The notes under the pieces: generated by a model
Databases searched by the model: none
The model's input: the letters and a program-made list of their open reading frames with translations, nothing else
Told to the model about the DNA's origin: nothing
Shown: positions 1 through 60,126 of the stretch, piece after piece
How the letters are laid out: each line of letters begins with the position of its first letter
Position numbering within the stretch: position 1 is the first letter of the stretch
Assembly: GCA_965602655.1 (NCBI GenBank)
Contig: CBFCZE010000001.1
Coordinates: forward strand, 1 to 60,126
Origin: an uncultured bacterium
GTDB lineage: Bacteria; Zixibacteria; MSB-5A5; GN15; PGXB01
Direction: 5' to 3'
DNA: 60,126 nucleotides
Translations under genes and position numbers: made by a program

Positions 1-518
1 AAGACGTCTGTATGATTATAGTTTCTTTCAATTCGCAACAAACTTTGTGTGCCCGGCTGTGTGGGATCACCAATTCTAACGCCATTGGCCGTGATAGTCA
101 TTGTACTATCATAATAACGACTGGGAGGAGTGGCGCTAATGGCATAAGGCGCCGAGGCTAAAAGCTGAAATGGTGTCATTTGGGCATCGTCGCCCACTTT
201 AATACCGAGAAATCTTGGTTCGCCATTAAAAAGGCTGGTTGTCAAAGGAACCGTTGTTCCCAGTTCAACAGTAAAGACACCCTGGTCATCCGGTGTTATC
301 GGTAATGTTTCCGACCAAATACTATCGACCGGATCGGCATCGGGTGCCCCATAAATTGCAAAATTGACGGCCACTTCATCAACTATCGGATTTCCGTCAG
401 TATCGGCCAGACGACCCTGATATACCATCGTTGCCGGTGCCTGGGCCAAAGCATTGATTACAAATAAAAGCAGGATGGCTAACATGGCCAGTGTGACATT
501 AACAAAACTTTTTCTCAT
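1..518 (-). CDS. secreted hypothetical protein, N-terminal 172 codons only (gene continues beyond the left edge)
   Basis: Absent from the ORF track because it is open at the window edge. Hand translation of the reverse strand from ATG 518-516 (AGGAG 7 nt upstream) gives MRKSFVNVTLAMLAILLLFVINALAQAPATMVYQGRLADTDGNPIVDEVAVNFAIYGAPDADPVDSIWSETLPITPDDQGVFTVELG... with no stop down to position 1. The N-terminus is a typical Sec signal peptide. Confidence 0.6.
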   Translation of the reverse strand, partial: MRKSFVNVTLAMLAILLLFVINALAQAPATMVYQGRLADTDGNPIVDEVAVNFAIYGAPDADPVDSIWSETLPITPDDQGVFTVELGTTVPLTTSLFNGEPRFLGIKVGDDAQMTPFQLLASAPYAISATPPSRYYDSTMTITANGVRIGDPTQPGTQSLLRIERNYNHTDV

Positions 519-555
519 AAAACAGCTCCTTTCAATAATCGATTTAAAAAATATT

Positions 556-1194
556 TTATCTTCCATCCTTGGTCGGCGGGCGTGGAAAAGTCGCCAGAGT
601 TGTATCCGGCGGAGGTTCATCGCCACCTCCCCCCAATAAGACTACGGCACCGGCAACGATACCAACACCGAGTCCGATAGCCCACCATTGAGTATACCAG
701 GCTTTCTTTTCTCCGGTATCGATTGTCGGAATTGCAACGAGAGTATCAAGATCCGGGGCTTTAATTTCGGTTCCTACCAGACTTTTGGCGTGTTCCATCA
801 TTGATAAAAATTCGGTCGATTTAATATCAAGATCTCCCGACCAGTCGGCATAAGATCTAAAAGCCTTTGCAAACTGTTCAATAACTTTGTTCCGTTTTTC
901 TTTGACATCTTTGAGTTTGGCGTAATAGACCGCCGCCATAAGAACATGCGCGTTAGCCTTATCTTCAAGGCTCAATGACTCATCTTTTAGAAGGTCATTA
1001 ATTTCCATTTCGGCGCAGTTGTAATTTAGACCCTTAAATGTCTGGCGAGCATGCTCGAGCGAAGGAGCGTCCTTATCGTAAGGACAACTAATTGATTCCT
1101 GAGCCAGAACTCCTATTGGCAGGATAGTGACAATCAGATATGAGATCAACACTACTGTCATGGAGAAACGGAACAAAAGGACTTTTTTGTGCAT
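556..1194 (-). CDS. membrane-anchored hypothetical protein
   Basis: 212-aa ORF. It has an N-terminal hydrophobic signal/anchor (VVLISYLIVTILPIGVLAQE), a helical middle part, a C-terminal TM (WWAIGLGVGIVAGAVVLLGG) and a Pro-rich tail. It lies 41 nt downstream of the kinase gene on the same strand, so is probably co-transcribed. No family recognised. Confidence 0.6.
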   Translation of the reverse strand: MHKKVLLFRFSMTVVLISYLIVTILPIGVLAQESISCPYDKDAPSLEHARQTFKGLNYNCAEMEINDLLKDESLSLEDKANAHVLMAAVYYAKLKDVKEKRNKVIEQFAKAFRSYADWSGDLDIKSTEFLSMMEHAKSLVGTEIKAPDLDTLVAIPTIDTGEKKAWYTQWWAIGLGVGIVAGAVVLLGGGGDEPPPDTTLATFPRPPTKDGR

Positions 1195-1235
1195 TTGACC
1201 TCCTTTGATTATATTATGTTTATATTATTAATCTT

Positions 1236-3008
1236 TTAGTTTTGAGACCAATGTACCAATATATCGATAGATTCTGCATTTTGCCACTTTGTGGCTCCAA
1301 AATCTACCGTTGATTGTCCCTTTCTAATAAATTCTCTCGGACCACCACCATACGGAAAGGTCACTGCCGAATCTATTTTGGCGCCGGGGTAGCGTTGCCC
1401 CTGCGCATTTAAAATATTGAATCCAAATTGCCATTTGCCGGACAGTTTCTGAAGGTCAAGTATCGGGAGATCATTGGCTGAATATTTTTTCCCATGTCCG
1501 TTAAATTGAACCTCCAAAATGGCATCGCCCAGCTCGGACGGGGAAGCTCCAATTCGGAAAGTGATGGTATCTCGTAAATAAAATTCGTCCTGCAAATTAT
1601 ATCGAACGCTTCTGTCAATATTGGTCTGAACCTGATCAATCAAAATAGGGAAATCGGGATGAATAATGGTGATGTCATGATTTCCTTTGTTGATGTCAAA
1701 TTTTTTATTGGGGCTTTTTTCCACGCCGTCAACTAAAATCGCAACGTTGTAATCAGGGACGACACTAATCATCAAAGTCGGAAGCGGCGGCGGTTTTGGC
1801 GCTTCCGGCTCCGGTTGAGTTGCAGGTTTTTCTGAGGCAACAATAGATTCTTCCGATGAACCAGTGCCCGGGGTCTGCCCCTGCTTTGTAACCGGCTTTT
1901 CCTCAATAGGCTCCTGCGTCGTTTCGGGGGTTGTTGATTCATCGCCTGTGGCGGCTATCTCGCCGGAGATAGTGGTATCTTTTGAGGTTTCCTTGGTTGG
2001 GATAGCTTCATTAGTATCAGAAATTATCTCATTGACTTGGATTGATTCGATGGCTGATTGCGCCGCCGGCAGCCAGCGATCGCGAGTCAGGAACGCGCCG
2101 CCGGCCAGAAGAACTATAATTGCCGCTGTTATCCAGAGGGTTTTTTTCGATTTTCCGCCATAAACCTGCTGAACCTCTTTGAGGTCTTTACCCATTTCGG
2201 AAATTGAGTTATACCGTTTACTGGGATCCGGGTGAGTTGCTTTTTTTAATAAGTGTATCATCTGTGGAGAAAGATTTTTAGCTTTTGGACCGCCCCATTC
2301 GGTGATATCGGGGTTGGCCGGATTCCGATACGGCATTTCGTTGGTGGCGAAGTTAAAAAGTGTCACGCCGGTTTCATAAATATCGCTTAAAAACGGGTTG
2401 TAATTGGCGTCACCCGCCTGACGCTCCGGGGCGGCAAACATCGGCGTTAATGCCTGATAGGCCGTTTTGGTGGCGTCCTCACGCATTACCTTGGCGATGC
2501 CAAAATCAATCAGATATACATGATCGTTTTTATCGATTATTATATTATCGGGTTTTATATCACGATGAGCGATTTTTTTACTATGGGCATAAGCTAAGGC
2601 ACTGGTCATGGTCCGAGCAACCCTTAAAAGCATGTCACTTGATAGCGCCCCCGACTCTTTTAAAATCTCCTTGCCATCCCGACCGTCAATAAAGGCAACC
2701 ACCAGGGCGCCTTCTTCGGGAAGATAGTCGATCACGCGGCAGATATTGGGATGATCAAGAAGACATAAAACTTTGGCCTCTTTGTCAAATTTATCTCGGG
2801 CCTGGACTTTTTTAAAAAATTTTACAACCAGCTTTTGTTCGACAAGATTGACATTATAACCGCTATAAACCTCACCGAATCCGCCGCCGCCAATATATGA
2901 ACGGATCTTATATTTGCCACCGATAACCCACCCGATTACGCCAAGCGGATCAAGAGGCTTGTCATCAGAATCATCTTCCCATCCTGTGGTTTTACTTTCA
3001 TCCGACAT
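1236..3008 (-). CDS. Hanks-type Ser/Thr protein kinase, single-pass membrane protein with extracytoplasmic beta-rich (PEGA-like) domain
   Basis: Gly loop GGGGFGEVY, VVKF lysine, catalytic loop HRDIKPDNIIID, DFGIAK, FAAPE. One TM (WITAAIIVLLAGGAFL) is followed by a Pro/Thr/Glu-rich linker and a ~190-aa C-terminal domain (ISVVPDYNVAILVDGVEK...GNHDITIIHPDF). Confidence 0.9.
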   Translation of the reverse strand: MSDESKTTGWEDDSDDKPLDPLGVIGWVIGGKYKIRSYIGGGGFGEVYSGYNVNLVEQKLVVKFFKKVQARDKFDKEAKVLCLLDHPNICRVIDYLPEEGALVVAFIDGRDGKEILKESGALSSDMLLRVARTMTSALAYAHSKKIAHRDIKPDNIIIDKNDHVYLIDFGIAKVMREDATKTAYQALTPMFAAPERQAGDANYNPFLSDIYETGVTLFNFATNEMPYRNPANPDITEWGGPKAKNLSPQMIHLLKKATHPDPSKRYNSISEMGKDLKEVQQVYGGKSKKTLWITAAIIVLLAGGAFLTRDRWLPAAQSAIESIQVNEIISDTNEAIPTKETSKDTTISGEIAATGDESTTPETTQEPIEEKPVTKQGQTPGTGSSEESIVASEKPATQPEPEAPKPPPLPTLMISVVPDYNVAILVDGVEKSPNKKFDINKGNHDITIIHPDFPILIDQVQTNIDRSVRYNLQDEFYLRDTITFRIGASPSELGDAILEVQFNGHGKKYSANDLPILDLQKLSGKWQFGFNILNAQGQRYPGAKIDSAVTFPYGGGPREFIRKGQSTVDFGATKWQNAESIDILVHWSQN

Positions 3009-3337
3009 TGTCGGCTCCCTGTAAATTTAGCACCAAAATTTGTTAACCACCAAATTGAATACCATTACGACAAATTTGGATCTATCAGAAATAATTTATA
3101 ATTCAATAAAGTTATAAATTATTATAATCCAACGAATTTATATTCACTTTACCATCTATAGCAAGAACTTTTTAAAAAAATATTTTATAATGTTTTGAAA
3201 TAATCCCCAAAATTTTTTTTATTAAAAGTCTTTCAAAGGAATTTTATGTTTTCTATTTTTCAAAAACTATTTGTTGCTCTTGGAGAAAAATTTTGCTATT
3301 TATTAAAGTTACAGTTTATTAAAAGACGAAGGTGTTT

Positions 3338-4498
3338 ATGGGCAAAGGCGCAGCCACTCTCGGTTCAATGGCAGAAACCTGTAATGACCCTGCCAATATG
3401 CCGGTGGGACAGGTCATTGCCGCCGGGACGGTTTTAATTAATAAAAAACCGGCCGCAAAAAAGAACGACCAGATTGTTGGGGTTGACACTCATATTGTTT
3501 TGGTTCCTGCTCCACCCAGTCCCTCGCCAGTGCCAACCCCCCTGCCACATCCGTATACTGGCATGATTGACGGAGGACTTAGTTCCTCGGTAAACATAAT
3601 GGGTCAACCGGCGGCAACGGTTGACAGCACTGCCACAAATACGCCATCGCATATTGCCACTCCTCCCGGTGTTTCCTTTCAAAAACCGCCTGACAACAAG
3701 GCAACAATTAAAATGGGTAGTTTTGACGTCATGATCGGCAATGGTGGCAGTGGCAGTGGTAGTGGCAGCGGCGGCGGCAGTTCCGTACAAACCGAAACGG
3801 CGGCGGTTGAGGTTGACAAGGGGCATTTTCTTGATTTGAAATTTGTCGATAAGGGCGGCAAAGAAATCTCCGGTATCAATTATTCAATCAAATCACCCAG
3901 CAATGAAGAGATCAGCGGGATTATCAGCGGCCAAATTAAACAGGCCGGTTTAAAAGAAGGCGATTATGAGGTAGAGCTGAAAGCTATCACAAAAGCGGAA
4001 TGGTCCACTAACAGCGCTCATGTCGGCGATAAGGTCAAACTGCTGGTAGATTCGGTTGGAATTGAGGATGACGAAAAGGCAGTTTTGCAGGTGTTTATTA
4101 AAGATTCCAACTGCGCCGACCGGCTCCACAAATCTTTCGACTGCAAAATCAGCGGCGGGAAAATAGAATATGAGTGGGAATTGGAAGTTGATGATAACCT
4201 TGCTGAAAATCAGGATGCCAAAGTAAGAAGCAGCGGGTATTCATCGCCTGCGTTTTATTTTGCTGTTATGGTAGCTAATCTAAAAACTAAATCGGGTCTT
4301 TTGATTTTTAAGGACTATGTTGAGTTAGAGTTGAAAGACGACGATGATAAACCGATTGGAAACGTAAAATATACGGTCTATCTTCCTAACGGCGGGGTTA
4401 AGGAAGGTTATTTAGATAAAGACGGATATGCCAAAGTTGAAGATCTTCCGCCCGGTAAAATAGAATATAAATATGACATAAGAGATCGTAAGCAGTAG
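3338..4498 (+). CDS. PAAR-like spike-tip protein with Gly/Ser linker and ~235-aa beta-rich C-terminal extension
   Basis: ATG 3338 with GAAGGTG just upstream (the ORF track starts at GTG 3332). The N-terminal ~135 aa carry PAAR-type segments: LINKKPAAKKNDQIVGVDTH, PLPHPYTGMIDGGLSSSVNIMGQPAATVDS, ATIKMGSFDVMIGNG. A (G/S)14 linker occupies 3743-3784. It lies upstream of a T6SS core. Confidence 0.7.
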   Translation: MGKGAATLGSMAETCNDPANMPVGQVIAAGTVLINKKPAAKKNDQIVGVDTHIVLVPAPPSPSPVPTPLPHPYTGMIDGGLSSSVNIMGQPAATVDSTATNTPSHIATPPGVSFQKPPDNKATIKMGSFDVMIGNGGSGSGSGSGGGSSVQTETAAVEVDKGHFLDLKFVDKGGKEISGINYSIKSPSNEEISGIISGQIKQAGLKEGDYEVELKAITKAEWSTNSAHVGDKVKLLVDSVGIEDDEKAVLQVFIKDSNCADRLHKSFDCKISGGKIEYEWELEVDDNLAENQDAKVRSSGYSSPAFYFAVMVANLKTKSGLLIFKDYVELELKDDDDKPIGNVKYTVYLPNGGVKEGYLDKDGYAKVEDLPPGKIEYKYDIRDRKQ

Positions 4499-4520
4499 AT
4501 ATTTATTGCTTTTTATTAAT

Positions 4521-7500
4521 ATGCCCCCACCAAAAACACATACAAAAATAGTCACTCCCTTAAAGGGAAAATCAGTTGATATTATTGAGTTCGGAAAAGA
4601 ACTCTATAATAAAAATAGTGTTGTCCTGATGCCCGGAAAGGTTGAAAATGATATTGCCACAACCGATCACCAGGCCATGATGAAGCTTGCGGAAAGTGTG
4701 GGCTTTGTTGGAATTGCGGCTATTTTTAAACAGTTCAGTTATGATTCGCGAAAACGGTTAATATTAACCGGTCATACCGATTCTATAAATGATAAATATG
4801 CCGCTCATTTCCGTTTGAGCAAGGAGAGGGCCGAGGCGGTCTATTGTTTGCTTACGGGGAAAAAGAATCGTTGGGCGAAACTGGCACACGATAAGCATTG
4901 TATTCGGGATTATAAATGCATAATGACCTTTTTTCGATATCTTGGCGGAGATGCTTTTAAAGGTAAAGATAATTGCGATCCGGCAAAAATCGATAATGAA
5001 TGGGATGATAAAAACAAAACGCGCAACGCAGTTAGAGCCTTTTTTAAGTGTGTCAAAAAACATTACAATTTAACCATTGATGATAAAAAACTGGCCAAAG
5101 GCGTTGAAAAGGATGCCAAGAAATTGTGGCCGGAGATAATCTGGAAATCTGTTTTCGATCTGTATGTCGAACAGATACGGAAATTTCTCAAAGTCGATGC
5201 CGCCGGTCTAAAAGATTACCGCGAAAAAAAGTTAAAATTTGCACAGGCCGGTAAAGAATTTTTAGGGTGCGGATCATCGTTTCCTATGAAAACGCCCGAT
5301 GGCAGCAAATACCAGAAAGAGAAATATAGGCGGGTTGAATCTCTCTTTTTCTATCTTGACGATGTTCCGGCCCGCACAAAAGGAACGCCCAGAATTGTCT
5401 GTATCCCGGTGACCGATAAATTGCATGAAGAAAAACAGTGTCCTTTTTATCACGATAAACATTTTGTGGCCAATTATCTCAATCCGCTCAATGAATTGAA
5501 TTGGGTACCCTATCATATGAAGTTTGACTTCTATAATCAGGTTCAGCTCAAAAATGATGTTCCCAAGGTCAGGCAGGTTCCGGAAGGGTTGACTATAAAG
5601 GCCTTTCATTATAAAAAAGTTGGAGGCAATGATAAAAAAGAGGCAATTAGCACCATTATTAAATACCATAAGGGTGTTTATTCTGTTAAGGTTCCCGACG
5701 ATGACAAGCGAAAAAATATATATTTTGAATTCTCGTCAGTTACTAAAAAGGCGCCCAAGATTGAACGATGGTGGGTATACACAAAAGATGAAAATACCGA
5801 GCCGAAGCTGGAAAAGAAACTGGATGAGGACATAAATAAATTATTGACACCGAATGATTATTATAAACGGCTCAGTTTTTATGATCTGCCAGAGGAATGG
5901 TCATCCGAAAATTATATGACCAGATATAAGGAGGGCAATTCCTGGAAGGGCGGCCGGTATCAGGATGTAATGAAGACAGATTTGAAACTCAAGCCATTTG
6001 GTACAAAAGAAGCCGAAGCTGAAAAGCCTATAATATTTTCGTTGGACGATATTGTCTTGGTTGATAAGGATGGCAAACAGGATATTAAAGATAAAGATAA
6101 GACTGATGCCGATAAGGTTCTTTCCGACAAATCAAGATTGTCTCTGTTACATGTTCTCAAGGACGAACTGGTATTATATAAGCCAAGAGAAAGTGATTGT
6201 GTCCAGAATCCCAAAATCAAATCGGCATGCTTTAGCGAGATTGATTTTAGGAAAGAAGGAGTAAATTCCTGGTTTAATGTTATTTCCGATGTTCCGGCCA
6301 ACACCCGCGGAATTATGTTTTGCAATAATTTTTATGGTGTTTTCCATAAGCGTGCCGGTCAGACTGCAGCTACATTTGATCCGAAAAAGAAACATATAAA
6401 AGGTTGTCGGGCTGCCTCTCTTGTAGATGCCGAAGGTCATTGTTCGGTTAAATATAAATATGATCCTTATCTAGACACCAGTACAAAAATTACGCTGACC
6501 AATAATAGTAAAAATGTCAACGGAAATAGCACCACGTTTACGACCAAATTTAAAAAGGGCTACAAAATAAAAACATATGATGGATCTAAATGGAATAAGG
6601 ACTTGCATTATGTTGATTCAATCCAGAATGATACAGGGCTAACTCTGGTGGAAAAGGCGACTGCCACCGAGAACGGTGTTTTTTATCAGGGAATTCCCTA
6701 CTGCCATTATTCTGCAGATGACGTTGGCAATTATGAACTGCATTATATCCATTTTGGATTTGCAAAAAAAAGCCCGGACACGTATAAAGGAGGATATAAA
6801 GTACGATCTTTTTTACTGATTTACTGGAACGGACGGTTCGAGGATAAGACTGATAACACAGAAGATCCATATACGGTTACCGCGGCTGATGTTGAGACAT
6901 TTGAAAGAACCGGACTGAATAATGTAAAGACTCATTGGGAAAAAAAGAAATATAAGCTTGAGCCAGCAGAATTAGATGCTGACCAAAAGGGCAAAATTCA
7001 GATTACACCGGTTTTCTTTTATGAAGCAAAAACTACCGATCGCGGAGGCAAACATAAATGTATGGTCTCAATTGCAAATTATTTTGTTGGTAATATGGGC
7101 TTGGATACCTCAATGATGTACTATAAATTATATCAACAATACCATTCCGCGACAGTATTTGCCTGGGGGCCACCGGTTGTTGATATAGATACACTTCAAT
7201 TTGGTGATTTAACCGCGGCTCATGAACTTGGCCACGCCATTGGTCTTGATGATGATTATATTTATCGCAAAGGCGAAAAATATATAAATGCCAAAGATGC
7301 TCATTTCAGCCAATATTATCTGGGCATGCCATATCATCATGATGATTTTTCTATAATGACAAAAAATAAGGCACCCAGAATGAGGCATTTGTGGCATATT
7401 ATGAACCGCCTCAATTCGGCGGCTGACAATAATACGGAATTAAAAAAGTTGCTTAATGGAACCGAATATCAGATAGTCCACCGCTTCACAAAAAATACTG

Positions 7501-8270
7501 TCAATAAGGTATTGCGTTATCGATTAAAAAATTCTCCCGATGATTATCGTGATATTCTAAGGCCATTTAAAGAAAAGAGAAAACATAGCACCGGAACGGG
7601 CAAAGTAGATTTGGCATTATACAAACTTGGTGAAGATGAAATGACCTGGAATATCAACATTACTCCTACCCCGGCAGGACCCGCATTTAATTTTAATGGA
7701 ATTCTTGTGGTTTTTATCAAAATAGGGTTTATTTTCAAGAACTTTACTGATAATAGCGATCCCGCCCATGTTGTCACCCATAACTGGGGTAATAACAAGA
7801 AAAGTAGATTTATGGATGATATCAAGGCAAAGATTAATGAACTGAATAGGCGTTTTTATTTAAAGGGTACAAACCTTGATTTCAAAAATACATATATATT
7901 CTTTTTCCCCCTTTGCCTCGAATATGATTTCATTAAAACGAAATATGGCAATGCCGATGAAACGGCGACAAAAACTGCCGCGCATATTACTATTGAAGCT
8001 GAGTTTAATGGTACCAAAAAGGCAAAAGCAAGATCATCCCCGCTAACCAAGTTGGAGGTGGGCGATATGGTCGATTTTGATTGGGTGGCAAAATGTATAT
8101 TGGGCAAAGATCCTGGAGATACTTTGGGACATGATAAGAATTGGACCGATTGGGGTACTCCAAGTGCGGACCAGGCAAAATTTACGACGGCAGATTTTGA
8201 ACATCTTAAGACATGGATTAATTCCGCTGATGGTTTAAACGGTGGTGCATTTGAATTGAAAGGAACTTAG
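4521..8270 (+). CDS. 1249-aa putative T6SS cargo: OmpA-like peptidoglycan-binding segment + Zn-metallopeptidase (HExxHxxGxxD) domain
   Basis: First ATG at 4521 (the ORF track starts at TTG 4506). OmpA-family signature LILTGHTDSINDKYAAHFRLSKERAEAVYCLL at 4758-4850. Zinc motif AAHELGHAIGLDDDY with HELGH at 7221-7235. No signal peptide. It follows the PAAR gene with a 22-nt gap. Confidence 0.7.
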   Translation: MPPPKTHTKIVTPLKGKSVDIIEFGKELYNKNSVVLMPGKVENDIATTDHQAMMKLAESVGFVGIAAIFKQFSYDSRKRLILTGHTDSINDKYAAHFRLSKERAEAVYCLLTGKKNRWAKLAHDKHCIRDYKCIMTFFRYLGGDAFKGKDNCDPAKIDNEWDDKNKTRNAVRAFFKCVKKHYNLTIDDKKLAKGVEKDAKKLWPEIIWKSVFDLYVEQIRKFLKVDAAGLKDYREKKLKFAQAGKEFLGCGSSFPMKTPDGSKYQKEKYRRVESLFFYLDDVPARTKGTPRIVCIPVTDKLHEEKQCPFYHDKHFVANYLNPLNELNWVPYHMKFDFYNQVQLKNDVPKVRQVPEGLTIKAFHYKKVGGNDKKEAISTIIKYHKGVYSVKVPDDDKRKNIYFEFSSVTKKAPKIERWWVYTKDENTEPKLEKKLDEDINKLLTPNDYYKRLSFYDLPEEWSSENYMTRYKEGNSWKGGRYQDVMKTDLKLKPFGTKEAEAEKPIIFSLDDIVLVDKDGKQDIKDKDKTDADKVLSDKSRLSLLHVLKDELVLYKPRESDCVQNPKIKSACFSEIDFRKEGVNSWFNVISDVPANTRGIMFCNNFYGVFHKRAGQTAATFDPKKKHIKGCRAASLVDAEGHCSVKYKYDPYLDTSTKITLTNNSKNVNGNSTTFTTKFKKGYKIKTYDGSKWNKDLHYVDSIQNDTGLTLVEKATATENGVFYQGIPYCHYSADDVGNYELHYIHFGFAKKSPDTYKGGYKVRSFLLIYWNGRFEDKTDNTEDPYTVTAADVETFERTGLNNVKTHWEKKKYKLEPAELDADQKGKIQITPVFFYEAKTTDRGGKHKCMVSIANYFVGNMGLDTSMMYYKLYQQYHSATVFAWGPPVVDIDTLQFGDLTAAHELGHAIGLDDDYIYRKGEKYINAKDAHFSQYYLGMPYHHDDFSIMTKNKAPRMRHLWHIMNRLNSAADNNTELKKLLNGTEYQIVHRFTKNTVNKVLRYRLKNSPDDYRDILRPFKEKRKHSTGTGKVDLALYKLGEDEMTWNINITPTPAGPAFNFNGILVVFIKIGFIFKNFTDNSDPAHVVTHNWGNNKKSRFMDDIKAKINELNRRFYLKGTNLDFKNTYIFFFPLCLEYDFIKTKYGNADETATKTAAHITIEAEFNGTKKAKARSSPLTKLEVGDMVDFDWVAKCILGKDPGDTLGHDKNWTDWGTPSADQAKFTTADFEHLKTWINSADGLNGGAFELKGT

Positions 8271-8292
8271 AATCATATGCTTTTATAGGTAT

Positions 8293-9540
8293 ATGAAATG
8301 TGCAATGACAAAAATCATATATCAATTAATTTTAATTTTCCTTCCCGCTCTGATAATATTTTATGGGGCGGGGTCATGTAAAAATATGGAAGCAAAGGAT
8401 AGCAAAATGGCTTTCGAAACTAAGGATGTAGCCTACCCGGTCAGGTTTGCCAATTTCCAGAGAAATTCTAATGTCCCGGTTATGATGAAATCCAGGTGGA
8501 ATCCGGTATGGTTTAAAAAATATTCGGATATCAATATTGATTATTCATTTATACCCTATAATGTATTGGTTAGGGATAACCTTGTAGGTGTCCGCTATGA
8601 CGCAGAGATGCTATTATTTAACTCACAGGGTAATATGGTGTATCAAATGCCATTGAGTGCTTCGGGTAGTGTTGTTCTGGGTAAGACCGCTATGGCGTAT
8701 CTTGTTATGACTCATCAGATTAACTATCGAGATTATGAATTTAACCTGATTGAAAATATTGGTACACTCCCGGAATTGAATGAATGGTCATATGAATTAC
8801 TTATGTGCCCTACATTTGAAGATATTCTGGCAGTAGTTCAATTTACCGGAGGTCCTCAATATGAACCAAGGAAATATTATATTTATAAGCTTCTTCCGAA
8901 TAAAAGAGATGTTGACTGGTTCCACGAATTTGACGGTGTTGCGAATCATGCTCTTCTGACAAATGATGAAAATAACATCATTCTGGTAAATCGAAATAAT
9001 GTCAGCATTTTTAATACCGATTCGGGAGAGAATACTGGATCATTTAAAATTAATTTTGATGACACGATTGAGCCTGATGTACCATCGATTGCCTCGTTGG
9101 ATAAAAATGACAATCTTGTAATCCTTGCGGACAGAATAGTTGATGAAAAGACCGATAAATATCTGGCGGTTTATTCTCCTGACGGCAAGGAACTCTGGTC
9201 GTTCAAATTAAATGAACCCAATCTCAATCAACCGCCTGCGTGCGATAACGACGGCCGAATATTTATTATTGATGGATTACAACTTCATTGTTTAAAAGAT
9301 GGTGAAATTGATTGGACGGCGATTCTTAAACCGGCTGAAAGAAATTGGATCACTATCACTTCTGACAATCATGCCGTAGTTATAAATGGAAGCCTGCTGG
9401 CTCTGTTTGCGCCAAATGGTGAAAAACTGTTTGAACGGCTTATAACTAAGACCGATGATCAGTTTTATGCCCCGCCGGCACTTGATAAAGATGGACATAT
9501 ATTTGTGGCTGGCCAGAAGGCGTTGTACTGTTTTGAATAA
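8293..9540 (+). CDS. lipoprotein with PQQ-like/beta-propeller repeats (candidate immunity or periplasmic accessory protein)
   Basis: Lipobox-like IIFYGAGSC near the N-terminus. Repeated 'DG..W.f' blades at the C-terminus (SPDGKELWSFKL, DNDGRIFIIDGLQLHCL, DGEIDWTAIL, APNGEKLFERL, DKDGHIFVAGQKALYCF). Confidence 0.6.
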   Translation: MKCAMTKIIYQLILIFLPALIIFYGAGSCKNMEAKDSKMAFETKDVAYPVRFANFQRNSNVPVMMKSRWNPVWFKKYSDINIDYSFIPYNVLVRDNLVGVRYDAEMLLFNSQGNMVYQMPLSASGSVVLGKTAMAYLVMTHQINYRDYEFNLIENIGTLPELNEWSYELLMCPTFEDILAVVQFTGGPQYEPRKYYIYKLLPNKRDVDWFHEFDGVANHALLTNDENNIILVNRNNVSIFNTDSGENTGSFKINFDDTIEPDVPSIASLDKNDNLVILADRIVDEKTDKYLAVYSPDGKELWSFKLNEPNLNQPPACDNDGRIFIIDGLQLHCLKDGEIDWTAILKPAERNWITITSDNHAVVINGSLLALFAPNGEKLFERLITKTDDQFYAPPALDKDGHIFVAGQKALYCFE

Positions 9541-9588
9541 TTTTGAACAAAATAGGTTTACAAATAATAAAAAATAGATGGTTTTAAA

Positions 9589-10032
9589 ATGAGCAAAAAT
9601 AATCCGTTTAAATTTGATCTTCCAAAAGGCTGGATGGATCAAACCGTATACGTTTTTCAGGGTCCGAAAGAGGCCGATTTGGATCACAGTATTATGCTGA
9701 CCCTTGATAGAAAATTGCGGCACGATGAAATTTCCAATTTTGCTGCTGAAAGAACCTCGCCGATTATTGAAACGATGGATGGTATCGATGTGCTAAAGGA
9801 TGAAGAAATTACGCTACCAAACGGTAATCCGGCCTGGGAATTTGTCTACAAATGGGTTCCCGCCGATGATATGATATTTTTCCAGAAATACGTCTTTGTC
9901 TATAAGGATAAAATAGGTTTTACCTTTTCGGGAAAATTTACCAAACAGACGATTAAAACTGTCGGCGCCCAGATGAAACAAATAATTGAAACTCTTCTGC
10001 CGGGAACGTATGAGCCTTTGGATGAAGATTGA
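9589..10032 (+). CDS. DUF1795 (DcrB/Eag-like) effector-associated chaperone candidate
   Basis: 147 aa. The opening NPFKFDLPKGWMDQTVYVFQGP matches my recollection of the DUF1795 'F.LP.GW.D.T...F' start. Size is typical for the family. Its TGA stop overlaps the ATG of the next gene (TGATG). Confidence 0.55.
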   Translation: MSKNNPFKFDLPKGWMDQTVYVFQGPKEADLDHSIMLTLDRKLRHDEISNFAAERTSPIIETMDGIDVLKDEEITLPNGNPAWEFVYKWVPADDMIFFQKYVFVYKDKIGFTFSGKFTKQTIKTVGAQMKQIIETLLPGTYEPLDED

Positions 10033-11255
10033 TGTCTGATTTGAAATTCACAAAAGCGACCGATGAGGAGCATGAGATTAAACTCGATTCCCATCTTATC
10101 AGCGCCTCCTGGGTTTCCGGGATGGCCTTTGTCGGTTTAAAGCCCAAATTTGAGGTGCGCACTGTTTTTGTCGGCAATGGTTCCAAAATAAAAGTAAAGG
10201 GCAAAACCGAAAAGGGTAAAAAACTCGGTAAAGTTAAGGGTAAAATGCAAGCTAATGTTTTTACCGGCGAGTTTGAGATTCCTGATAAAATAGAGTTGGA
10301 TGATCAGATATATTTTGAAGTCGACCTTTCCGCCAACGGTCTCAGCGGCGAATCGGCCAAAATTCCGGTATACCCGCAACCCAAACTAAAAAGTATCAAA
10401 TGGAGCGCCGATGAGGCCCGGCGTGGTGATGTCTTAACCATGTCGGCCGAGCTGGAAGATGTAAAAGACGGCGTTGAAACTAAACTGATAATATATGAGT
10501 TTGACAACGATGGCGCCCACGATAAAATCTCTGAATTGCCGGCAACCGTCAAGGAGAGTAAAATTGAAGAGATGTGGGAGTATGAATATCACGAGGATAC
10601 CGATGAACTCCCCACCAGCGAGGAGGTCGAAAAATACGGTGGATCATATAATCCGCCTGAATATTTTTTCACTATCAAAGTCGGTGAATTTGAACTGGGA
10701 AAAGAAAATCAGGATTCGGGGATTTTGAATTTTAAAGACTGGTTTGAATATAAGCTTGAAGATGAAAATGGTACTTCGATAGCCGATGAAAAGTACAAAG
10801 CGATATTGCCCGATGGTCAGGAAAAAGAAGGTAAAACCGATTCTGACGGATTAATAATTATTAAAGAAGTCCCTCCCGGTAAAGTTAAAATTGAATTTCC
10901 TTCGGATGAAGACGAAGATGAAGAAGAAGAAAAAGAGGAGGAAGAAAAGGATGCTGAGGAACAGAAAATTCCGGAGGGCCAGGCGGATCAGACTCAAACG
11001 CAGTCAGGTGAAGATGTAGATTCAGTGGAAGAAGAAGATAGTGACGAAGATCAGGAAGAAAATAAGGAAGATGATGACGATGAAGAATTGAATCAGGCAA
11101 GAGAAGAAACAGGGACCGGTTCATCAACGCAGTCGGGCAGAAGTGGTGGGGCGACCCAGACAGGTGAATCGGGCGGTTCGACTCAATCAGATGATACATC
11201 CAGCTCAACACAACAGGATGATTCCTCGCAAACATCAACGCAATCAGGAGCTTAA
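10032..11255 (+). CDS. hypothetical protein: beta-rich N-terminal domains shared with the PAAR protein extension + long acidic / Ser-Thr-Gln-rich tail
   Basis: ATG 10032 is coupled to the upstream stop. Segment ~10392-10600 (SIKWSADEARRGDVL...IEEMWEYEYHED) resembles PAAR-protein segment ~3991-4194 (KAEWSTNSAHVGDKV...IEYEWELEVDD). Motif YKAILPDGQEKEGKTDSDGLIIIKEVPPGKVKIEFP at 10794-10901. Low-complexity tail ~10905-11252. Confidence 0.6.
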   Translation: MSDLKFTKATDEEHEIKLDSHLISASWVSGMAFVGLKPKFEVRTVFVGNGSKIKVKGKTEKGKKLGKVKGKMQANVFTGEFEIPDKIELDDQIYFEVDLSANGLSGESAKIPVYPQPKLKSIKWSADEARRGDVLTMSAELEDVKDGVETKLIIYEFDNDGAHDKISELPATVKESKIEEMWEYEYHEDTDELPTSEEVEKYGGSYNPPEYFFTIKVGEFELGKENQDSGILNFKDWFEYKLEDENGTSIADEKYKAILPDGQEKEGKTDSDGLIIIKEVPPGKVKIEFPSDEDEDEEEEKEEEEKDAEEQKIPEGQADQTQTQSGEDVDSVEEEDSDEDQEENKEDDDDEELNQAREETGTGSSTQSGRSGGATQTGESGGSTQSDDTSSSTQQDDSSQTSTQSGA

Positions 11256-11323
11256 GTTAGAATATTTTTATATGATTGTTCTTTTCCATATTTGAAGGGG
11301 CAATAGCCGAATTTGAGGTTATT

Positions 11324-13966
11324 ATGGCAGGCGATTCGGGCGTTGGTACAGGTAAACGCCATACAAGAAAAAGAAAATGCAGACTTCATGAAAATTGTTA
11401 TATCTATGAAGCTTTAAAACTGCATGACTCCTATATTGAGGCTCTAAAAAGTCTGGATTCTTTGCAGAAAAGTTATGCTGTTGGATTAAATGCATCCAGA
11501 TTTACACGCGATATTTGCAGGAACCTGGCCGATCATGAAGGCAAGGTGAAATCTAAATTAACCGAGTTTGGCGGTCCCGGTACCAAAGGTTCAATAAAAA
11601 TTTCATTGAAGGATAGAAGGGGGCGGCCGGTTGGCGGTGAAAAGTATGATCTCTATATTCCGGGAGAAAAAAAGCGATCCGGTAGCCTTGGCGGAGACGG
11701 CACTAAGGTTGAAAAGAATATCAACACCGGACCATGCTTTGTAAATTTTCCCAATCGGGGTGAAGATACATGGGAATATTTGCTGGCGCCAAAAAGATAT
11801 AAGGTCAAGGAAGAATATTGGGCTAATATCAAAGGGGGCGTCGCCGGTATTAAAAAAGGTAAAGAAGCAGTTACGGCGACCTCTTATGAAACCACGCATT
11901 TAAAAAAATATATCGAATATCGAGAAAATAAAATTGTTGCCGTTGAAAGCGATGCAGAAAAAGCGGCCGAAAAGCTTATTAAGCTTATTAAAAGCCCAAA
12001 GGTTCAAAAACATATCAAGAAGCAACATGGCAATCGTCTTTTGCCGGATTCTTTGATAAAAGAATTTTATGGTGTCGATCCAAATAGTTCAGACAAGAAA
12101 TATCGTGAGAGCGACCATTACCTGGCAATCTTAACCGAAGATCTGAATAAAACCCGAGCCGGCTTGAAATTTCTCGATACCCTATTCGATGAAAATAAAT
12201 TATCCAAGCAATATGCTTTTAAGGATTTATGGGGATTTATCGGGAAAACAAAAACGGCATCGGAAGCCTCAGGTAAGTTTCTTTTTAATGTTATGCCAGC
12301 CCTGTCCCTTAAGATAAATCAGGTAGTAGATTGGGATCAGATTGATTCAATTACCGATATTACAAATAAGAATGCTACTATAAAACCATACTTTCAAACA
12401 CTGGAAAAATATCTCGGCAAAAATAAGTTCTCCAAATGGCTGGGTGCCCGGGTTGATGATCTGGCCAAAAGAAATAGGACTGCGGTAAAGGCAGCTCGAA
12501 ATAGAAAAACGTTTGATCGTTTAATTAAAATCTGGTCTGATCCGAACAATTCAAGGTATGATGCCGTTTATGCGGCAACGGCGAAAAAACATGATGCCGA
12601 GAAGGCCCTCGACGGTGTCTGGTTTGGTATGGCTCTCGATACCGTTGCGGTTGTTCTATCTACTTATGACATATTCAAAACAGTTCAGAAGGCTCCTCTT
12701 AAAGATAAGATAGGATTGGTCGGTGATATATTAGGGGCTATCAAAACCGTGGCCGAAGCGGTTGAAAGTACACAAAATCTAAGGGTGGCTGTTGCCGCTG
12801 AAACCGGGGCCAGCGGTGAAACCATAAAAACATTAACCACTCGGGCGAATGCGGCCAAAATTTGTGTTCGTGTTCTAACTGTTCTTGGGGTTGTTGTCTC
12901 GGCGGTGGTGATGGTTTGCGAAATTTATGATGCCTGGCGTAAACGGAACTGGCGTGTGGTTGCCCTTAGTATTGCATCGTTTGGAGCCATGCTTGTCGGT
13001 CTAGCCTATACCGGTATTGGTGCCGTCATATCAATCATTATTGCAATTATTGCTTATCTTGTTTATGAACCGCCGGTAGTAGACTTTATTCAATTGTCTT
13101 ACTGGGGTGAAGATTATATCGAGGCTCAGGATAAAATTGCTATCAAAGACACCATACTTAAATACTTTGAAGTAATATATACATTAAAGATTAGATTTAT
13201 TCACAAATGGGGTGGTGATGCAAATAAATCATTTATGTATATACAATGCGGGATGCTTTCTGAGAAAGCCCCTATCTATGTACAGGTATTTGAATATAAA
13301 AATAAAAAATTCTATCCTTTATCAAAGCAATGGAAAAAGGTTTATCCCGGATTGGAAAATGTTGACGGTAAAGGACGCGTTTTTAAAGAGATCACAACCT
13401 GGTCAAAATGCCCGAATCGACCCCGGACAATTCAAATACATAAGTATTGGGAAATATGGCCGAATATAAAGCGTGACAGTGATACCAAATACTGGGTGGC
13501 TGCGGCTCTGGATCCCAGTCGCGATTCACGATATGCCTTAAAAGACCAAACATGGGTCACGTTTCCATCTCCGGAGAAACCAAAACTCAAAATCAATAAT
13601 CCATTCAGTACGTCGGCGTATATTGATCGCAATATCTATATAACATACTATAAGGGCAAAATTTCAATGATTTTCCGGACCAATTACGCTAAGGGTTGTT
13701 ATATGAAGTTATGGCTTACCCGAGAAGGCAGTGGTTTATTTAATTGGGATAAAGAAATACATGAGGGGCTTAAAATTCCGGTAACCGCCGACACAACTAA
13801 GAAAAGGGTCAGAGTCCCGGATCCCAAAAATGGCACATATGAGGTAACAGCAAAAGTAGTGTTATATAACGCAAAAGATGAAGAAGTTGATACTGAAACC
13901 TTTTCTGGCGTTCTAAGCACGTATATTGTAGCGTCCCAGAAATATATTGATAAGCTTAAAGGCTAA
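11324..13966 (+). CDS. 880-aa putative membrane-targeting T6SS cargo with central cluster of TM helices
   Basis: ATG 11324 with GAGG 7 nt upstream (the ORF track starts at TTG 11276). Hydrophobic helices VWFGMALDTVAVVLSTYDIF, ICVRVLTVLGVVVSAVVMVCEIY and WRVVALSIASFGAMLVGLAYTGIGAVISIIIAIIAYLVY lie at ~12615-13068. No signal peptide. An N-terminal copy of the small beta-sandwich motif sits at 11645-11752. Confidence 0.6.
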   Translation: MAGDSGVGTGKRHTRKRKCRLHENCYIYEALKLHDSYIEALKSLDSLQKSYAVGLNASRFTRDICRNLADHEGKVKSKLTEFGGPGTKGSIKISLKDRRGRPVGGEKYDLYIPGEKKRSGSLGGDGTKVEKNINTGPCFVNFPNRGEDTWEYLLAPKRYKVKEEYWANIKGGVAGIKKGKEAVTATSYETTHLKKYIEYRENKIVAVESDAEKAAEKLIKLIKSPKVQKHIKKQHGNRLLPDSLIKEFYGVDPNSSDKKYRESDHYLAILTEDLNKTRAGLKFLDTLFDENKLSKQYAFKDLWGFIGKTKTASEASGKFLFNVMPALSLKINQVVDWDQIDSITDITNKNATIKPYFQTLEKYLGKNKFSKWLGARVDDLAKRNRTAVKAARNRKTFDRLIKIWSDPNNSRYDAVYAATAKKHDAEKALDGVWFGMALDTVAVVLSTYDIFKTVQKAPLKDKIGLVGDILGAIKTVAEAVESTQNLRVAVAAETGASGETIKTLTTRANAAKICVRVLTVLGVVVSAVVMVCEIYDAWRKRNWRVVALSIASFGAMLVGLAYTGIGAVISIIIAIIAYLVYEPPVVDFIQLSYWGEDYIEAQDKIAIKDTILKYFEVIYTLKIRFIHKWGGDANKSFMYIQCGMLSEKAPIYVQVFEYKNKKFYPLSKQWKKVYPGLENVDGKGRVFKEITTWSKCPNRPRTIQIHKYWEIWPNIKRDSDTKYWVAAALDPSRDSRYALKDQTWVTFPSPEKPKLKINNPFSTSAYIDRNIYITYYKGKISMIFRTNYAKGCYMKLWLTREGSGLFNWDKEIHEGLKIPVTADTTKKRVRVPDPKNGTYEVTAKVVLYNAKDEEVDTETFSGVLSTYIVASQKYIDKLKG

Positions 13967-14144
13967 TAATAGCTACATTGAATAAATATAACAAAGGTAG
14001 GTTAATTAAAAAAAATTGAAGAGAGCTTCCTATTAAGCCAACTTCAAATGTAATAGTCGAAAGTGATATTGCTGAAATAGGCAAAAAGTTATATCTATTT
14101 TATTTAAAAAGGTTTAGCTTTGCATCTAAAAGAAAATTAATTAC

Positions 14145-14173
14145 TTGACTTTAAATGGTATGGGAATTATGTT
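14145..14173 (+). promoter_or_regulatory. sigma70-like promoter upstream of clpV (TTGACT-N17-TATGTT)
   Basis: TTGACT at 14145-14150, a 17-nt spacer, TATGTT at 14168-14173. It sits in a 298-nt AT-rich gap, ~90 nt upstream of ATG 14265. Confidence 0.35.
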
Positions 14174-14264
14174 TTTAAGTTATAGGATAATGCCTATCAA
14201 CCCATTGTCGTTGAGAGGATTATTGTTTCCGTCTTTTAAAAACATTGGAGTGGATTAAAAGTAT

Positions 14265-15716
14265 ATGGACATAGCCAATTATTCATCAGATTCTCGGGCC
14301 GTTATTAAGAACGCCAAGGAAGTTGCCGCTCAATTGAGGCATATCGAAATTGAAGTTGAGCATCTTCTGATCGCAACCATCAGGCACGAGGGTTCCGAAG
14401 TTGAGTCAATCTTAAATCAGCTCGGAAAAAGCGTCGGCTTTATCGAATCGGCCGCCGACGAGTATCTTAAGGATCAAACCAAAAAATCAACTGTCACCAA
14501 CCCGACCATTTCACCCGGAGTTCAGGAAGCTCTGATGCAGGCGGTTGATGAAAAAAGCAAGCTTATGGATGCTCTGGTGGAACCGGAGCATATTTTTATT
14601 GCTATTTTTGATCCCAAATCAAAGCTGTCGGGGTTTGTCCGCGAAAAAACCGAGCTGACCAAGGAAGATCTTTATCGTGCTCTGGCCGACAGTAAATCGG
14701 TCGCCGAAATTACCACCGGTGTGACACCGGCCGACGGAAAACCGGCCGAAGAGGGTGAAAAGAAAGTTTCCGGAACACTTCGCTACTGCGTTGATCTGAC
14801 CAATCAGGCCGCGGCCGGTGAGTTTGATCCCGTTATAGGACGAAGCAAGGAAGTTCAGCAGGCAATACAAATATTGCTTCGCCGACGTAAAAACAGCCCG
14901 GTTCTGGTCGGCGGTGCCGGAGTGGGCAAAACCGCCATTGTTGAAGGTTTCTGTCAGGCTATCATTGACGGTGCCGTTCCTAAAGCGCTCGAAAATGTAA
15001 AAGTGATGGAAGTAGATATGGGGGCACTTGTTGCCGGGGCCAAATATAAGGGGGAATTTGAGGAACGATTTAAAGCACTGATTGGCGATGTGGTTAAATC
15101 GGGCGGCAAGATTGTTCTTTTTATCGATGAAATTCATAACATTACAACCTCTGGTGGGGGCGGCGGGACCGATGCAGCCAATTTGATAAAACCGGCTCTC
15201 GCTCGTGGTCAAATTCGGCTTATTGGTGCCACAACCGAGGAAGAATATATTAAACATCTTGAAAAAGATAAGGCACTCGATCGACGATTTGAAAAGATTA
15301 AGATCGAGCAGCCGGACTATGACGATTCCGTCCGGATTCTGGAAGGGGTCGCCGGCAAATATGAAGAACATCATAAGATAGTTTATGACCATGAGGCCCT
15401 TTCAAGTTCGGTAAAATTCGCCCAGCGTTATCTCAGCGAACGAAATCTTCCCGATATAGCGCTTGATATTATTGATGAAGCCGCCTCTGAATTTGATGTC
15501 AAAAAAGAAATGGCGGGCCAGAAAATCCCGGTCATGGGCGAGCAGATTACAGAAATTACCGAACTTCTTAAAAAATGTGAAGGTAAAACACCTGAAAAGT
15601 GCGGCGAAGATTATGACAAACTGACCAAAGTCTATGATAAATTCTCGCGAAGTCTCGAAACGCTCCAAGATCACTGGGGTTATCGTCTGGAAGTCAAAGC
15701 GGAGGGGACCAAATAA
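14265..15716 (+). CDS. clpV: ClpV/TssH AAA+ ATPase, N-terminal half (N-domain + D1 ring + coiled-coil stub)
   Basis: Clp N-domain-like start. D1 Walker [17 protein letters not shown], Walker [34 protein letters not shown]. It ends within the region where ClpB/ClpV carry the middle domain. Confidence 0.85.
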
Positions 15717-16819
15717 TGCCGGATAAACCAAGAAAAATCAGCGAGATAAAAGAAGAATTCGACGTTAAAGTTGATCAACTGAAATCTTTACAGGGGGTTG
15801 TTGAATCTCTTGAGAATAAAATCGACGATGCCGATATCGCCACCGTTGTGGCTCGTCGAACCGGCATACCGGTAACCAAAATGATGACAGCCGAAAAAGA
15901 CAAGCTGGTCAATATGGAGGCTTTTCTTTCGAAAAAAATTATTGGTCAGAAGGATGCCATTAAAGTCATCGCAAATGCCATTAGAAAATCACGAGCCGGG
16001 TTGAAGATGAAAAATCGCCCGGTCGGCTCATTTCTCTTTCTGGGTCCGACCGGAACCGGTAAGACATATCTGCCAAAACTGTTGGCCGAATTCCTTTTCG
16101 ATGACAAGAATGCTATGGTGCGTCTTGATATGTCGGAATTTATGGAATCGCATTCAGTGGCCAAAATGATTGGCGCCCCTCCCGGATATGTCGGATATGA
16201 GGCGGGTGGTTTGTTGACCGAAGCGGTTCGCCGCAAACCATTTTCTATTGTCCTGCTGGATGAAGTGGAAAAGGCACATCCCGATGTGTTTAACGTTTTG
16301 CTTCAATTACTTGATGACGGTCGTTTGACCGACGGGCAGGGACGAACAGTCGATTTTTCGAATACGCTGGTTGTCCTGACAAGCAACTATGCCGCCGAAA
16401 AGATTCTTGAGGCCGATCGTGAGGGTCGGGAAGTTGATATGGAAGAAGTTCGTGGTTTTCTGTTCAGCAAATTCCGTCCTGAGTTTTTGAATCGTCTCAA
16501 TGATATTATTATTTATCACACCTTTACTCAGGAGCAGGTGGAAAAAATAACGGCACTGGAATTTAATGCATTGTGTGATCTTCTTAAAGACCAGAATATC
16601 ACCGCCAATCTCAGCGATGGGGCGTGCAAAAAACTTGCCGCGGACGGTTATACAATCGAGCTTGGAGCTCGTCCGATTCAAAGGACAATAGAGAAAGAGA
16701 TTATTAATAAATTATCGGTTGATATTATAACCGGCAATATTTCTCCCGGCGACAATATCTCGGTTGATATCAAAGACGATAAATATATTTTTAATGTGAT
16801 TAAAGAAGAGAATTCATAA
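15716..16819 (+). CDS. clpV: ClpV/TssH AAA+ ATPase, C-terminal half (D2 ring + C-terminal domain)
   Basis: RRTGIPV, Walker A FLFLGPTGTGKTYLPKLLAEFLF, Walker B IVLLDEVEKAHPDVFNVLLQLLDDGRLTD, VVLTSN, RPEFLNRLNDIIIYHTF. ATG 15716 shares its A with the TAA stop of the upstream half (TAATG). Confidence 0.85.
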   Translation: MPDKPRKISEIKEEFDVKVDQLKSLQGVVESLENKIDDADIATVVARRTGIPVTKMMTAEKDKLVNMEAFLSKKIIGQKDAIKVIANAIRKSRAGLKMKNRPVGSFLFLGPTGTGKTYLPKLLAEFLFDDKNAMVRLDMSEFMESHSVAKMIGAPPGYVGYEAGGLLTEAVRRKPFSIVLLDEVEKAHPDVFNVLLQLLDDGRLTDGQGRTVDFSNTLVVLTSNYAAEKILEADREGREVDMEEVRGFLFSKFRPEFLNRLNDIIIYHTFTQEQVEKITALEFNALCDLLKDQNITANLSDGACKKLAADGYTIELGARPIQRTIEKEIINKLSVDIITGNISPGDNISVDIKDDKYIFNVIKEENS

Positions 16820-16838
16820 TATTAATTTGGAGGAGTAA

Positions 16839-17279
16839 ATGGCAAAATTTATTCTTGGTGCAACCGAAAGGATCAAAAAAGACGATTCTATTCCGGTTGA
16901 GTTGCTTCCTTCCAATAAATTGCTTTATGCGGCGAAACTTAATAATGAAGAAGATGCTGATGTTTCGCCGGTTAAATGCAACAATCTGAAGGAAGTATTT
17001 GAAAAATTCCGGCCGTCGTTCGAAGCCGAGTTGGAATCGACCGAAGGCGAACAGGTAAATGCCAACTTTGAAGTCAGATCAATGAAGGATTATACATCCA
17101 AAGAACTGATTGAGAAGAACGATTATCTTCAGGAAACTTACTACGGTAAGGAAATGCTCAATGATCTGGAAAAACAATTAAAGAAAAACAAGTCATTGCA
17201 GAAGACGCTTTCCGATAAGGAAAAGAAAGAAGCTCTCCTGAAAATGGCCAAGTACTATATCGACCTTCTCAGCGAATAG
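16839..17279 (+). CDS. tssB: T6SS small sheath subunit TssB/VipA-like
   Basis: 146 aa, immediately upstream of the large sheath gene. FEVRSMKDYTSKELIEKNDYLQETYYGKEMLNDLEKQL resembles the conserved 'F.sm.DF.P..i....p.L..Ll..R' C-terminal part of TssB. Good RBS (GGAGGAG). Confidence 0.7.
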   Translation: MAKFILGATERIKKDDSIPVELLPSNKLLYAAKLNNEEDADVSPVKCNNLKEVFEKFRPSFEAELESTEGEQVNANFEVRSMKDYTSKELIEKNDYLQETYYGKEMLNDLEKQLKKNKSLQKTLSDKEKKEALLKMAKYYIDLLSE

Positions 17280-17296
17280 AAAAGAGGTGATTATTA

Positions 17297-18724
17297 ATGG
17301 GTGAAGAAGAAAAACAAGAAGCACAGGCACAGGAAGCAAAGGCCAAGGAGGCTGCTCCCGTAGCAGCCGGTGAGGCAATATCAGATGAAGAGTTTTCATC
17401 GATGTTAGGCGAATCTTTTGGAAGTTTTAAAAACCTGGCGGCCTTGATGCCGTCGTTTAAAACGCCTGATGGTGACCTCGTTCGCGGCGTCGAATGGCTC
17501 GATCCGAAAAAGGATTTCCAGCGCAAAGAGTTTTTGACAAAAAAGAATTTTGAAGGACAGCGCAAACTGTTGGCCCTGAGATTGAAAAAGTGGATGGAGT
17601 ATCTGGCCGGCGATGAAACCCCGGATGCCACACGCAAAAAGCTGAGTGAAGATTCGGCCAAGCTGGAAGCCAACCTGCGCAAAAACATGACCAAGGTTCA
17701 TAATAAATCACGTGAGCTTGAAACAACTTATCGTGCCATCGATAAGTTTTTTGCCAATGCGCAACAGGAACCGGATGAGAAGGTCAACGCTTACTTTGCC
17801 AATGCCGGCATTGAAGAGTTAACCGACCCGGACGACAAGGAAAAATTCGAGCAATTAACCACAGCTATTGCCGATCTTTACCGCGAGTGGAGCATCAAAG
17901 AATGTTTTTCGATGGCGTGTGTCCCCGGTTATATGGGCAGTGTTGAGAATATTGACACCTTTGCGCGACAGTTGGGCTTCCCGAATAAACTGCATATCAT
18001 GACCGATCTGCCGAATTTTGAATCGGTTGACGAAGTTATGGAGATGCTCGACGATCCCAACTATGCCAATTTGATCGGCGTCGATAATTTCAAGCAGTAT
18101 GTTTCAGTTTTCGCCAACTATCTGTTGGCGCGCAATGCCAACGAGTATGAAGATGATGATATGTGGATACCACCTTCTGCTTCTGTCGCCGGAATGATGT
18201 ACAAGAGTGACACAACGGTTGGTATGCAGCAGCCGTCGGCCGGCTTTAAGTATGGAAAGATTGCCGATGCCAAGTATATCCGCTTCCGGGCCAATCAGCC
18301 AGATGCCAGTAAGATAAATGAAAAAGGTGTTAATCCTCTGGTTAACTTTGAAGGATCGGCGGTAGCGATGGGTTCATCGACACTAAGCGTTAAAGAAACA
18401 TTTAATGTTTATTCCATTCGTCGCACGTATGATTATGTTTATAAAACGCTTCGCAATTATCTTAATAAACAAACCTTTACCGTTATTGATCAGAAGATGA
18501 TTGATGCCCTCCGGTCCGATATCGATAAATTCATGCGGGCCATCTCCGGCGGCGATAATATCCTGCAGGATTATAAGGTAGAGATTTTTGCCGATGAGCA
18601 GATGCGTAAAAACCAGGAAGTTGACATTAAGGTTGCTTTGAATCCTAAGTATCCGGCCAGAACATTTAATATTGAATTCGCGGCATGGGATGCGGACAAT
18701 CAAACCAATGTGAAAGATAAGTAA
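17297..18724 (+). CDS. tssC: T6SS large sheath subunit TssC/VipB-like
   Basis: 475 aa (typical TssC size), with acidic N-terminus. Position is tssB-tssC-hcp. The call is mainly by size and synteny. Confidence 0.7.
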   Translation: MGEEEKQEAQAQEAKAKEAAPVAAGEAISDEEFSSMLGESFGSFKNLAALMPSFKTPDGDLVRGVEWLDPKKDFQRKEFLTKKNFEGQRKLLALRLKKWMEYLAGDETPDATRKKLSEDSAKLEANLRKNMTKVHNKSRELETTYRAIDKFFANAQQEPDEKVNAYFANAGIEELTDPDDKEKFEQLTTAIADLYREWSIKECFSMACVPGYMGSVENIDTFARQLGFPNKLHIMTDLPNFESVDEVMEMLDDPNYANLIGVDNFKQYVSVFANYLLARNANEYEDDDMWIPPSASVAGMMYKSDTTVGMQQPSAGFKYGKIADAKYIRFRANQPDASKINEKGVNPLVNFEGSAVAMGSSTLSVKETFNVYSIRRTYDYVYKTLRNYLNKQTFTVIDQKMIDALRSDIDKFMRAISGGDNILQDYKVEIFADEQMRKNQEVDIKVALNPKYPARTFNIEFAAWDADNQTNVKDK

Positions 18725-18802
18725 ACGTAAGATTATTGATTAAATTGGAAGTAAAAACGTAAACAATATTAACCAGTTGAACCAAGAAAAAGGAGAGAAG
18801 TT

Positions 18803-19210
18803 ATGGCAAGAAGGCCAGTTCTCGAGATTGATGGCGTGACATATTCAAATGTGCACGAGGTATCATTTGAGATGTACACTCCGTATGACGATACTTGTCG
18901 TCCGACTGATCGTCCGCATGCCAAGTGTCTTAGAATTGAACGTGAAATGGATGCCGAGTCACCAGTGATTGCGCAGTGGGCGGCCGATAAGACAGGAACC
19001 AGTCGTAAAACCGGATCGATCAGTATTAGAGATTCTGACGATGCCGATATGCTAGTCATATCCTGGACCAATGGTTTTATTTCAAATTACCGTTGTGAGG
19101 TACCGGATATTGTGGAAAAGGCCAAATTGCAGCCGTTTGAAACATTCGAAATTCTGTTTGAGACGGTTACTATTGGCGAAGCAACAATTGATAATTTCTG
19201 GAAAGCATAG
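18803..19210 (+). CDS. hcp: Hcp/TssD tube protein
   Basis: 135 aa. The start ...PVLEIDGVTYSNVHEVSFEMYTPYDDTCRPTDRPHAKCLRIERE resembles tube proteins ('l.idG..y.v....f.....D..G.P......g.i'). Strong RBS (AAAGGAGAG). It lies between tssC and vgrG. Confidence 0.7.
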   Translation: MARRPVLEIDGVTYSNVHEVSFEMYTPYDDTCRPTDRPHAKCLRIEREMDAESPVIAQWAADKTGTSRKTGSISIRDSDDADMLVISWTNGFISNYRCEVPDIVEKAKLQPFETFEILFETVTIGEATIDNFWKA

Positions 19211-19224
19211 ATAAATTTATATTT

Positions 19225-19250
19225 TCGGGCGGAGTGAAAACTCCGCCCGA
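19225..19250 (+). terminator. GC-rich hairpin between hcp and vgrG (possible attenuator / partial terminator)
   Basis: TCGGGCGGAG (19225-19234), loop TGAAAA, CTCCGCCCGA (19241-19250): a perfect 10-bp stem 15 nt after the hcp stop. The downstream U-tract is poor (GTAAAATTATTT). Confidence 0.45.
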
Positions 19251-19278
19251 GTAAAATTATTTAAAGGCGGTTTCACTC

Positions 19279-21012
19279 ATGCCTATCATACCTGAAGAAC
19301 CTAATATACCTGATGAGCCTAATGCACCTAATAGGATTAAAATTGAAACACCGGCCGAATGTACAGTTAAGGTCCAAAACGAAGAACTAAAATACAGCAT
19401 ATATTCGGTTAAACTTAAACAATATATAGATAATCATCACGTTCTAAAAGTTATGCTTCGTCAGGATATAATTGGCGATGATCAAATTAGTGACCCAACA
19501 AAATATTCCGGTTTTTTGGGGGAATCGATTTCTGTTGGAATCATTCCTGCCACTGACAAAGTCGATAGCTCATCTAATTTGGAATTTATTGGTGTGGTCA
19601 CCGAAGTTCGTTTTGAAAACAGCGTTGATGAGGTTAATATTCTTGTTATCACAGCCAAAAGTCCGACAATCGCTATGGATGGTTTCAAGCGTAACAATAT
19701 TAGTTTTGATCAGACGGCAAGTGATATTGCCGGTGGGATATTAAGTAATTATCAGATTACTCTTGGTGAAGTTGAATCAACTTCGGCAAGTATAAATTTT
19801 TCTGTGCAATATCGAGAATCTGACTATGATTATGTTATGCGATTGGCGGCAGGAGCCGGGAAATTTGCTTTTTATGATGGAAAAGAATTTCGTTTTGTCT
19901 CGGCCAGTAGCGCCGACGAGCATGAATTGAAATGGAGAGAAAATCTTGGTTCGTTCTCGTTGGGGCTGGGCACAAATTCTGTAAATTATGAGGGAAAGTC
20001 CTATAATTACGAGGATGACAGTGAACAAAGTTCCTCCTCAGATTCATTAAGTACTTCCTTGTCATCGTTATCAAAAACATCGTTAAACGCCTCTGAAAAT
20101 ATCTATACAGAATATGGTGAATGGAATGATATTCAGGTAGTTAAGGATGCCAAATCACTTGAAGAGGTATTAAACAATGAAAAAGCCCAGGCAATAGGGA
20201 AGATGATTCAGTGTCATGGACACTCGATTGTTCCCAGTGTATCGGTAGGTCATTGTGTAAAAATTTTAGGATTGGATAGTTTTAATCAACAATATTGGGT
20301 GAGCGAAGTTGTCCATATACTTGATAACACCGGCAAATATCATAACGAATTTAAATGTACTCCACTTGATGTAGCATATCCGACCAATCCGGCAACTACG
20401 AATAAAACATTAGCCAGAATTCAAACTGGTGTAGTGGTGGATAATGTCGACCCCGATGAATTGGGGCGAATCAAGATAAGAGTTTTATGGTGCGATGAAA
20501 CAATCTGGGTCAGATATACCTCACTTCATGCCGGGGGTGAAAGGGGATTTTACTGTCTTCCCGAAATAGATGACGAAGTTCTGGTTGCTTTTGAAGAAGG
20601 TGATCCAAATCGCCCGATAGTAATCGGTTCGCTGTATAATAAGAGTCAAATACCGCCAACATCGCCCGATGATGAGAATCTGAAAAAGATGTTTAAAACA
20701 AAAAGCGGCAATCAGATTGTTTTTATTGATGAGAGTGGCGGCGAAAAAATTGAGATTTCTCATGGCGACGGACAAAATGCTATCGTATTAGACTTAAGCG
20801 GCCCCTCCATTACTTTTACCAGTGATGGGGGTGATATTACTTTAGAGGGCAACAACATTACCCTTAAGGCTGAAAGCGGAATAACTATGGATGCTGGCAC
20901 TGAGGTAAAGGCGGAAGCGGGCAGTACAATGACTCTTAAGGCATCGGCCAGTCAGACTATTGAAGCATCAGGGACTGTTGACATTAAGGGAGCTACCATC
21001 AATTTAAATTAA
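19279..21012 (+). CDS. vgrG: VgrG/TssI spike protein (gp27-like + gp5 OB-fold + short beta-helix)
   Basis: gp5/phage baseplate V signature ARIQTGVVVDNVDPDELGRIKIRVLW...YCLPEIDDEVLVAFEEGDPNRPIVIGSLYN. C-terminal repetitive beta-helix (ITFTSDGGDITLEGNNITLKAESGITMDAGTEVKAEAGSTMTLKAS...). Confidence 0.85.
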   Translation: MPIIPEEPNIPDEPNAPNRIKIETPAECTVKVQNEELKYSIYSVKLKQYIDNHHVLKVMLRQDIIGDDQISDPTKYSGFLGESISVGIIPATDKVDSSSNLEFIGVVTEVRFENSVDEVNILVITAKSPTIAMDGFKRNNISFDQTASDIAGGILSNYQITLGEVESTSASINFSVQYRESDYDYVMRLAAGAGKFAFYDGKEFRFVSASSADEHELKWRENLGSFSLGLGTNSVNYEGKSYNYEDDSEQSSSSDSLSTSLSSLSKTSLNASENIYTEYGEWNDIQVVKDAKSLEEVLNNEKAQAIGKMIQCHGHSIVPSVSVGHCVKILGLDSFNQQYWVSEVVHILDNTGKYHNEFKCTPLDVAYPTNPATTNKTLARIQTGVVVDNVDPDELGRIKIRVLWCDETIWVRYTSLHAGGERGFYCLPEIDDEVLVAFEEGDPNRPIVIGSLYNKSQIPPTSPDDENLKKMFKTKSGNQIVFIDESGGEKIEISHGDGQNAIVLDLSGPSITFTSDGGDITLEGNNITLKAESGITMDAGTEVKAEAGSTMTLKASASQTIEASGTVDIKGATINLN

Positions 21013-21028
21013 ATAGATGTTGATATAA

Positions 21029-21403
21029 ATGGAATATCTGGCACTACCGTTTGTACTTCGCAAAGGCTATCTTGGCCGGGCCGAAATATATGATTCAATC
21101 GCTCAATCTATTGGACTGATTCTAAGTACGCGTCTTAAAATGCTGCCGTTTGACAAAAACTACGGATGCGATATTTGGGATAATGAGTTTTCCGATATCC
21201 AGACAATTAATAAAAGTGATATGCGAGCCAGTTTTAGAAACTCGATTTCTAAATATGAAAAACGATTGGAAAATGTGGCTGTTTCATTTACGGCTTTGTC
21301 CGACAGTAAACCCCATTTGATTGGGATGGTTGCCAAAGTAACCGGTACATATTTTGACGGAAAATCAAAAAAAAGATTTGAGGCTGGCTACAATGTGGGA
21401 TAG
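21029..21403 (+). CDS. tssE: TssE / gp25-like baseplate wedge protein
   Basis: 124 aa. GPW/gp25 family pattern SIAQSIGLILSTRLKMLPFDKNYGCDIWDNEFS. Confidence 0.8.
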   Translation: MEYLALPFVLRKGYLGRAEIYDSIAQSIGLILSTRLKMLPFDKNYGCDIWDNEFSDIQTINKSDMRASFRNSISKYEKRLENVAVSFTALSDSKPHLIGMVAKVTGTYFDGKSKKRFEAGYNVG

Positions 21404-21418
21404 AATGGGGTAAATATT

Positions 21419-23083
21419 ATGTCTGAAAATAAATCGTTATCATATGATAAAATATTTGCCCAGATGCATCGGGAACTGCGAACCTGGAACCGCGATATAC
21501 CGGAATCACCGGATCGGCTGGATCCAATTTTAAAAATTATGATGCAGATGCATGCGCATCAGTTATCCCGCTTGGATAAACGGATTGATCTGGTTTGGGA
21601 AAATGCCAAGGAATCATTGATTCGAACAGTTTGTCCCGAAAGTATGCGGTGGCCGATTCCTGCAATCACCGTCATGAGTTGTGAGCCGGAGGATGCGATA
21701 ATTGAAGTCGATCCACATACCCGCTTTTTCTACAAAGAACAGCGCGAGCGCGGTCAAACTTTCTTTTTCTCAGGACTTCGGAAAGAGAAAATTCTTTCGG
21801 CGGAGGTTAAATATATATTTTTGAAGACAGGAGAAAATTTTTTTGATCTGGATAATTTAGGCGGGGGAGAAGATACTTTTTCTGTTTCATCGATAAAAAA
21901 GATTTCCGGCGGCGACAATCAATTGTATGTCGCCGTTGATTATGAAGGGGCCTTATCTAATTTTTCCGATACGGCACTTTTTGTTAAGGGTCATCCTGAC
22001 CTTTTGAGACAGATGCAGTGGAGCAAGTGGTACCCCGGTTCGAATTTTGGAGGATTTCATGAAGATTGCGGCTTTTGTCCCGGGCGGAATAACACTCTCG
22101 AGAGTATGTTTTCCCAATCTGACAAGCAGGTAGAATGGGGCAGTCTCCGCTCAACCGATGATCTTTATACGATACTCGCCAATAGTTTTGTTCGCCTGCC
22201 GGAAAATTTTGTTTCTACCTGGGAGGTTGGGCCGCCTAATGAAAAACTTCAGGAATTCATTAAAAAACAGGAACACCCTCTGGCCAGCGAAAGTGGAAAT
22301 CAGTTCTGGATCAAGATCGACCTGCCAGAGAAAGGGCGGAGAGATGTTTTTTCCGAAGGATTAAAGATTTTATTTAATTGCTTTATTGTCGCCAATAAAA
22401 ATGAGTTGACTCTTTTTAAGCATACCGGCGGTTATAAGTTGATCGAAATCGAATTGCCCGATGATCTTGATAATATTCTTGAGATAAATCGAGTCGTCGA
22501 TTCCAACGGCCGCGAGTATAAAATCCGACATTTGGCTTCCGAACGGGATCAGGGGATATACTCTCTTGAAGAACGGAAAAATAAACTTGTCTTATGGTTT
22601 GATTATACGCAGGATATTGATCGGCCTCCCGATTCTATTACCATATATTATTCGACTACATCAGGCATTAGTGCCAATGGTATAGATGCCGGAGAAATCA
22701 CCGAGCTATATGAAAGCCATCCGGGGATTGTCTCGGCTCAAAATGTCTTACCGACCGGTGGAGCCATACCGGCCAAAACTGCCGAGCAGATTGCATCCGA
22801 GGTGGCATCTCGGCTGAGAAATCGAGACCGTGCGTTAAGTTTCACCGAAATCGCCAATTGGGCAACCGCCTTTGATCCAAGAATAAAAAGGGCGGAATGT
22901 TCCAATTCAATAGAGCGGGCCCGAAGAGGTATTCGTCGTTGTATCCTGGTGACCGTTTTGGTTAATCCCGAAAAGTTTTATTCCGACAGCGAAACCGAGC
23001 TCTTAAAAGAAAGGTTGGGGATTTATTTGAAATCACGGGTTCCGGTCAATACCCATTTCAAAATAAAGATTGTTACAAAATGA
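21419..23083 (+). CDS. tssF: TssF-like baseplate protein
   Basis: 554 aa, between tssE and tssG, with a 4-nt overlap with the next gene. Called by size and synteny; no diagnostic motif recognised by eye. Confidence 0.6.
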   Translation: MSENKSLSYDKIFAQMHRELRTWNRDIPESPDRLDPILKIMMQMHAHQLSRLDKRIDLVWENAKESLIRTVCPESMRWPIPAITVMSCEPEDAIIEVDPHTRFFYKEQRERGQTFFFSGLRKEKILSAEVKYIFLKTGENFFDLDNLGGGEDTFSVSSIKKISGGDNQLYVAVDYEGALSNFSDTALFVKGHPDLLRQMQWSKWYPGSNFGGFHEDCGFCPGRNNTLESMFSQSDKQVEWGSLRSTDDLYTILANSFVRLPENFVSTWEVGPPNEKLQEFIKKQEHPLASESGNQFWIKIDLPEKGRRDVFSEGLKILFNCFIVANKNELTLFKHTGGYKLIEIELPDDLDNILEINRVVDSNGREYKIRHLASERDQGIYSLEERKNKLVLWFDYTQDIDRPPDSITIYYSTTSGISANGIDAGEITELYESHPGIVSAQNVLPTGGAIPAKTAEQIASEVASRLRNRDRALSFTEIANWATAFDPRIKRAECSNSIERARRGIRRCILVTVLVNPEKFYSDSETELLKERLGIYLKSRVPVNTHFKIKIVTK

Positions 23084-24006
23084 GTGCCCCCGATAAAATA
23101 ATGCCCGATTTTTGCAATCGGCGTTTTCCATTTCATTTCACCACGGCGATGCATATTTTGAGAAAAATGGGCATCGACCCAAAAACTATTGAAATTCTGG
23201 CTATCGGCAAATATGAAAATTATAAGGGCGAAATAAGTAGCCAGGAACCGGCGCCAAAAACTCAGATTACACGTGGTACAAAAATAGTCTTACAGGTAGG
23301 ATGTACCAGCGCTATCGATCTTATGCCATATCAATTTTTCTATGGGCTGGCCGGTATAACTGATAGAGCATCTGATTGGGAAAATAGCGCCAGGCGATTA
23401 ATGGCGCCGTTTGACGCCGCCTTTATCAGATATATGGCCGCCGCTTCCTATGAAAACATGAAATTCAATTTCAATTTTATCGATGATAAACATCTGTCAA
23501 AGTATCTTGAATTATATGATTTTGCCGGAATTGATATCAGCGATCCGGCAACCGCGGCACGATGGCAGGCTATTATGCCGACTTTTCATATCTGGGCCGG
23601 CAATTCCGAAATGACGTCAAAAATCTTAAGATTTCTTTTTGGTTTGGATTTTCAAATTAATGAAAGTGTTCCAATCCGATTCGAAATTCCCAAAGATTTG
23701 AAATACACTCTTGGTTCAAAAAGCAAAAGACTGGGATATGAATCTATTGCCGGTACGGCTTTTGTTGAGTGTGACACCGGCTACCAGGTGGTTATAAGCG
23801 GCCTTAAAGAGGAAGATGTCCCTGAGCTTTTGCCGGGAAAACCGTTGCGGAAAAAAATTGAAGCGGTTCTGGATTACTGTATGCCGGGAAACCTCAATTA
23901 TATAATCAGAATTAAAGTTGATAAGGAAAAAGCCTTACTTGGCGACAAAACAAATAAGGGATATTTGGGATTTACTACATTTATAAAGGATAAAGAATTA
24001 TACTAA
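23080..24006 (+). CDS. tssG: TssG-like baseplate protein
   Basis: 308 aa, translationally coupled to tssF (ATGA overlap). Called by size and synteny only. Confidence 0.55.
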   Translation: MSAPDKIMPDFCNRRFPFHFTTAMHILRKMGIDPKTIEILAIGKYENYKGEISSQEPAPKTQITRGTKIVLQVGCTSAIDLMPYQFFYGLAGITDRASDWENSARRLMAPFDAAFIRYMAAASYENMKFNFNFIDDKHLSKYLELYDFAGIDISDPATAARWQAIMPTFHIWAGNSEMTSKILRFLFGLDFQINESVPIRFEIPKDLKYTLGSKSKRLGYESIAGTAFVECDTGYQVVISGLKEEDVPELLPGKPLRKKIEAVLDYCMPGNLNYIIRIKVDKEKALLGDKTNKGYLGFTTFIKDKELY

Positions 24007-24029
24007 TTTTTTGTAATAAACTTATAAAC

Positions 24030-24058
24030 TTGACATTGTTTGAATCAAAATGTAGATT
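24030..24058 (+). promoter_or_regulatory. sigma70-like internal promoter upstream of tssK (TTGACA-N17-TAGATT)
   Basis: TTGACA at 24030-24035, a 17-nt spacer, TAGATT at 24053-24058, in the 76-nt gap between tssG and tssK. Confidence 0.4.
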
Positions 24059-24082
24059 CTTTGGAAGGTTTGAGGCAAGATA

Positions 24083-25531
24083 ATGAGTGACTTAAACTTA
24101 TATTCGGTTAACTGGCAGGACGGCATGCTGATAACGCAGCGTCATTTAATGGATCAGGAAAAATACTTTGAAACGTTGACCAGATGGCAGGCTCTCAACA
24201 CAGGTTTTGGTTATGGTCTCGTATCCAAATCGACTGCCGGAAAATCAACGCTTAATCTTAATTTAACCGTTAATGGTGATCAACTGCGAGTTGAGGTTAG
24301 CCGCTGCCAGGCTCTGACGCCGGGCGGGCATTATATTGAGATTAACGATACTTTAAATAATCCCCTCAAAGCGGAATGCCAGGTGGGTGATTCTCCCATG
24401 ATTGTATATATCGGTATCGATCCGAAAAACAAAAATGCTGTCGGCGATGCCGAACCCGAGGAGGAGTTGCCTCGCCTGCCGTATCGTGTTAACCAGTACT
24501 TGCTTTCTCTTGGGGAACCGCCTAATCTTCCGGAGGAAAATTATATTCCCGCGGCCGAGTTAAATGTTTCAGGCGGCGAGGTTAGCCTGTCGAATGATTA
24601 TTATCCGCCGTGTGTGACCGTTTCGGCCGGTGAACATCTAATGCAGAAAGCCGGCGATTTTAAAAATCGACTGGAGAATCTGTTATCCTTGGCCTCTCGC
24701 GCTTTTATGGCGATGGCATCCGATACATCATTGTCAGGTGAAAAAACAAATTTGCAGACTGCTTATCGTGATATGATGTCCCTCTTCGTTTATAATCTGG
24801 CTTCGATGCTGGATGATTTTGCGGTCGGGCGCCGGATGATGCATCCATTAAAACTGATTATCAACATAAAGAAACTTTTCCGGGTATTATCATCGCTTTT
24901 AAATATGCAGCCCGGTTTGAAGGACTATCTCAATGAGCGGTACTTCAGTAAAGAGCGAAAATCCGAGATTGGCCGGTTTCTGGCCCTGATTGACGGATTT
25001 CTTTTGAGTGAGTATAATCATCTTGATATTAGATCTCAGGTAAAAGTAATTGATGAAATATTTGAAGAGCTACGCGGTTTGATGGGCTTTTTAGCGCAGA
25101 CCAAACGGGAGCAGCTCGGCGATCAGGCGGTGGCGACCGACACGCTAACATACCGAAGCCGAACCTACCGGTTAGCCGAGTATGGTTCAAACAAAGTTGA
25201 GAATATCGGCGGACTTAATTATTTGATGATTGAAATTTCCAAGCCGCTGCCGATATCTGATACTGTGATTCTGATGTCAAAAGATTTATTTGGCGATGCC
25301 GGATGGGCCAGTATGCAGGTACGGTTGGGTCTTAATGACGCCCGCGGATTGGGCGAAACCGACCCGGTCGATATCGATGGGACTACTTTTGGAAACAAAG
25401 TGACTCTGCATCCGCAGGATATGCTCCAATCACAAGCGGTGAAGCAGATAACATTAATTTTCCGTGGAGCTGGAGATACAGATAAATTTTCCGGTTTAGG
25501 TAAAACTGACCTTATAATATATACTTTGTAA
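24083..25531 (+). CDS. tssK: TssK baseplate protein
   Basis: 482 aa. The N-terminus SVNWQDGMLITQRHLMDQEKYFE matches the canonical TssK opening 'V.W.EGM.L.PQHFQQ.D.Y'. Confidence 0.75.
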   Translation: MSDLNLYSVNWQDGMLITQRHLMDQEKYFETLTRWQALNTGFGYGLVSKSTAGKSTLNLNLTVNGDQLRVEVSRCQALTPGGHYIEINDTLNNPLKAECQVGDSPMIVYIGIDPKNKNAVGDAEPEEELPRLPYRVNQYLLSLGEPPNLPEENYIPAAELNVSGGEVSLSNDYYPPCVTVSAGEHLMQKAGDFKNRLENLLSLASRAFMAMASDTSLSGEKTNLQTAYRDMMSLFVYNLASMLDDFAVGRRMMHPLKLIINIKKLFRVLSSLLNMQPGLKDYLNERYFSKERKSEIGRFLALIDGFLLSEYNHLDIRSQVKVIDEIFEELRGLMGFLAQTKREQLGDQAVATDTLTYRSRTYRLAEYGSNKVENIGGLNYLMIEISKPLPISDTVILMSKDLFGDAGWASMQVRLGLNDARGLGETDPVDIDGTTFGNKVTLHPQDMLQSQAVKQITLIFRGAGDTDKFSGLGKTDLIIYTL

Positions 25532-25547
25532 AGGCAGGAAGTAACAG

Positions 25548-26477
25548 ATGGCGGCTGAGATTGAATCATATATAGACGACCTTTTTAATTATCTTGATAT
25601 CTATAAGAACCGGCAGTCGGAATTCAAGACCGAGGCTTTTTTGCAGACCTACAACGGTGTTTCGGCGGTCTTTAATACGTTGCGTCAACAAAGAGATGAG
25701 GCGGTCCATGTTGACCTGTATTTCCTCAATAAAATAAAGGCGACTCCATTGGCCGATTCCGATCTGCGCGAATTAACCATTCAGATTCTGATTACCTATT
25801 TTGAATCTGAGGCTGACACCGACGGCCAGTCCAACAAAGCCTTTTCGTATTGCCGCGGGCTTCGTACTGTCAAGCAGGATGTCCCGTATTTTGAAAACTA
25901 TCTGATGCCTCTCTTACTTAAAGAGAGAAGCCTTAAGGATAATTTCAAACTCAATACATTTTTCCTTAATGAAATTGCACGGTACATTAATAAGTTTGGA
26001 CGACCGCTCAATCCTAATATGACCCCGGAAAAATTTGCCTCGAAAAACAACCCGCTTAAATTGTTGGAGCTGACCAGACGTCGCCAGCAGTTAGGTAAGG
26101 ATTTAGTTTCGGATCGAAATTCACTTGAATTTGACCTGAAACGTCTTGGCGTTTTTGATAAGGTTTCTGAGAAGAATAAACTGATTGCTCAATATTTTGA
26201 CGAATGGAAATATTGTGAAAAGGGTGATTTTCTCTCAAAAGTCAAAGGCTGGTTATCTGAATTTGGCGGAAAATTCGGTGGCGCCTTTTCCAGTTTCCGG
26301 TATTTCCGGTTGGTCATTACTCAGCGTAAGGCGGCCTATTTGTTTTACAGCTTAATTATTATTCTGTTTTTATTATTGGCCGTTTATGTTCCGTCCAAAT
26401 GGAGAGAGAATTCACAGACTAAATTTGAACAGTTGCAAAAAAGAGCCTCCGAGGTCCCGAGTGGATCCGGTCGCTAA
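25548..26477 (+). CDS. tail-anchored inner-membrane protein (TssL/DotU-like topology, no recognisable sequence similarity)
   Basis: 309 aa: ~260 aa soluble and helical, a single TM AAYLFYSLIIILFLLLAVYV (~26330-26392), and a short C-terminal tail. It begins 16 nt after tssK. Confidence 0.6.
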   Translation: MAAEIESYIDDLFNYLDIYKNRQSEFKTEAFLQTYNGVSAVFNTLRQQRDEAVHVDLYFLNKIKATPLADSDLRELTIQILITYFESEADTDGQSNKAFSYCRGLRTVKQDVPYFENYLMPLLLKERSLKDNFKLNTFFLNEIARYINKFGRPLNPNMTPEKFASKNNPLKLLELTRRRQQLGKDLVSDRNSLEFDLKRLGVFDKVSEKNKLIAQYFDEWKYCEKGDFLSKVKGWLSEFGGKFGGAFSSFRYFRLVITQRKAAYLFYSLIIILFLLLAVYVPSKWRENSQTKFEQLQKRASEVPSGSGR

Positions 26478-26513
26478 TATAAATTGAATATATTTTGAGG
26501 TTAAAATAAAATT

Positions 26514-28718
26514 GTGAAACCGGGAAAAATTTTAAAGAAGCTGGTAAAAGTTTTTAAAAGCAGCTCCGGGGACGGTAAAAAAGGCGGCTCGGCTTTTGAC
26601 TGGCCATCGGGAACCAAAATAGCCATTTACGGTCATGCCAATGCCGGTAAGACGGTCTATTTTACCGTTCTCAACGAAGAGTGCAAAATCGGCAAGGATT
26701 TACAGCTATCGATTACCGATACGGCCACCGCCAGCGATATTTTATCAAATTATCGTGCTATCTGGGGTGTCGGTAGCGAGACCGGTTCCGGGACAGTCGT
26801 CGATTTGCGCGGTGAAAAAAAGTTCCCCGATTCCACCCCCGACGGAAAACTTTTTCTGTTTAATGCCATTGTTGATCGGAGCAGTAAATATTCGGTTTGT
26901 ACTTATGATTATGGCGGCAAAGCAATCTCTCTCAACAGCAGCGGCGAGCTAGCCGAAAAGGTAGCTGATTTTACCCTTGGAAGTGACGGTGTCCTGTTTT
27001 TCTTTGATCCCAAGGTGCTGGGGGCGGAAATGCAAACCCACGCCCATGTCGCTTCGTTTGTAAGCCTTTTGGAAAAACTGGCGCCGTTGGATAAGAAACT
27101 TCCGATACCGGTCGCACTGGTAATTACCAAAGCTGATATTTTACCCGGCTTTTCCGGCGAGGATAAATCGGTTTTGGTCAGCCCGGAGGATGAAAATATC
27201 CTGTCCGAAGATTTTGACTTTTTCCTTGAAAAAATACTCAACTCAAATAAAATTGCCTCTAATTCTGCCTGGTCTGGATCGGTCAGGAATGTACTTGTCA
27301 AGTTGCGCGAATTTTTGAAAGTCATTGTCGGTCGGACCTTGAATTTCCAGATATTTTTCGTTTCATCGACCGGACAGCAGCCGGAAAAAATCGGCACCGA
27401 TGTTGGACGTTCATTATACGCTCCACCCACAAAAATTAAACCGATCGGTGTTAAAGAACCGTTTTACTGGCTTCTAAATTCAATCGTTCAAAATAAACGT
27501 ATCGCCGGTTTTAAAAAACTGGCCAGATTTGTAGCTTATGTAAGTCTTTTATGGGTAGTTCTCTTTTCCGTACCTTATCTTTATCATGATAAATTCCTTC
27601 TGGAGCGTGCCATAAAAGCGGAAATGGATGTTCTTAAGGCATATTCGGGTAATATTTATAACACATCATTGAAGGAACGGAACAATGTTATAAATGCGTA
27701 CCGTAAGTACGACAACACCTGGATTACGCGCAATCTTTTTCCCCGATTTAGAAATCCGATTGCACGTATCAGGAGCCGTTATGAGAATTTCAATCTGGGC
27801 GAAGCCTTGGAGCGGTTGGATGAAACATTCCTGACTTTCAACGTTATCGTCAAGGACAAAAAACTCTGGCCGAAATTGAATCCCAGCGATACAACTCTTA
27901 TCGAGACAGAAAATCACAAAAAGCTGGTGGAAAATCTGGACAATTTCCATCAGGGTGATGAATCGACATCGCTGTACAAACGCAGCGGTCGGGCACTGAC
28001 ATATTGGAATCTTTTTACCCAGGCGATTCTGGCGCCAACCGATACGACTATCTGGGAGACAATCCGCCAACAGGTGGAGCAGGATAATAATCTTTACGCC
28101 TCCGATATGAGCAAAGCCGAAAAAGACCTGGGTTCATCATTAACTGCTCAGAGGGCAGAAAAAATTAAAACAGTGGTCGCCAAAGAAGTTGCCCAGAAAG
28201 CTGGTGTTGAATTTGACGATGTCATTGACAATGTTAACAATAACATGGATCCCGATTATCGATTTGGAAAAGCAATCCGGGATCTTCGCAAAGTTCGCGG
28301 CAAACTTGACCCGGCAAACACAAAAGCGATATCCTCAATTGATAAATATATCAGCGAAGTCAAAAAATGGGAAAAACGGCAAAGCTTTACCTGTAAAATA
28401 GGCGCGATTCCCGATCAGGGACATCTGCACATAGAAGTAACCGGCAAAGGACAGGACCCGTCGTGGTCGGAATTCTCTCAAATATTCGAAGGTGACGAAT
28501 TCAGCTTCAAGTGGAAACTTGGCGATGAGATACATATTGCTTATGATACTCCAGATATTGCCGAAACCTGGGGCAAGGATGCCAGCGACAAGAAAACCTT
28601 GCGAGGTAATGTGGCGGTTTTTGAAATGGATGGAGAAATAAATTTCAGTAATGTCGGTAAGACGGTTAGTATCAGCTTTACACCGGGCCTGATTGATCGT
28701 ATGCCGACTTTGGAGTAA
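26514..28718 (+). CDS. membrane-anchored GTPase-like P-loop protein with ~370-aa extracytoplasmic C-terminal domain
   Basis: GTG start. G1 GHANAGKT (26631-26654), G3 DYGG (26907-26918), G4 TKAD (27126-27137). One TM FVAYVSLLWVVLFSVPYLY (~27523-27585). The rest is mixed helical/beta. Confidence 0.7.
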   Translation: MKPGKILKKLVKVFKSSSGDGKKGGSAFDWPSGTKIAIYGHANAGKTVYFTVLNEECKIGKDLQLSITDTATASDILSNYRAIWGVGSETGSGTVVDLRGEKKFPDSTPDGKLFLFNAIVDRSSKYSVCTYDYGGKAISLNSSGELAEKVADFTLGSDGVLFFFDPKVLGAEMQTHAHVASFVSLLEKLAPLDKKLPIPVALVITKADILPGFSGEDKSVLVSPEDENILSEDFDFFLEKILNSNKIASNSAWSGSVRNVLVKLREFLKVIVGRTLNFQIFFVSSTGQQPEKIGTDVGRSLYAPPTKIKPIGVKEPFYWLLNSIVQNKRIAGFKKLARFVAYVSLLWVVLFSVPYLYHDKFLLERAIKAEMDVLKAYSGNIYNTSLKERNNVINAYRKYDNTWITRNLFPRFRNPIARIRSRYENFNLGEALERLDETFLTFNVIVKDKKLWPKLNPSDTTLIETENHKKLVENLDNFHQGDESTSLYKRSGRALTYWNLFTQAILAPTDTTIWETIRQQVEQDNNLYASDMSKAEKDLGSSLTAQRAEKIKTVVAKEVAQKAGVEFDDVIDNVNNNMDPDYRFGKAIRDLRKVRGKLDPANTKAISSIDKYISEVKKWEKRQSFTCKIGAIPDQGHLHIEVTGKGQDPSWSEFSQIFEGDEFSFKWKLGDEIHIAYDTPDIAETWGKDASDKKTLRGNVAVFEMDGEINFSNVGKTVSISFTPGLIDRMPTLE

Positions 28719-28748
28719 CTAAAAGATACTTAAAAAAGGAGTTGGGGG

Positions 28749-29276
28749 ATGAATAAAAGGATTTCAAAAGTTTCGATTGTTTTAATTCTTGTCGTTTTTA
28801 TAGTATCTGTTTTTTCGGTCAATTTTGCTCTGGCCGGGAAAATTATGATTCCCAAAGATACCGAAGTCAAAATCAGATTCGACCCCAATATGGTGATTAA
28901 CTCCAGGACCACATCGGAGGGAATCCCGCTTTTGATAAATCTGGCCGAATCGATTGAAATCGGCGGTGTGACTATTGTCGAAAAGGGTGCCGCCGGAACC
29001 GCCACTGTCGTAACAGCCGAAAAAGCCAAAAAAGCCGGCAAACCGGGGCTTATCAAAATTGAGTTTATCGATCTGGAAACTAAAGGCGATTTCAGCCTGG
29101 CCGAAGGCGAGAAAATTAAATTGACCGGAAGCGCCGAAGGAAAAGGTAAGGGTAAAAAACTCTTATCATTAATACTTGGTTTTGGACTCTTTATCAAGGG
29201 CGGTGAGGGTACAATCCCGACCGACCAGTTTTACACCGCCACCGTCGCCGAGAACATCATCCTCGAGAGCGAATAG
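28749..29276 (+). CDS. small secreted hypothetical protein, last gene of the T6SS-linked string
   Basis: 175 aa. Signal peptide VSIVLILVVFIVSVFSVNFALAGK (no lipobox Cys). RBS AAGGAG. Beta-rich, with Lys/Gly-rich patches. Confidence 0.6.
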   Translation: MNKRISKVSIVLILVVFIVSVFSVNFALAGKIMIPKDTEVKIRFDPNMVINSRTTSEGIPLLINLAESIEIGGVTIVEKGAAGTATVVTAEKAKKAGKPGLIKIEFIDLETKGDFSLAEGEKIKLTGSAEGKGKGKKLLSLILGFGLFIKGGEGTIPTDQFYTATVAENIILESE

Positions 29277-29437
29277 AAGAACAGTATAGCCGTCAATTAT
29301 AACTTTGCACTATATAATTGAGTTTCAAAAGTATATTTTCTATTAATGTAATTATCTTTCCCCTGTCACATCTATTATATCGGTCTGTCCAAATAACCGG
29401 GAAAAGAAAGTAATAAATAATTTGGAAAGGATAAAAA

Positions 29438-29917
29438 ATGAAAAAGTTTCTTATTTTAGTCGCGGTGTTAATTTTTGCAGGAGGATGCACCAACATGTGT
29501 AATAAAGCTGATAAGACTGATAGTACGGTTCTATTAGAGGCTGATAGGGCTTTCTCGAAAATGTCCGCCGAGAAAGGGCTATATGAAGCGTTTGACTTCT
29601 ATATGGATGATAATGCCACTATGTATCGTGAGGGACAGAATCCGTTTATCGGTCGCGAAGCAATCCGGCCCATACTCTCAACAAATCCCAATGCCTCATT
29701 GACCTGGGAGCCGACCTCGGCCGAAATTGCCGAATCAGGGGAGTTGGGATATACTCTTGGTAGCTGGGAATATGCCGTTGAAGATTCGTCGGGTAATGTG
29801 AGTAAAAGTTTTGGCTATTATGTTTCCATCTGGAAAAAGAATATAAGCGGTGACTGGAAATGGGTATTCGATAGCGGAATCTCGGGTCCAACCGAGGAGA
29901 AAAAGATCGACGGATAA
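29438..29917 (+). CDS. DUF4440/SnoaL-like (NTF2-fold) lipoprotein
   Basis: Lipobox LIFAGGC. ...DRAFSKMSAEKGLYEAFDFYMDDNATMYREGQNPFIGREAIRP... and YVSIWKKNISGDWKWVFD are typical of the DUF4440 family as I recall it. Confidence 0.6.
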   Translation: MKKFLILVAVLIFAGGCTNMCNKADKTDSTVLLEADRAFSKMSAEKGLYEAFDFYMDDNATMYREGQNPFIGREAIRPILSTNPNASLTWEPTSAEIAESGELGYTLGSWEYAVEDSSGNVSKSFGYYVSIWKKNISGDWKWVFDSGISGPTEEKKIDG

Positions 29918-30178
29918 TATATTAAAAATTCCCTCAGCTTGATCTATGGGTAGCGGTTGCCAAAACTGCGGCCCAATCTTATTTCTGTCAATTTTCTGCT
30001 AATTTTCTGAACAGTGAACAAAACAGGTACAGCCTTTTTGCTTAATAATTGCCTTTTGAAATACTGGAACTTGCCGTAATCAATTGCTATTAAAGAAGAT
30101 CCAATTTTCGCCTCAATTTGGTCCCGGATTTGTTATTAATCCCTCCGCTGTATAGAAAAATTAGAAAGGGAGTTTACT

Positions 30179-31336
30179 ATGATACGTTTTATTATGTATC
30201 AGACGAAAACCAAACGTTTTTCATCGGTAATACTTTTGCTGTCCGTAACATTTCTTGCTTTACCGTTTATTATTGGCGGAAATGCTTACGCCCAGAATGT
30301 TACCTCAACAACGGTAACATTAAACTGGACGGCGCCGGGTGATAACGACAACAGCGGAACCGCCACCGAATATGATATTCGTTATTCGCTGTTTCTTATT
30401 ACCGAAAGTAACTGGACCTCGGCGACACAGGCAACCGGTGAACCGACTCCACAGTCGGCTGGATCATCCGAAACCTTCACCGTCGAAAATCTTGAACCGA
30501 ATACCACCTATTATTTTGCCGTCAAATCGGCCGATGAGGTTCCCAACTGGTCGGATATTTCAAATGTTATCTCACGGGCAACACTTGAGGAAACCACGCC
30601 GCCGTCAGCCATTGCCAATCTGACCCTGAATAACGCCACCTTGAGCAGTATCACTTTGCACTGGACGGCGCCCGGTGATGATGGTACATCAGGGAAGGCA
30701 TCGGAATATGATATAAGATATTCAACGTCGCCAATAGATGCCGGCAACTGGGATGGAGCAACTCAGGTGGCCGATGAGACCGCTCCGAAACAGGCCGGAT
30801 TTGCCGAATCGTTTATCGTTGACGGTTTATCATCCGGGACAACCTATTACTTTGCCATTAAAACCGCCGATGATGTTCCCAACTGGTCGGATATTTCAAA
30901 TGTTCCCAGCCTGGCCACCGAGACCGAGCAAACCCCGCCATCAGCAATTGCCGGCCTGACAGTTGATAATATCACCGGTAATAGTGTCAGGCTTAACTGG
31001 GTCGCTCCCGGTGACGACGGCAACAGCGGTACCGCGGCGCAGTACGATATCCGCTACTCGACCTCACCAATAAGCAACGAAACCGATTGGAGCAACGCCA
31101 CTCAGGTATCCGATGAACCGGTTCCGCTTGTGGCCGGTACGCCTCAGAATTTTACGGTTACAGGTCTTGATGTAGAAACAACTTACTACTTCGCCATTAA
31201 GACCGCCGATGATATCCCCAACTGGTCGGGCATCTCCAATGTGGTCAATACGGCCACTATTGATGATGTTCCGCCGGCGGCCGTAAATGATCTGGCGGCA
31301 GTGATTGAATTACTCTTTATGAGCGATCTGGTCTAA
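30179..31336 (+). CDS. secreted protein with three FN3-like 'W(T/V)APGDDG..G.A..YDIRYS' domains, ending at the start of a fourth
   Basis: Signal peptide (...GGNAYAQN). Three ~102-112-aa units, each with L.WTAPGD.., YDIRYS, TYYFA(I/V)K(T/S)AD(D/E)(V/I)PNWS. RBS AAGGGAG. Confidence 0.8.
   Translation: MIRFIMYQTKTKRFSSVILLLSVTFLALPFIIGGNAYAQNVTSTTVTLNWTAPGDNDNSGTATEYDIRYSLFLITESNWTSATQATGEPTPQSAGSSETFTVENLEPNTTYYFAVKSADEVPNWSDISNVISRATLEETTPPSAIANLTLNNATLSSITLHWTAPGDDGTSGKASEYDIRYSTSPIDAGNWDGATQVADETAPKQAGFAESFIVDGLSSGTTYYFAIKTADDVPNWSDISNVPSLATETEQTPPSAIAGLTVDNITGNSVRLNWVAPGDDGNSGTAAQYDIRYSTSPISNETDWSNATQVSDEPVPLVAGTPQNFTVTGLDVETTYYFAIKTADDIPNWSGISNVVNTATIDDVPPAAVNDLAAVIELLFMSDLV
30293..31270 (+). 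repeat. three tandem in-frame coding repeats (units 30293-30598, 30599-30934, 30935-31270) plus a 22-codon stub of a fourth
   Basis: Unit boundaries were read from the protein (PPSAIANLTL.. / PPSAIAGLTV.. / PPAAVNDLAAV..). Nucleotide similarity is visible between units, e.g. gatgttcccaactggtcggatatttcaaatgtt in units 1 and 2. Confidence 0.7.
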
Positions 31337-31381
31337 CAAAAAGTTATGAAATAACCCTTTTCTTTCTGATCTCTCTCCGTA

Positions 31382-31415
31382 ACAGCCCGTCAAATCCCCC
31401 GGCGGGCTGTTTTTA
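31382..31415 (+). terminator. rho-independent terminator after the FN3 gene
   Basis: ACAGCCCG (31382-31389) ... CGGGCTGT (31403-31410) followed by TTTTT, between convergent genes. Confidence 0.7.
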
Positions 31416-31432
31416 TAGATTTTCAAAAATAA

Positions 31433-32689
31433 CTAAAATAGCGTTGTCGTTCGCGGTTTTTCCTCTGCCCTGAAAAGCCGATTGATTGTATCGATATATT
31501 TTGTGTCCGAGATATCGGCCAAATTATAGTCATAAAGTCTCTTAAATTCTATAGAACCGATAATCATCGATGAAAACTCGGCCACGTTTAAGGTAATATT
31601 AACCTCTGAATCATCCTTTTTTTTCAAAAGTGCTCTGCCCTTATTGAAATGCACGATAAAGCTTTTATTGTTCGATTTCAGGAAATTGTCATTAATATTA
31701 ATTTTTAACCGGCAGGTTTGATTTCCGAAATTATGATTTTTTAATGCGTTAAAAAGTTTCGGAGTATTTATTACCCGATACATAATACCGACTCCCTGGG
31801 TGTTAGTCTCCTGTGATAGAATACCGATTACATGTTCAGTATGATTTCGGGGATCAAACGGAATAAAATGAAAATCATTGTCCTGAGTCGAGTAATTAAT
31901 AAGTTTTACCTGATCGGCCTGTGTCTTCAGAAAAGTTAGTAAAGCCAGAAAAGCCTTACGAGTTTCGTAGAATATCTGATAAATGGTCATTGTATAATTG
32001 AGAAAATTATTTGTATCACCGGTATTGAATGTAAAGATAACATACCCCAAAAGTTTGCCGTTTTTTATGTATCCGGCAATTTTTGTTTCTCCTGAGAACG
32101 CCAGTCTCTTCTCATACTTACCCTTTTGGAACATGCCGTGCGTTTTTCCGGCAATCCGGTTATAGCATTTGAAATATTTGGGCCAGTCCTTTTTTGTTAA
32201 AAAGCGGACATTTTTCTTATCGCCGCCCGAAGGTAAATCGCCCGGCTTGATTGAGTATAAATTATTTTTGGTGTCATAACCGAACCCCATTTTACGATAA
32301 AAATCAGGGCGAAACGGGTACAGCGCGATTATTGGGGCATCTTTTTTGTGATAAAAATCAAGGAAAAATTCCATTATCTCTTTGGCAATTTTTTCTTTTT
32401 TATACATCAGGTCAACGGCCAGCATGCCGCCGCCGCCGCACATAACTTTGGTAGAAAAAAGTGTCATGGTAAAATCAAAAAATCTTATTCCTCCCAGAAT
32501 TTTACGATCTCTATAATATCCATAGTAGCTGACAATGGAATCATCCTTGCCGATATTAATTGTTCTTTTCAGGTAATTTTCTTTGTCTTTTTTGGTTTTG
32601 ATTCCCATTCCGGGATAGGCATTGACCACAATTTCAACAAAATCACGAAAATCCTTTAATGGTAATTTCTTAATCTGACCCACAACCAC
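31433..32689 (-). CDS. Eis-like GNAT N-acetyltransferase (GNAT + SCP2-like C-terminal domain architecture)
   Basis: 418 aa. The opening ...LKDFRDFVEIVVNAYPGMG..., the block MCGGGGMLAVDLMYKKEKIAKEIMEFF (acetyl-CoA binding region) and the ~400-aa size are typical of Eis/COG4552 proteins, from memory. Confidence 0.6.
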   Translation of the reverse strand: MVVGQIKKLPLKDFRDFVEIVVNAYPGMGIKTKKDKENYLKRTINIGKDDSIVSYYGYYRDRKILGGIRFFDFTMTLFSTKVMCGGGGMLAVDLMYKKEKIAKEIMEFFLDFYHKKDAPIIALYPFRPDFYRKMGFGYDTKNNLYSIKPGDLPSGGDKKNVRFLTKKDWPKYFKCYNRIAGKTHGMFQKGKYEKRLAFSGETKIAGYIKNGKLLGYVIFTFNTGDTNNFLNYTMTIYQIFYETRKAFLALLTFLKTQADQVKLINYSTQDNDFHFIPFDPRNHTEHVIGILSQETNTQGVGIMYRVINTPKLFNALKNHNFGNQTCRLKININDNFLKSNNKSFIVHFNKGRALLKKKDDSEVNITLNVAEFSSMIIGSIEFKRLYDYNLADISDTKYIDTINRLFRAEEKPRTTTLF

Positions 32690-32776
32690 TCCTCTATTTT
32701 AGCAGACATAATTCTATTTTGTTGAATACGGATAATAATGGAATAAGTTGCTTTGGTCAATCAAGAAACGCATCCA

Positions 32777-33099
32777 GTGTTGTCGGGCCGCCGAACCCGA
32801 CAACACAAAAATCAATGTCGAAACCGCAGGGGATTTCGACCTACCAAAAATTCCTTGTAAGCTGTTTTGTTTCATGCTATTCCAACGAATTGGGTTTGTT
32901 CCGTCATTTTTTGACTTTTACTATCAACCCAGTGGTAAAATTGTAATTTCCTTACTCCCAATCATTAACATATTAATTAAGATGTGTGGAAGGAAATAAG
33001 TGTAATTTGGTGGGGAATTTGTCTGGATATGTTTAATTTAGATTTAGTAGGGCCAGAGTCCCCGACTCCCGCTCTTTATTTGTCATTTTAATTGGCTAA
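32777..33099 (+). repeat. dispersed intergenic repeat, copy R1 (hairpin 1, hairpin 2 and four conserved boxes)
   Basis: Hairpin 1 GTGTTGTCGGG-ccgccgaa-CCCGACAACAC (32777-32806). Hairpin 2 GTCGAAA-ccgcagggga-TTTCGAC (32817-32840). Boxes aaattccttgtaa (32848-32860), tccaacgaattgggtttgtt (32881-32900), aatttggtggggaatttgt (33005-33023), attggctaa (33091-33099). Confidence 0.6.
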
Positions 33100-33191
33100 C
33101 AAATAAACATAAAAACCAAAACTAAAGTTGATCACATCAATTCCTGCAAATTGGAAAAAAACTCAATTGTCCCGGAAATTGAGAATATTAC

Positions 33192-33219
33192 TTGACAAAA
33201 AAAAGAAATTAATTAAATT
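33192..33219 (+). promoter_or_regulatory. sigma70-like promoter upstream of the TetR gene (TTGACA-N16-TAAATT)
   Basis: TTGACA at 33192-33197 and TAAATT at 33214-33219, ~50 nt upstream of ATG 33269. Confidence 0.35.
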
Positions 33220-33268
33220 GGACTATAAGTTCGATATCCATACTAATGGTTTGATTTTGCCATAGGAG

Positions 33269-33931
33269 ATGATAATGTTACGAATTAAGAGAAAGCAACG
33301 AGAGCGCGACAATCGAATTAATGACATAATTGATGCTGCCGAGCAGTTGTTTTTTTCTAAGGGGTATGAAAAAACAACAATGGATGATATTGTTAAAAAG
33401 GCCGAATTCAGCAAATCCACTCTATACTCATATTTCGAAAGTAAAGAAGAGATATTCCTTTTGGTCCATATGAAAGGCCTGGAAAAGAGAAGATTAATTA
33501 TCTCAGCAATGAAGAAGGAAAAAACCGGTATTGATAAACTTCGCGTGTTTGGGCAGGAATACTATAAATTTTATAAGAAATATCCAGAATATCTACGACT
33601 CCAACTCAATTGGAGTACTAATGGGATTAATCTCGATAAAATTAATCATTCTACTTTTAAAAGATTTAAGCAACTGAATGAAAGTTGTGTAAGTGAGATA
33701 AGGAAATCATTTCAAATGGAACTGCAGAATTCGAAACATCCTTCCGCAGGAGATATTGATAGGTTGGTAAGTTATTTTCTGCAGACTTTGAGAACTGTGT
33801 TGAATCAATCGCTTTTTCCGGTTGATCCTTTAGGTCGCTTCAATGACCATGAATACTATTTGCGATATTTGGATTTGTTTCTGTTATCGGTGAAGGCAAT
33901 AAGTAGCAACGATCATTTGGAGCATGATTAA
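33269..33931 (+). CDS. TetR/AcrR family transcriptional regulator
   Basis: N-terminal HTH RINDIIDAAEQLFFSKGYEKTTMDDIVKKAEFSKSTLYSYFESKEEIF, the canonical TetR_N pattern. Confidence 0.85.
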   Translation: MIMLRIKRKQRERDNRINDIIDAAEQLFFSKGYEKTTMDDIVKKAEFSKSTLYSYFESKEEIFLLVHMKGLEKRRLIISAMKKEKTGIDKLRVFGQEYYKFYKKYPEYLRLQLNWSTNGINLDKINHSTFKRFKQLNESCVSEIRKSFQMELQNSKHPSAGDIDRLVSYFLQTLRTVLNQSLFPVDPLGRFNDHEYYLRYLDLFLLSVKAISSNDHLEHD

Positions 33932-34028
33932 CGAATTAATGATGATATAAACGGAGATGACTTTTTAGGGTTGAGTTTATTTCAGAGGGAAACTGGTAAG
34001 GTTTTTAAATATTAACATACTGTCTATT

Positions 34029-34709
34029 ATGGCAAGGAGATTTCAAATGTACAACTTCGGCATTAATGCCATCCCACCTATCATCGTCGTAGCGAATGGC
34101 TTTAATCGCCTATTTAAGGCATTGGTTGGTATAATTATTATTCCACTGTTATTGCTGGCAGGATTTACGGAGCTTAAGTCAGATTTTGAAAATATTGGGC
34201 CGGCAGACGCGTCCCATTTTGGCTTTACCTCGCAAACGAAAAAGGTCCTGACTGACCTTAACCGTCAATATAATCAGATTCGTTCGCCGGTTCTTAGTGT
34301 CGGGAGGAGGGCGATGTTACTTTATCCGATGATGCCCGATGAACTATTTTTGACGCATTCGGCAGATTCAGTCCGCGGCAAAACCGGCCGTATTGTTTAC
34401 GATTCGACCATTTATATGTCATCCGGTAAGGTCGATAAACCACCGCAGTTAATCTGGATGATTTATCCCGATCTTTCAAAAGGCGATTTGGGAAATGTAT
34501 CGTCGATACGGATAACCTTAAATATTTTGGTCGATCACACCGGTCAGCCGCTTGATGTAACAATTGCCGATGAAACATTATTGAATCGTAGTGCAAAACA
34601 AATCGTCCTTGAGTCGGCAAGGACCTCGGTTTTTAGACCGGCCAGAAAAGACAATCAATCGGTTAAGTGCTGGGTGCAGGTTCCACTGGAGTTGGAGGTG
34701 GGCGAATAG
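34029..34709 (+). CDS. membrane protein with TonB C-terminal-like domain
   Basis: N-terminal TM (ALVGIIIIPLLLLAGF). The C-terminus ...LNILVDHTGQPLDVTIADETLLNRSAKQIVLESARTSVFRPARKDNQSVKCWVQVPLE resembles the TonB_C fold pattern. The start codon is uncertain. Confidence 0.45.
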   Translation: MARRFQMYNFGINAIPPIIVVANGFNRLFKALVGIIIIPLLLLAGFTELKSDFENIGPADASHFGFTSQTKKVLTDLNRQYNQIRSPVLSVGRRAMLLYPMMPDELFLTHSADSVRGKTGRIVYDSTIYMSSGKVDKPPQLIWMIYPDLSKGDLGNVSSIRITLNILVDHTGQPLDVTIADETLLNRSAKQIVLESARTSVFRPARKDNQSVKCWVQVPLELEVGE

Positions 34710-34924
34710 CAATAAGTTAGCCGATTTAATATGTAGTATGCGGCCGAGCCTCACAGCCGCTCTTTCGGGTAATCAGCCTCTAATTACTTTGGAAGTGTAA
34801 ATTATCTTGTGTAAATTTATTTAGTTAAGGAATAGGGTTTACCTCACAATTCATTTTGTTGGAAACACCGACCTGCGAGAATATTTTTACTTGTTCAACA
34901 AATCATTTTTCGTATTTATATCAA

Positions 34925-35386
34925 ATGAGACGTAAAGAATATGAAATCAGTGACCCGAAAATTATCGATGAGATAATATCCCGTTCGACATACTGTCATC
35001 TGGCCCTGTCTGACAAAAATAAACCGTACGTTATCCCGCTTAATTTTGGGCGCAAAGGGAACGCGATTTATTTCCATTCGGCGCATGAGGGGCGCAAAAT
35101 AAATATTATCAAAAAGAACAATAATGTCTGCCTGTTATTCGAGGTTGATCAGGAGATAGTTAATAAGGGCAAAGAGGCATGTAAATGGAGTACCAAGTAT
35201 CGTTCCGTGCTTGGTTTCGGCAAGGCTTTTATTATCGAGGATGATATCGAAAAACGCGAAAGCCTTAAAATCCTGATGAGCCAGTACTATAACGGTGAAA
35301 TTGAGCTGAAAGACAAATCTGTTAATGACTGCCTGATTATCCGAGTCGATATCGACTACTTCACCGGCAAATCATCCGGGTATTAG
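34925..35386 (+). CDS. pyridoxamine 5'-phosphate oxidase-like FMN-binding protein (NimA/Pyridox_ox_2 type)
   Basis: From ATG 34925: MRRKEYEISDPKIIDEIISRSTYCHLALSDKNKPYVIPLNFG...IYFHSAHEGRKI..., the typical family opening. The ORF-track start at 34856 is a TTG with no support. Confidence 0.7.
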   Translation: MRRKEYEISDPKIIDEIISRSTYCHLALSDKNKPYVIPLNFGRKGNAIYFHSAHEGRKINIIKKNNNVCLLFEVDQEIVNKGKEACKWSTKYRSVLGFGKAFIIEDDIEKRESLKILMSQYYNGEIELKDKSVNDCLIIRVDIDYFTGKSSGY

Positions 35387-35408
35387 AGTAAATACCATTA
35401 CCAAAAAC

Positions 35409-35437
35409 TTGACTTCAATTTATACTCTATATATATT
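35409..35437 (+). promoter_or_regulatory. sigma70-like promoter (TTGACT-N17-TATATT) upstream of lipoprotein gene
   Basis: TTGACT at 35409-35414, a 17-nt spacer, TATATT at 35432-35437. Confidence 0.4.
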
Positions 35438-35525
35438 GTTAGTATAAAGGTAAATAGAGCTATTTACACAAAATTCTTTGCACATTTATTTAGTAAATGG
35501 CGTCTAAAATACAAGGAGGATCAAT

Positions 35526-35969
35526 ATGAGATATTTAATGTCTTCAATTATTATAATGATGGTAGTTTTACTTGGTTGTGGAAATAATAAGGTTACAAAT
35601 CCCGATCAAGACCGCTTGATAGGCCAATGGCTATATGAAAGCACTTTATGTTCCTATTATAGTAACAAGCTATTTGATAATGACGTTACCAGCAGAAATA
35701 TAAATTTTATGGATGATGGTAAGGGTACGCTTTACTATTTTTATAATGGTGATGGACACATGAGCGCCGAATTTAATTGGAGCATTGAAAGTGATCAACT
35801 TATTTGTGGATTCCATACTCTTAATAGAGATACAACAGCAATAGAGATATTGACCATGTTTTCTGATGAATATTCTTGTAGATTTTCTGTAACTGATTCA
35901 ACTCTTGAGTTATTTGATAGTGATTTGGCCAGTTCGTGTTTTTCTGTTTGGATACGTGTAGATCAATAG
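35526..35969 (+). CDS. hypothetical lipoprotein
   Basis: Lipobox VVLLGCG. RBS AAGGAGGA. 147 aa, beta-rich. No family recognised. Confidence 0.6.
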   Translation: MRYLMSSIIIMMVVLLGCGNNKVTNPDQDRLIGQWLYESTLCSYYSNKLFDNDVTSRNINFMDDGKGTLYYFYNGDGHMSAEFNWSIESDQLICGFHTLNRDTTAIEILTMFSDEYSCRFSVTDSTLELFDSDLASSCFSVWIRVDQ

Positions 35970-35999
35970 TTTAGGCTCAGCCCAACAGTATCTATATTT

Positions 36000-36135
36000 G
36001 TTGTCGGGTGCGGCGACCCGACAGCACAATCATATAATCACATTGCCAAATTTACTAATCCACAGCAAGCTGTGGGGCCACCGGGATAATTACTATCCGC
36101 CTCAGGGGATGGGGAACGTTTTAGTCATTGGCTAA
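36000..36135 (+). repeat. dispersed intergenic repeat, copy R2 (hairpin 1 variant + attggctaa box)
   Basis: GTTGTCGGG-tgcggcga-CCCGACAGC (36000-36025) has the same stem as R1 hairpin 1 but a different loop. attggctaa lies at 36127-36135. An additional hairpin CCACAGC-aa-GCTGTGG lies at ~36061-36076. Confidence 0.5.
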
Positions 36136-36210
36136 TTCCCTCAAAAATTTTCCGTTTGCATAAATTCGGTTATATCGATATATTGAAAAACTTTATGGAG
36201 GGTTTGGAAT

Positions 36211-37863
36211 ATGAAATATAAGCCGGTGAAAGCGGCCCGCGGAACAAAATTAACCTGTAAAGGCTGGCATCAGGAAGCCGCCTACAGGATGCTAAACAAT
36301 AATCTCGACGAGGAAGTTGCCGAGAATGCCAAAGAATTGATTATCTATGGCGGCTCCGGTAAAGCGGCCCGCAACTGGGATTGTTATGCGGCCATTTGCA
36401 AATCATTAAAATCACTCGAAAACGACGAAACCTTACTTGTCCAGTCCGGCAAACCGGTTGGAATTTTCCAAACTCATGAATATGCCCCGCGTGTGTTAAT
36501 CGCCAACAGTAATCTGGTCCCGAAATGGGCAACATGGGAGAAATTCCGTCAGTTAGACAAGATGGGTCTTATTATGTTTGGCCAGATGACCGCTGGAAGC
36601 TGGATTTATATCGGCACTCAGGGAATCCTGCAGGGCACCTATGAGACCTTTGCGGCCATGGGCGAACAGCATTTCAATGGCGATTTATCCGGCCGCTGGA
36701 TATTAACCGGTGGTATGGGCGGTATGGGTGGTGCCCAGCCGTTGTCAGCGACAATGAACGGTGCTTCGATGATTTGCGTCGAAGTCGATGAGGCACGTAT
36801 CAATCGACGCGTCAAAACCGGCTACTGTGATATAAAAATTAAAACTCTCGACAAGGCGATAAAATTAATCAAGGAACATACCGCCAACAAAGAACCGATA
36901 TCAATCGGACTGGTAGGCAACTGTGCCGAGCTATTTCCGGAGATTTTCCGACGCGGTATTATACCGGATATTGTCACTGACCAGACCTCGGCTCACGATG
37001 AGCTAAACGGATACATCCCGATAGGTTTGAACGTTGCCGAAGCAATCAGATTACGCAAGAAAAATCCACGTGAATATATAACCCGGTCGTATGAATCGAT
37101 GGTCAAGCATTGCGAAGCGATGGTTCGTTTCCAGCGAGCCGGTTCTAAAGTTGTCGATTACGGCAACAATCTGCGCGGACAGGCTGAAAAAGGCGGCTTC
37201 AAAGATGCTTTCGCTTATCCCGGCTTTGTTCCGGCTTATGTTCGCCCGCTATTTTGCGAAGGGAAAGGTCCGTTCCGCTGGGTAGCGCTGTCGGGTGATC
37301 CTAATGATATTCATATTACCGATGATTTAATCTTGAAGGAATTCAAAAAAAATAAATCGCTCTGCCGCTGGATAAAGCTGGCTCATGAACGGGTTCAGTT
37401 CCAGGGTCTGCCGGCCAGAATCTGCTGGCTCGGCTACGGCGAACGGGCGCGATTTGCCGATCTGGTCAACGATCTGGTCAAAAAAGGCAAAATCAAGGCT
37501 CCGATTGTTTTCGGCCGCGATCATCTCGACTGCGGCTCGGTTGCCTCGCCATACCGCGAAACCGAAGCGATGAAGGACGGCTCTGATGCTATCGCCGACT
37601 GGCCGCTGCTCAATGGTCTGCTTAATGCTATCTCCGGTGCCAGTTGGGTATCGATTCATCATGGCGGCGGCGTTGGGATGGGAAATGCCATTCATGCCGG
37701 ACAGGTCATCGTTGCCGATGGTACCAAAGAGATGAAGGAACGTCTCGATCGGGTGATGACCAACGATCCCGGAATCGGTATTGTGCGGCATGTCGATGCC
37801 GGATATAAAGAAGCGGAAGCGTTTGCCAAAAAGAACAAGATTAAAATTCCGATGATAAAATAA
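36211..37863 (+). CDS. hutU: urocanate hydratase
   Basis: 550 aa. ...[47 protein letters not shown]..., [36 protein letters not shown]: highly conserved urocanase blocks. Confidence 0.95.
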
Positions 37864-37878
37864 TTCCTGAGTTGAACT

Positions 37879-39144
37879 ATGCCTCTACAGAAAAAAGCGA
37901 CTCTGCTGATTGCTAATATCGGACAGCTGATTACTATGGACGGCCCGGTCCCGCGGATCGGCGATGCGATGAACGATCTCGGCCTGATAAAAAACGGCGG
38001 TGTGGCTGTGGCCGGCGAAGAGATACTCGCTGTCGGAGAATCGAATGTTGTTGAGGGTAAAGTTGACCTGGCCGAAGGATGTATCGCTATTGATGCCGCC
38101 GGTGCTGTTGTCACCCCCGGTTTTATCGACCCGCATACGCATCCGGTATTCTCTCGAACCCGCGAAGACGAATTCGAGATGCGGATTATGGGCAAAAGCT
38201 ATATGGATATCGCCAATGCCGGCGGCGGTATCCGGTCCTCGGTGCGCGACCTGCGGGAAACGTCAAAGGCCGAGCTAACCAAAAAAACGATTACTCGCCT
38301 TGATACAATGTTATCTTATGGAACCACAACCATCGAAGCCAAATCCGGATATGGTCTTTCGACCGAAGCAGAAATAAAATCGCTTGAGATAATAAATAAC
38401 CTTAATGAAACGCACCCGATTGATTTAATCCCGACATTTTTGGGCGCTCATGAAGTCCCGGATGAATATCGCGATAAACGCGAAAAGTATATCGACCTGC
38501 TTATCAAGGAAATGATTCCGAAAGTAGTCGAAAACAAACTGGCCGAATTCTGCGATATTTTCTGCGAAGAGGGCGTCTTTAACATAGATGAATCCCGCAA
38601 AATAATGGAAGCGGCAAAAAAGCAGGGATTGAAACTTAAATTTCACGCCGATGAACTGGGTCCCTCCGGCGGATCGGAGCTGGCCGCCGAACTGGGCGCT
38701 GTCTCGGCCGATCATCTGGTGCATATTTCGGATAAAGGTATTAAAGCTATGGCCGAAGCAGGAACGGTGGCCGTTTTGCTTCCTGGTACCTGTTTTTCAC
38801 TCGGTCACAGTGATTATGCCCCGGCTCGAAAAATGATTGAAGCCGGAATTGTGGTCGCTCTTTCGACAGATTGCAATCCCGGTTCCAGTTATACCGAATC
38901 ATTGCCGATGATAATTTCCCTGGCCGGACTAAATTATAAATTAACCGCCGCCGAATCGATTTCAGCTGTTACGGTTAACGCCGCCTGTGCTGTTGATCGG
39001 GGCGGCAAAATTGGTATGCTTCAAACCGGTATGGTTGCCGATATTGTGCTATGGAAAATCAACGATTATCGGGAGCTGCCTTATCATTACGGCGTTAATT
39101 CGGTCCAAAAGGTTATAAAACGCGGGAAAATAGTAGTTGGCTAA
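37879..39144 (+). CDS. hutI: imidazolonepropionase
   Basis: 421 aa. TPGFIDPHTHPVF, TTIEAKSGYGL, KFHADEL..., amidohydrolase fold. Immediately downstream of hutU. Confidence 0.92.
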   Translation: MPLQKKATLLIANIGQLITMDGPVPRIGDAMNDLGLIKNGGVAVAGEEILAVGESNVVEGKVDLAEGCIAIDAAGAVVTPGFIDPHTHPVFSRTREDEFEMRIMGKSYMDIANAGGGIRSSVRDLRETSKAELTKKTITRLDTMLSYGTTTIEAKSGYGLSTEAEIKSLEIINNLNETHPIDLIPTFLGAHEVPDEYRDKREKYIDLLIKEMIPKVVENKLAEFCDIFCEEGVFNIDESRKIMEAAKKQGLKLKFHADELGPSGGSELAAELGAVSADHLVHISDKGIKAMAEAGTVAVLLPGTCFSLGHSDYAPARKMIEAGIVVALSTDCNPGSSYTESLPMIISLAGLNYKLTAAESISAVTVNAACAVDRGGKIGMLQTGMVADIVLWKINDYRELPYHYGVNSVQKVIKRGKIVVG

Positions 39145-39184
39145 GAGCTTTGTAAACTATTTTGACATTTGTGTGTTTAAAGAT

Positions 39185-39676
39185 ATGATGATTATTTGCT
39201 CAAAGGGGCTGGTGGCGGTTCTGTTTTTGGTTTTCTGGACCGGTTGCGGTATTTATAGTTTTTCACCCGGCGGGAAATCATCGATAAAAACAATTGCCGT
39301 TATGCAGTTTGAGAATAAAACTATCGAGTACGGTCTTTCCAGCCGGATGACCGACCTGGTTATTGATGCTTTCATCAACGACGGCAATTTAAAGGTTGTT
39401 TCGCAGTCTGAGGCTGATGCTATTCTTATCGGCGTCATGACAAATTACGAAAGGAAACCATATACATACGACGAATCAGATGTTGTTTCGCAGTATGTCG
39501 TTAAAATAGTTTTTGATATCACTCTCCATGGTAAGGATGAAAAGGAGTTGTGGCGCGAAAGATTTTACAGCGAGGGAATCTATTCCGCCGATGAGCAGAC
39601 CGAAGATGACGGTCAGGTATTAGCCGCCGATAAGCTGGTCATTGATATTATTAACAGAACAACCAAAAGCTGGTAA
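39185..39676 (+). CDS. LptE-like outer-membrane lipoprotein
   Basis: In-frame ATG 39185 gives MMIICSKGLVAVLFLVFWTGCG (lipobox). IAVMQFENKTIEYGLSSRMTDLVIDAFINDGNLKVV..ADAILIGVMTNYE resembles the LptE family pattern. The ORF-track TTG start at 39137 overlaps hutI. Confidence 0.5.
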   Translation: MMIICSKGLVAVLFLVFWTGCGIYSFSPGGKSSIKTIAVMQFENKTIEYGLSSRMTDLVIDAFINDGNLKVVSQSEADAILIGVMTNYERKPYTYDESDVVSQYVVKIVFDITLHGKDEKELWRERFYSEGIYSADEQTEDDGQVLAADKLVIDIINRTTKSW

Positions 39677-39722
39677 TTAATATTTGCAAATATCCGATTA
39701 TCAGATATATTGAAAATTAACT

Positions 39723-40685
39723 ATGAGGATTAGCATGAAATCAAACAAAATGGTTTTTCCGGTGATAATTGTATTATGTCTTGTTGGTACTGTCTGGGCC
39801 GATGAAAACAATCCGCGAGCCGGCACCCGCGCTTTTAATTTTTTGAAAATCGAAGTTACGGCTCGCCCGGTTTCGATGGGCGGTGCCTTTACCGGATTGG
39901 CCGATGATGAATCGGCACTTTATTATAACCCGGCCGGAGTCGCCGTACTGGAAGGTAAACATTATATATTGGCCTACCAGAACAATGTTTTTGATATGCA
40001 ATCCGGATTTATCGGATATATTCATCCGTTGGGATACAATAAAAAAGCATCGATATATTTAAACTATTTGAACTATGGCGATTTTATCAGAACCGATGAA
40101 CTGGGAAATGAAGAAGGCACATTCTCCGGAAGCGATTTGGTTTTTGGCTTTGGTTATGCCATGAATCTTGAAAATGACCTTCAGGTCGGCGCAACATTGA
40201 AACTTATTTATGAAAAAATTGATATTTATTCGGCGCATGGGTTTGCTCTGGATCTGGGATTGAGAAAATCGTTGAATTATGGTCGAGCCTCGGTTGGTGT
40301 GATGATTCAAAACCTTGGTGTCCAGATGTCGAATTTTACCAAGTCAGGTGACAAGGACCCTTTACCGCTTCGTTTCAGAGCGGGGGGCGCTGTCTTACCG
40401 CGAGGACTTCCGGTGAATCTGGCCGGGGATATAGTCTTACCGACGGATAATGACGCTTATGTTGCAATTGGCATGGAGTTAGTTGAAGTCAAGCCGCTAT
40501 ATTTAAGATTAGGCTGGTCAAGTTTTGGCTCAAACTATAAAACCGGGGCGTCCGGTGATGATCTCAGCGGTTTTACCGCCGGATTTGGGGTGGAATACAA
40601 TAATATGCACTTTTCTTATGCTATAACGCCGCAGGCCGAACTCGGAACAAGCCACCGTATTACATTAACCGGTAGTTTTAACTGA
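39723..40685 (+). CDS. PorV/PorQ-family outer-membrane beta-barrel protein
   Basis: Signal peptide. GTRAFNFLKIEVTARPVSMGGAFTGLADDESALYYNPAG is the characteristic N-terminal block of the PorV/PorQ (FadL-like) family. Alternating beta-strand pattern, with a C-terminal aromatic (..LTGSFN). Confidence 0.6.
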   Translation: MRISMKSNKMVFPVIIVLCLVGTVWADENNPRAGTRAFNFLKIEVTARPVSMGGAFTGLADDESALYYNPAGVAVLEGKHYILAYQNNVFDMQSGFIGYIHPLGYNKKASIYLNYLNYGDFIRTDELGNEEGTFSGSDLVFGFGYAMNLENDLQVGATLKLIYEKIDIYSAHGFALDLGLRKSLNYGRASVGVMIQNLGVQMSNFTKSGDKDPLPLRFRAGGAVLPRGLPVNLAGDIVLPTDNDAYVAIGMELVEVKPLYLRLGWSSFGSNYKTGASGDDLSGFTAGFGVEYNNMHFSYAITPQAELGTSHRITLTGSFN

Positions 40686-40689
40686 TTTT

Positions 40690-41148
40690 ATGAGACGGCT
40701 GTTACCGATTATACTGTTATTTATTTCCAATCTGTTGCTATTAATACTATTATCATGCTCTAATTCAGGGACAAGGAGCCCCAAAGAAACGGTTATTCGT
40801 CTTTTCGGCGCAATGGAACGGGATGAGAAAGCGGCCATATTAAATTTGGTCGATATTTCGGCTCTTATGGAAATATCGGGTGAAGATTACGCTCTCAAAT
40901 CTGATAATCCGCGAACTTTTCATAACCCCGAAGATATATTAAACGATCTAACTGGCGATGGATTGACAAAAACGCGCTGGTTTTCACTGCAAAGGATAAT
41001 CGGCAAAGTGGAAATCGTCGGCGACACCGCTTTTGTCGAGGTTTCCTTTATTGACAAAGAAAAAAGTAAACAATACTACAATAAATTTGGTCTTCATAAA
41101 AAAGATAACAACTGGAAGATTTATAATTTTAGAACGATTTCCCAATAA
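40690..41148 (+). CDS. hypothetical lipoprotein
   Basis: Lipobox LILLSCS. 152 aa. SPKETVIRLFGAMERDEKAAILNLVD suggests an NTF2/DUF4878-like small domain. Confidence 0.5.
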   Translation: MRRLLPIILLFISNLLLLILLSCSNSGTRSPKETVIRLFGAMERDEKAAILNLVDISALMEISGEDYALKSDNPRTFHNPEDILNDLTGDGLTKTRWFSLQRIIGKVEIVGDTAFVEVSFIDKEKSKQYYNKFGLHKKDNNWKIYNFRTISQ

Positions 41149-41215
41149 TGCTGCAACTTATTGGAAATCATAACATTACCATTTTATAACAGCCGCAGCC
41201 ACAAGGCCGAGCACT

Positions 41216-41470
41216 ATGTATAAAGGCATAATTATTCAAATCGAACGTTCAAAAGGGTACGGATTTATCAAATCTGAGATTTTTGATAAGCTGTTTTTTC
41301 ATCAGCGATGGCTGAGAAAAATCAAATTTCGCGATCTTGAAGTTGGTTCCGAAATTACATTTTGCATAAATCAGGGTCCCCGGGGGCCGCGTGCCCATGA
41401 TATCTGTTTGGCGGGCCAAAATGAGCATAAAGTTAAGGCTCGTCCAATAGAACAACTGTTTAAAGATTAG
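41216..41470 (+). CDS. cold-shock-domain-like small protein
   Basis: 84 aa. YKGIIIQIERSKGYGFIKSE...FFH loosely follows the CspA 'G.V.....KGFGFI......D.FVH' pattern. Confidence 0.45.
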   Translation: MYKGIIIQIERSKGYGFIKSEIFDKLFFHQRWLRKIKFRDLEVGSEITFCINQGPRGPRAHDICLAGQNEHKVKARPIEQLFKD

Positions 41471-41499
41471 AATTAAATCCAAAAATACCCAAAAATAAC

Positions 41500-41575
41500 G
41501 GAAGTTTACAAGCGTTCTTCTCTTACGAGGAAAGAGGGGGGAGGCCTCGAATCGAAAACTTTTTTGTAAACTTCC
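41500..41575. repeat. long inverted repeat / structured element in the leader region before the 12-gene operon
   Basis: Perfect 12-bp arms GGAAGTTTACAA (41500-41511) and TTGTAAACTTCC (41564-41575) enclose 52 nt. The enclosed sequence has its own CGAGG...CCTCG pairing and a G-rich run (gaggaaagaggggggagg). Confidence 0.5.
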
Positions 41576-41666
41576 ATAGTTAGATTAAATATCAATACTC
41601 AATCTGTCAAGGCATATTGAAAAAATACGCGAATTTTGCGTTTGGCCTGTTAAAAGATTTTTTGAC

Positions 41667-41695
41667 TTGACATAAGATATTCTATTTTATAAATT
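41667..41695 (+). promoter_or_regulatory. sigma70-like promoter for the 12-gene operon (TTGACA-N17-TAAATT)
   Basis: TTGACA at 41667-41672, a 17-nt spacer, TAAATT at 41690-41695. It leaves a ~105-nt 5' UTR containing the hairpin CCGGAG-cttgaaaaa-CTCCGG (41716-41736). Confidence 0.4.
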
Positions 41696-41808
41696 TATAG
41701 ACTGAATTTTCAAAACCGGAGCTTGAAAAACTCCGGTAAAAAATTACTTTGGTGAGACTTGAGGTGTAAATTTGGTAATGAAATTCATCACAGAAATGAG
41801 TTAAACCG

Positions 41809-43086
41809 TTGAATAAGATTTACGCCAATATTCCCGGATTCAAAAGTATAAAATACGTTTCTTTAATTTCTTTAATTTCAATTTTTCTATTAGGATCAAC
41901 AGCCCCTGTTTTTGGTCAGGATGATGCCCCGGTCGATTCTGTCTTAGCCGATACAACAAATATAATCCCTCCCGATATTACTCCCGTTAATGTGAAAAAT
42001 GTCACTGTCATAGATAATCCTAATGACGATGGTGAGGCTATCAGGATTAGTTGGGATGTATCGATTGATGATATTTCAGGCGGTAAGGTTACCGCTTACA
42101 AGATATTCCGTTCCACCAGCCGAACCGGAGATTTTGAAGAAGTTGGCAATCAAACATCGGGCGATTCGGAATATACCGACAGCAATACCGAGGATGGTAC
42201 CGAATACTATTATTATGTTAGCGCTGTTAATGAGTTAAGAGATAATGGCAAGATTTTATGGTCGGTTAAATCAGACTCGGATATAGCCGGGCCGGTAAAA
42301 TCATCGGCGCAGTGGTTCGATATGGGGCGGATAAATGTTTTTATCGGCACGATTTTAATCATCACTTTTATACTATATTTTATATCGGCGGCAAAATCGG
42401 GCAAGGATTTATATATCAGGAAAATTGCCGGATTGGATGCGGTCGATGATGCTGTCGGTCGTGCCACCGAGATGGGCAAAAAAGTGTTCTTTATCCCCGG
42501 TATCAATGATATGGACAATGTCCAGACGATTGCCGGATTAACAATATTAGGCAGGGTGGCACAATTGACTGCCGAATATGAGACCTGGATCGAGGTTCCT
42601 GTTTGTAAATCACTGGTGATGATCACTGCCCGCGAAACGGTCAAGGAATCTTATGCCAAGGCAGGAAGACCCGATGCCTTCAATGAAGATCAGGTACATT
42701 ATGTAACTGATGATCAATTTGGCTATGCGGCGGCGGTGGATGGTATGTTTGTCCGCGAAAAACCGGCCGCTATTTTCTATATGGGTGCCTTTTTCGCCGA
42801 ATCGCTGATTATGGCCGAAACCGGAAATTCTGTTGGTGCTATTCAGATAGCCGGAACCGGTCAACCCTCGCAGTTACCGTTTTTTGTGGCGGCCTGCGAC
42901 TATACATTAATCGGTGAAGAACTTTTTGCCGCTTCGGCTTATCTTTCCAAAGAGCCAAAACTGCTTGGTTCTCTTAAGGGTCAGGATATGGGTAAAGCGG
43001 TTATTTTGGTGGCGATATTACTGGGAGTATTGCTGGAAACATTTAATTTTTTCCAGCTTTCGAACTTTTTTACGGTTATTGGGTGA
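41809..43086 (+). CDS. module 1 subunit A: signal peptide + FN3-like ectodomain + TM + conserved ~230-aa C-terminal domain
   Basis: TTG start (uncertain). Signal peptide ...STAPVFGQDD. Ectodomain DDGEAIRISWDVSIDD...AYKIFRS...EYYYYVSAVN. TM INVFIGTILIITFILYFISAA. The conserved block IRKIAGLDAVDDAVGRATEMG...FFAESLIMAETG..IQIAGT..LPFFVAACDYTLIGEELFAASAYL is shared with the ORFs at 45437 and 49131. Confidence 0.85.
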   Translation: MNKIYANIPGFKSIKYVSLISLISIFLLGSTAPVFGQDDAPVDSVLADTTNIIPPDITPVNVKNVTVIDNPNDDGEAIRISWDVSIDDISGGKVTAYKIFRSTSRTGDFEEVGNQTSGDSEYTDSNTEDGTEYYYYVSAVNELRDNGKILWSVKSDSDIAGPVKSSAQWFDMGRINVFIGTILIITFILYFISAAKSGKDLYIRKIAGLDAVDDAVGRATEMGKKVFFIPGINDMDNVQTIAGLTILGRVAQLTAEYETWIEVPVCKSLVMITARETVKESYAKAGRPDAFNEDQVHYVTDDQFGYAAAVDGMFVREKPAAIFYMGAFFAESLIMAETGNSVGAIQIAGTGQPSQLPFFVAACDYTLIGEELFAASAYLSKEPKLLGSLKGQDMGKAVILVAILLGVLLETFNFFQLSNFFTVIG

Positions 43087-43104
43087 TTGAGGTAAAATAG
43101 AAAG

Positions 43105-43758
43105 ATGAGACGCGAAATACCAATGTTTATCACCGCTGTCGTCGGTGTTGTCTTTGTTGTTCAGTATTTTATTCCTCATTGGCCATTTAATCAAATGAAT
43201 GCCTGGTTCTCCGATTGGTTTTCAATTATTGCCGCCTGTGCCATTTGGCTTGGTGCCCTGAACCTGATGAAAATATCAGCCAATAAGGTATATCGGAAAA
43301 AATCCGACTGGGGCTATTCAGCGGTTATTATTGTTTGTTTTCTGATTACGGTTATAATTGGCCTTACCGGTGGAGAAAGTTTCCGTGCTCTTGGAACCGG
43401 TTTTGACTGGATTTACAGGTTTGTTTATATTCCGTTATCGTCAACCATGTTTGCCCTTCTGGCGTTTTTTGTCGCTTCGGCTTCATATCGAGCTTTCCGG
43501 GCAAGGAATTTTGAGGCAACTCTTTTACTTATTGCCGCCTTCTTAGTGATGATTGGCCGCGTTCCGATTGGTGATGCCATCGCCGGGATTTTTTATATGC
43601 CGGATGCCATTATGCCGTCAAAAATTGCCACCTGGGTTATGAATGTGATTAATGCCGCCGGCCAAAGGGCTATTATGATTGGAATCGCGCTTGGCATTGT
43701 ATCCACATCTTTACGGGTAATTCTCGGTATTGAACGAGCCCATTTGGGGGGAGATTGA
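43105..43758 (+). CDS. module 1 subunit B: ~215-aa polytopic membrane protein
   Basis: 5-6 hydrophobic helices. Signature FFVASASYRAFRARNFEATLLLIAAF and AGQRAIMIGIALGIVSTSLRVILGIERAHLG, shared with the ORFs at 46691 and 50411. Confidence 0.85.
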   Translation: MRREIPMFITAVVGVVFVVQYFIPHWPFNQMNAWFSDWFSIIAACAIWLGALNLMKISANKVYRKKSDWGYSAVIIVCFLITVIIGLTGGESFRALGTGFDWIYRFVYIPLSSTMFALLAFFVASASYRAFRARNFEATLLLIAAFLVMIGRVPIGDAIAGIFYMPDAIMPSKIATWVMNVINAAGQRAIMIGIALGIVSTSLRVILGIERAHLGGD

Positions 43759-43760
43759 TA

Positions 43761-44768
43761 ATGAAAAAAGAACGGCTCGTTTATCTTGGTATTTTAATTC
43801 TGGTGTTAATATTATACTTTGTTATCACGGAACCGATTACATTTTCGCCAACCGTATCATTTATTATTATTGGTCTGATACTACTGGCTATTGTTGTTAT
43901 ATTCGTTCGGACCATTCAGGGTAATTTTGTTGGGAGACAAACGGTTTTTATATTTGTGGGAATCGCCGTGGTCTTGCCGTTTTTTATGACCGTAACCCAG
44001 AAGATAGAATTATCTCCGGAAGTAGAATCTCTTTATACCTCCCTTGAGGACTTACAACCGGGTTCCAAAGTGCTGATCTCTTTTGATTATGATCCGCCAT
44101 CAGCACCGGAACTTCAGCCGATGGCCGAGACATTTTTCTATTATTGCTTTAAAAATGATTTAAAAGTTTTAATTATGGGGCTTTGGCCGCAGGGACCGCA
44201 GCAGGCTGATCTGGCAATTCAAAAGGCACTGATGAATGCAGATATTTTCTCCAAAAATATTCAATATGGGGTTGATTATATTAATCTCGGTTTTCAGGCC
44301 GGCAATGAATTTGTTATTCAAAGAATGGGCGGCAACTTTAAGAGTATGTTCCCGACCGATTTTTATGGAACACCGTATGATTCGCTGCCTTTGGCCAACG
44401 GGATTACGAATTTTTCAAATATCGATTTTTCGATGAATCTATCAGCCGGTTATCCGGGAACAATCGAATGGGTCCAGGTAGCAGTTGACAGGTATGGAGT
44501 TAATCTGGGCGCGGGGAACACTGCTGTTCAGGCTCCGCAGGTTTATCCATATCTGAATTCAGGACAACTAAAAGGTTTGCTTGGTGGATTAAACGGTGCC
44601 GCTGAATTTGAAAAGGTTGTCGGAGTTATAGGCAAAGGTACAAAATTTATGGTGTCGCAGTCGGCGGCGCATGTAATTGTAATTGCGTTTATTATTATTG
44701 GTAATGCCGCTTTTTTCCTGGGCGAACGGCGCCGTAAGGAAAAAGAAGCGAAGGAAGCCGATGCTTAA
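43761..44768 (+). CDS. module 1 subunit C: N-terminal TMs + ~230-aa periplasmic domain + C-terminal TM and basic tail
   Basis: ATG 43761 (GGAG upstream; the ORF track starts at TTG 43755). ISFDYDPPSAPELQPMAE..., VDYINLGFQAGN, YPYLNSGQLKGLLGGLNGAAEFEK, and the final TM IVIAFIIIGNAAFFL followed by RRRKEKE. Paralogous to the ORFs at 47361 and 51066. Confidence 0.85.
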   Translation: MKKERLVYLGILILVLILYFVITEPITFSPTVSFIIIGLILLAIVVIFVRTIQGNFVGRQTVFIFVGIAVVLPFFMTVTQKIELSPEVESLYTSLEDLQPGSKVLISFDYDPPSAPELQPMAETFFYYCFKNDLKVLIMGLWPQGPQQADLAIQKALMNADIFSKNIQYGVDYINLGFQAGNEFVIQRMGGNFKSMFPTDFYGTPYDSLPLANGITNFSNIDFSMNLSAGYPGTIEWVQVAVDRYGVNLGAGNTAVQAPQVYPYLNSGQLKGLLGGLNGAAEFEKVVGVIGKGTKFMVSQSAAHVIVIAFIIIGNAAFFLGERRRKEKEAKEADA

Positions 44769-44789
44769 GAAACGTGGAGAGATTTCCTG

Positions 44790-45434
44790 ATGGAAGTAGT
44801 TGGAATCTGGTTAGGTGCCTTTTTGACACTGGGCATAATCTCGTTTTTATACGGTGATAACCCATGGTACAAATTATGCGAGGCAATTTTTGTCGGTTCC
44901 TCGGCCGGATACTGGTTTATAACGCTTTTTTGGGATAATATATACGGCAAGTTTTATATCGGCGTTACCCAGGATGGGAATTACATGCTACTTGTCGGCG
45001 GCGTGCTTGGATTCCTGATGCTGATGCGTCTTTTTTCCAAGATCGGCTGGATATCCCGCTGGCCGCTATCATTTGTGGTTGGGGCTATCGCCGGATTTTA
45101 CCTGATAAACTATTTTTCATCGAATGTGATGTTTCAGATTAATGCTACTATCATGCCATTATTTGGCGCCAGTTATGGTGATCCTATTTTCACGGCATCT
45201 TTTGGGAATGTTATTAACAATATTCTTATTGCCGGCGGAACATTTACCGGTCTGGTCTATTTCTTCTTCTCCAAGGAGCATAAAGGTGCTTTTGGAGGGG
45301 CCGCCAAAATCGGTATCTGGGTTATTATGGTAACCTTTGGCGCCTCGTTCGGATACACCGTGATGAGCCGTATGTCTTTGTTAATCGGCCGTATGGATTT
45401 CATCTTTGGCGATTGGCTGGGGCTGATTAAGTAA
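44790..45434 (+). CDS. module 1 subunit D: polytopic membrane protein
   Basis: FLTLGIISFLYGDNPWYKLCE..., YFFFSKEHKGAFGGAAKIGIWVIMVTFGASFGYTVMSRMSLLIGR. Paralogous to the ORFs at 48271 and 51948. Confidence 0.85.
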   Translation: MEVVGIWLGAFLTLGIISFLYGDNPWYKLCEAIFVGSSAGYWFITLFWDNIYGKFYIGVTQDGNYMLLVGGVLGFLMLMRLFSKIGWISRWPLSFVVGAIAGFYLINYFSSNVMFQINATIMPLFGASYGDPIFTASFGNVINNILIAGGTFTGLVYFFFSKEHKGAFGGAAKIGIWVIMVTFGASFGYTVMSRMSLLIGRMDFIFGDWLGLIK

Positions 45435-45436
45435 CA

Positions 45437-46672
45437 ATGCCTGGTAATTTGAAACCACTTCGTTTTACAGATATTTTTGGAATTTCCTTTTTTATATTAT
45501 TTTTTTTCGTTTCGATTGCAGCCGGCCAGGAAACCGAAAAATTTCCTGTCGATTCGATTGATATTTATATCACTGACGCGGCAACAAATGTTGTTGCAGT
45601 CGATCATGTTTATGACCGTGGTGATGCTGTTGATCTCTTTTGGACATTATCAATCGACAACGATAAAATCAGCGAATATCAGATTTTGAGGATGGATGAA
45701 GGTGGATCAGAATATAATCAGGTCGGTATGGCTTTGCCCGGAGATAATTCATTTGTTGATAAGAGCGTGGAAAGCGGTCAGAGTTATGTTTATAAGATTG
45801 CCGGCGTTTATGACGGCGGCATGGTTGAATCCGAGCCGTCCGAAATAGTAATACCCGACACCGAGCTTGTTAACTGGAATCTTTTGAATCTGTTTATAAT
45901 TGGATTTCTGATAGCCGGTGCGGTTATTTACTTTATTGCGCACGTCAAGGCGGGTAAAAAGCTGTTTATCCGAAAAATCGCCGGTCTGGAAGCGGTTGAT
46001 GAGGCCATCGGCCGGGCCACCGAGATGGGCCGACCGATTCTGTTTATACCCGGAATCAATGATATGGACGATGTTCAGACAATAGCGGGTATTACGCTGT
46101 TGGGACGGGTCGCCAAAGTGGTTGCCGATTATGATATAAAAATTAATATGCCGGTTGCCCGTTCGCTGGTAATGACAACCGCGCGCGAGACAATTAGGGA
46201 AGCCTATATTGGTGCCGGCCATCCCGATGCCTATAATGACGATATGGTCCGTTATATCACCGATGAGCAGTTTGGTTATGTCGCTGCCGTTGATGGTATT
46301 ATGGTTCGTGAAAAACCGGCCACCTGTTTTTATCTGGGTGCCTTTTTTGCCGAATCGCTGATCCTGGCTGAAACCGGTAATTCTATTGGAGCGATTCAGA
46401 TTGCCGGAACAGCAATGCCAACGCAATTGCCATTTTTTGTGGCCGCCTGCGACTATACCTTAATCGGCGAAGAACTTTTTGCGGCCTCGGCCTATCTGTC
46501 CGGTGAGCCAAAACAGCTCGGCTCGCTTAAGGGGCAGGATGTTGGGAAATTAATCGCTATGGTCGCTTTATTAATTGGAGTCTTAAGTATCACTATATCT
46601 GAGGCCTGGGGCGTTGACTTTTTTGTCTGGCTGACAGAAAAGATGCAGGCGATGTTTACAATTCAGAATTGA
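45437..46672 (+). CDS. module 2 subunit A
   Basis: Starts 2 nt after D1. Signal peptide ...VSIAAGQE. Ectodomain DRGDAVDLFWTLSIDNDKISEYQILRM...SYVYKIAGV. TM LFIIGFLIAGAVIYFIAHV. The C-terminal block IRKIAGLEAVDEAIGRATEMG...LPFFVAACDYTLIGEELFAASAYL is roughly two-thirds identical to A1 by eye. Confidence 0.85.
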   Translation: MPGNLKPLRFTDIFGISFFILFFFVSIAAGQETEKFPVDSIDIYITDAATNVVAVDHVYDRGDAVDLFWTLSIDNDKISEYQILRMDEGGSEYNQVGMALPGDNSFVDKSVESGQSYVYKIAGVYDGGMVESEPSEIVIPDTELVNWNLLNLFIIGFLIAGAVIYFIAHVKAGKKLFIRKIAGLEAVDEAIGRATEMGRPILFIPGINDMDDVQTIAGITLLGRVAKVVADYDIKINMPVARSLVMTTARETIREAYIGAGHPDAYNDDMVRYITDEQFGYVAAVDGIMVREKPATCFYLGAFFAESLILAETGNSIGAIQIAGTAMPTQLPFFVAACDYTLIGEELFAASAYLSGEPKQLGSLKGQDVGKLIAMVALLIGVLSITISEAWGVDFFVWLTEKMQAMFTIQN

Positions 46673-46690
46673 TGGAGGTAAGATAAGGGT

Positions 46691-47368
46691 TTGAAAAGAC
46701 AGGTTCCGGTTGTCATTACTTTTATCGTCGGTACTGTACTGATACTGTCGGTCTTTTTCCCGCCGGTGGAACGGATGGGCGAGGACTTTTCAATATTCTT
46801 TGATATTATCGCCGTCTTTGCCTTTTTCCTGGGCGGCGGAAACCTCCTTAGAATCCATACCTCCAAGATTTATAAAAAACGCAAGGACTGGGGATTTTCG
46901 GTTGTCACTATCTGCGGTTTTGGAATAATGATGATGGCCGGGCTTTTCAAACTCTGGAATCCGGGCGGAATCGCCGCCGATGTGGCCGCTACCGGTTCAC
47001 TGTTCCAGTTAATGTACGACTGGATATTTAATCCGCTCGGTGCCTCGATGTATTCACTTCTGGCGTTTTATGTCGCCTCGGCTTCATACCGGGCTTTCCG
47101 AGCAAAAAATATAGATGCCACTATTCTTCTTGTGGCGGCTTTTATAATTTTACTGGGACGGACGCCGCTCGGTATGTATGCCACCGGTTGGATTCCGGAA
47201 TCATTTTCGATAATGCAGATTCCGAATCTTGCTATCTGGATTATGGTCTCACCCAATCTGGCCGGGCAAAGGGCGATTATGATTGGTATCGCGCTCGGCG
47301 TGGTTTCGATGTCACTAAGATTAATTCTCGGCGTCGAAAGGACATATCTGGGGGTGGACAATGAGTAG
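46691..47368 (+). CDS. module 2 subunit B
   Basis: The TTG start (GGAGG 11 nt upstream) gives MKRQVPVVITFIVG, colinear with B3 MKRQLPLTLVFIFG. FYVASASYRAFRAKNIDATILLVAAF. AGQRAIMIGIALGVVSMSLRLILGVERTYLG. Confidence 0.8.
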   Translation: MKRQVPVVITFIVGTVLILSVFFPPVERMGEDFSIFFDIIAVFAFFLGGGNLLRIHTSKIYKKRKDWGFSVVTICGFGIMMMAGLFKLWNPGGIAADVAATGSLFQLMYDWIFNPLGASMYSLLAFYVASASYRAFRAKNIDATILLVAAFIILLGRTPLGMYATGWIPESFSIMQIPNLAIWIMVSPNLAGQRAIMIGIALGVVSMSLRLILGVERTYLGVDNE

Positions 47369-48278
47369 TATCGGCATTATTGTCTCGGCAGTGGTAATTG
47401 TTGTCGGTCTTCTCTGGCTCGCTGTCCGATCGCTTACCGGTCACGAGGTGGAACGGCGCGTTATCTTTCTGTTTATCGGATTATCTGTCTCATTACCGCT
47501 TTTGTTTAATCTTACGTTTTCCGAAAAAGCGACCCCGATCGTTAAGGGTATCTATGACAAAATAGACAACCTTCCCTCCGGATCAAGAATTCTTATTTCG
47601 TTTGACTATGGTCCCTCGATGGCGCCCGAAGTTGAGCCGATGTCCAATGCTTTTATAAGACATTCTTTAGCCAAAGATCATAAAGTTATTATTATGGGTT
47701 TATGGGCGACCGGTCAGTCACTTGGAGCATCGGCGGTGGAGAATATAGTAAAAGCAGAATTCCCCGATAAAGTCGATGGAGTCGATTACATTAATATCGG
47801 CTACAAAGCCGGTAATCAGGGCGTTCTCAATGTAATTATTACCGATTTTAGAAAAATGTATGCCACCGATGTTAACGGTGTCGATCTCGATTCTGTCCAG
47901 ATTTTTGAAGGTATCAGATCTTTAAAAGATATGGCTCTGATGATTTCGGTTGGCGGCGGATTTCCGGGAATAAAAGAATGGGTTCTTTTTGCGGCCGACC
48001 CGGGGAATATTCCACTGGCCGGGGGAAGCGCCGCGGTGGCGACGCCAACCATGTATCCATACTATCCCAAACAGCTGATTGGACTTTTGGGCGGTATCAA
48101 AGGTGCGGCCGAGTATGAATCCGAAATGAAAAAGAATTATCCTCGATTTGCCGACATGCCGACTCCGGGTGTTAATATGATGGGCCCGCAAACCCTGGCG
48201 CATATGGTTGTTATGGCTTTTATAATTATTGGCAACCTGTCATTTTTCTTCGCGAAAAAGAGGAAATCCGATGGATAG
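47361..48278 (+). CDS. module 2 subunit C
   Basis: 8-nt overlap with B2. ISFDYGPSMAPEVEPMSN..., VDYINIGYKAGN, YPYYPKQLIGLLGGIKGAAEYE. C-terminal TM followed by KKRKSDG. Confidence 0.85.
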   Translation: MSSIGIIVSAVVIVVGLLWLAVRSLTGHEVERRVIFLFIGLSVSLPLLFNLTFSEKATPIVKGIYDKIDNLPSGSRILISFDYGPSMAPEVEPMSNAFIRHSLAKDHKVIIMGLWATGQSLGASAVENIVKAEFPDKVDGVDYINIGYKAGNQGVLNVIITDFRKMYATDVNGVDLDSVQIFEGIRSLKDMALMISVGGGFPGIKEWVLFAADPGNIPLAGGSAAVATPTMYPYYPKQLIGLLGGIKGAAEYESEMKKNYPRFADMPTPGVNMMGPQTLAHMVVMAFIIIGNLSFFFAKKRKSDG

Positions 48279-49095
48279 CTCGCGAAGAATATCAATGATC
48301 GTATTGGCGGCTGTAATTATTTTGTTTGCTGTCAGCTGGATTGTCAAAACGATGGCTCTTCAGGCTACTGGAGCCGAGGGATTAATGTCGGTCCGCGATG
48401 CCTTTTTTGTTACTTTTGCAGCCTTTTTAACACTGGCTATATTTTCATTCCTATACAAAGATAATCCATATTATAAATTTGCAGAACATCTGTTTGTTGG
48501 CGTCTCGGCCGCCTACTGGATGAGCGTCGGTTTTTGGTCAACCTTTGTCGGTAATTTTATACCGAAAGTCTCGACTACACTCTCAAACTTTTTTGAGGTT
48601 CCGCCCAAAGATTTTGAAATTCATTATTTTGTACCGCTTATACTTGGATTGATGCTTTTAATGCGGTTGTCGCCGAAAGGCGGATGGTTATCGCGTTGGT
48701 CATTGGCTTTTATTGTCGGAACAACAGCAGGCTTAAATCTGATTAGATATTTGCGTACTGATTTTATCACGCAGGTGAGTAATACATTTGTGCCGTTATT
48801 GGTAGATTGGAAAGGAATCGGACCATTTTTCTCAGATTTTTCGCTGAGCGCCTCGGGTCAGTTTGTTATGACCATGGCTAATTGGGTGATTTTTATCGGG
48901 GTCTTCAGCGGTTTGATATATTTCTTTTTCTCCAAGGAACATAAAGGATTTTTCGGTCATGCCTCACGGGTCGGCATCTGGGTGCTGATGATTACCTTTG
49001 GCGCCTCTTTTGGATATACCGTGATGGGCCGCGTCTCATTGCTGGTGGGACGGCTGACATTTCTATTCAGAGATTGGCTGGGATTGATAAGTTAA
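48271..49095 (+). CDS. module 2 subunit D
   Basis: ATG 48271 (GAGGA upstream, 8-nt overlap with the C2 stop) gives MDSSRRISMIVLAAV.... FLTLAIFSFLYKDNPYYKFAE.... YFFFSKEHKGFFGHASRVGIWVLMITFGASFGYTVMGRVSLLVGR. The ORF-track start at 48229 lies inside C2. Confidence 0.8.
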   Translation: MDSSRRISMIVLAAVIILFAVSWIVKTMALQATGAEGLMSVRDAFFVTFAAFLTLAIFSFLYKDNPYYKFAEHLFVGVSAAYWMSVGFWSTFVGNFIPKVSTTLSNFFEVPPKDFEIHYFVPLILGLMLLMRLSPKGGWLSRWSLAFIVGTTAGLNLIRYLRTDFITQVSNTFVPLLVDWKGIGPFFSDFSLSASGQFVMTMANWVIFIGVFSGLIYFFFSKEHKGFFGHASRVGIWVLMITFGASFGYTVMGRVSLLVGRLTFLFRDWLGLIS

Positions 49096-49130
49096 TTCAA
49101 ATTAAATTTAAATATATATACGAGGTGCCT

Positions 49131-50396
49131 ATGAAGCTAAAACTTCTATTTCTAAGTTGCCTGCTGTTTATATTTGTGTATCCCACCGCCTTCACTCAGG
49201 GTGAAGCGGTAGTTGAGGATTCACTGGAAACAACGGCAGAAATGATCGCGCCGGCACCGATATCGAACCTGAATGCCCTTGATATGGATAACGATCACGG
49301 GCATGCCATTAAGTTGCACTGGGAGATATCGGTTGATGACGGCGGCGGGAAGAATAATGTATTTGGATATACCATCTTTCGTTCCGAATCACCCGATGGA
49401 CCATTTGAAGAGTATGGTATACTTCCTCTTGGCGAATCAAGTTATAACGACGTTGGTTCGAAGGAAAAAGATTCACCCTCCTATATGGCCGATCATACCG
49501 ATTATTATTACAAAGTAAGAACAAAAACTTTGGATAGTCTGGTCTTTACCGATTCCGAAATCTTTGGACCGGTGCAGTGTTATGGCCAATGGTTCAATAC
49601 CGCGCGTATTCCGGTTCTGGTTTTTGTGATTGGATTTTTGCTGGTTACCATGCTGTTCATAAAAAAGGCTCGCGGCGGCGCCGAGCTGTTTGTTAGACGT
49701 TTGGCCGGTATTGAGGCGGTTGATGAGGCAATCGGCCGTGCCACCGAGATGGGTAAACCGATTCTGTATGTTATGGGTCTCGGGGTGGCGTCGGAGATTG
49801 CCACTATTGCCTCATTTACGATTTTGGGGCGTGTTGCCAAAAAAGTGGCCGAGTATCAAACCGGTTTGATTGTACCATGCTACGACCCGATTGTGATGAC
49901 CATCGCACAGGAAACGGTTAAGGCCAGTTATATGGATGCCGGTCGTCCCGATACCTACTCCGACGACATGGTTTATTTTGTAACACAATCGCAGTTTGCC
50001 TATGTCGCCGCGGTGAATGGTACGATGCTTCGAGAACTTCCCGCCACTAATATTTATATGGGTAAGTTTTTCGCCGAATCATTGATTCTGGCCGAAACCG
50101 GGGCCCTGGCCGGATCGATTCAGATTGCCGGCACCGATGAAATCGCACAGATTCCGTTTTTTGTGGTTGCCTGCGACTATACCCTTATCGGCGAGGAACT
50201 GTATGCCGCTTCGGCCTATCTTGGCCGCGAGCCGATTTTATTAGGTTCGCTGAAGGCTCAGGATTATGCCAAAGCCGGTGTTATTATATGTGCCCTATTA
50301 GGTTTTATTACCATCAACTTTGGTTGGGATAGTCTGGCTCAATGGTTCCAGGTTCCCAATTCATTCTTTGCTAACCTTTTTGGCGGACCTAATTAA
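49131..50396 (+). CDS. module 3 subunit A
   Basis: ATG 49131 (GAGGTG upstream) gives the signal peptide MKLKLLFLSCLLFIFVYPTAFTQGE. Ectodomain DHGHAIKLHWEISVDD...GYTIFRS...DYYYKVRTK. TM IPVLVFVIGFLLVTMLFI. VRRLAGIEAVDEAIGRATEMG...IPFFVVACDYTLIGEELYAASAYL. Confidence 0.85.
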   Translation: MKLKLLFLSCLLFIFVYPTAFTQGEAVVEDSLETTAEMIAPAPISNLNALDMDNDHGHAIKLHWEISVDDGGGKNNVFGYTIFRSESPDGPFEEYGILPLGESSYNDVGSKEKDSPSYMADHTDYYYKVRTKTLDSLVFTDSEIFGPVQCYGQWFNTARIPVLVFVIGFLLVTMLFIKKARGGAELFVRRLAGIEAVDEAIGRATEMGKPILYVMGLGVASEIATIASFTILGRVAKKVAEYQTGLIVPCYDPIVMTIAQETVKASYMDAGRPDTYSDDMVYFVTQSQFAYVAAVNGTMLRELPATNIYMGKFFAESLILAETGALAGSIQIAGTDEIAQIPFFVVACDYTLIGEELYAASAYLGREPILLGSLKAQDYAKAGVIICALLGFITINFGWDSLAQWFQVPNSFFANLFGGPN

Positions 50397-50410
50397 GGAG
50401 GGAGGGAATA

Positions 50411-51055
50411 ATGAAAAGACAATTACCGCTTACTCTGGTGTTTATATTCGGTATCTTCATGATATTCCAGTACTTTGTCCCTCATGAAATATCCGAAACA
50501 ATTTTTGAGTTTCTACTTGATTGGATCTATATTATCGGCATCTTTGCGCTGGCTCTTGGAATTTGGTCATTGATAAGGGTCTCCTGGGATAAAATCCAGA
50601 AAAGAAAAGAAAACTGGCCGTATGCCGTCGTAACCCTTTTTGGTCTGGTGGCAATGATATTTTTCGGCTTTGATTATGGCCGACATTTCTTTTCAGCCGA
50701 AGGGTTGGATAATTACATGTGGCTCAATTTCTTTAATTATATAATGATACCGATTCAGGCAACGATGTTCTCACTTTTGGCTTTCTTTATTGCCTCGGCC
50801 GCTTACCGTGCCTTCCGGGCCAGATCACTTCTGGCCACTTTGTTGTTGGTTGCGGCCTTGATTGTGATGCTGCGTTTCAATCCATATTTAGGTCCCTTTA
50901 TTGCCGAGTATATGGAAAAAACCGCTTCATGGCTTCTCAATGTTCCTAATCTGGCGGCCAAAAGAGGTATTATCATCGGTGTCGGTCTGGGAATTGTGGC
51001 CACCGCCCTGAAAGTAATTCTGGGCATTGAACGTAATTACCTGGGCAAGGATTGA
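50411..51055 (+). CDS. module 3 subunit B
   Basis: RBS GGAGGGAGG. FFIASAAYRAFRARSLLATLLLVAAL. AAKRGIIIGVGLGIVATALKVILGIERNYLG. Confidence 0.85.
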   Translation: MKRQLPLTLVFIFGIFMIFQYFVPHEISETIFEFLLDWIYIIGIFALALGIWSLIRVSWDKIQKRKENWPYAVVTLFGLVAMIFFGFDYGRHFFSAEGLDNYMWLNFFNYIMIPIQATMFSLLAFFIASAAYRAFRARSLLATLLLVAALIVMLRFNPYLGPFIAEYMEKTASWLLNVPNLAAKRGIIIGVGLGIVATALKVILGIERNYLGKD

Positions 51056-51065
51056 GGAGGAAACT

Positions 51066-51932
51066 ATGAATATATTTGATCGAATTATGTCATTGGATCG
51101 CCGCTGGGTCTTCCTCCTTCTGGCAATAGTATGCGTTATTACTTACGCTATCCCTTTCCAAATTAAGATTATTGTTACCGGCGAAGTAAGAAGCGTATAT
51201 AATTTTGTTGATACGCTCAAGGAAGGCGACATTATCTTTGTCGCTATTGATTATGATCCAAATTCATTAGCCGAAATGCATCCAATGACATACTCAATTG
51301 TTGAGCATGCATTTCGAAAGAAACTTAAGGTTATATTTACATCGCTTTCTCAGAACGGGCCGGGTATGGCTGATCAGGCTATAAGAGATATTGGCGATTC
51401 GGTGAGGATTGACAAAACGTATAACGGCGTGGCCTATGAGGGACGAGAAATAGTCAACGGTGTTGATTATGTTTTTCTTGGGTATAAACCATATCCGGCT
51501 CTGGTTATTGTCGGTATGGGGCAGAATTTCAGATTGCCTTTCCCGACCGACTACTATGGGACACCGCTTGATGAACACCCTTTGATGCAGGGTGTTCAAA
51601 ACTATGACCAGGTTAAATGCGTGATAGATATCTCCGGAACCAGTGGTGTCGATATGTGGATTACCTATGGTCAGGGAAGGTACAACTTCCCGCTGGCTCT
51701 CGGTTTAACTGGAGTTATGGCGGCCGATTATTATCCATATCTTAATTCCGGACAAGTTTTTGGAATTCTTGGTGGTCTATTGGGGGCGGCGCAATATGAA
51801 AAAATGGCAGATAATCCCGGCCGGGCGATGGACGGGATGCGAGTCCAGTTGTACGCACATATTGTTATCATCCTGTTTATTGTTCTTGGCAATGTCGGAT
51901 TCTTAGTATCCCGACGGAAAAAACGTCTTTAA
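51066..51932 (+). CDS. module 3 subunit C
   Basis: ATG 51066 (GAGGAGG upstream). One N-terminal TM (WVFLLLAIVCVITYAI). VAIDYDPNSLAEMHPMTY..., VDYVFLGYKP, YPYLNSGQVFGILGGLLGAAQYEK. C-terminal TM followed by RRKKRL. The ORF-track start at 51027 overlaps B3. Confidence 0.85.
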   Translation: MNIFDRIMSLDRRWVFLLLAIVCVITYAIPFQIKIIVTGEVRSVYNFVDTLKEGDIIFVAIDYDPNSLAEMHPMTYSIVEHAFRKKLKVIFTSLSQNGPGMADQAIRDIGDSVRIDKTYNGVAYEGREIVNGVDYVFLGYKPYPALVIVGMGQNFRLPFPTDYYGTPLDEHPLMQGVQNYDQVKCVIDISGTSGVDMWITYGQGRYNFPLALGLTGVMAADYYPYLNSGQVFGILGGLLGAAQYEKMADNPGRAMDGMRVQLYAHIVIILFIVLGNVGFLVSRRKKRL

Positions 51933-51947
51933 GGAGGTGAGTTTATT

Positions 51948-52712
51948 ATGGAAATAATGTCGATGGGAACATTTTTATGGACCAGTCTGGGAGCCTTTTT
52001 AACCCTGGCGACGTTCTCGTTTCTCTACAAGGATAATCCGTTTTATAAACTCGCCGAGCATCTTGTTGTTGGCGTTTCGGCGGGTTATTTTGTAATTATT
52101 CTCTGGCATAACGGTCTTCAGCCAAATCTATTTAATCGCCTGGGAGAAGGCAACTTCTGGTATTTTATTCCAATGATATTAGGCATTATGATGTGGACCC
52201 GGTTTTCAAGAAAATGGTCATGGGTCAGTCGCTGGCCAATTGCCATATATCTCGGTATTGCCACCGGCCTGTCAATTCCGCTGGAAATGAGAAACCGCGT
52301 CAATATGCAGCTGTACTCGACCATGCGAGAGGTCAACTGGGAGAATTTCTTTGGAAATGGATTCCTGGATCCGACTTCCGGATACTCAGGTTTGATAATT
52401 TTTCTTGGTGTTCTGGCCACGCTGTTTTATTTCTTCTTCTCCAAGGAGCATACCGGAGTTTTCAAAGGTGTGGCGCAATTGGGAATCTGGATATTGATGG
52501 TCGGTTTTGGAACCTCTTTTGGTTATACTGTTATGGCTCGTATTTCACTGTTTATTCAGAGGATTCAGGTGCTTGGCGATTATACCAAACTTAGCTGGAG
52601 TGGTGTAAGTGGCACATTTTTAACCCTCTGGTTTATAACCTTTGGCATTTTCGTAGCGCTTGCGTTGTACGAACTTGTTAAATACATCGGAAACAGAAAA
52701 ACAGCCACATAA
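51948..52712 (+). CDS. module 3 subunit D
   Basis: RBS AGGAGGTG. FLTLATFSFLYKDNPFYKLAE.... YFFFSKEHTGVFKGVAQLGIWILMVGFGTSFGYTVMARISLFIQR. It has an extra C-terminal TM relative to D1. Confidence 0.85.
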   Translation: MEIMSMGTFLWTSLGAFLTLATFSFLYKDNPFYKLAEHLVVGVSAGYFVIILWHNGLQPNLFNRLGEGNFWYFIPMILGIMMWTRFSRKWSWVSRWPIAIYLGIATGLSIPLEMRNRVNMQLYSTMREVNWENFFGNGFLDPTSGYSGLIIFLGVLATLFYFFFSKEHTGVFKGVAQLGIWILMVGFGTSFGYTVMARISLFIQRIQVLGDYTKLSWSGVSGTFLTLWFITFGIFVALALYELVKYIGNRKTAT

Positions 52713-52740
52713 CCGGTTTTAAATATAACAAACACCTGCA

Positions 52741-52767
52741 AAGCCCCGTTTCAACGGGGCTTTTTTA
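52741..52767 (+). terminator. rho-independent terminator ending the 12-gene operon
   Basis: AAGCCCCGTT-tc-AACGGGGCTT (52741-52762) followed by TTTTT, 28 nt after the D3 stop. Confidence 0.8.
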
Positions 52768-52895
52768 ATGTCTGCATTATTTGATTATAACGTATTTAAA
52801 TACAGCAGATTACGAATTATCATATTTTATTATTTTGTAACTTCTTCAATCAGTTCACAGTACATAAGTTTTTTTTAAAAAATAGCGAATTTTTC

Positions 52896-52924
52896 TTGAC
52901 ATACAATTAATCTATTGCTATAAT
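52896..52924 (+). promoter_or_regulatory. perfect-consensus sigma70 promoter (TTGACA-N17-TATAAT)
   Basis: TTGACA at 52896-52901, exactly 17 nt (tacaattaatctattgc), TATAAT at 52919-52924, preceded by an A/T-rich UP-like tract. ~85 nt upstream of ATG 53009. Confidence 0.6.
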
Positions 52925-53008
52925 CGTATGTATAATATATAATGTTAATAAGACGGATTGTTCAACCCGTTTGGCAATTAGCTTCAAAAATTCGAAAGCG
53001 AGGTGGGG

Positions 53009-53413
53009 ATGGCGAGAACATCAAGTTCCGCTGGCGCCAAAATAAAAACAAGAGCCAAGAAGAAAACAATGGCAAAGAATGGGCTAAAAATTAAGGTATC
53101 TGTCAAAGCGGAAGCCAAAACCGGAATAAAAGCAAAAAAAAGTAAGGGAAAACTATCGACACCTGAGGCACGCCGGGAATATCAGCGAAGATATTACCAG
53201 CTTCATAAGGATAAAGCCAAGGAATATCAAAGGCAATATAATCTTTCTCACAAGAAAAAGGTTCGTGGCGGCAGGGGCAAGGCCAATTTCATATGTCCGC
53301 GGGAAGTTGTTCGCGGCACTTTTAATACGGCCGATATTATGCACGCGCCGGTCGAAAAAACCCTCAAAATTCTGGAAAAGATTATAAGCGGTGAACGACT
53401 TTTCACAATGTAA
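53009..53413 (+). CDS. small basic protein with Lys/Ala-rich N-terminus
   Basis: ATG 53009 (GAGGTGGGG upstream; the ORF track starts at GTG 53003). AKIKTRAKKKTMAKNGLKIKVSVKAEAKTGIKAKKSKGK, then YQRRYYQLHKDKAKEYQRQY. An imperfect hairpin plus T-run follows at ~53437-53475. No family recognised. Confidence 0.5.
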   Translation: MARTSSSAGAKIKTRAKKKTMAKNGLKIKVSVKAEAKTGIKAKKSKGKLSTPEARREYQRRYYQLHKDKAKEYQRQYNLSHKKKVRGGRGKANFICPREVVRGTFNTADIMHAPVEKTLKILEKIISGERLFTM

Positions 53414-53539
53414 AATCAAAAACTAAAAATTTTAAAGGGTGGTTTTTGGAAATTTATTTTCCAAACCGCCTTTTAGTATTGATTAAATCACTAAAACAGC
53501 TTAGTTTACAGGTTGAAATTGAATAGTTTGGAGGCCAAT

Positions 53540-56446
53540 ATGGTTGCGCCGAAAAAGAAAAAAATCAGCAAAGCAGCAAAGGCACCAAAGAAAAAATCAA
53601 AAAAAATGCTGGAAGAAAAAAAGAAAACTGTTAAAAAGCTTATTACACCAAAGAAAAAAACTGCAAAGGTCAAAAAAGTGAAAAAGAATGAAAAGAAGAT
53701 AATAAGTAAATCCACAAATAAAACAACGAAGAAATCCGCCAAAACCAAAGCAGTAAAACTTGCAGCGACTAATCCACCATATTATTTCTTTGGAGGTGGT
53801 AAAGCAGATGGTGATTTAACAATGCGCGATCTACTTGGCGGAAAAGGCGCCGGATTGGCCGAGATGAGTCGAATTGGGATAAATGTTCCTCCTGGTTTTA
53901 CCATTACCACCGAGGTTTGCGATCTGTACTACAAAAACAACATGGAAATTCCCAAGGATATTGATAAAGATCTTGAAAAACAGATTGCCAAAATTGAAAA
54001 ACTGGTTGGCCTGAAATTCGGCGACCCGGACAAGCCGCTTTTGGTTTCAGTTAGATCGGGTGCCAAATTTTCGATGCCGGGCATGATGGATACTGTTCTG
54101 AACCTCGGTCTGAACGAAGAAACATTAAAAGGTTTCACGGATATAACCGGCAATGAACGTTTTGTCTTTGACAACTATCGTAGATTTATTCAGATGTTTG
54201 GCAATGTTGTTCTCGATATTGATAAAGAAAAGTTCGAAGGTATCATCGAGGCAAAAAAGAAAGGCAGAAAAATCAGGCAGGATTCGTCGCTTCAAGTGGC
54301 CGATCTCAATGATATTATCAAAAAATTCAAACAGGTCATCAAACACAAAACAGGGGAGCCGTTCCCGAATGATCCGTTTATACAATTACGCATGGCCCGC
54401 GACGCTGTTTTTCGCTCATGGAACAATCCCCGAGCGATAAGCTATCGGAAATTGAATAATATTCCTGGCAATCTTGGGACGGCAGTTAATGTCCAAACGA
54501 TGGTTTTTGGCAATATGGGTAATACGTCCGGAACCGGTGTTGGCTTTACACGTAATCCCGCCAACGGTAAAAAGGAATTTTATGGTGAATATCTTCTTAA
54601 TGCCCAGGGCGAGGATGTTGTGGCCGGAATCAGAACACCGCGACCGATTGCTGAACTGAATCAAGAGATGCCGGGTGTTTTCAAGCAGTTAAAGTCTATT
54701 ACTACCAAACTTGAAAAGCATTATCGTGATGTTCAAGATTTTGAATTTACTATCCAGGACGGCAAATTGTATATGCTTCAAACCCGGACTGGTAAAAGAA
54801 CCGTCCAGGCCGCACTAAAGATAGCCGTTGATATGGTCAAAGAAAAACTGATTACAAAAGAAGAAGCATTGATGCGGATTGAACCGGCACAGCTGGATCA
54901 ATTATTACATCCGCGACTTGATCCAAGTGCCAAATACGAATCGATTGCCCAGGGATTGCCGGCTTCTCCGGGAGCGGCATCCGGTAAAGTGTTCTTTACT
55001 TCCGAAGATGCCGTGGCTCATGCCAAAGAAAGCAAGGGTATTATACTTGTAAGGCAGGAAACCAATCCTGATGATATCGAGGGTATGAATGCGGCTCGCG
55101 GCATTTTAACGTCGCGCGGCGGAATGACTTCTCATGCGGCGGTGGTGGCACGCGGAATGGGTAAGAGTTGTGTCGCCGGCTGTGAGGCAGTACGCGTTCG
55201 TCATGCCAAAAAACAGATGCAGATTGGCAAACTTATGATCAAAGAAGGCGATGTTATTACCATCAATGGTTCCACCGGTGAGGTGATGCTGGGTGCTGTC
55301 TCTACAATTGAGCCCGAACTGTCGGGCGAGTTTGGCGAATTTATGAGTTGGGCCGACGATATCAGAAAGCTGGGTGTAAGGGCCAACGCCGATACTCCCA
55401 AGGATGCCAATCAGGCCAAGAAATATGGTGCTGAGGGAATCGGTTTATGTCGTACCGAACATATGTTCTTTGCCGAGGAAAGATTACCAATTGTCCAGGA
55501 TATGATTCTGGCCGAGACAACCGAAGATCGTATGGTTGCTCTTGATAAACTTCTTCCATTTCAGAAAAAAGATTTCAAGGGCCTTTTTGAGGCAATGAAC
55601 GGAATGCCGGTTACGATCAGAACGCTTGATCCGCCTCTGCATGAATTTTTGCCGGATCGTAAGCAGATTGAAAAAGAGCTTGAAGAACTGGATAAAAAAG
55701 ATGACGATTATGATGAGAAAAATGACCGGCTGAGCAAGATACTGCGTCGGATTGATGAACTAAAAGAGATTAACCCGATGCTGGGTCATCGTGGATGCCG
55801 ATTGGGAATTGTCTATCCCGAGATTACCGAAATGCAGGTGAGAGCAATTATCGAAGCCGCCTGCGAGGTAAACAAAAAGGGCAAAAAGGCCTTTCCGGAG
55901 ATTATGATTCCGCTGGTTGGTCATATCAATGAGTTCAAAAATCAAAAGGAAGTTGTTGAGCGGATTATCGGCGAGACGGTGAAGAAATATCGCACCCGGA
56001 AACTTGATTATTTGATAGGGACTATGATTGAAATCCCAAGGGCTGCTTTAACGGCCGACGAAATCGCCGGCGAGGCCCAATTCTTCAGCTATGGCACCAA
56101 CGATCTGACTCAGATGGCGATGGGCTTCTCTCGCGACGACGCCGGTAAATTCCTCCGTTACTATGTTGATAAAGGAATTTTGCCGAGCGATCCATTTATT
56201 TCAATCGACCAGAACGGCGTCGGACAGTTGATTGAGATGGCAACCGAAAAAGGCAGATCTGCCAATGCTAATCTGAAAATCGGTATCTGCGGTGAGCATG
56301 GCGGCGATCCCGATTCGATTGAGTTTTGTCATCGAATCGGACTCAACTACGTTTCCTGCTCTCCATTCAGGGTTCCGATTGCGCGGTTGTCTGCCGCTCA
56401 GGCGACAATAAAAGAGAAAACAAAAACCGCCGAACGCGATAAATAG
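53540..56446 (+). CDS. ppdK: pyruvate, phosphate dikinase with ~78-aa Lys-rich N-terminal extension
   Basis: ATG 53540 (GGAGG upstream). Canonical PPDK blocks MRDLLGGKGAGLAEM, catalytic His loop TSRGGMTSHAAVVARGMGK, GLCRTEHMFF, IGICGEHGGDP. Preceded by MVAPKKKKISKAAKAPKKKSKK...KTKAVKLAATN (53540-53773). Confidence 0.93.
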   Translation: MVAPKKKKISKAAKAPKKKSKKMLEEKKKTVKKLITPKKKTAKVKKVKKNEKKIISKSTNKTTKKSAKTKAVKLAATNPPYYFFGGGKADGDLTMRDLLGGKGAGLAEMSRIGINVPPGFTITTEVCDLYYKNNMEIPKDIDKDLEKQIAKIEKLVGLKFGDPDKPLLVSVRSGAKFSMPGMMDTVLNLGLNEETLKGFTDITGNERFVFDNYRRFIQMFGNVVLDIDKEKFEGIIEAKKKGRKIRQDSSLQVADLNDIIKKFKQVIKHKTGEPFPNDPFIQLRMARDAVFRSWNNPRAISYRKLNNIPGNLGTAVNVQTMVFGNMGNTSGTGVGFTRNPANGKKEFYGEYLLNAQGEDVVAGIRTPRPIAELNQEMPGVFKQLKSITTKLEKHYRDVQDFEFTIQDGKLYMLQTRTGKRTVQAALKIAVDMVKEKLITKEEALMRIEPAQLDQLLHPRLDPSAKYESIAQGLPASPGAASGKVFFTSEDAVAHAKESKGIILVRQETNPDDIEGMNAARGILTSRGGMTSHAAVVARGMGKSCVAGCEAVRVRHAKKQMQIGKLMIKEGDVITINGSTGEVMLGAVSTIEPELSGEFGEFMSWADDIRKLGVRANADTPKDANQAKKYGAEGIGLCRTEHMFFAEERLPIVQDMILAETTEDRMVALDKLLPFQKKDFKGLFEAMNGMPVTIRTLDPPLHEFLPDRKQIEKELEELDKKDDDYDEKNDRLSKILRRIDELKEINPMLGHRGCRLGIVYPEITEMQVRAIIEAACEVNKKGKKAFPEIMIPLVGHINEFKNQKEVVERIIGETVKKYRTRKLDYLIGTMIEIPRAALTADEIAGEAQFFSYGTNDLTQMAMGFSRDDAGKFLRYYVDKGILPSDPFISIDQNGVGQLIEMATEKGRSANANLKIGICGEHGGDPDSIEFCHRIGLNYVSCSPFRVPIARLSAAQATIKEKTKTAERDK

Positions 56447-56483
56447 GTGACATTTCGATTTTCTTCGGTGAATTAAATGCAAA

Positions 56484-56511
56484 AAGCCTCCGTTTAAACG
56501 GAGGCTTTTTT
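56484..56511. terminator. bidirectional rho-independent terminator between ppdK and the S8 protease gene
   Basis: AAGCCTCCGTTT/AAACGGAGGCTT, a perfect 12-bp palindrome (56484-56507) flanked by AAAAA upstream and TTTTT downstream. The genes are convergent. Confidence 0.8.
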
Positions 56512-56573
56512 ATAATATTATTTGTCGTCAGGACCTCTGTAATAAATCCTGCACTTGAAAATGGCAGTTCTGC

Positions 56574-59369
56574 CTATTTTGCCGGTAAACTACATGGGCA
56601 GGGATCCGGTCCGCCTTTATATTTATAGTTTTGTAAATATACAATGTCCAGGATATTTACGTATCCATCACAATTAACATCTGCCCGATTAACCGGATCC
56701 GGTGCAGGCCCTTCTTTATATTTATAATTTATGATATATACTATATCCAGTACATTTATGCCTTCAATACCATCAATTTCCCCGCAAATATATGACGGCT
56801 GTTCAGGGATTTTAACAATGTGGCTGTGTCCATAACTTTCACCTGGCGCGGTCCGACTGCCGCAGATGGCAAAACCGCTATCCGAGGTTTGGATTATCTC
56901 CTGAGGATATTCATCGACGGATTCTTCTAATATCTGCTCCCAATGCAAATTGCCACAAGCATTTGTCTTAATTAATACAATATCTCTTGCTGATTGACCA
57001 GCTGCATCGGTTTCTCCGGTAATGACAAAACTGCCATCCGTTATCTCTTTAATTCCCCATCCGCGTTCATTATAGCTTTGCTCGCCAAAAGTCTTTGACC
57101 AGCATTCATTCCCATCCGAATCCATCTTCAACATAAATATATTTTCATCTGATAAAAGAGGATCTTCTATAATGCCAGTGCAAATGTACCCGTTATCCGA
57201 CGTCAATTCCATATCAAAAACCATAATGTTTTTATTTGACTCATCGTATATAGCGGTTTTGGTGGTGTCTAAATTGTTATCTAACCAGAGAAAATAGGCT
57301 GATTCATTATTGGCTGTTGCCATAACAATATAGCCCCCAAAGTGATCCTCCAAAATCCGTCGTCCATCCTCGTCGGCTGTAATACCATATTGACCATACT
57401 GCACAGTCTGGAGGCTGTCGCCATTTGCGCCGTCTATTTTCATTATAAGTACATCGTTATTACCGGATGGATTTCCGCACGTTCCCGTGATAAGAAAATC
57501 GCCGCCTGAGTTTTCCAGGACGCCAGATCCGCTTTGTTCATAAAGCCCACCATAGGTCCTATTCCAAATTTCGTTTCCCTCCGAATCGGCTTTAATCACA
57601 AAGACATCCCTATCAATAGCCTGCGATCCATAAACGCCCACAATAAGATATCCGCCGTCTGATGTCTGTATGAATTGCCGTGCGAATAAATCTTCGGTGG
57701 CAGAATATTCTATTGAATTGGACCACTCCATACAGCCGAAGGCATTTATCCTTTGCAGATAAATATTAAAATCGCTTGCAATCGATTCATTATAATCAAA
57801 ACCATTTATAAGACAGATGTAACCTCCGTCAGATGTCTGACATATATCAACGGCATAATCGGATGTATTGACAGCATATGTTTGATTCCACTCATCGGAA
57901 ATGTCATTGGGACATTTGACTTTTGATACATTTATCCGTCCTGAGCCCATTTTTAAGGAATGTTCCAGGTCCAGGTACGGCCGAATATTATCCACGCTAG
58001 ACTCCGTTAACCATGAAATAACCTGATTTGTATTCCATTGCGGCCAATGGGACCAAATTAGCGCCGCGACAGCGGCAGTCATGGGAGACGCCATTGAGGT
58101 ACCGCTTTTTATCGACCAAAAATCGGTTTCCGGCTCTTGTTCTGTATGATAAGTACTTACTATATTAGTTCCCGGAGCTGATATATCAATCCAAAAGCCA
58201 TAGTTTGAGAAATCAGCCTTTTTGTCAAGCGAATCTGTCGCGGCCACAGATATAACAGCGGCATTTTCAAGACCATTGATATAATCCGGCACTTGAGAGT
58301 TAATATTGCCGGCCGATTTAAAAATAATTCCGTCATTAGCCAAAAAATATGCAATGGCATCATCCAGATTCCCGCTATTGTCAGATGGCCAGCTGCAATT
58401 CGCTATTTTGGCGCCATTATTTGCCGCGTAGTAAAATGCCTGAGCCGCCATAGCCATATTTGTCTGGGAATCCCCCACTCTCAAAGCCATTATTTTTACA
58501 CCGTTCCCTTCAGTTGGAAGGCTTCCGCTTTGCCAGCCGCCCGCCACTCCACATGATCCGTAGCCATCATTGGTTCCGGCCGCAATAATACCGGCCACAT
58601 GCGTTCCGTGACCATTCCCGTCACGCGGATCATTATCGTCTGAGTGAAAATCCCAACCGATCCAATCATCGACAAATCCATTCGAGTCATCATCTATGCC
58701 TGTTTGACCGCTTTTTTCCGCCCAGTTAATCCACATATTGCCCCTCGTTCCGCCGGGATTACTGTATGATGCATTGGCACCGCCCAAATCTTTATGAAAA
58801 TACCGTATCCCGGAATCGAGGATGGCGACAACAACATCGGAACTTCCCGTTTCGGAGTCCCATCCTTCGGGGGCGTCAATATCATGGTCGTCAGCCTTGC
58901 TAAGATGCCATTGATCGATAAACTCCGGATCGTTCGGAACGACATCAAAACTATGGATACCGATAGGCTGACTCTTTGTTATATTTTCATTTTCACTGAA
59001 GGCGGCAAGGATTTTATAAACATCAATTTCAGAATCGAATTGAATTATATAATCCCGTGATAAATCAACAATACGGCCCTCAAACATTATTGGTTTGGCA
59101 CCGGGAAATTGCGGTTTTATATCAGTAATCCTGTATTTTTCGGCTATAATATCCAGAGATCTTATACCCGTCAGGACCACTCCCTCACGGTTTTTTTGAG
59201 GATTAATTTGTCCTGCCGATTCACCGAATTGAACGACAATGAAGCCTTTTGAATAACCGATTAGAGTGGGAATATCGGGATTGTCTACCGGTTCAATATT
59301 CTCAGATTCGGCTGAGGATAAACTCAGGAAAGACAATACTCCTATGACAACGCAGATAACAAGTTTCAT
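56574..59369 (-). CDS. secreted subtilisin-like (S8) serine protease with repeat-rich middle region and C-terminal dockerin-like module
   Basis: Signal peptide. Catalytic Asp VVAILDSGI, His GNGHGTHVAGIIAAG, Ser SGTSMASPMTAAVAALI. Seven to eight ~45-aa repeats with (T/S)SDGG(Y/F) cores. C-terminus GEIDGIEGINVLDIVYIINYKYKEGPAP...DVNCDGYVNILDIVYLQNYKYKGGPDP (two dockerin-type Ca-binding repeats). Confidence 0.9.
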   Translation of the reverse strand: MKLVICVVIGVLSFLSLSSAESENIEPVDNPDIPTLIGYSKGFIVVQFGESAGQINPQKNREGVVLTGIRSLDIIAEKYRITDIKPQFPGAKPIMFEGRIVDLSRDYIIQFDSEIDVYKILAAFSENENITKSQPIGIHSFDVVPNDPEFIDQWHLSKADDHDIDAPEGWDSETGSSDVVVAILDSGIRYFHKDLGGANASYSNPGGTRGNMWINWAEKSGQTGIDDDSNGFVDDWIGWDFHSDDNDPRDGNGHGTHVAGIIAAGTNDGYGSCGVAGGWQSGSLPTEGNGVKIMALRVGDSQTNMAMAAQAFYYAANNGAKIANCSWPSDNSGNLDDAIAYFLANDGIIFKSAGNINSQVPDYINGLENAAVISVAATDSLDKKADFSNYGFWIDISAPGTNIVSTYHTEQEPETDFWSIKSGTSMASPMTAAVAALIWSHWPQWNTNQVISWLTESSVDNIRPYLDLEHSLKMGSGRINVSKVKCPNDISDEWNQTYAVNTSDYAVDICQTSDGGYICLINGFDYNESIASDFNIYLQRINAFGCMEWSNSIEYSATEDLFARQFIQTSDGGYLIVGVYGSQAIDRDVFVIKADSEGNEIWNRTYGGLYEQSGSGVLENSGGDFLITGTCGNPSGNNDVLIMKIDGANGDSLQTVQYGQYGITADEDGRRILEDHFGGYIVMATANNESAYFLWLDNNLDTTKTAIYDESNKNIMVFDMELTSDNGYICTGIIEDPLLSDENIFMLKMDSDGNECWSKTFGEQSYNERGWGIKEITDGSFVITGETDAAGQSARDIVLIKTNACGNLHWEQILEESVDEYPQEIIQTSDSGFAICGSRTAPGESYGHSHIVKIPEQPSYICGEIDGIEGINVLDIVYIINYKYKEGPAPDPVNRADVNCDGYVNILDIVYLQNYKYKGGPDPCPCSLPAK

Positions 59370-59876
59370 TTTTTGACCTCTAACATGAAATAATTGGTAA
59401 GAAAATTGTGGTATGTACTATTCGAAAAAAATATTTAGATCTTTTCACCTCCTCTGCAGAACATGCATATTATGTTTGATTGAAATTGGATAAGCTCATT
59501 TTTGTCATCAATAGGTACTATTAAATACCTGTTGCCAATAATAATTTTGTAACTCGATAGAAACGCTCGCAGTAAATCCTTACACCGTAAAGTAAAACCA
59601 TTTTAATGGCTGAATTGTTTTTTGAATTATACTACATTCCCCGATATAGTCAAGCGTTATTACGATATTTTATCGAATAAAGAGGTTAAACCTGATGGCT
59701 TTTACGAATTTACTATCAATTCAATAGTAATTCAGCCTTTTCCTGATTAACAGATGGAATCAATAATTACAAATGGTAACTCACCCAACGGGTGAGGTGA
59801 ATAAGTAGAGGGCAGTTAGACTGCAGACGAGGACGTCTTCTACGCATGTTAGACATCTGCACGATGGTATCTGTGA

Positions 59877-60093
59877 TTAACCAATAAACAAAATCCCCAC
59901 CAAATCACCGTTAATTCCGGTGTCTCACCATAAATGATATGAATGATTCCGTCAGGAAAGGGTTCCTGATGGCAGGAGAAAGGAAAATTGTCGAAACCGC
60001 AGGGGGGTTCGACCTGCGTCCAAAAACTTTTTATATGCAAAACGAACCCATTTCGTTGGACAAGTATGGAAGAGAATAGATTACAAGGAATTT
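59877..60093 (-). repeat. dispersed intergenic repeat, copy R3 (inverted relative to R1)
   Basis: Read on the minus strand: aaattccttgtaa (60093-60081), tccaacgaaatgggttc (60060-60044), atttggtggggattttgt (59905-59888), attggttaa (59885-59877). These follow the same order as in R1. The hairpin 2 copy GTCGAAaccgcaggggggTTCGAC (59990-60013) is in the plus-strand orientation. Confidence 0.55.
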
Positions 60094-60126
60094 CTACAAT
60101 AGCTGGAAAATATAAATCAATTCTTG

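Follow-up and report, generated by a model that had tools for sequence, protein, structure and literature searches.

We consider it likely that the T6SS locus found in a window of 60,126 nucleotides (the whole stretch of DNA that was analysed) represents a functional-looking contractile system of Zixibacteria, sister to yet distinct from the T6SS-iii of Bacteroidota. Judged from sequence, the three-protein module encoded after TssK (p309, p734, and p175) is best read as a TssL/TssM-like pair that is either reduced or strongly diverged, and not as TssN–R.

The contractile core and its distribution

The core occupies positions 14265–25531 and comprises a split ClpV, TssB, TssC, Hcp, VgrG, TssE, TssF, TssG, and TssK. 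It is preceded by a PAAR/effector block (3338–13966) and followed by three ORFs for membrane or secreted proteins. Every core gene named in the initial annotation was confirmed at its position, with profile matches in support. All lie on the forward strand, and the intergenic spacing of −4 to 78 nt from 14265 to 29276 points to an operon-like arrangement.

ClpV (TssH) is encoded by two genes in different frames that meet in a stop/start overlap, TAATG. The first half (483 aa, 14265–15716) contains the N-domain, AAA D1, and lid (Clp_N, AAA, and AAA_lid_9; TIGR03345, 379 bits), and the second half (367 aa, 15716–16819) contains AAA D2 and the small domain (AAA_2 and ClpB_D2-small). This split is found in 63 of 67 related loci, with ClpV fused in the other 4, and the second half is a separate product of 364–367 aa in loci L001, L100, and L101. 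The sheath is formed by a small subunit, TssB (16839–17279; PF05591, TIGR03358), and a large subunit, TssC (17297–18724; PF17541, 227 bits). The VipB profile did not match TssC, and PDB sequence searches with TssC returned only phage and eCIS sheaths. The Hcp/TssD tube protein (18803–19210) matches PF17642 with an E-value of 1.7e-12 and PF05638 with just 3e-3, and the VgrG spike (19279–21012) matches Phage_GPD, Phage_base_V, and TIGR01646 above cut-off. Among the baseplate proteins, the gp25-like wedge TssE (21029–21403; PF04965, TIGR03357) and TssG (23080–24006; PF06996, TIGR03347) are recognized by their profiles, as is TssK, the baseplate-to-membrane connector (24083–25531; TIGR03353, 61 bits; PF05936). 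TssF (21419–23083) is divergent, with weak profile matches (PF05947, E = 0.018; TIGR02243, 5e-6), and tblastn matches to the TssF proteins of Eisenbacteria-type loci and of T6SS-iii also back its identity.

This gene order was also found in 80 species-level genome loci and 23 metagenome loci, as well as in a deeper lineage of Eisenbacteria type. TssC identity is 70–81% in clade A, about 40% in clade B, and 33–36% in Eisenbacteria-type loci. Clades A and B have in common the order ClpV-D1, ClpV-D2, TssB, TssC, Hcp, VgrG, TssE, TssF, TssG, TssK, p309, p734, and the genes for tail, spike, baseplate, and recycling, of which the locus has the complete set, keep a nearly constant order throughout the phylum. 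Eisenbacteria-type loci keep TssK, a tail-anchored homologue of ~310 aa, and a homologue of ~735 aa; their ClpV is unsplit and their other genes are relocated. Nearly all named homologues are from Zixibacteria/GN15 and the related loci come from Zixibacteria MAGs, which bears out the earlier assignment of the host to the FCB superphylum. Elsewhere in the window are a HutI gene (37879–39144) and a repeated membrane-protein cassette, the second and third copies of which lie at 45437–52712.

The membrane and secreted proteins after TssK

The three downstream ORFs, also on the forward strand, are membrane or secreted proteins as first described, with a C-terminal TM helix, a central TM helix, and an N-terminal signal, respectively. 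The first, p309 (309 aa, 25548–26477), is cytoplasmic and all-helical and is anchored by one C-terminal TM helix (aa 263–281); its AF2 model has a pLDDT of 80, and it has 277 homologues. It follows TssK in clades A and B of Zixibacteria as well as in Eisenbacteria-type loci. It has the position and topology of TssL, and sequence profiles and Foldseek detected no similarity to DotU/TssL.

The second protein, p734 (734 aa, 26514–28718), consists of a cytoplasmic GTPase, one TM helix (336–357), and a periplasmic part made up of a helical domain and a β-sandwich. The GTPase motifs are intact (G1, GHANAGKT at 40; G3, DYGG at 132; G4, TKAD at 205) and invariant in 38 family members and in three clades, and the Foldseek matches of the AF2 model (pLDDT 80) are GTPases. 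In Pfam, PF19993 (DO-GTPase2) is found in 38 of 38 members and PF14331 in 17 of 38; DO-GTPase2 is the best match of the GTPase domain (best E = 1e-6, under the gathering score), better than IcmF-related_N. The gene comes after those for TssK and p309 in all but one of 53 sufficiently long loci, the sole exception being an assembly N-gap.

The conserved cluster closes with p175 (175 aa, 28749–29276), a β-rich secreted or periplasmic protein with a Sec signal (aa 10–28) that has an AxA site and no lipobox Cys. It shows no similarity to TssJ. It adjoins p734 in 16 of 16 loci that extend that far (L001, L100, L101, and 13 metagenome loci), a linkage that applies to clade A, as the clade B and Eisenbacteria-type DNA examined ends before this position.

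The order and topology of TssK, p309, and p734 mirror proteobacterial tssK-tssL-tssM, the order found in the T6SS-i plasmid loci examined and also given in the literature (PMC10781749). As in the T6SS-i of Pseudomonadota (TssJLM complex; tssJ-K-L-M group), a tail-anchored cytoplasmic protein follows tssK, and the next gene encodes a P-loop NTPase with a TM helix and a periplasmic domain, resembling TssM from the NTPase onward. When the p734 family was aligned with nine TssM sequences using hhalign, a match of 312 collinear columns from the P-loop through the TM helix was obtained (Prob 54–59%, E = 1e-4). The segment from Walker B to the TKxDxxxGF motif, present in both families, gave Prob 88% and E = 3e-6 by itself. 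Controls with reversed TssM, TssL, and T6SS-iii locus proteins scored 8–23 (E = 0.045–0.9), and those with Ras and Arf1 scored 23–27 (E = 0.008–0.03; Ras, 0.008). The profile similarity of the p734 GTPase to the TssM NTPase is above controls yet weak, and it is limited to the NTPase core, with hhalign finding nothing in the post-G4 and periplasmic parts. Whereas TssM has three TM helices and about 1150–1300 aa, p734 has one TM helix, a periplasmic part of about 375 aa (half of that of TssM), and no IcmF-related or IcmF_C periplasmic domains; p309, for its part, does not have the DotU fold. The initial statement that TssM and TssL are missing is literally true but probably misleading, given that the ORFs at 25548 and 26514 occupy the tssL and tssM slots with TssL-like and reduced TssM-like topologies and that the second is weakly similar to the TssM NTPase. 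We regard p734 as a candidate core component of the membrane complex, like TssM but reduced, and, solely from linkage and topology, infer that the trio may serve as that complex.

It is unlikely, although the best placed of the alternatives, that the trio is instead a module for regulation or positioning linked to the core genes, such as a GTPase switch for the place or time of T6SS assembly, with the envelope-spanning parts encoded elsewhere or supplied by host envelope proteins. DO-GTPase2 is a family of conflict and signaling systems, and the Foldseek matches of p734 include atlastin, dynamin, SR-β, and MglA-type GTPases. No outer-membrane component was identified in the cluster, and CsgG-like and TPR genes adjoin it in L001 and the distant L082, whereas the window has no such genes. 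From DO-GTPase2, p734 differs in its TM helix, its periplasmic domain, its constant location within a T6SS operon, and its single GTPase domain, compared with the double one implied by the family name. Against a cytoplasmic switch, the large, conserved periplasmic domain of p734 would be superfluous. Moreover, the trio sits precisely in the tssL-tssM slot after tssK and provides the only membrane proteins invariably linked to the core genes in four TssC clades.

Relationship to described subtypes

The T6SS-iii of Bacteroidota combines tssB–K, clpV, and vgrG with a TssNQOPR membrane complex (Russell 2014; Bongiovanni 2024, PMC10781749), and none has been reported in genomes outside Bacteroidota (PMC10781749). 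The tail and baseplate of the Zixibacteria system are clearly closer to T6SS-iii than to anything else, as its TssC and Hcp share their Pfam families (PF17541 and PF17642) with the T6SS-iii proteins and tblastn identity to the T6SS-iii locus L084 is 28–32% for TssB, TssC, TssE, and TssK (TssK, 28%) and 24–26% for VgrG and TssF. Both systems have an FCB-superphylum host and PAAR/VgrG cargo inside the cluster, and neither has TssA, TssJ, or Fha. They differ in that the Zixibacteria locus encodes ClpV in two genes, has a TssC on its own branch, and contains the trio with its GTPase instead of TssN between tssG and tssK and TssO/P/Q/R. Neither Pfam searches nor hhalign comparisons with a genuine T6SS-iii locus revealed any TssN/O/P/Q/R-like protein. 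In a neighbor-joining tree of TssC, all 100 of 100 bootstraps put the Zixibacteria and Eisenbacteria-type sequences on a branch apart from the T6SS-iii references; the exact 25-member clade has 48% bootstrap support.

Likeness to T6SS-i extends to an Eag (DUF1795) chaperone and a Hanks kinase near the locus (compare PpkA-regulated systems). However, T6SS-i families for TssC and Hcp fail or match poorly, tblastn against two T6SS-i loci was empty for TssB, TssC, TssE, TssF, and TssG, and the locus does not have TssJ, TssA, Fha, or TagF; profile scans found no TssJ, TssL, or TssA. In the overall comparison with T6SS-i, its profiles and tblastn left TssB, TssC, Hcp, TssE, TssF, TssG, and TssK undetected. 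The T6SS-i TssC and Hcp families, the TssN/O/P/Q/R searches, and the TssC tree all agree in supporting the initial proposal that the locus fits no described subtype: TssC falls outside T6SS-iii, and the downstream ORFs have no confident matches to TssL/TssM/TssJ or TssN/O/P.

There is a small chance that the locus is an ordinary T6SS-iii in which p309, p734, and p175 are TssN/O/P/Q/R membrane-complex proteins diverged beyond recognition. The shared families and the identity to L084 would fit, as would the general layout of p175, in which, as in TssO/P/Q, a periplasmic domain comes after a hydrophobic stretch at the N-terminus, and TssO, TssQ, and TssR are often unrecognizable by sequence even inside Bacteroidota (PMC10781749). 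TssN, however, has five TM helices and a cytoplasmic domain and is encoded between tssG and tssK (PMC10781749), whereas here tssG adjoins tssK and no protein has five TM helices. The vWA-domain lipoprotein is also absent, hhalign of the trio against every L084 accessory protein gave E-values of 0.09–0.9, and the position of TssC in the tree speaks against this alternative. To our knowledge, no T6SS-iii component is a GTPase.

It is highly improbable that the locus, instead of a cell-anchored T6SS, encodes an extracellular contractile injection system (eCIS) or the tail of a defective prophage. By plain sequence search of the PDB, the sheaths of eCIS and of T4 (gp18) are closer to TssC than VipB is. 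However, the locus has ClpV, TssK, Hcp, a two-subunit TssB/TssC sheath, and PAAR/VgrG together with effector-chaperone cargo; profile searches gave no genes for a tape measure, tail terminator, Afp15-type ATPase, portal, capsid, or lysis; and the cluster is chromosomally conserved over a phylum, in line with the original identification as a T6SS. Pfam scans of the other large ORFs of the window, apart from cassette copies 2 and 3, HutI, and most overlapping shadow ORFs, were likewise negative for tape measure, terminator, portal, and capsid, and also for TssJ, DotU, ImpA_N, FHA, and TssN. The T6SS-iv of Amoebophilus and Afp/PVC eCIS share the contractile sheath, tube, and spike, with the sheath distantly similar to those of Afp, PVC, and T4; unlike them, the Zixibacteria locus has ClpV, TssK, and membrane-anchored candidates in its operon, and it has no tape measure, terminator, or Afp15-like ATPase.

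Upstream cargo and a proposed mechanism

The PAAR/cargo block of the initial annotation is borne out by a PAAR motif, an HExxH protein, a DUF1795/Eag-type chaperone, and a weak BTH_I2691-family match, all encoded on the forward strand. The PAAR spike-tip protein (3338–4498) was assigned from PAAR_motif (27.6 bits), a SpaA prealbumin-like fold, and start codon context, and has a Gly/Ser linker followed by a C-terminal prealbumin/TTR-like extension. A putative effector of 1254 aa (4506–8270) carries the HExxH zinc-protease motif AAHELGHAIG and is variable cargo, as homologues are present in only 13 related loci. Next is a probable lipoprotein of 415 aa (8293–9540), a candidate immunity protein that varies between loci, with a signal/TM segment (aa 8–26) followed by Cys, β-propeller-like repeats, and a weak PQQ_2/BamB-like match. 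The DUF1795/DcrB-family protein (147 aa, 9589–10032; PF08786, E = 9e-7) is, by its profile match, an Eag-type effector chaperone; PF08786 is the HMM employed to detect such chaperones (PMC7773334), and the gene is found in 44 related loci. Accessory protein p408 (408 aa, 10029–11255), conserved in 47 related loci at 46–59% identity, has a β-rich N-terminal part and a long acidic tail. Family searches with Pfam and other profiles gave no match for p408, and overlapping tblastn matches relate its N-terminal part to the C-terminal part of the PAAR protein. The slot between p408 and clpV, variable in content among other loci, here holds a putative membrane-targeting effector (896 aa, 11276–13966) with two to three TM helices (aa 529–592) and a weak match to the BTH_I2691 T6SS effector family (32 bits, E = 3.6e-8; curated cut-off of 150 not reached).

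Divergent from the PAAR gene, on the reverse strand, is a Hanks-type Ser/Thr kinase (1236–3008; Pkinase, E = 8e-41), a candidate regulator with one TM helix (aa 290–308) and an outside domain of ~280 aa. An orthologue with 68% identity occupies the equivalent position in L012, and kinase genes adjoin the cluster in clade B too (six loci). Eisenbacteria-type loci are flanked by kinase-related FGE-sulfatase fusion genes, with a weak Pkinase match in L083 alone.

We propose that p309 and p734 would form an inner-membrane platform on which the TssEFGK/VgrG/PAAR baseplate could dock via TssK, and that the periplasmic helical and β-sandwich part of p734, with secreted p175, may provide the conduit through the periplasm. 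TssBC would polymerize around Hcp and contract, expelling VgrG-PAAR and its load of upstream effectors with the aid of the Eag-type chaperone, and the contracted sheath would be disassembled by the two-polypeptide ClpV (N-domain and D1; D2). In some T6SS-i, nucleotide binding by the TssM NTPase is reported to gate assembly; by comparison, nucleotide binding by p734 could be such a gate, a role suggested by the intact G1, G3, and G4 motifs. Post-translational control may come from the neighboring Hanks kinase. Overall, the locus looks like a T6SS subtype without earlier description, as its firing parts are Bacteroidota-like but the proteins presumed to anchor it in the membrane come from another conserved set of three genes, centered on a membrane-bound GTPase.

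The contractile core and its placement among T6SS types

The initial annotation had listed a complete set of contractile core genes, and the ORF listing and profile searches bear that list out, coordinates included. The genes from 14265 to 29276 run in one direction with spacing of −4 to 78 nt. ClpV comes first, in two ORFs that encode the N-domain with D1 (14265–15716; Clp_N, AAA, AAA_lid_9) and D2 (15716–16819; AAA_2, ClpB_D2-small), and is followed by TssB (16839–17279; PF05591), TssC (17297–18724; PF17541, 227 bits), Hcp (18803–19210; PF17642, 48 bits), VgrG (19279–21012; Phage_GPD, Phage_base_V), TssE (21029–21403; gp25), TssF (21419–23083; weak profile matches only, plus tblastn matches to other TssF proteins), TssG (23080–24006; PF06996), and TssK (24083–25531; TIGR03353, 61 bits). 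The window therefore holds, by profile search, a two-subunit sheath of TssB and TssC, an Hcp tube, and a VgrG/PAAR spike, and its TssE/F/G/K baseplate is complete, including the T6SS-specific TssK. The ClpV halves score 379 and 317 bits with the ClpV/TssH model TIGR03345, and 391 and 471 bits, equal or higher, with the ClpB model TIGR03346, all below the curated cut-offs. TssG carries an unexpected feature for a baseplate protein, a PASTA-domain match at residues 22–73 (E 4e-5, 23.9 bits against a cut-off of 23.2).

The gene content marks the system as a T6SS rather than a prophage tail or an eCIS. Pfam and NCBIfam models matched no tape measure, terminator, portal, or capsid protein among the window's large ORFs, a set comprising all but HutI (37879–39144) and the second and third copies of a membrane-protein cassette (45437–52712). 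Of the eCIS markers, tape measure, terminator, and eCIS-type ATPase gave no match, and ClpV and TssK are present instead. Pfam scans of the same ORFs also gave no TssJ, DotU, ImpA_N, FHA, or TssN.

The TssC (PF17541) and Hcp (PF17642) families are common to the window and to L084, a bona fide TssN-bearing T6SS-iii locus. Neither VipB (PF05943) nor TIGR03355 matched the window TssC, and PF05638 reached only E 3e-3 with the window Hcp, below cut-off. Searched against the PDB, TssC matched phage and eCIS sheaths only, with no IglB chain among the matches. In pairwise searches, similarity falls from the more distant of two Zixibacteria groups (clade B) through the Eisenbacteria-type loci (L083, L085, and L087, a deeper TssC clade) and then L084 to the T6SS-i loci L090 and L091, in which TssB, C, E, F, and G found no tblastn match. 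Identity between the window and L084 is 29% for TssC, 28% for TssK, and 32% for TssB.

An exhaustive search turned up only 595 relatives of this TssC in 1.84 billion representatives. A separate search, with non-Zixibacteria TssC as query, returned only 22 proteins. In the nearest representatives, identity to the window TssC is 56% for P0241 (an unnamed metagenome cluster with Zixibacteria-like context in locus L102), 41% for P0242 (clade B), 33% for P0246 (a cluster including a Candidatus Eisenbacteria protein), 32% for P0251 (Phaeodactylibacter), and 29% for P0252 (KSB1). In a neighbor-joining TssC tree of 107 sequences with 100 bootstrap replicates, Zixibacteria clades A and B together were monophyletic in 87% of replicates and the Eisenbacteria-type clade in 99%. 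The smallest clade holding the window and the Eisenbacteria-type sequences excluded the Bacteroidales reference cluster P0256, the TssN-linked P0259, P0251, and P0252 in all 100 replicates, although support for exactly these 25 members as a group was only 48%. Judged by sequence, the tail parts are placed as sister to T6SS-iii rather than nested inside it.

Four TssC relatives (P0257, P0258, P0262, and P0297) have unusual lengths. Some relatives, of 590–613 aa, have an N-terminal extension of ∼170 aa and are possibly TssB-TssC fusions; others, of 1055–1330 aa, have the TssC part at the C terminus.

Conservation across genomes and the split ClpV

With a four-sequence TssC alignment as query, a scan in which each GTDB species was represented by a single genome returned 80 loci with mostly Zixibacteria titles. 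Clade A comprises 67 loci with TssC 70–81% identical to that of the window, and clade B comprises 13 with TssC about 40% identical. Whereas the hosts of T6SS-iii are Bacteroidota, the homologues and loci of the window cluster come from Zixibacteria/GN15 metagenome-assembled genomes (MAGs). Third-party MAG records with the cluster (L002, L007, L009, and others) are often titled Ignavibacteriales or Ignavibacteria, and Acidoferrum, Calditrichota, and Saccharimonadales each appear in the title of a single cluster-bearing record; probably the titles are taxonomic mislabels or the contigs mis-binned.

Gene order was compared by tblastn of window proteins in all loci of sufficient length. Both clades share the order ClpV-D1, ClpV-D2, TssB, TssC, Hcp, VgrG, TssE, TssF, TssG, TssK, p309, p734, in which p309 (25548–26477) and p734 (26514–28718) are the two genes directly after tssK. 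Of the 53 informative loci, 52 have p734 immediately behind TssK and p309; the exception, an apparent loss of p734 in L008, is explained by an assembly gap filled with N. The next gene, p175 (28749–29276), directly follows p734 in all 16 loci that reach that far. Past p175 the gene neighborhood differs between genomes, and the conserved unit therefore ends there. Each of p309 and p734 has >260 homologues of equal length, and the named ones are almost all from Zixibacteria, Zixiibacteriota, or GN15. Both genes are also present in L102, which represents a third Zixibacteria-like clade (TssC 56%).

The Eisenbacteria-type loci have an undivided ClpV, two Hcp genes, and some rearrangement, and they keep a TssK of 477–482 aa. 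They also encode a tail-anchored p309 homologue of 309–314 aa (E down to 2e-19) and a p734 homologue (E 1e-23; a 735-aa product in L085). Neither protein is found in the TssN-bearing L084. From this distribution of homologues, the p309/p734 module is older than Zixibacteria. In L083 (12052–12873) and L085 (4940–5803), a PDZ-domain protein of 273–287 aa is encoded where TssE would stand, with VgrG on one side and TssF on the other; no gp25 match was recorded in this interval.

Of 67 related loci, 63 encode ClpV D1 and D2 in separate ORFs and four in a single ORF. The halves meet in an ATGA overlap in 34 loci and in a one-base overlap, as in the window, in five; short gaps separate them in clade B, and gene callers list D2 as a product of its own (364–367 aa). 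The Eisenbacteria-type loci and L084 have an undivided ClpV of 795–828 aa. A frameshift or assembly artifact can be ruled out: because these 63 assemblies are independent and show the split again and again, with clean overlaps (ATGA or TAATG), it is a trait of the lineage. TssF is likewise found as two ORFs (121 aa and 388–413 aa) in two independent Zixibacteria assemblies (L100, 4919–6590; L101, 4900–6574), which could reflect either natural splitting of a second gene or a frameshift that recurs.

Three proteins downstream of TssK

The p309 protein is all-helical and cytoplasmic, with one C-terminal TM helix at residues 263–281 (AF2 pLDDT 80). It has no Pfam match and no fold match in the PDB (best Foldseek E 0.26). 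In p734, residues 30–310 are predicted by AF2 to adopt a GTPase fold with the motifs GHANAGKT (G1), DYGG (G3), and TKAD (G4), which show no variation among 38 family members or between three clades. A single TM helix (336–357) follows; the positive residues ahead of it place the GTPase domain in the cytoplasm. Beyond the helix AF2 predicts a helical domain (386–620) and a beta-sandwich (623–722). Whole-chain Foldseek matches, dominated by the GTPase domain, are atlastin, SR-beta, dynamin-like, and Ras-like GTPases. In Pfam searches of each member, all 38 matched DO-GTPase2 (best E 1e-6, below cut-off) and 17 of the 38 matched IcmF-related_N (PF14331; best E 0.002). Family profiles of p734 and p309 yielded nothing meaningful against PDB sequences. 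The p175 protein is beta-rich; its Sec signal includes an AxA site and lacks a lipobox Cys. L123, a high-GC metagenome contig on which no T6SS genes were detected, encodes a stand-alone GTPase of 308 aa (8555–9481) that shares 24% identity with the p734-type GTPase domain; this protein may be related to the one from which the p734 GTPase arose.

Could these proteins correspond to the membrane proteins of T6SS-iii? TssN has five TM helices and a cytoplasmic domain and is typically encoded between tssG and tssK (PMC10781749), whereas in the window tssG adjoins tssK at a distance of 76 nt. No PF17555 (TssN) match was found in the window, and no Pfam matches to TssO, TssP, or TssQ (each with an N-terminal TM helix and a periplasmic domain) or to TssR (a lipoprotein with a vWA domain). 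The three proteins aligned with the TssN of L084 at hhalign E 0.12–0.18 and with all L084 accessory proteins at E 0.09–0.9, with no tblastn match; L084 is the one reference locus in this comparison, and its TssO/P/Q/R genes are unnamed within it.

In T6SS-i, the tssJKLM group is a conserved feature (PMC10781749). Reference loci were sought through plasmid VgrG matches, the first two of which were orphan VgrG islands, and the plasmid loci of Paraburkholderia, Leisingera, Vibrio, Rahnella, and Campylobacter have the order tssK, tssL (icmH/DotU), tssM. The window order of TssK, tail-anchored protein, and NTPase-TM protein is like that of T6SS-i (L091, L093, L096, and L099) in position and topology only. 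The reading of p175 as TssJ is ruled out by its missing lipobox Cys and an hhalign E of 0.21 against TssJ, and TssA (ImpA_N) and TssJ had no matches in the window. As a claim of homology, the reading of p309 as TssL is also ruled out: no PF09850 (DotU/TssL) match was found in the window, p309 gave hhalign E 0.36–0.79, and it had no profile similarity to six TssL sequences. With neither fold nor profile similarity to TssL/DotU, the comparison is kept as an analogy, tail-anchored topology alone being common to both.

TssM has about 1100–1300 aa, three TM helices, and IcmF-related periplasmic domains, whereas p734 has 734 aa and one TM helix; TM helices 1 and 2 of TssM are missing from it, as are about 400 residues on the periplasmic side. 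Aligned at full length with nine TssM proteins, the p734 family gave an hhalign probability of 54–59% (E 1e-4) over 312 collinear columns, in which p734 residues 4–370 align with TssM 91–465, a stretch that takes in the P-loop and TM helix as well as the motif TKxDxxxGF. The segment from Walker B to G4 alone reached a probability of 88% (E 3e-6), the part after G4 alone gave E 0.1–0.44, and the periplasmic parts alone had no similarity (E 0.34–0.5). Single TssM sequences scored up to 40 against the p734 family. Controls (reversed TssM, TssL, and 11 L084 proteins) scored 8–23 (E 0.045–0.9), and H-Ras and Arf1 scored 27 (E 0.008) and 23. By these alignments, the similarity of p734 to TssM appears to stand only modestly above the generic GTPase background. 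We give about an even chance to specific homology between the two NTPase domains and a somewhat better one to p734 being functionally equivalent to TssM.

Accessory genes, a proposed mechanism, and classification

The block upstream of clpV (3338–13966) comprises six genes. The first encodes a PAAR protein (PAAR_motif) and the second an HExxH protein of 1254 aa; then come a probable lipoprotein, a member of the DUF1795/DcrB family, a protein of 408 aa with an acidic tail (p408; 10029–11255), and an 896-aa protein with TM helices (11276–13966; a weak BTH_I2691-effector match of 32 bits, below the curated cut-off). PF08786, the model matched by the DUF1795/DcrB protein, is used in the literature for finding Eag effector chaperones (PMC7773334). 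Most clade A loci keep the Eag-type chaperone and p408, and the contents of the p408–clpV interval and the genes next to PAAR differ across loci, a pattern that fits the expectation for exchangeable effector/immunity cargo. Conservation of p408 extends to 47 related loci. By tblastn, the PAAR protein (3338–4498) is related through its C-terminal half to the N-terminal part of p408; its C terminus has a prealbumin/SpaA-like Pfam match, and a similar motif, judged by eye, lies near the N terminus of the 896-aa effector candidate; the region common to all three may be a loading or adaptor domain.

Divergent from the PAAR gene is a Hanks kinase with one TM helix (1236–3008, minus strand), whose orthologue, 68% identical, has the same place in L012. 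Clade B loci have a kinase of 344–372 aa directly upstream of clpV-D1. In the Eisenbacteria-type loci a kinase-like/FGE-sulfatase fusion lies between clpV and tssK, with a weak Pkinase match in L083 only. PpkA systems are controlled by phosphorylation, and by analogy we infer that the kinase may control this T6SS in the same way. In one Zixibacteria genome, a protein with FHA, GAF, and SpoIIE (PP2C phosphatase) domains is encoded about 9 kb downstream of the cluster (L100, 21063–22199) and could form one phospho-regulatory circuit with the kinase.

Of the flanking genes named in the initial annotation, the S8 subtilase with a C-terminal dockerin domain (56574–59369, minus strand), the protein with three FN3 repeats (30179–31336), and the PorV/UPF0164-like barrel (39723–40685) were all confirmed. 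LptE (39137–39676) confirms a diderm envelope. From 41809 to 52712 a four-gene cassette is present in three tandem copies, with strongly negative AT skew across the block; each copy has an FN3 and DUF6754 membrane protein (425, 411, and 440 aa) and then three multi-pass membrane proteins of about 217, 305–337, and 214–288 aa.

From their linkage and topology, p309, p734, and p175 are candidates for an envelope-spanning complex. We infer a mechanism in which TssK would dock the TssEFGK/VgrG/PAAR baseplate onto the cytoplasmic sides of p309 and p734, with a passage formed by the p734 periplasmic domain and p175. TssBC and Hcp would then assemble and fire, and the sheath would be recycled by the two-piece ClpV; assembly may be tuned by GTP binding to p734 and by the kinase. 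No outer-membrane component was identified in the cluster. In two distant lineages a protein of ∼380–390 aa and a TPR/CsgG-like lipoprotein are encoded next to the cluster (L001, 12790–19123; L082, 17562–21440). The two versions are 25–30% identical, both genes are absent from the window, and such proteins could act as an outer-membrane partner whose genes lie at another site of this genome.

It is quite possible, if short of probable, that a fifth T6SS class is present in Zixibacteria and in an Eisenbacteria-type lineage, combining phage-like parts sister to those of T6SS-iii with a TssL/TssM-like pair and a small secreted partner. The pair, a tail-anchored protein and a single-pass GTPase, would be the minimal core of its membrane platform. 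A review dated August 2026 recognizes four T6SS classes, with class iii restricted to Bacteroidota, and T6SS-iii was found in no genome outside Bacteroidota among >20,000 complete genomes (PMC10781749). Full-text literature searches found no paper linking a T6SS with Zixibacteria, Eisenbacteria, KSB1, Latescibacteria, or Calditrichaeota. Taken with the four-class scheme, this result indicates that the system is an undescribed T6SS variant.

If p734 and TssM are homologous, a TssLM-type platform would predate the split between the proteobacterial and FCB systems, and the Bacteroidota TssNQOPR would be a later replacement. Such an early platform would settle the question of “replacement versus independent acquisition” of membrane complexes, which was left open in 2024 (PMC10781749). 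A iii-like tail joined to an i-like K-L-M order would be an intermediate that makes the origin of tail-envelope coupling testable, and a 734-aa single-pass GTPase would be a far simpler membrane core to study than TssM. A naturally split ClpV would show that two AAA+ rings can come as separate polypeptides. Standard pipelines list TssC, Hcp, TssF, TssK, and the three downstream proteins as “hypothetical proteins” in these genomes, so that T6SS-mediated antagonism in Zixibacteria-rich communities is missed. The system would extend contractile secretion, with a different envelope solution, to a candidate phylum widespread in sediment and groundwater.

Follow-up and report, generated by a model that had tools for sequence, protein, structure and literature searches.

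The large gene at positions 4521–8270 of the DNA analysed here (a 60,126-nucleotide stretch, hereafter the window, from an uncultured marine-sediment bacterium known from metagenomes only) probably encodes a PAAR-loaded, periplasm-acting metzincin effector of a T6SS, with the β-propeller lipoprotein encoded next to it as its immunity protein, a reading to which we assign a probability of roughly 0.7. In silico, the proposal of a T6SS effector, which the original prediction had made from the sequence letters, is strengthened by loci that are tied to T6SSs, by a variable gene slot and by a near-obligate propeller partner. What we infer beyond these observations is that the effector is loaded on PAAR and secreted, in which compartment and on which substrate it acts, that it is toxic and that the propeller inhibits it.

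The putative effector gene and its product

The open frame at 4521–8270 lies on the forward strand, as do all other features described here, and is translated without a stop into 1249 amino acids. It has 40 close homologues, and the wider family comprises 1867 clusters (50% identity; E ≤ 1e-3). A TTG at 4506 is an alternative start, which is used by the database representative and would give 1254 amino acids. The PAAR gene ends 22 nucleotides before the ATG, i.e. the effector gene follows it directly, as had been noted. The N-terminus is hydrophilic, in line with the signal peptide having been reported as missing, and neither a signal peptide nor a membrane helix was found in the whole 1249 amino acids; the sole hydrophobic window (residues 1054–1072) is a buried β-strand in the predicted model. 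About 800 residues had originally been described as unrecognisable. This blank is now resolved in confident AlphaFold models as a helical region, a Cys/His cluster, Ig-like β-sandwich domains and a C-terminal α/β region; a search for a separate fold match to the latter (residues 971–1249) found none.

Predicted wall-binding module and middle region

Close to its N-terminus (residues ~17–125; 4569–4895) the protein carries an OmpA-like peptidoglycan-binding domain, as indicated by Pfam at the family level, a PDB profile, Foldseek and two characteristic residues, D87 and R103. The OmpA-type signature that had been placed at 4758–4850 is found there, with G84-H-T-D87 (4770–4781) and L99-S-K-E-R103-A (4815–4832; R103 codon at 4827–4829) both inside this span. 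By itself the effector scores only 17.9 bits against Pfam OmpA (PF00691), i.e. below the curated cut-off of 27.2, but its homologues score up to 32.9 bits, and 24 of 31 homologues match at E ≤ 0.1 (best E 8e-8). Solved OmpA/Pal domains in the PDB were matched by the family profile at E 1.6e-4, and the α/β fold expected of such a domain is supported by Foldseek, which aligned the N-terminal domain with a probability of 0.84 to 3td5, the OmpA-like domain of A. baumannii in complex with a peptidoglycan pentapeptide. D87 and R103 presumably correspond to the Asp and Arg through which the domain in 3td5 makes contact with diaminopimelate in the stem peptide; in the family, 26 of 28 aligned residues in the first of these columns are D, and the second holds R in 29 of 31 homologues. 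Neither this OmpA motif nor the zinc motif described below is a product of chance.

Some family members carry PG_binding_1 in place of OmpA (E 5.8e-14). Moreover, the helical region that follows in the effector (residues ~126–240; 4896–5240; helices at 128–237 in model m41bb1816a500) is possibly a second wall-binding module, by analogy with relatives sharing the N-terminus only, which show PG_binding_1 (E 1e-4) at the same relative position. Further downstream, C250, C294, H302 and C307 (5268–5441), all at least 90% conserved, form a cluster that represents a possible structural metal site, with the AlphaFold model being less confident at this point (pLDDT 55–75). The β-rich middle region (residues ~315–710; 5463–6650; pLDDT mostly >90) consists of sandwiches that Foldseek matches to Ig-like domains; its motifs YDLPxxWSS and FSLDDIV are invariant, and an insert at ~640–730 is lineage-specific.

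A probable metzincin-type catalytic domain

By its motifs and its predicted fold, the domain spanning residues ~735–970 (6723–7430; model m476e58c0a3c1, pLDDT 89.6) is most likely a metzincin-type zinc protease. HELGH, originally reported at 7221–7235, is located exactly there as H901-E-L-G-H905 and forms the beginning of a zinc motif that continues with A-I-G908-L-D-D911-D912-Y913 (7221–7259). H901, E902, H905, G908, D911, Y913, M946 and R953 show no variation among 31 full-length homologues or among 56 peptidase-domain sequences that are only 26–55% identical to the domain in the window. According to the published definitions of metzincins, the ligands supplied by the motif are two His and one Asp; it also includes the catalytic Glu, a family-specific acidic residue and the ‘tyrosine switch’ position, and the extended form HExxHxxGxx(H/D) is present in the effector family (PMC12237041). 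A candidate for the Met-turn downstream of the zinc motif, for which the original prediction had advised to look, can be recognized at the sequence level: the invariant M946 (7356–7358), a Met-turn candidate within S-I-M, stands 35 residues past the Asp ligand and is followed by a predicted C-terminal helix (954–968; 7380–7424). The S-x-M context is shared within the family (25 of 31 homologues have Ser at position 944), and the model has the order active-site helix, Met and C-terminal helix, the last corresponding to model residues 244–258.

Nearly all fold and profile matches are metzincins, but those matches are of low significance (E 0.025–1.6). Foldseek puts serralysin, ADAM10, BF3526 and astacin on top (E 0.1–0.8), and the best 15 of 17 matches of the domain profile to the PDB are all metzincins (E 0.025–0.4). 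Because of this weakness, membership in the clan rests mainly on the motifs and the predicted topology. In common with clan members, the effector has the Asp ligand, an acidic family-specific residue, a Tyr two residues past the Asp, a Met-turn candidate and a predicted C-terminal helix. The motif had also been called snapalysin-type. The Asp as third ligand is indeed there, but it is common to snapalysins (M7) and thuringilysins (M6), and the effector belongs to neither family (PMC12237041). M6, M7 and M64 proteins are among its best, if weak, fold and profile matches, whereas their connecting segment, flanking domains and biological setting are unlike those of the effector, and none of the Pfam models for M6, M7, M64 or other metzincins came out over threshold. 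With regard to the snapalysins, which are secreted enzymes of ~130 residues with a different architecture, there was no match to Pfam Peptidase_M7, and the solved snapalysin structure 1c7k was found only at E 0.28–0.37 over the motif. The igalysins (M64), which include BF3526, BACOVA_00663 and IgAse, have HExxHxxxGxxD, the Gly being preceded by an additional residue, whereas the effector family has HExxHxxGxxD throughout (PMC12237041). The C-terminal α/β region (residues ~971–1249; 7431–8267; pLDDT mostly >90; pTM 0.89 for a model that also includes the catalytic domain) may serve as a supporting domain packed against the latter, in analogy to the wrapping domains of igalysins and thuringilysins (PMC12237041).

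Genomic context and variability of the slot

The upstream PAAR protein (3332–4498; PF05488, E 3.4e-6, 27.6 bits at a cut-off of 27) has a long C-terminal extension with a prealbumin/transthyretin-like fold (PF17802, E 2.9e-5) and is presumed to be the spike tip carrying the effector. Beyond the propeller gene follow an Eag-type chaperone-like protein without a signal peptide (9589–10032; PF08786, which we take to be DUF1795, E 8.9e-7) and an adaptor-like protein with an acidic tail (10029–11255), which has a domain in common with the PAAR C-terminus, as reflected in tblastn cross-matches between the adaptor-like protein and PAAR genes. A second, variable cargo slot is occupied by an 896-amino-acid protein (11276–13966) with internal membrane helices (hydrophobic segments at 524–605) and a weak NCBIfam match to the T6SS effector BTH_I2691 family (E 3.6e-8, far under the cut-off).

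In 79 loci from species-representative genomes, which cover at least eight phylum-level groups, a PAAR gene is directly upstream of the large gene in 76 cases, and ClpV, TssB/C, Hcp or VgrG genes occur in the flanks wherever these are long enough. Thus, the effector has the attributes of T6SS cargo, i.e. a T6SS locus, an adjoining spike gene and no Sec signal. A housekeeping family or a distribution unrelated to T6SS loci had been named as findings that would speak against the proposal; domain searches gave no housekeeping family, and the homologues are tied to T6SS loci. The Eag-like and adaptor-like genes (present in 66 and 73 of the 79 loci, respectively) are a conserved frame of the cargo block, with the Eag-like gene also being retained where the large gene is replaced, and the Eag-like protein probably serves the second cargo. 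The 896-amino-acid protein has a homologue in only seven of the loci. Desulfobacterota and Aminicenantes genomes with the cassette have a proteobacterial-type sheath (PF05943), whereas the window's own sheath protein is of the PF17541 type, i.e. the cassette is found beside two different T6SS subtypes.

Among 201 genomes sampled from the phylum, 105 have TssC, 64 have relatives of the effector (62 of these together with TssC) and 48 have the propeller. Effector relatives are thus found in only about half of the T6SS-positive genomes (none in 43 of the 105), and the effector is not a core part of the T6SS machine but dispensable at the genome level. Four genomes of the same family with a T6SS but no effector match have kept the PAAR, Eag-like, adaptor and ClpV genes. 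In three of these, the slot contains a different protein of 555–579 amino acids (in one case with PG_binding_1), followed by an exported protein of 243–325 amino acids; in the fourth, it contains a 774-amino-acid protein, and no partner gene was called between this and the Eag-like gene. Variable presence and replacement by toxin-like pairs at the same slot are what T6SS effectors display. In addition, median best-HSP identities to the window across loci are 74–78% for TssB/C, 63–76% for ClpV, 33% for the effector and 24.5% for the propeller, indicating that the effector diverges much faster than the machine. For an effector, the synteny of the module across phyla is unusually conserved, which speaks against this reading.

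The β-propeller partner

The protein encoded at 8293–9540 (415 amino acids) is a predicted β-propeller lipoprotein with a PQQ_2/BamB-like match (E 1.2e-5), a hydrophobic N-terminus and a lipobox (...YGAGSC), which probably protects the producer. What follows the large gene in 65 of 66 complete loci is a member of the propeller family; a hydrophobic, signal-like N-terminus is seen in 56 of the 66 next genes, and many of the partner proteins, including the one in the window, have a lipobox. Adjacent, co-inherited and with its product in the putative compartment of action, the partner has the hallmarks of an immunity gene, except for about eight partner proteins of an Ignavibacteria/Zixibacteria subclade, which have no signal peptide and do not fit a purely periplasmic immunity role. 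The effectors next to these eight have the OmpA motif in seven of eight cases (pattern search) and the zinc motif in all seven that could be scored.

The propeller partner tracks the peptidase domain and not the OmpA module. It also follows L087, an 898-amino-acid form whose N-terminus differs, and L069, a 1486-amino-acid orphan form in Desulfospira, but no propeller was detected at the four relatives that share the N-terminal module only and have an examinable downstream flank (L018, L088, L110 and L112; L109 and L111 being uninformative in this respect). In one of these, L088, the C-terminus is a calcineurin-like phosphoesterase domain (Pfam Metallophos). Widespread toxins often have immunity genes that also occur as orphan copies in toxin-less genomes; in the phylum sample, the propeller was found only beside the large gene, with no orphan genes detected in effector-less genomes. 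Also, 415 amino acids is large for an immunity protein, which argues against this role.

Discussion

Taken together, we propose that the effector, which lacks a signal peptide, is synthesized in the cytoplasm, would be loaded onto the spike tip, i.e. the PAAR protein encoded just upstream, and fired into a neighbouring Gram-negative cell. In the target periplasm, the OmpA-like domain, perhaps together with the second wall-binding module, would dock it on peptidoglycan, and the metzincin domain—in which H901, H905 and D911 would bind zinc and E902 would act as general base, with Y913 close to the metal and M946 below it—would cleave a peptide bond in an envelope component. We know of no metzincin that cleaves peptidoglycan and therefore favour a wall-associated or lipid-anchored protein as the substrate over the peptidoglycan peptide itself. 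Sister cells would be shielded by the β-propeller lipoprotein, most likely through blocking of the active-site cleft.

Several known systems have elements of this design. Serralysins and their periplasmic inhibitors (AprA/AprI, PrtA/Inh) pair a metzincin with a dedicated exported protein, encoded next to it, that guards the periplasm of the producer. This gene layout resembles that of the effector, whose best profile matches are serralysins, but it involves type I secretion and small β-barrel inhibitors rather than the T6SS export and β-propeller lipoprotein proposed here. VgrG2b of the Pseudomonas aeruginosa H2-T6SS has a metallopeptidase domain that is toxic only in the periplasm, where its probable but still unsettled substrates are envelope lipoproteins, and is neutralized by the envelope-located immunity protein PA0261 encoded alongside (PMC6899460). 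In common are an HExxH zinc peptidase, T6SS delivery (predicted in our case) and a transthyretin-like domain involved in the spike. VgrG2b, however, is fused to a spike protein and has a small partner protein, whereas the effector is a separate 1249-amino-acid cargo next to PAAR with a 415-amino-acid propeller as partner, additional wall-binding domains and the full metzincin signature; PDB sequence searches and Foldseek did not return VgrG2b. TagL and some TssL also are T6SS-encoded proteins with an OmpA-like domain, but these are membrane-anchored structural parts, whereas the effector is soluble, has no export signal and is variably present in sister genomes. TssR (790 amino acids), a vWA-domain lipoprotein of the Bacteroidota T6SS membrane complex, is indispensable to the machine (PMC10781749). 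Like the effector, it is a large protein of FCB-group T6SS loci without earlier annotation; the effector is not a TssR, however, as it has no lipoprotein signal and no vWA match and was not detected in many T6SS-positive genomes.

An important question is what the metzincin domain cuts. With one, possibly two, wall-binding modules, an OmpA/PG_binding_1 swap suggesting that the protein acts at the sacculus, and another PG_binding_1 protein in the same slot of sister genomes, the T6SS effector could directly cut peptide stems or cross-links of peptidoglycan and lyse the target like Tae amidases or M23-type endopeptidases. We consider this unlikely, because known peptidoglycan endopeptidases have other folds (LAS/M23/M15, NlpC/P60, M14-like), the clefts of metzincins are extended and accommodate L-peptide chains, and domain, profile and Foldseek searches gave no similarity to wall hydrolase families. 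That the zinc motif is a mere relic, with the effector acting without catalysis, e.g. as a wall-binding plug or scaffold, is hardly credible, since none of the catalytic or metal-binding residues varies in the 56 divergent peptidase-domain sequences, and neither do the Met and the flanking Gly.

Another question is whether both proteins have the roles of toxin and antidote. The propeller could instead be a loading or stabilizing factor, a co-secreted partner or a latency-keeping chaperone of the effector, with immunity being otherwise provided or not needed. Its size of ~400 amino acids, the signal-less partners, the missing orphan copies and the fact that T6SS adaptors are commonly encoded next to their effectors would fit; yet a signal-like N-terminus is encoded by most of the next genes (65 of 66 being of the propeller family), many with a lipobox, an exported lipoprotein could not chaperone cytoplasmic cargo, and the propeller is the fastest-evolving gene of the block and tracks the toxic domain rather than the delivery end, all of which makes such a role improbable. 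We give even less credence to the large protein being an accessory part of the machine that opens or grips the producer's own wall to permit assembly or firing of the apparatus, with the propeller as a periplasmic partner. Such wall roles are played in other T6SSs by TagX, MltE and peptidoglycan-binding TagL/TssL extensions, and the wall-binding domain, a five-gene block (PAAR, large gene, propeller, Eag-like, adaptor) that is syntenic across many phyla and adjoins ClpV, and the lack of a recognizable TssJLM membrane complex in the locus would be compatible with it. However, without a signal peptide or membrane helix the protein could not reach its own periplasm by Sec; moreover, it was not detected in many T6SS-positive genomes of the phylum sample, is replaced by other gene pairs at the same slot within the same family, evolves far faster than the machine and occurs beside two T6SS subtypes.

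The preferred reading, i.e. a metzincin effector that acts in the periplasm and has a propeller lipoprotein as its immunity protein, concerns a family for which there is no Pfam or NCBIfam model and for which our literature search found no paper. To our knowledge, β-propeller lipoproteins are not a known kind of protein inhibitor of metzincins. Tentatively, and with slightly less than even confidence, the gene pair may represent a large undescribed T6SS toxin family, spread over at least eight, mostly uncultured phylum-level groups, in which a wall-docking metzincin and its propeller-lipoprotein antidote form a cassette that moves between two T6SS subtypes. Should a conserved envelope protein tethered to the wall prove to be the substrate, this would be a new way of T6SS killing.

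Genomic setting

The gene of interest occupies positions 4521–8270 of the forward strand and is, as originally predicted, a stop-free frame of 1249 residues; a TTG at 4506 is an alternative start that would add five residues. It does lie directly behind the PAAR gene (3332–4498), with a gap of 22 nt, and the PAAR protein itself carries a prealbumin-like C-terminal extension. The supposed lack of a signal peptide is borne out for the large protein, which has no membrane helix either, its sole hydrophobic window (residues 1054–1072) being a buried strand in the structural model. The first gene downstream (ORF 8293, 8293–9540) encodes a lipoprotein β-propeller of 415 residues, followed by an Eag-type DUF1795/PF08786 protein without signal peptide (9589–10032), an adaptor-like protein sharing a domain with the PAAR C-terminus (10029–11255), an 896-aa protein with internal membrane helices (ORF 11276, 11276–13966) and then, in this order, ClpV (two ORFs), TssB, TssC, Hcp, VgrG, TssE, TssF, TssG and TssK. 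The source assembly (2.9 Mb, 95% complete) has close relatives labelled Zixibacteria, and the DNA sequencing runs containing the window are exclusively marine-sediment and subsurface metagenomes; no RNA run containing it was found among the runs listed.

Several features of this neighbourhood deserve mention in their own right. GC content is 0.388 in the effector gene and 0.380 in the propeller gene versus 0.46–0.47 in the PAAR, ClpV and TssC genes (window mean 0.423), with the VgrG gene also low (0.397); the low GC content of 4521–9540 could be explained by a mobile cassette, for which it is weak evidence. ClpV is split into two adjacent ORFs (approx. 483–490 aa plus 363–367 aa) in the window (14265–16819) as well as in all seven Zixibacteria loci cut out for comparison (L081–L087), so the split looks like a conserved lineage trait rather than an assembly error; in a more distant locus (L090, 1950–4568) ClpV is a single ORF of 872 aa. 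Finally, a Hanks-type Ser/Thr kinase is encoded divergently upstream of the PAAR gene (556–3008, minus strand), an arrangement also seen at L014, L025, L078, L083, L084 and L087, often with a small secreted-looking ORF (ORF 556) alongside. Kinase homologues occur in 28 of the 79 related loci surveyed from species-representative genomes, which suggests phosphorylation control of T6SS firing.

A large family with a probable, divergent metzincin domain

Taken alone, the effector sequence matches only OmpA in Pfam, below threshold, and it has no match among PDB sequences. A database search yielded 40 full-length homologues, mostly unnamed or ‘hypothetical’, two of them named OmpA family protein; beyond these we found no source names, and no Pfam or NCBIfam model for the family. 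An NCBIfam search of the effector and its neighbours gave no matches except a weak effector-family match for ORF 11276. A profile search against 1.84 billion cluster representatives revealed 1867 clusters (at 50% identity) with E ≤ 1e-3, of which 705 reached E ≤ 1e-30. The alignment of 31 full-length homologues has 38 invariant columns, among them H901, E902, H905, G908, D911, Y913, M946 and R953, and in 56 peptidase-domain sequences (26–55% identical to that of the window) the invariant residues are these same eight plus only G842, a glycine in the sheet of the domain. Judged by this conservation, the motifs are genuine and shared throughout a large family.

The HELGH sequence, correctly placed at 7221–7235, is part of a canonical HExxHxxGxxD zinc motif with Asp as third ligand, according to the metzincin definitions in PMC12237041. 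Its designation as snapalysin-type stands with respect to the Asp ligand, but this is also found in thuringilysins, and the family is not M7; igalysins differ from it by one extra residue within the HExxHxxGxxD spacing. Position 912 holds the acidic ‘family-specific’ residue (Asp or Glu), and Y913 is a tyrosine at the ‘tyrosine switch’ position. A candidate for the Met-turn looked for downstream is the invariant methionine, which lies 35 residues further along within S-x-M and is followed directly by a predicted helix. Residues 711–1249 are modelled with confidence (pLDDT 89.6, pTM 0.89). Fold and profile matches of the domain are nearly all metzincins, i.e. serralysins, ADAM10/TACE, astacin, BF3526/BACOVA_00663, snapalysin and MMP-2, all of them weak (E 0.025–1.6). 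No Pfam metzincin family reached threshold for the effector, and Foldseek searches of the PDB with both effector models gave no match at E ≤ 0.001. On the basis of the motif, these weak matches and the lack of a Pfam family at threshold, we assign the peptidase to a new and divergent family of the metzincin clan, outside M6, M7 and M64.

A probable wall-docking N-terminus with exchangeable C-termini

The OmpA-type signature was located accurately, with GHTD at 4770–4781 and LSKERA at 4815–4832. D87 and R103 correspond to the Asp and Arg by which OmpA-like domains contact the stem peptide; the former is Asp in 26 of 28 aligned residues and the latter Arg in 29 of 31. OmpA is matched in Pfam by 24 of 31 homologues, the family profile retrieves solved OmpA/Pal domains, and the AlphaFold model of residues 1–720 (pLDDT 86.8) resembles an Acinetobacter baumannii OmpA-like domain with bound peptidoglycan peptide (Foldseek; E > 0.001). 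In a few family members PG_binding_1 takes the place of OmpA (E 5.8e-14), and the equivalent of the helical region following the OmpA-like domain scores as PG_binding_1 in relatives.

This N-terminal module is reused with other C-termini at L088 (8001–12272), L109 (2759–5167), L110, L111 and L112, three of which have a PG_binding_1-like region after the OmpA-like domain. The C-terminus is a calcineurin-like phosphoesterase (Pfam Metallophos) at L088 and Peptidase_C39-like at L109, and some genes with only the N-terminal module lie outside recognizable T6SS loci. Such a common wall-docking N-terminus with exchangeable enzymatic C-termini is typical of polymorphic toxins. L085 and L086, which had appeared as matches to the N-terminus only, were rejected as such, since they are divergent full-length members with inserts.

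Between these two ends, C250, C294, H302 and C307 (5268–5441, residues 250–307) are at least 90% conserved across the family; this stretch, modelled with lower confidence, may be a structural metal site.

The propeller partner follows the peptidase domain

Among the 66 loci with a complete peptidase-bearing gene and enough downstream sequence, 65 have a member of the ORF 8293 family as the next gene, no more than 400 nt away (iterative profile search). Of the 66 next genes, 56 encode a hydrophobic N-terminus resembling a signal peptide, in many cases with a lipobox; in the window the signal ends in YGAGSC. The propeller is also present behind an 898-aa form whose N-terminus differs (L087) and behind a 1486-aa orphan form on a Desulfospira chromosome (L069). 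None was detected at the four relatives with only the N-terminal module and an examinable downstream flank (L018, L088, L110 and L112); L109, which ends approx. 70 nt past the gene, and L111, with two downstream ORFs lacking a Pfam match, are uninformative. The occurrence of the partner thus goes with the peptidase domain rather than with the wall-binding N-terminus. The orphan pair (L069, 8300–13965) lies between RND efflux and Na+/H+ exchanger genes; its large protein has the same peptidase region together with prealbumin-like domains at the N-terminus and CBM5/12 inserts, and is followed by the propeller lipoprotein. T6SSi-type sheath genes occur elsewhere in that genome.

What does not fit an effector–immunity pair is a subclade of approx. 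eight partners from Ignavibacteria and some Zixibacteria (L021, L028, L029, L030, L032, L065, L077 and L078), which begin approx. 10 residues before a conserved ‘RF(F)AN..R’ core and so leave no room for a signal peptide. Of the eight effectors beside them, seven have the OmpA motif by pattern search; seven (all but that of L029) were scored for the zinc motif, and each of these has it. Orphan propeller genes in effector-less genomes, an immunity signature, were not detected at E ≤ 1e-8 among 201 sampled genomes of the phylum.

Effector or part of the machine?

The question is whether the large protein is cargo or a component of the secretion machine. In the 79 loci the PAAR, effector, propeller, Eag-like and adaptor genes occur in constant order and, in line with the expected link to T6SS loci, adjoin ClpV–TssBC or VgrG, in genomes labelled Zixibacteria, Krumholzibacteria, Ignavibacteria, Bacteroidetes, Fibrobacterota/Chitinivibrionales, Desulfobacterota, Aminicenantes and GN15. 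At first this tight synteny pointed to a core gene present in every T6SS of this type, yet presence is patchy. TssC was found in 105 of the 201 phylum genomes and relatives of the large protein in 64, 62 of which also have TssC; the propeller occurs in 48, all with both TssC and such a relative. Within the window's own family, TssC is present in 20 of 20 sampled genomes and a relative of the large protein in 11. Moreover, the gene is replaced: four T6SS-positive genomes without a match retain the PAAR, Eag-like, adaptor and ClpV genes, three of them with a 555–579-aa protein instead (one with PG_binding_1) followed by an exported protein of 243–325 aa (one made of HEAT repeats), the fourth with a 774-aa protein and no called partner gene ahead of the Eag-like gene. 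Compared with the window, TssB/C show a median best-HSP identity of 74–78% and ClpV one of 63–76%, against 33% for the large protein and 24.5% for the propeller. Cassette-bearing Desulfobacterota and Aminicenantes have a proteobacterial-type sheath protein (PF05943), whereas that of the window is of the PF17541 type.

Presence, replacement, rate and portability all argue against a core role, which we rejected on the grounds of patchy presence and replacement; an assignment as TssR or another known membrane-complex part was likewise rejected. The genes behave as an effector–immunity cassette in a PAAR-linked cargo slot flanked by conserved loading genes, and we put the probability that the large gene and the propeller are indeed effector and immunity protein at about 0.7.

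A second variable slot, filled by ORF 11276 in the window, lies between the adaptor gene and ClpV. At the same position L002–L087 mostly have 2–3 kb of unrelated sequence, in some loci followed by a protein with a signal-like N-terminus, and only seven of the 79 loci have an ORF 11276 homologue.

Proposed mechanism and significance

From the architecture, conservation and genomic behaviour observed, we infer that the effector would be synthesized as a cytoplasmic protein, loaded onto the PAAR tip and injected into a neighbouring cell, where the OmpA-like domain, perhaps together with the following helical region, would dock it on the sacculus and the metzincin domain would then cleave a peptide bond. 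The propeller lipoprotein would shield sister cells, much as periplasmic inhibitors act on serralysins. Known wall endopeptidases use folds other than metzincin. For this reason, and with VgrG2b as precedent, we favour a wall-tethered or lipid-anchored envelope protein over a peptidoglycan peptide as the probable substrate. The VgrG2b metallopeptidase domain, the nearest functional precedent, is toxic in the periplasm only; an immunity protein located in the envelope neutralizes it, and its action seems to deplete lipoproteins (PMC6899460).

Periplasm-acting T6SS toxins with envelope immunity proteins are already known as a kind of system. New are the effector family, its propeller partner and the phyla in which they occur, as is the architecture of OmpA-like domain, helical region, Cys/His cluster, Ig-like domains, metzincin and C-terminal region; our literature search found nothing relevant on a T6SS metzincin effector or on the T6SSs of these phyla. 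Studies of T6SS effectors have been almost confined to Proteobacteria and gut Bacteroidales. Zixibacteria, Krumholzibacteria, Ignavibacteria, Fibrobacterota and their relatives are abundant in sediments, and if our interpretation is correct, this would be the first toxin family described for their T6SSs. The short list of T6SS metallopeptidase toxins would gain a metzincin that has wall-binding domains, and the propeller is a candidate for a new class of protein inhibitor of metzincins. With predictions that are easily testable in E. coli, this large unannotated family offers a good entry point for bench work, and the PAAR-adjacent slot between conserved adaptor genes could become a ready site for mining further toxin–antidote pairs in these phyla.

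What the first reader, a model, noticed from the sequence alone, without database searches (positions are those of the whole stretch)
25548..29276. Candidate replacement membrane complex: tail-anchored protein + membrane-anchored GTPase-like protein + small secreted protein directly after tssK
Seen: ORF 25548 is ~260 aa soluble plus one C-terminal TM. That is TssL/DotU topology, but I see no sequence resemblance. ORF 26514 has a full small-GTPase motif set: G1 GHANAGKT (26631-26654), G3 DYGG (26907-26918) and G4 TKAD (27126-27137). One TM follows (~27523-27585), then a ~370-aa extracytoplasmic domain. ORF 28749 is a 175-aa signal-peptide protein. Gaps are 16-36 nt, so the three genes are probably co-transcribed with tssK. 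Established: some TssM proteins carry a Walker A NTPase, but it is embedded between TM2 and TM3 of a >1000-aa protein. Inference: this trio may form a minimal or novel envelope-spanning anchor in which a GTPase switch controls assembly.
Basis: partly seen in the sequence, partly recalled or inferred. Interest (0 to 1): 0.8.

Follow-up and report, generated by a model that had tools for sequence, protein, structure and literature searches.

The report
Novel T6SS membrane module with GTPase
Three genes directly after tssK in a Zixibacteria type VI secretion cluster encode a conserved, undescribed envelope module built around a membrane-anchored GTPase related to the NTPase domain of TssM, and it probably replaces the two known kinds of T6SS membrane complex.

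Summary
The three ORFs, their topology, the G1/G3/G4 motifs and the 16/36/30-nt gaps are all as described.

The trio belongs to the secretion system:
- In 80 species-representative genomes, ORF A sits directly upstream of ORF B in 71/72 testable loci. ORF C sits directly downstream in 72/72, and tssK precedes A in 65/66.
- The same tssK-A-B-(x)-C order recurs in deeply diverged lineages with 20-30% identity.

Homology tests:
- A shows no sequence or fold similarity to TssL/DotU.
- C is not a lipoprotein and is unlike TssJ.
- None of the three resembles the Bacteroidota TssNQOPR proteins.
- B's cytoplasmic GTPase domain is specifically homologous to the TssM NTPase domain (hhalign 95.6%, E 1e-8; HRas control 7%). 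Its best Pfam family is DO-GTPase.
- B's single TM and its periplasmic half match no TssM domain.
- Sister lineages insert a GAP1 gene after B and keep the Walker-B Glu. The window's lineage lacks both.

Best reading: this is a third kind of T6SS envelope and baseplate-docking module, with a TssM/DO-type GTPase switch. A purely regulatory role cannot be excluded. It counts as a new variant of a known kind, and no description was found in the literature searched.

The parts
24083..25531 (+). tssK, the baseplate subunit that in known systems contacts the membrane complex. It is the gene immediately upstream of the module.
   Evidence: TIGR03353 E 8.7e-17 and PF05936 E 3e-6. It is adjacent to the A homologue in 65/66 genome loci and 48/48 main-family metagenome loci.
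25548..26477 (+). ORF A: a 309-aa tail-anchored protein. It has an all-alpha cytoplasmic domain of about 260 aa, one C-terminal TM (aa 263-281) and a short periplasmic tail.
   Evidence: Hydropathy. AF2 model with pLDDT 81.7, 16 helices. 277 homologues, mostly unnamed; those named are almost all Zixibacteria/GN15. No hits in Pfam, NCBIfam, PDB or to TssL.
26514..28718 (+). ORF B: a 734-aa single-pass inner-membrane GTPase. The cytoplasmic G domain covers about aa 30-310 and the TM aa 336-357. The periplasmic part has a helical domain (about aa 360-620) and a C-terminal beta domain (aa 623-722).
   Evidence: AF2 model with pLDDT 80.7. Foldseek finds atlastin, SR-beta, MglA and Rab, i.e. TRAFAC GTPases. 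DO-GTPase2 matches 34/34 members and IcmF-related_N 16/34. hhalign to the TssM NTPase domain gives 95.6%.
26631..26654 (+). G1 / Walker A, GHANAGKT (aa 40-47).
   Evidence: G40, G45, K46 and T47 are invariant.
26907..26918 (+). G3 / Walker B, DYGG (aa 132-135). It is followed by K136, where sister lineages have the DO-GTPase Glu.
27126..27152 (+). G4 with its extension, TKADILPGF (aa 205-213). This is the signature shared with TssM (TKADLIAGF).
27354..27374 (+). G5, FFVSSTG (aa 281-287). It aligns with GVYFTSAT of TssM.
27519..27584 (+). The single transmembrane helix of B (aa 336-357).
   Evidence: Kyte-Doolittle 1.87. It lies within the long helix 314-376 of the model.
28380..28679 (+). C-terminal periplasmic beta-rich domain of B (aa 623-722).
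   Evidence: Secondary structure of the AF2 model. It has no sequence match to IcmF_C.
28749..29276 (+). ORF C: a 175-aa secreted protein that is not a lipoprotein. The signal peptide covers aa 1-29. The most conserved element is GKGKKLLS(Y)L(F)IFGLFIKGG, at about aa 131-152 (nt 29139-29204).
   Evidence: No Pfam or PDB hits. hhalign against TssJ gives P = 0.46. It lies directly downstream of B in 72/72 genome loci.

Best explanation
A, B and C are the lineage-specific envelope module of a Zixibacteria-type T6SS. This T6SS is related to the Bacteroidota T6SSiii by its sheath and tube, but it has neither TssJLM nor TssNQOPR.

B is the core. It has an N-terminal cytoplasmic GTPase of the TssM-NTPase/DO-GTPase lineage, one TM helix, and a periplasmic arm of about 375 aa (a helical domain followed by a beta domain).

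A is a tail-anchored alpha-helical inner-membrane protein. It occupies the gene position and topology of TssL without being homologous to it. C is a small periplasmic partner.

Inferred mechanism:
- The cytoplasmic domains of A and B form the inner-membrane platform on which TssK docks the baseplate.
- B's periplasmic arm, together with C, reaches towards the cell wall and outer membrane.
- GTP binding and hydrolysis by B switches the platform between states that permit or block docking and firing. This is by analogy with TssM nucleotide binding and hydrolysis in Agrobacterium.

Shown computationally: the genes, their topology, the conserved G motifs, the specific homology of the G domain, the lack of homology of the other parts, and the strict synteny. 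Inferred: the protein contacts, the structural role, and control by GTP.
For: Context:
- The window holds a full T6SS gene set, with TssC PF17541 and TssD PF17642.
- By tblastn against plasmids, the window's TssC matches only Bacteroidota TssC, at 26-31% identity.
- No other candidate membrane-complex genes were recognised in the window.

Synteny:
- Genomes: A adjacent in 71/72, C in 72/72, TssK in 65/66 testable loci.
- Main-family metagenome loci: 55/55, 48/48 and 48/48.
- Deep lineages L015, L017, L019, L020 and the P0175 contig keep the order TssK-A-B-(GAP1)-C. HMM hits confirm this: A 4e-21 to 6e-36, C 1e-13 to 2e-18.

B:
- G1-G5 are invariant.
- Homology to the TssM NTPase domain is specific: 95.6%, E 1.3e-8 over 142 columns, against 7% for HRas.

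Literature:
- TssK is the connector to the membrane complex, and membrane-complex genes cluster with tssK in both known types (PMC10781749).
Against: - There is no experimental data and no interaction prediction.
- None of the three is an outer-membrane protein, so an envelope-spanning complex is not demonstrated.
- B's periplasmic half could not be compared structurally on its own. The Foldseek list for the full-length model was dominated by the G domain.
- C was not modelled.
- The rest of the genome was not searched for TssJLM or TssNQOPR.
- The B family's best Pfam match is a family described in conflict/regulatory systems (PMC7159879). Sister lineages carry its GAP1 partner. Both fit a switch or sensor role as well as a structural one.
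- A few B-like genes (L145, L151, L171) sit next to PAAR genes rather than tssK.
Confidence: 0.55

Rival explanations
1. The module is a regulatory trans-envelope sensor and switch, not the structural anchor. On this reading B is a DO-GTPase-type signalling protein. Its periplasmic domain, with C, senses envelope damage or cell contact. Its GTP state, read out through A and TssK or through the Ser/Thr kinase pathway, licenses firing. The structural channel would be made by other proteins, for example the CsgG-like/TPR operon found beside many of these loci.
For: - The best Pfam family is DO-GTPase2/1.
- GAP1-N2/GAP1-M proteins follow B in sister lineages.
- Kaur et al. describe DO-GTPases with a C-terminal TM and extracytoplasmic domains as switch components (PMC7159879).
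- A Ser/Thr kinase lies at 1236-3008(-) in the window. FHA, PP2C and kinase genes lie next to the module in L020.
- A conserved kinase-CsgG-TPR/CsgG operon is found in about 38-46 of 80 loci.
Against: - The known T6SS post-translational regulators (TagQRST, PpkA/PppA/Fha, TagF) are accessory and patchy. This trio is essentially invariant, and it occupies the tssK-tssL-tssM position.
- No alternative inner-membrane anchor is recognisable in the cluster.
- The CsgG operon is absent from the 60-kb window.
Confidence: 0.25
2. The trio is simply an extremely diverged TssL-TssM-TssJ, that is, an ordinary membrane complex orthologous in all three components.
For: - The gene order tssK, then a tail-anchored protein, then the NTPase membrane protein, mirrors tssK-tssL-tssM.
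- B's G domain is homologous to the TssM NTPase domain.
- B's periplasmic part is helical with a terminal beta domain, as in TssM.
Against: - B has one TM, not three, and is about 400-500 aa shorter.
- 0/34 family members hit PF06761, PF21070 or PF06744, while all six TssM controls hit them strongly.
- hhalign of the periplasmic parts gives P = 0.08-0.5.
- A against TssL: P = 0.08-0.47, and no DotU in the 50 listed Foldseek matches (none significant).
- C has no lipobox and shows no TssJ similarity.
Confidence: 0.15
3. The three genes are cargo-related (effector, immunity or adaptor genes) that happen to follow tssK.
For: Effector and adaptor genes are often embedded in T6SS clusters. C is small and secreted.
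Against: - Effector and immunity genes vary between close relatives. These three are fixed in order and conserved at 40-88% identity across more than 100 species, and they persist in lineages at 20-30% identity.
- The variable genes of this cluster lie upstream, in the PAAR region.
Confidence: 0.03

Closest known systems
TssM / IcmF (core of the T6SSi membrane complex)
   Same: - A cytoplasmic P-loop NTPase with the same extended G4 motif (hhhhTKADxxxGF), the same long helical insert between G4 and G5, and a similar G5 motif. hhalign gives 95.6%, E 1.3e-8.
- The NTPase is followed by a TM helix and a large periplasmic region.
- The gene lies just downstream of tssK and of a tail-anchored protein gene.
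   Different: - One TM instead of three; there is no N-terminal hairpin.
- 734 aa against about 1130-1310 aa.
- No match to the IcmF-related, IcmF_helical or IcmF_C domains.
- No TssJ lipoprotein partner.
- By Pfam scores, the G domain is closer to DO-GTPase2 than to IcmF-related_N.
DO-GTPase / GAP1-N2 systems (Kaur, Burroughs, Iyer & Aravind 2020, PMC7159879)
   Same: - The best-matching family (PF19993 in 34/34 members).
- Variants with a C-terminal TM and extracytoplasmic domains are described for this family.
- Sister lineages of B are followed by a GAP1-N2/GAP1-M protein.
   Different: - The genes are embedded in a T6SS operon, a link that paper does not report.
- The window's lineage has a single GTPase, no GAP1 and no conserved FNIII partner. 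The Walker-B Glu is replaced by Lys.
- The window protein itself scores below Pfam's gathering threshold (15.9 against 27 bits).
TssNQOPR membrane complex of Bacteroidota T6SSiii (Bongiovanni et al. 2024, PMC10781749)
   Same: - A non-canonical membrane module in a T6SS whose sheath and tube belong to PF17541 and PF17642.
- The baseplate-contacting component is encoded next to tssK.
   Different: - No sequence similarity to TssN, O, P, R or the putative TssQ of Tenacibaculum. All HMM scores are at most 3.3 bits and hhalign is at most 2%.
- TssN has five TM helices and no NTPase.
- There are five components rather than three.
TssL / DotU
   Same: A has the same topology (cytoplasmic helical domain plus one C-terminal TM) and the same gene position, between tssK and the NTPase membrane protein.
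   Different: - No DotU Pfam hit.
- hhalign gives P = 0.08-0.47.
- Foldseek of a confident model finds only weak matches to TPR and other helical-repeat proteins (best E = 0.22).
- The cytoplasmic domain is about 260 aa. The usual figure for TssL, about 180 aa, is from my own knowledge.

Membership tests
TssM/IcmF | Cytoplasmic NTPase domain of the IcmF-related_N type (PF14331) | tested here: inconclusive
   The window protein scores E 0.18. 16/34 family members hit the family, best E 0.0019, all below the gathering threshold. The profile-profile comparison is significant and specific: 95.6%, E 1.3e-8, against 7% for HRas. This shows homology of the domain, not family membership by Pfam's criterion.
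TssM/IcmF | Three TM helices, with the NTPase domain between TM2 and TM3 | tested here: not met
   B has a single hydrophobic segment at aa 336-357, and the G domain starts at about residue 30. In the TssM controls the Walker A motif lies at aa 127-143, behind the region where the N-terminal TM hairpin is expected.
TssM/IcmF | Periplasmic IcmF-related (PF06761), IcmF_helical (PF21070) and IcmF_C (PF06744) domains | tested here: not met
   0/34 members hit any of the three at E <= 1. Six TssM controls hit PF06761 at 4e-28 to 1e-85 and PF06744 at 5e-9 to 5e-27; PF21070 was weaker (E 0.04 to 4e-12). hhalign gives P = 0.08-0.5. Structural similarity was not tested.
TssL/DotU | DotU-type cytoplasmic domain (sequence or fold) | tested here: not met
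   No Pfam or NCBIfam hit at E <= 10. The HMM search against PDB found none. hhalign against 7 TssL sequences gives P = 0.47, or 0.077 with the broader family alignment. The best Foldseek PDB hit has E = 0.22, and no TssL appears in the 50 listed matches.
TssL/DotU | Tail-anchored topology (one C-terminal TM), encoded next to tssK and the NTPase membrane protein | tested here: met
TssJ | Outer-membrane lipoprotein (lipobox Cys) of the TssJ/SciN family | tested here: not met
   The signal peptide ends AxA|GK. Cys is not conserved after it anywhere in the family alignment. No Pfam hit. hhalign gives P = 0.46.
T6SSiii membrane complex (TssN, Q, O, P, R) | Sequence homology to any of the five proteins | tested here: not met
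   Pfam and NCBIfam scans gave no hit to any T6SSiii membrane-complex family. That NCBIfam holds TssN/TssO/TssR models is inferred from the annotations. Direct HMM and hhalign comparison with the Tenacibaculum proteins was nil.
DO-GTPase (PF19993/PF19975) | Match to the family profile | tested here: inconclusive
   The window protein scores E 0.01, 15.9 bits, against a cut-off of 27. 34/34 close relatives match at E <= 1, best 1.2e-6. Distant relatives reach 8e-13, above the cut-off.
DO-GTPase (PF19993/PF19975) | Conserved Glu in the Walker B motif (DxxGE) | tested here: not met
   The window has DYGGK. Among the 66 of 80 species proteins in which the motif could be read, the residue is K 41, D 8, R 7 and E 3. 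The Glu is present in GAP1-bearing sister lineages.
DO-GTPase (PF19993/PF19975) | Adjacent GAP1 partner gene | tested here: not met
   No GAP1 is found in the window or in 40/40 testable main-family loci. It is present after B in L015, L017, L019 and in 7/13 deep-lineage loci.
Type VI secretion system (as context) | Sheath, tube, spike, baseplate and ClpV genes in one cluster | tested here: met
   PAAR, ClpV (split), TssB, TssC, Hcp, VgrG, TssE, TssF (weak), TssG and TssK.

The most novel reading that the evidence does not exclude
This is a third, previously unrecognised architecture of T6SS membrane complex, found in Zixibacteria and allied uncultured lineages. Its core is a single-pass GTPase that is the missing link between the DO-GTPase/GAP1 switches and the NTPase domain of TssM. 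If so, TssM arose from such a GTPase, and a nucleotide-switch inner-membrane protein next to tssK is ancestral to T6SS anchoring. Bacteroidota would then have lost it, and the TssL-like and TssJ-like roles would have been filled repeatedly by unrelated proteins.
Probability: 0.3. Interest if true: 0.85.

Novelty: new variant of a known kind. Interest (0 to 1): 0.7.

Why it matters
Current reviews recognise four T6SS classes and two membrane-complex solutions: TssJLM in Pseudomonadota and TssNQOPR in Bacteroidota (PMC10781749; PMC13584744). T6SSiii is described there as confined to Bacteroidota.

This locus shows a T6SSiii-like apparatus in another phylum. In place of the known complexes it has a different, strictly conserved three-gene module.

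Its core carries a TssM-type NTPase domain, so it bears directly on an open question raised by Bongiovanni et al.: whether the two membrane complexes arose independently or one replaced the other.

It also ties the DO-GTPase/GAP1 systems, so far described only as conflict systems, to a secretion machine. That link offers natural variants for dissecting what the poorly understood TssM NTPase does: lineages with GAP1 and the Walker-B Glu, and lineages with neither.

Tried and rejected
- Pfam and NCBIfam scans of A, B and C at E <= 10 gave only sub-threshold hits.
- PADLOC gave nothing.
- Family HMMs of A, B and C against all PDB sequences returned no TssM, TssL or TssJ and no significant hit at all.
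- Foldseek of full-length B against PDB returned only generic TRAFAC GTPases. The periplasmic half was not resolved in the hit list.
- Foldseek of A gave only TPR and other helical-repeat noise.
- The first hhalign of the close-family alignment against full-length TssM found only the 20-column G4 motif (18%). It became significant only with a more diverse G-domain alignment and intact TssM NTPase domains.
- hhalign of the periplasmic halves, of A against TssL, and of C against TssJ, TssM and TssL was negative in every case.
- A genome scan with a 25-sequence, very diverse alignment failed because it had no conserved stretch.
- The FN3-repeat protein at 30179-31336 was considered as a DO-GTPase-system FNIII partner. 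It was rejected as a module member because it is adjacent in only 4/80 genome loci.
- The promoter and terminator scan was uninformative about the operon end.
- The effector/immunity reading was rejected on conservation grounds.

Full report
**1. What is there**

The window carries a complete type VI secretion cluster on the + strand:
- a PAAR protein (3332-4498);
- several large unassigned proteins (4506-13966);
- ClpV, split into two ORFs (14265-15716 and 15716-16819);
- TssB, TssC (PF17541, E 4e-67), Hcp (PF17642), VgrG and TssE;
- TssF (weak hits only), TssG and TssK (24083-25531; TIGR03353 E 9e-17).

The three ORFs of the finding follow with gaps of 16, 36 and 30 nt, each preceded by a purine-rich RBS-like stretch. 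After them comes a 161-nt gap and then unrelated genes: a DUF4440 lipoprotein, an FN3 protein, a GNAT, a TetR regulator and the hut genes.

The named homologues are almost all from Candidatus Zixibacteria/GN15 metagenome-assembled genomes.

**2. Check of the observation**

- ORF A (309 aa) has one hydrophobic segment at aa 263-281. An AlphaFold2 model built with 35 homologues (pLDDT 81.7) is all-alpha, with a long terminal TM helix.
- ORF B (734 aa) has G1 GHANAGKT at 40-47, G2 T72, G3 DYGG at 132-135, G4 TKAD at 205-208 and G5 FFVSSTG at 281-287.
- These residues are invariant in 34 relatives at 48-88% identity. The equivalent positions are also invariant in an alignment that includes relatives at 16-43% identity.
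- B has one TM (336-357), followed by about 375 residues. The model (pLDDT 80.7) shows these as a helical domain followed by a beta domain at 623-722.
- ORF C (175 aa) has a signal peptide ending NFALA|GK and no Cys, so it is not a lipoprotein. Its most conserved element is GKGKKLLSxLxIFGLFIKGG, near the C-terminus.

**3. The trio is a fixed part of the machine**

A scan of one genome per GTDB species found 109 genomes with a B relative; 80 loci were kept. Among the loci with enough flanking sequence to test:
- an A homologue lies directly upstream of B in 71/72;
- a C homologue lies directly downstream in 72/72;
- TssK lies directly upstream of A in 65/66.

The single exception has a run of N upstream.

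In 61 main-family metagenome loci the figures are 55/55, 48/48 and 48/48.

An exhaustive profile search found more distant B relatives (617-1053 aa). These share only the G domain and the TM helix. Their loci again show TssK, an A homologue and a B homologue. Often an inserted gene follows, and then a C homologue. T6SS genes lie around them: L015, L017, L019, L020 and the P0175 contig. HMM searches confirm this: A 4e-21 to 6e-36, C 1e-13 to 2e-18, TssK 2e-18 to 7e-50.

In 19 deep-lineage metagenome loci, A is adjacent in 14/17 and TssK in 11/13.

The three exceptions (L145, L151, L171) place a B-like gene next to PAAR genes homologous to the window's PAAR. They are still T6SS-linked.

A still more distant relative (P0200, E 6e-13) is not in a T6SS context. 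The T6SS-linked clade therefore has a boundary.

**4. Comparison with the known membrane complexes**

I collected nine TssM, seven TssL and three TssJ sequences from annotated plasmid-borne T6SSi loci. I also took TssN, TssO, TssP, TssR and a putative TssQ from a Tenacibaculum T6SSiii locus.

*ORF A*
- No Pfam or NCBIfam hit.
- No PDB sequence hit.
- hhalign against TssL gives P = 0.47, or 0.077 with a broader A alignment.
- The best Foldseek PDB hit has E = 0.22, among TPR and other helical-repeat proteins. No TssL/DotU appears in the 50 listed matches.

*ORF C*
- No Pfam or PDB hit.
- hhalign against TssJ gives P = 0.46.

*All three against T6SSiii*
- The comparison with the T6SSiii proteins was nil: at most 3.3 bits and at most 2% probability.

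*ORF B*
- The periplasmic half has no similarity to the TssM periplasmic region (hhalign P = 0.08-0.5).
- 0/34 family members hit PF06761, PF21070 or PF06744. All six TssM controls hit them.
- The G domain is a different matter. All 34 members hit DO-GTPase2 (best 1.2e-6), and 16/34 hit IcmF-related_N (best 0.0019).
- With a diverse 33-sequence G-domain alignment against seven TssM NTPase domains that have an intact Walker A, hhalign gives 95.6% probability, E 1.3e-8, over 142 columns. The same profile against HRas gives 7%.
- The aligned region runs from after G3, through the extended G4 motif (B: IPVALVITKADILPGF; TssM: PVYLLLTKADLIAGF), then a helical insert of about 75-85 residues that Ras lacks, and ends at G5 (FFVSSTG against GVYFTSAT).
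- Foldseek of the whole model finds atlastin, mitofusin, SR-beta, MglA and Rab. This confirms a TRAFAC GTPase fold.

**5. The DO-GTPase connection**

In L015, L017 and L019 the gene right after B encodes a protein with GAP1-N2 and GAP1-M domains. GAP1 is the partner protein of DO-GTPases as defined by Kaur et al. 2020. That paper describes these systems as conflict systems and does not report any T6SS link (PMC7159879).

In the metagenome set, GAP1 follows B in 7/13 deep-lineage loci and in 0/40 main-family loci.

The Walker-B Glu that characterises DO-GTPases (DxxGE) is present in all GAP1-bearing lineages examined. In the window it is replaced by Lys, and in most of its family by K, R or D: K 41, D 8, R 7 and E 3 among the 66 of 80 proteins where the motif could be read.

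The metagenome contingency table is:

| | GAP1 present | GAP1 absent |
|---|---|---|
| Glu present | 5 | 3 |
| Glu absent | 0 | 38 |

. These loci are not phylogenetically independent, so this is a pattern, not a statistic.

**6. Interpretation**

The best-supported reading is that A, B and C are the lineage-specific envelope module of this T6SS. B would be a TssM-like core, with a nucleotide-switch domain in the cytoplasm, one TM and a periplasmic arm. A would be a non-homologous analogue of TssL, and C a periplasmic partner.

Three points support this:
- The position next to tssK fits what is known from both characterised membrane complexes, where the baseplate-contacting component is encoded beside tssK (PMC10781749).
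- A role for the nucleotide switch is suggested by Agrobacterium TssM. [quoted passage not shown]
- In Agrobacterium, phosphorylation of TssL on threonine and Fha binding activate type VI secretion (PMC3953482). A Ser/Thr kinase is present in the window (1236-3008, minus strand).

All protein contacts, the structural role and control by GTP are inferences.

The main rival is that the module is a sensor or switch, with the structural channel formed by other proteins. A kinase-CsgG-TPR/CsgG operon beside the module in about half of the genome loci would be a candidate for that channel, but it is absent from this window.

The "ordinary but diverged TssJLM" rival is weakened by the failed membership tests.

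**7. Novelty**

Full-text searches found no paper that links Zixibacteria to a characterised T6SS, none that describes a GTPase-based T6SS membrane module, and none that links DO-GTPases to T6SS.

A 2026 review still lists four T6SS classes, with T6SSiii confined to Bacteroidota and two membrane-complex types.

I therefore rate this a new variant of a known kind: a T6SS with a third type of membrane-associated module, partly related to TssM through its NTPase domain.

**8. Limits**

- There is no experimental evidence.
- The rest of the source genome was not searched.
- The taxonomic labels of many MAGs are inconsistent.
- C was not modelled.
- Co-transcription is inferred from spacing only. 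The terminator scan was uninformative.

Noticed in passing
window 14265-15716 and 15716-16819 (+): ClpV/TssH is encoded as two ORFs that share a single base at the junction (15716). The first carries Clp_N, AAA D1 and the lid. The second carries AAA_2 D2 and D2-small. A separate D2-only gene of about 365 aa is also called in three other Zixibacteria loci (L001-L003). Deeper lineages (L019, L020) have a full-length ClpV of about 800 aa. The split therefore appears conserved rather than a frameshift artefact.
   Followed up: partly
L015 12504-15443; L017 7731-8564; L019 12404-13198; metagenome loci L105, L106, L108, L140, L147, L162, L182: Sister lineages insert a GAP1-N2/GAP1-M gene directly after the B-type GTPase, and their GTPases keep the Walker-B Glu (DxxGE). 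The window's lineage has lost both: it has K136 and no GAP1. This suggests a changed GTPase cycle.
   Followed up: partly
L001 12790-20960 (-), and about 38-46 of loci L021-L100; window 1236-3008 (-): A conserved convergent operon lies just downstream of the trio in about half of the related genomes. Its order is Ser/Thr kinase, CsgG-like lipoprotein, TPR+CsgG protein, then proteins of 380, 283 and 644 aa. In this window only the kinase is present, upstream of the PAAR gene. No CsgG homologue is found in the 60 kb. The CsgG-like proteins could be an outer-membrane element of the system.
   Followed up: partly
L145 9896-11953, L151, L171: A B-like GTPase lineage of about 655 aa sits next to PAAR and DcrB-like genes homologous to window 3332-4498 and 9589-10032. 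No recognisable TssK or A homologue is adjacent to it.
   Followed up: partly
window 3332-4498, 10029-11255, 11276-13966 (+): The PAAR protein of L145 matches three window ORFs (E 1e-75, 1e-22, 1e-4). The cluster therefore seems to hold several paralogous PAAR-related proteins. One of them (896 aa) has 3-4 TM segments and a weak BTH_I2691 effector-family hit.
   Followed up: no
window 4506-8270 (+): A 1254-aa protein directly after the PAAR gene has a weak OmpA-like peptidoglycan-binding motif at aa 70-120 (PF00691 E 0.004; TIGR03350 type_VI_ompA E 0.085). It could be a cell-wall anchor or an effector. Its conservation in other loci was not assessed, because the fetched flanks do not reach that region.
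   Followed up: no
window 30179-31336 (+): A secreted protein with three FN3 repeats lies 0.9 kb downstream of ORF C. FNIII-repeat proteins are the typical partners in GAP1-N2 DO-GTPase systems. A homologue is adjacent in only 4 of 80 related genome loci, so this is probably coincidental.
   Followed up: yes
loci L021-L100 (record titles): Many genomes that carry the same conserved locus are labelled 'uncultured Ignavibacteriales/Ignavibacteriaceae', Calditrichota, Latescibacterota, Krumholzibacteriia or Deferrimicrobium in their NCBI titles. Most others are labelled Zixibacteria. This reflects either inconsistent MAG labelling or spread of this T6SS type across FCB-group phyla.
   Followed up: no
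window 17297-18724 (+): By tblastn against 72,556 plasmids, the TssC of this cluster matches only ten Bacteroidota T6SSiii sheath genes, at 26-31% identity. It matches none of the hundreds of proteobacterial T6SSi loci present there. This places the apparatus nearer T6SSiii, but far from it.
   Followed up: partly
window 28749-29276 (+), aa about 131-152: The most conserved element of ORF C is a Lys-flanked hydrophobic stretch, GKGKKLLSxLxIFGLFIKGG. It is too short for a TM helix. It may be a membrane-dipping or partner-binding motif.
   Followed up: no
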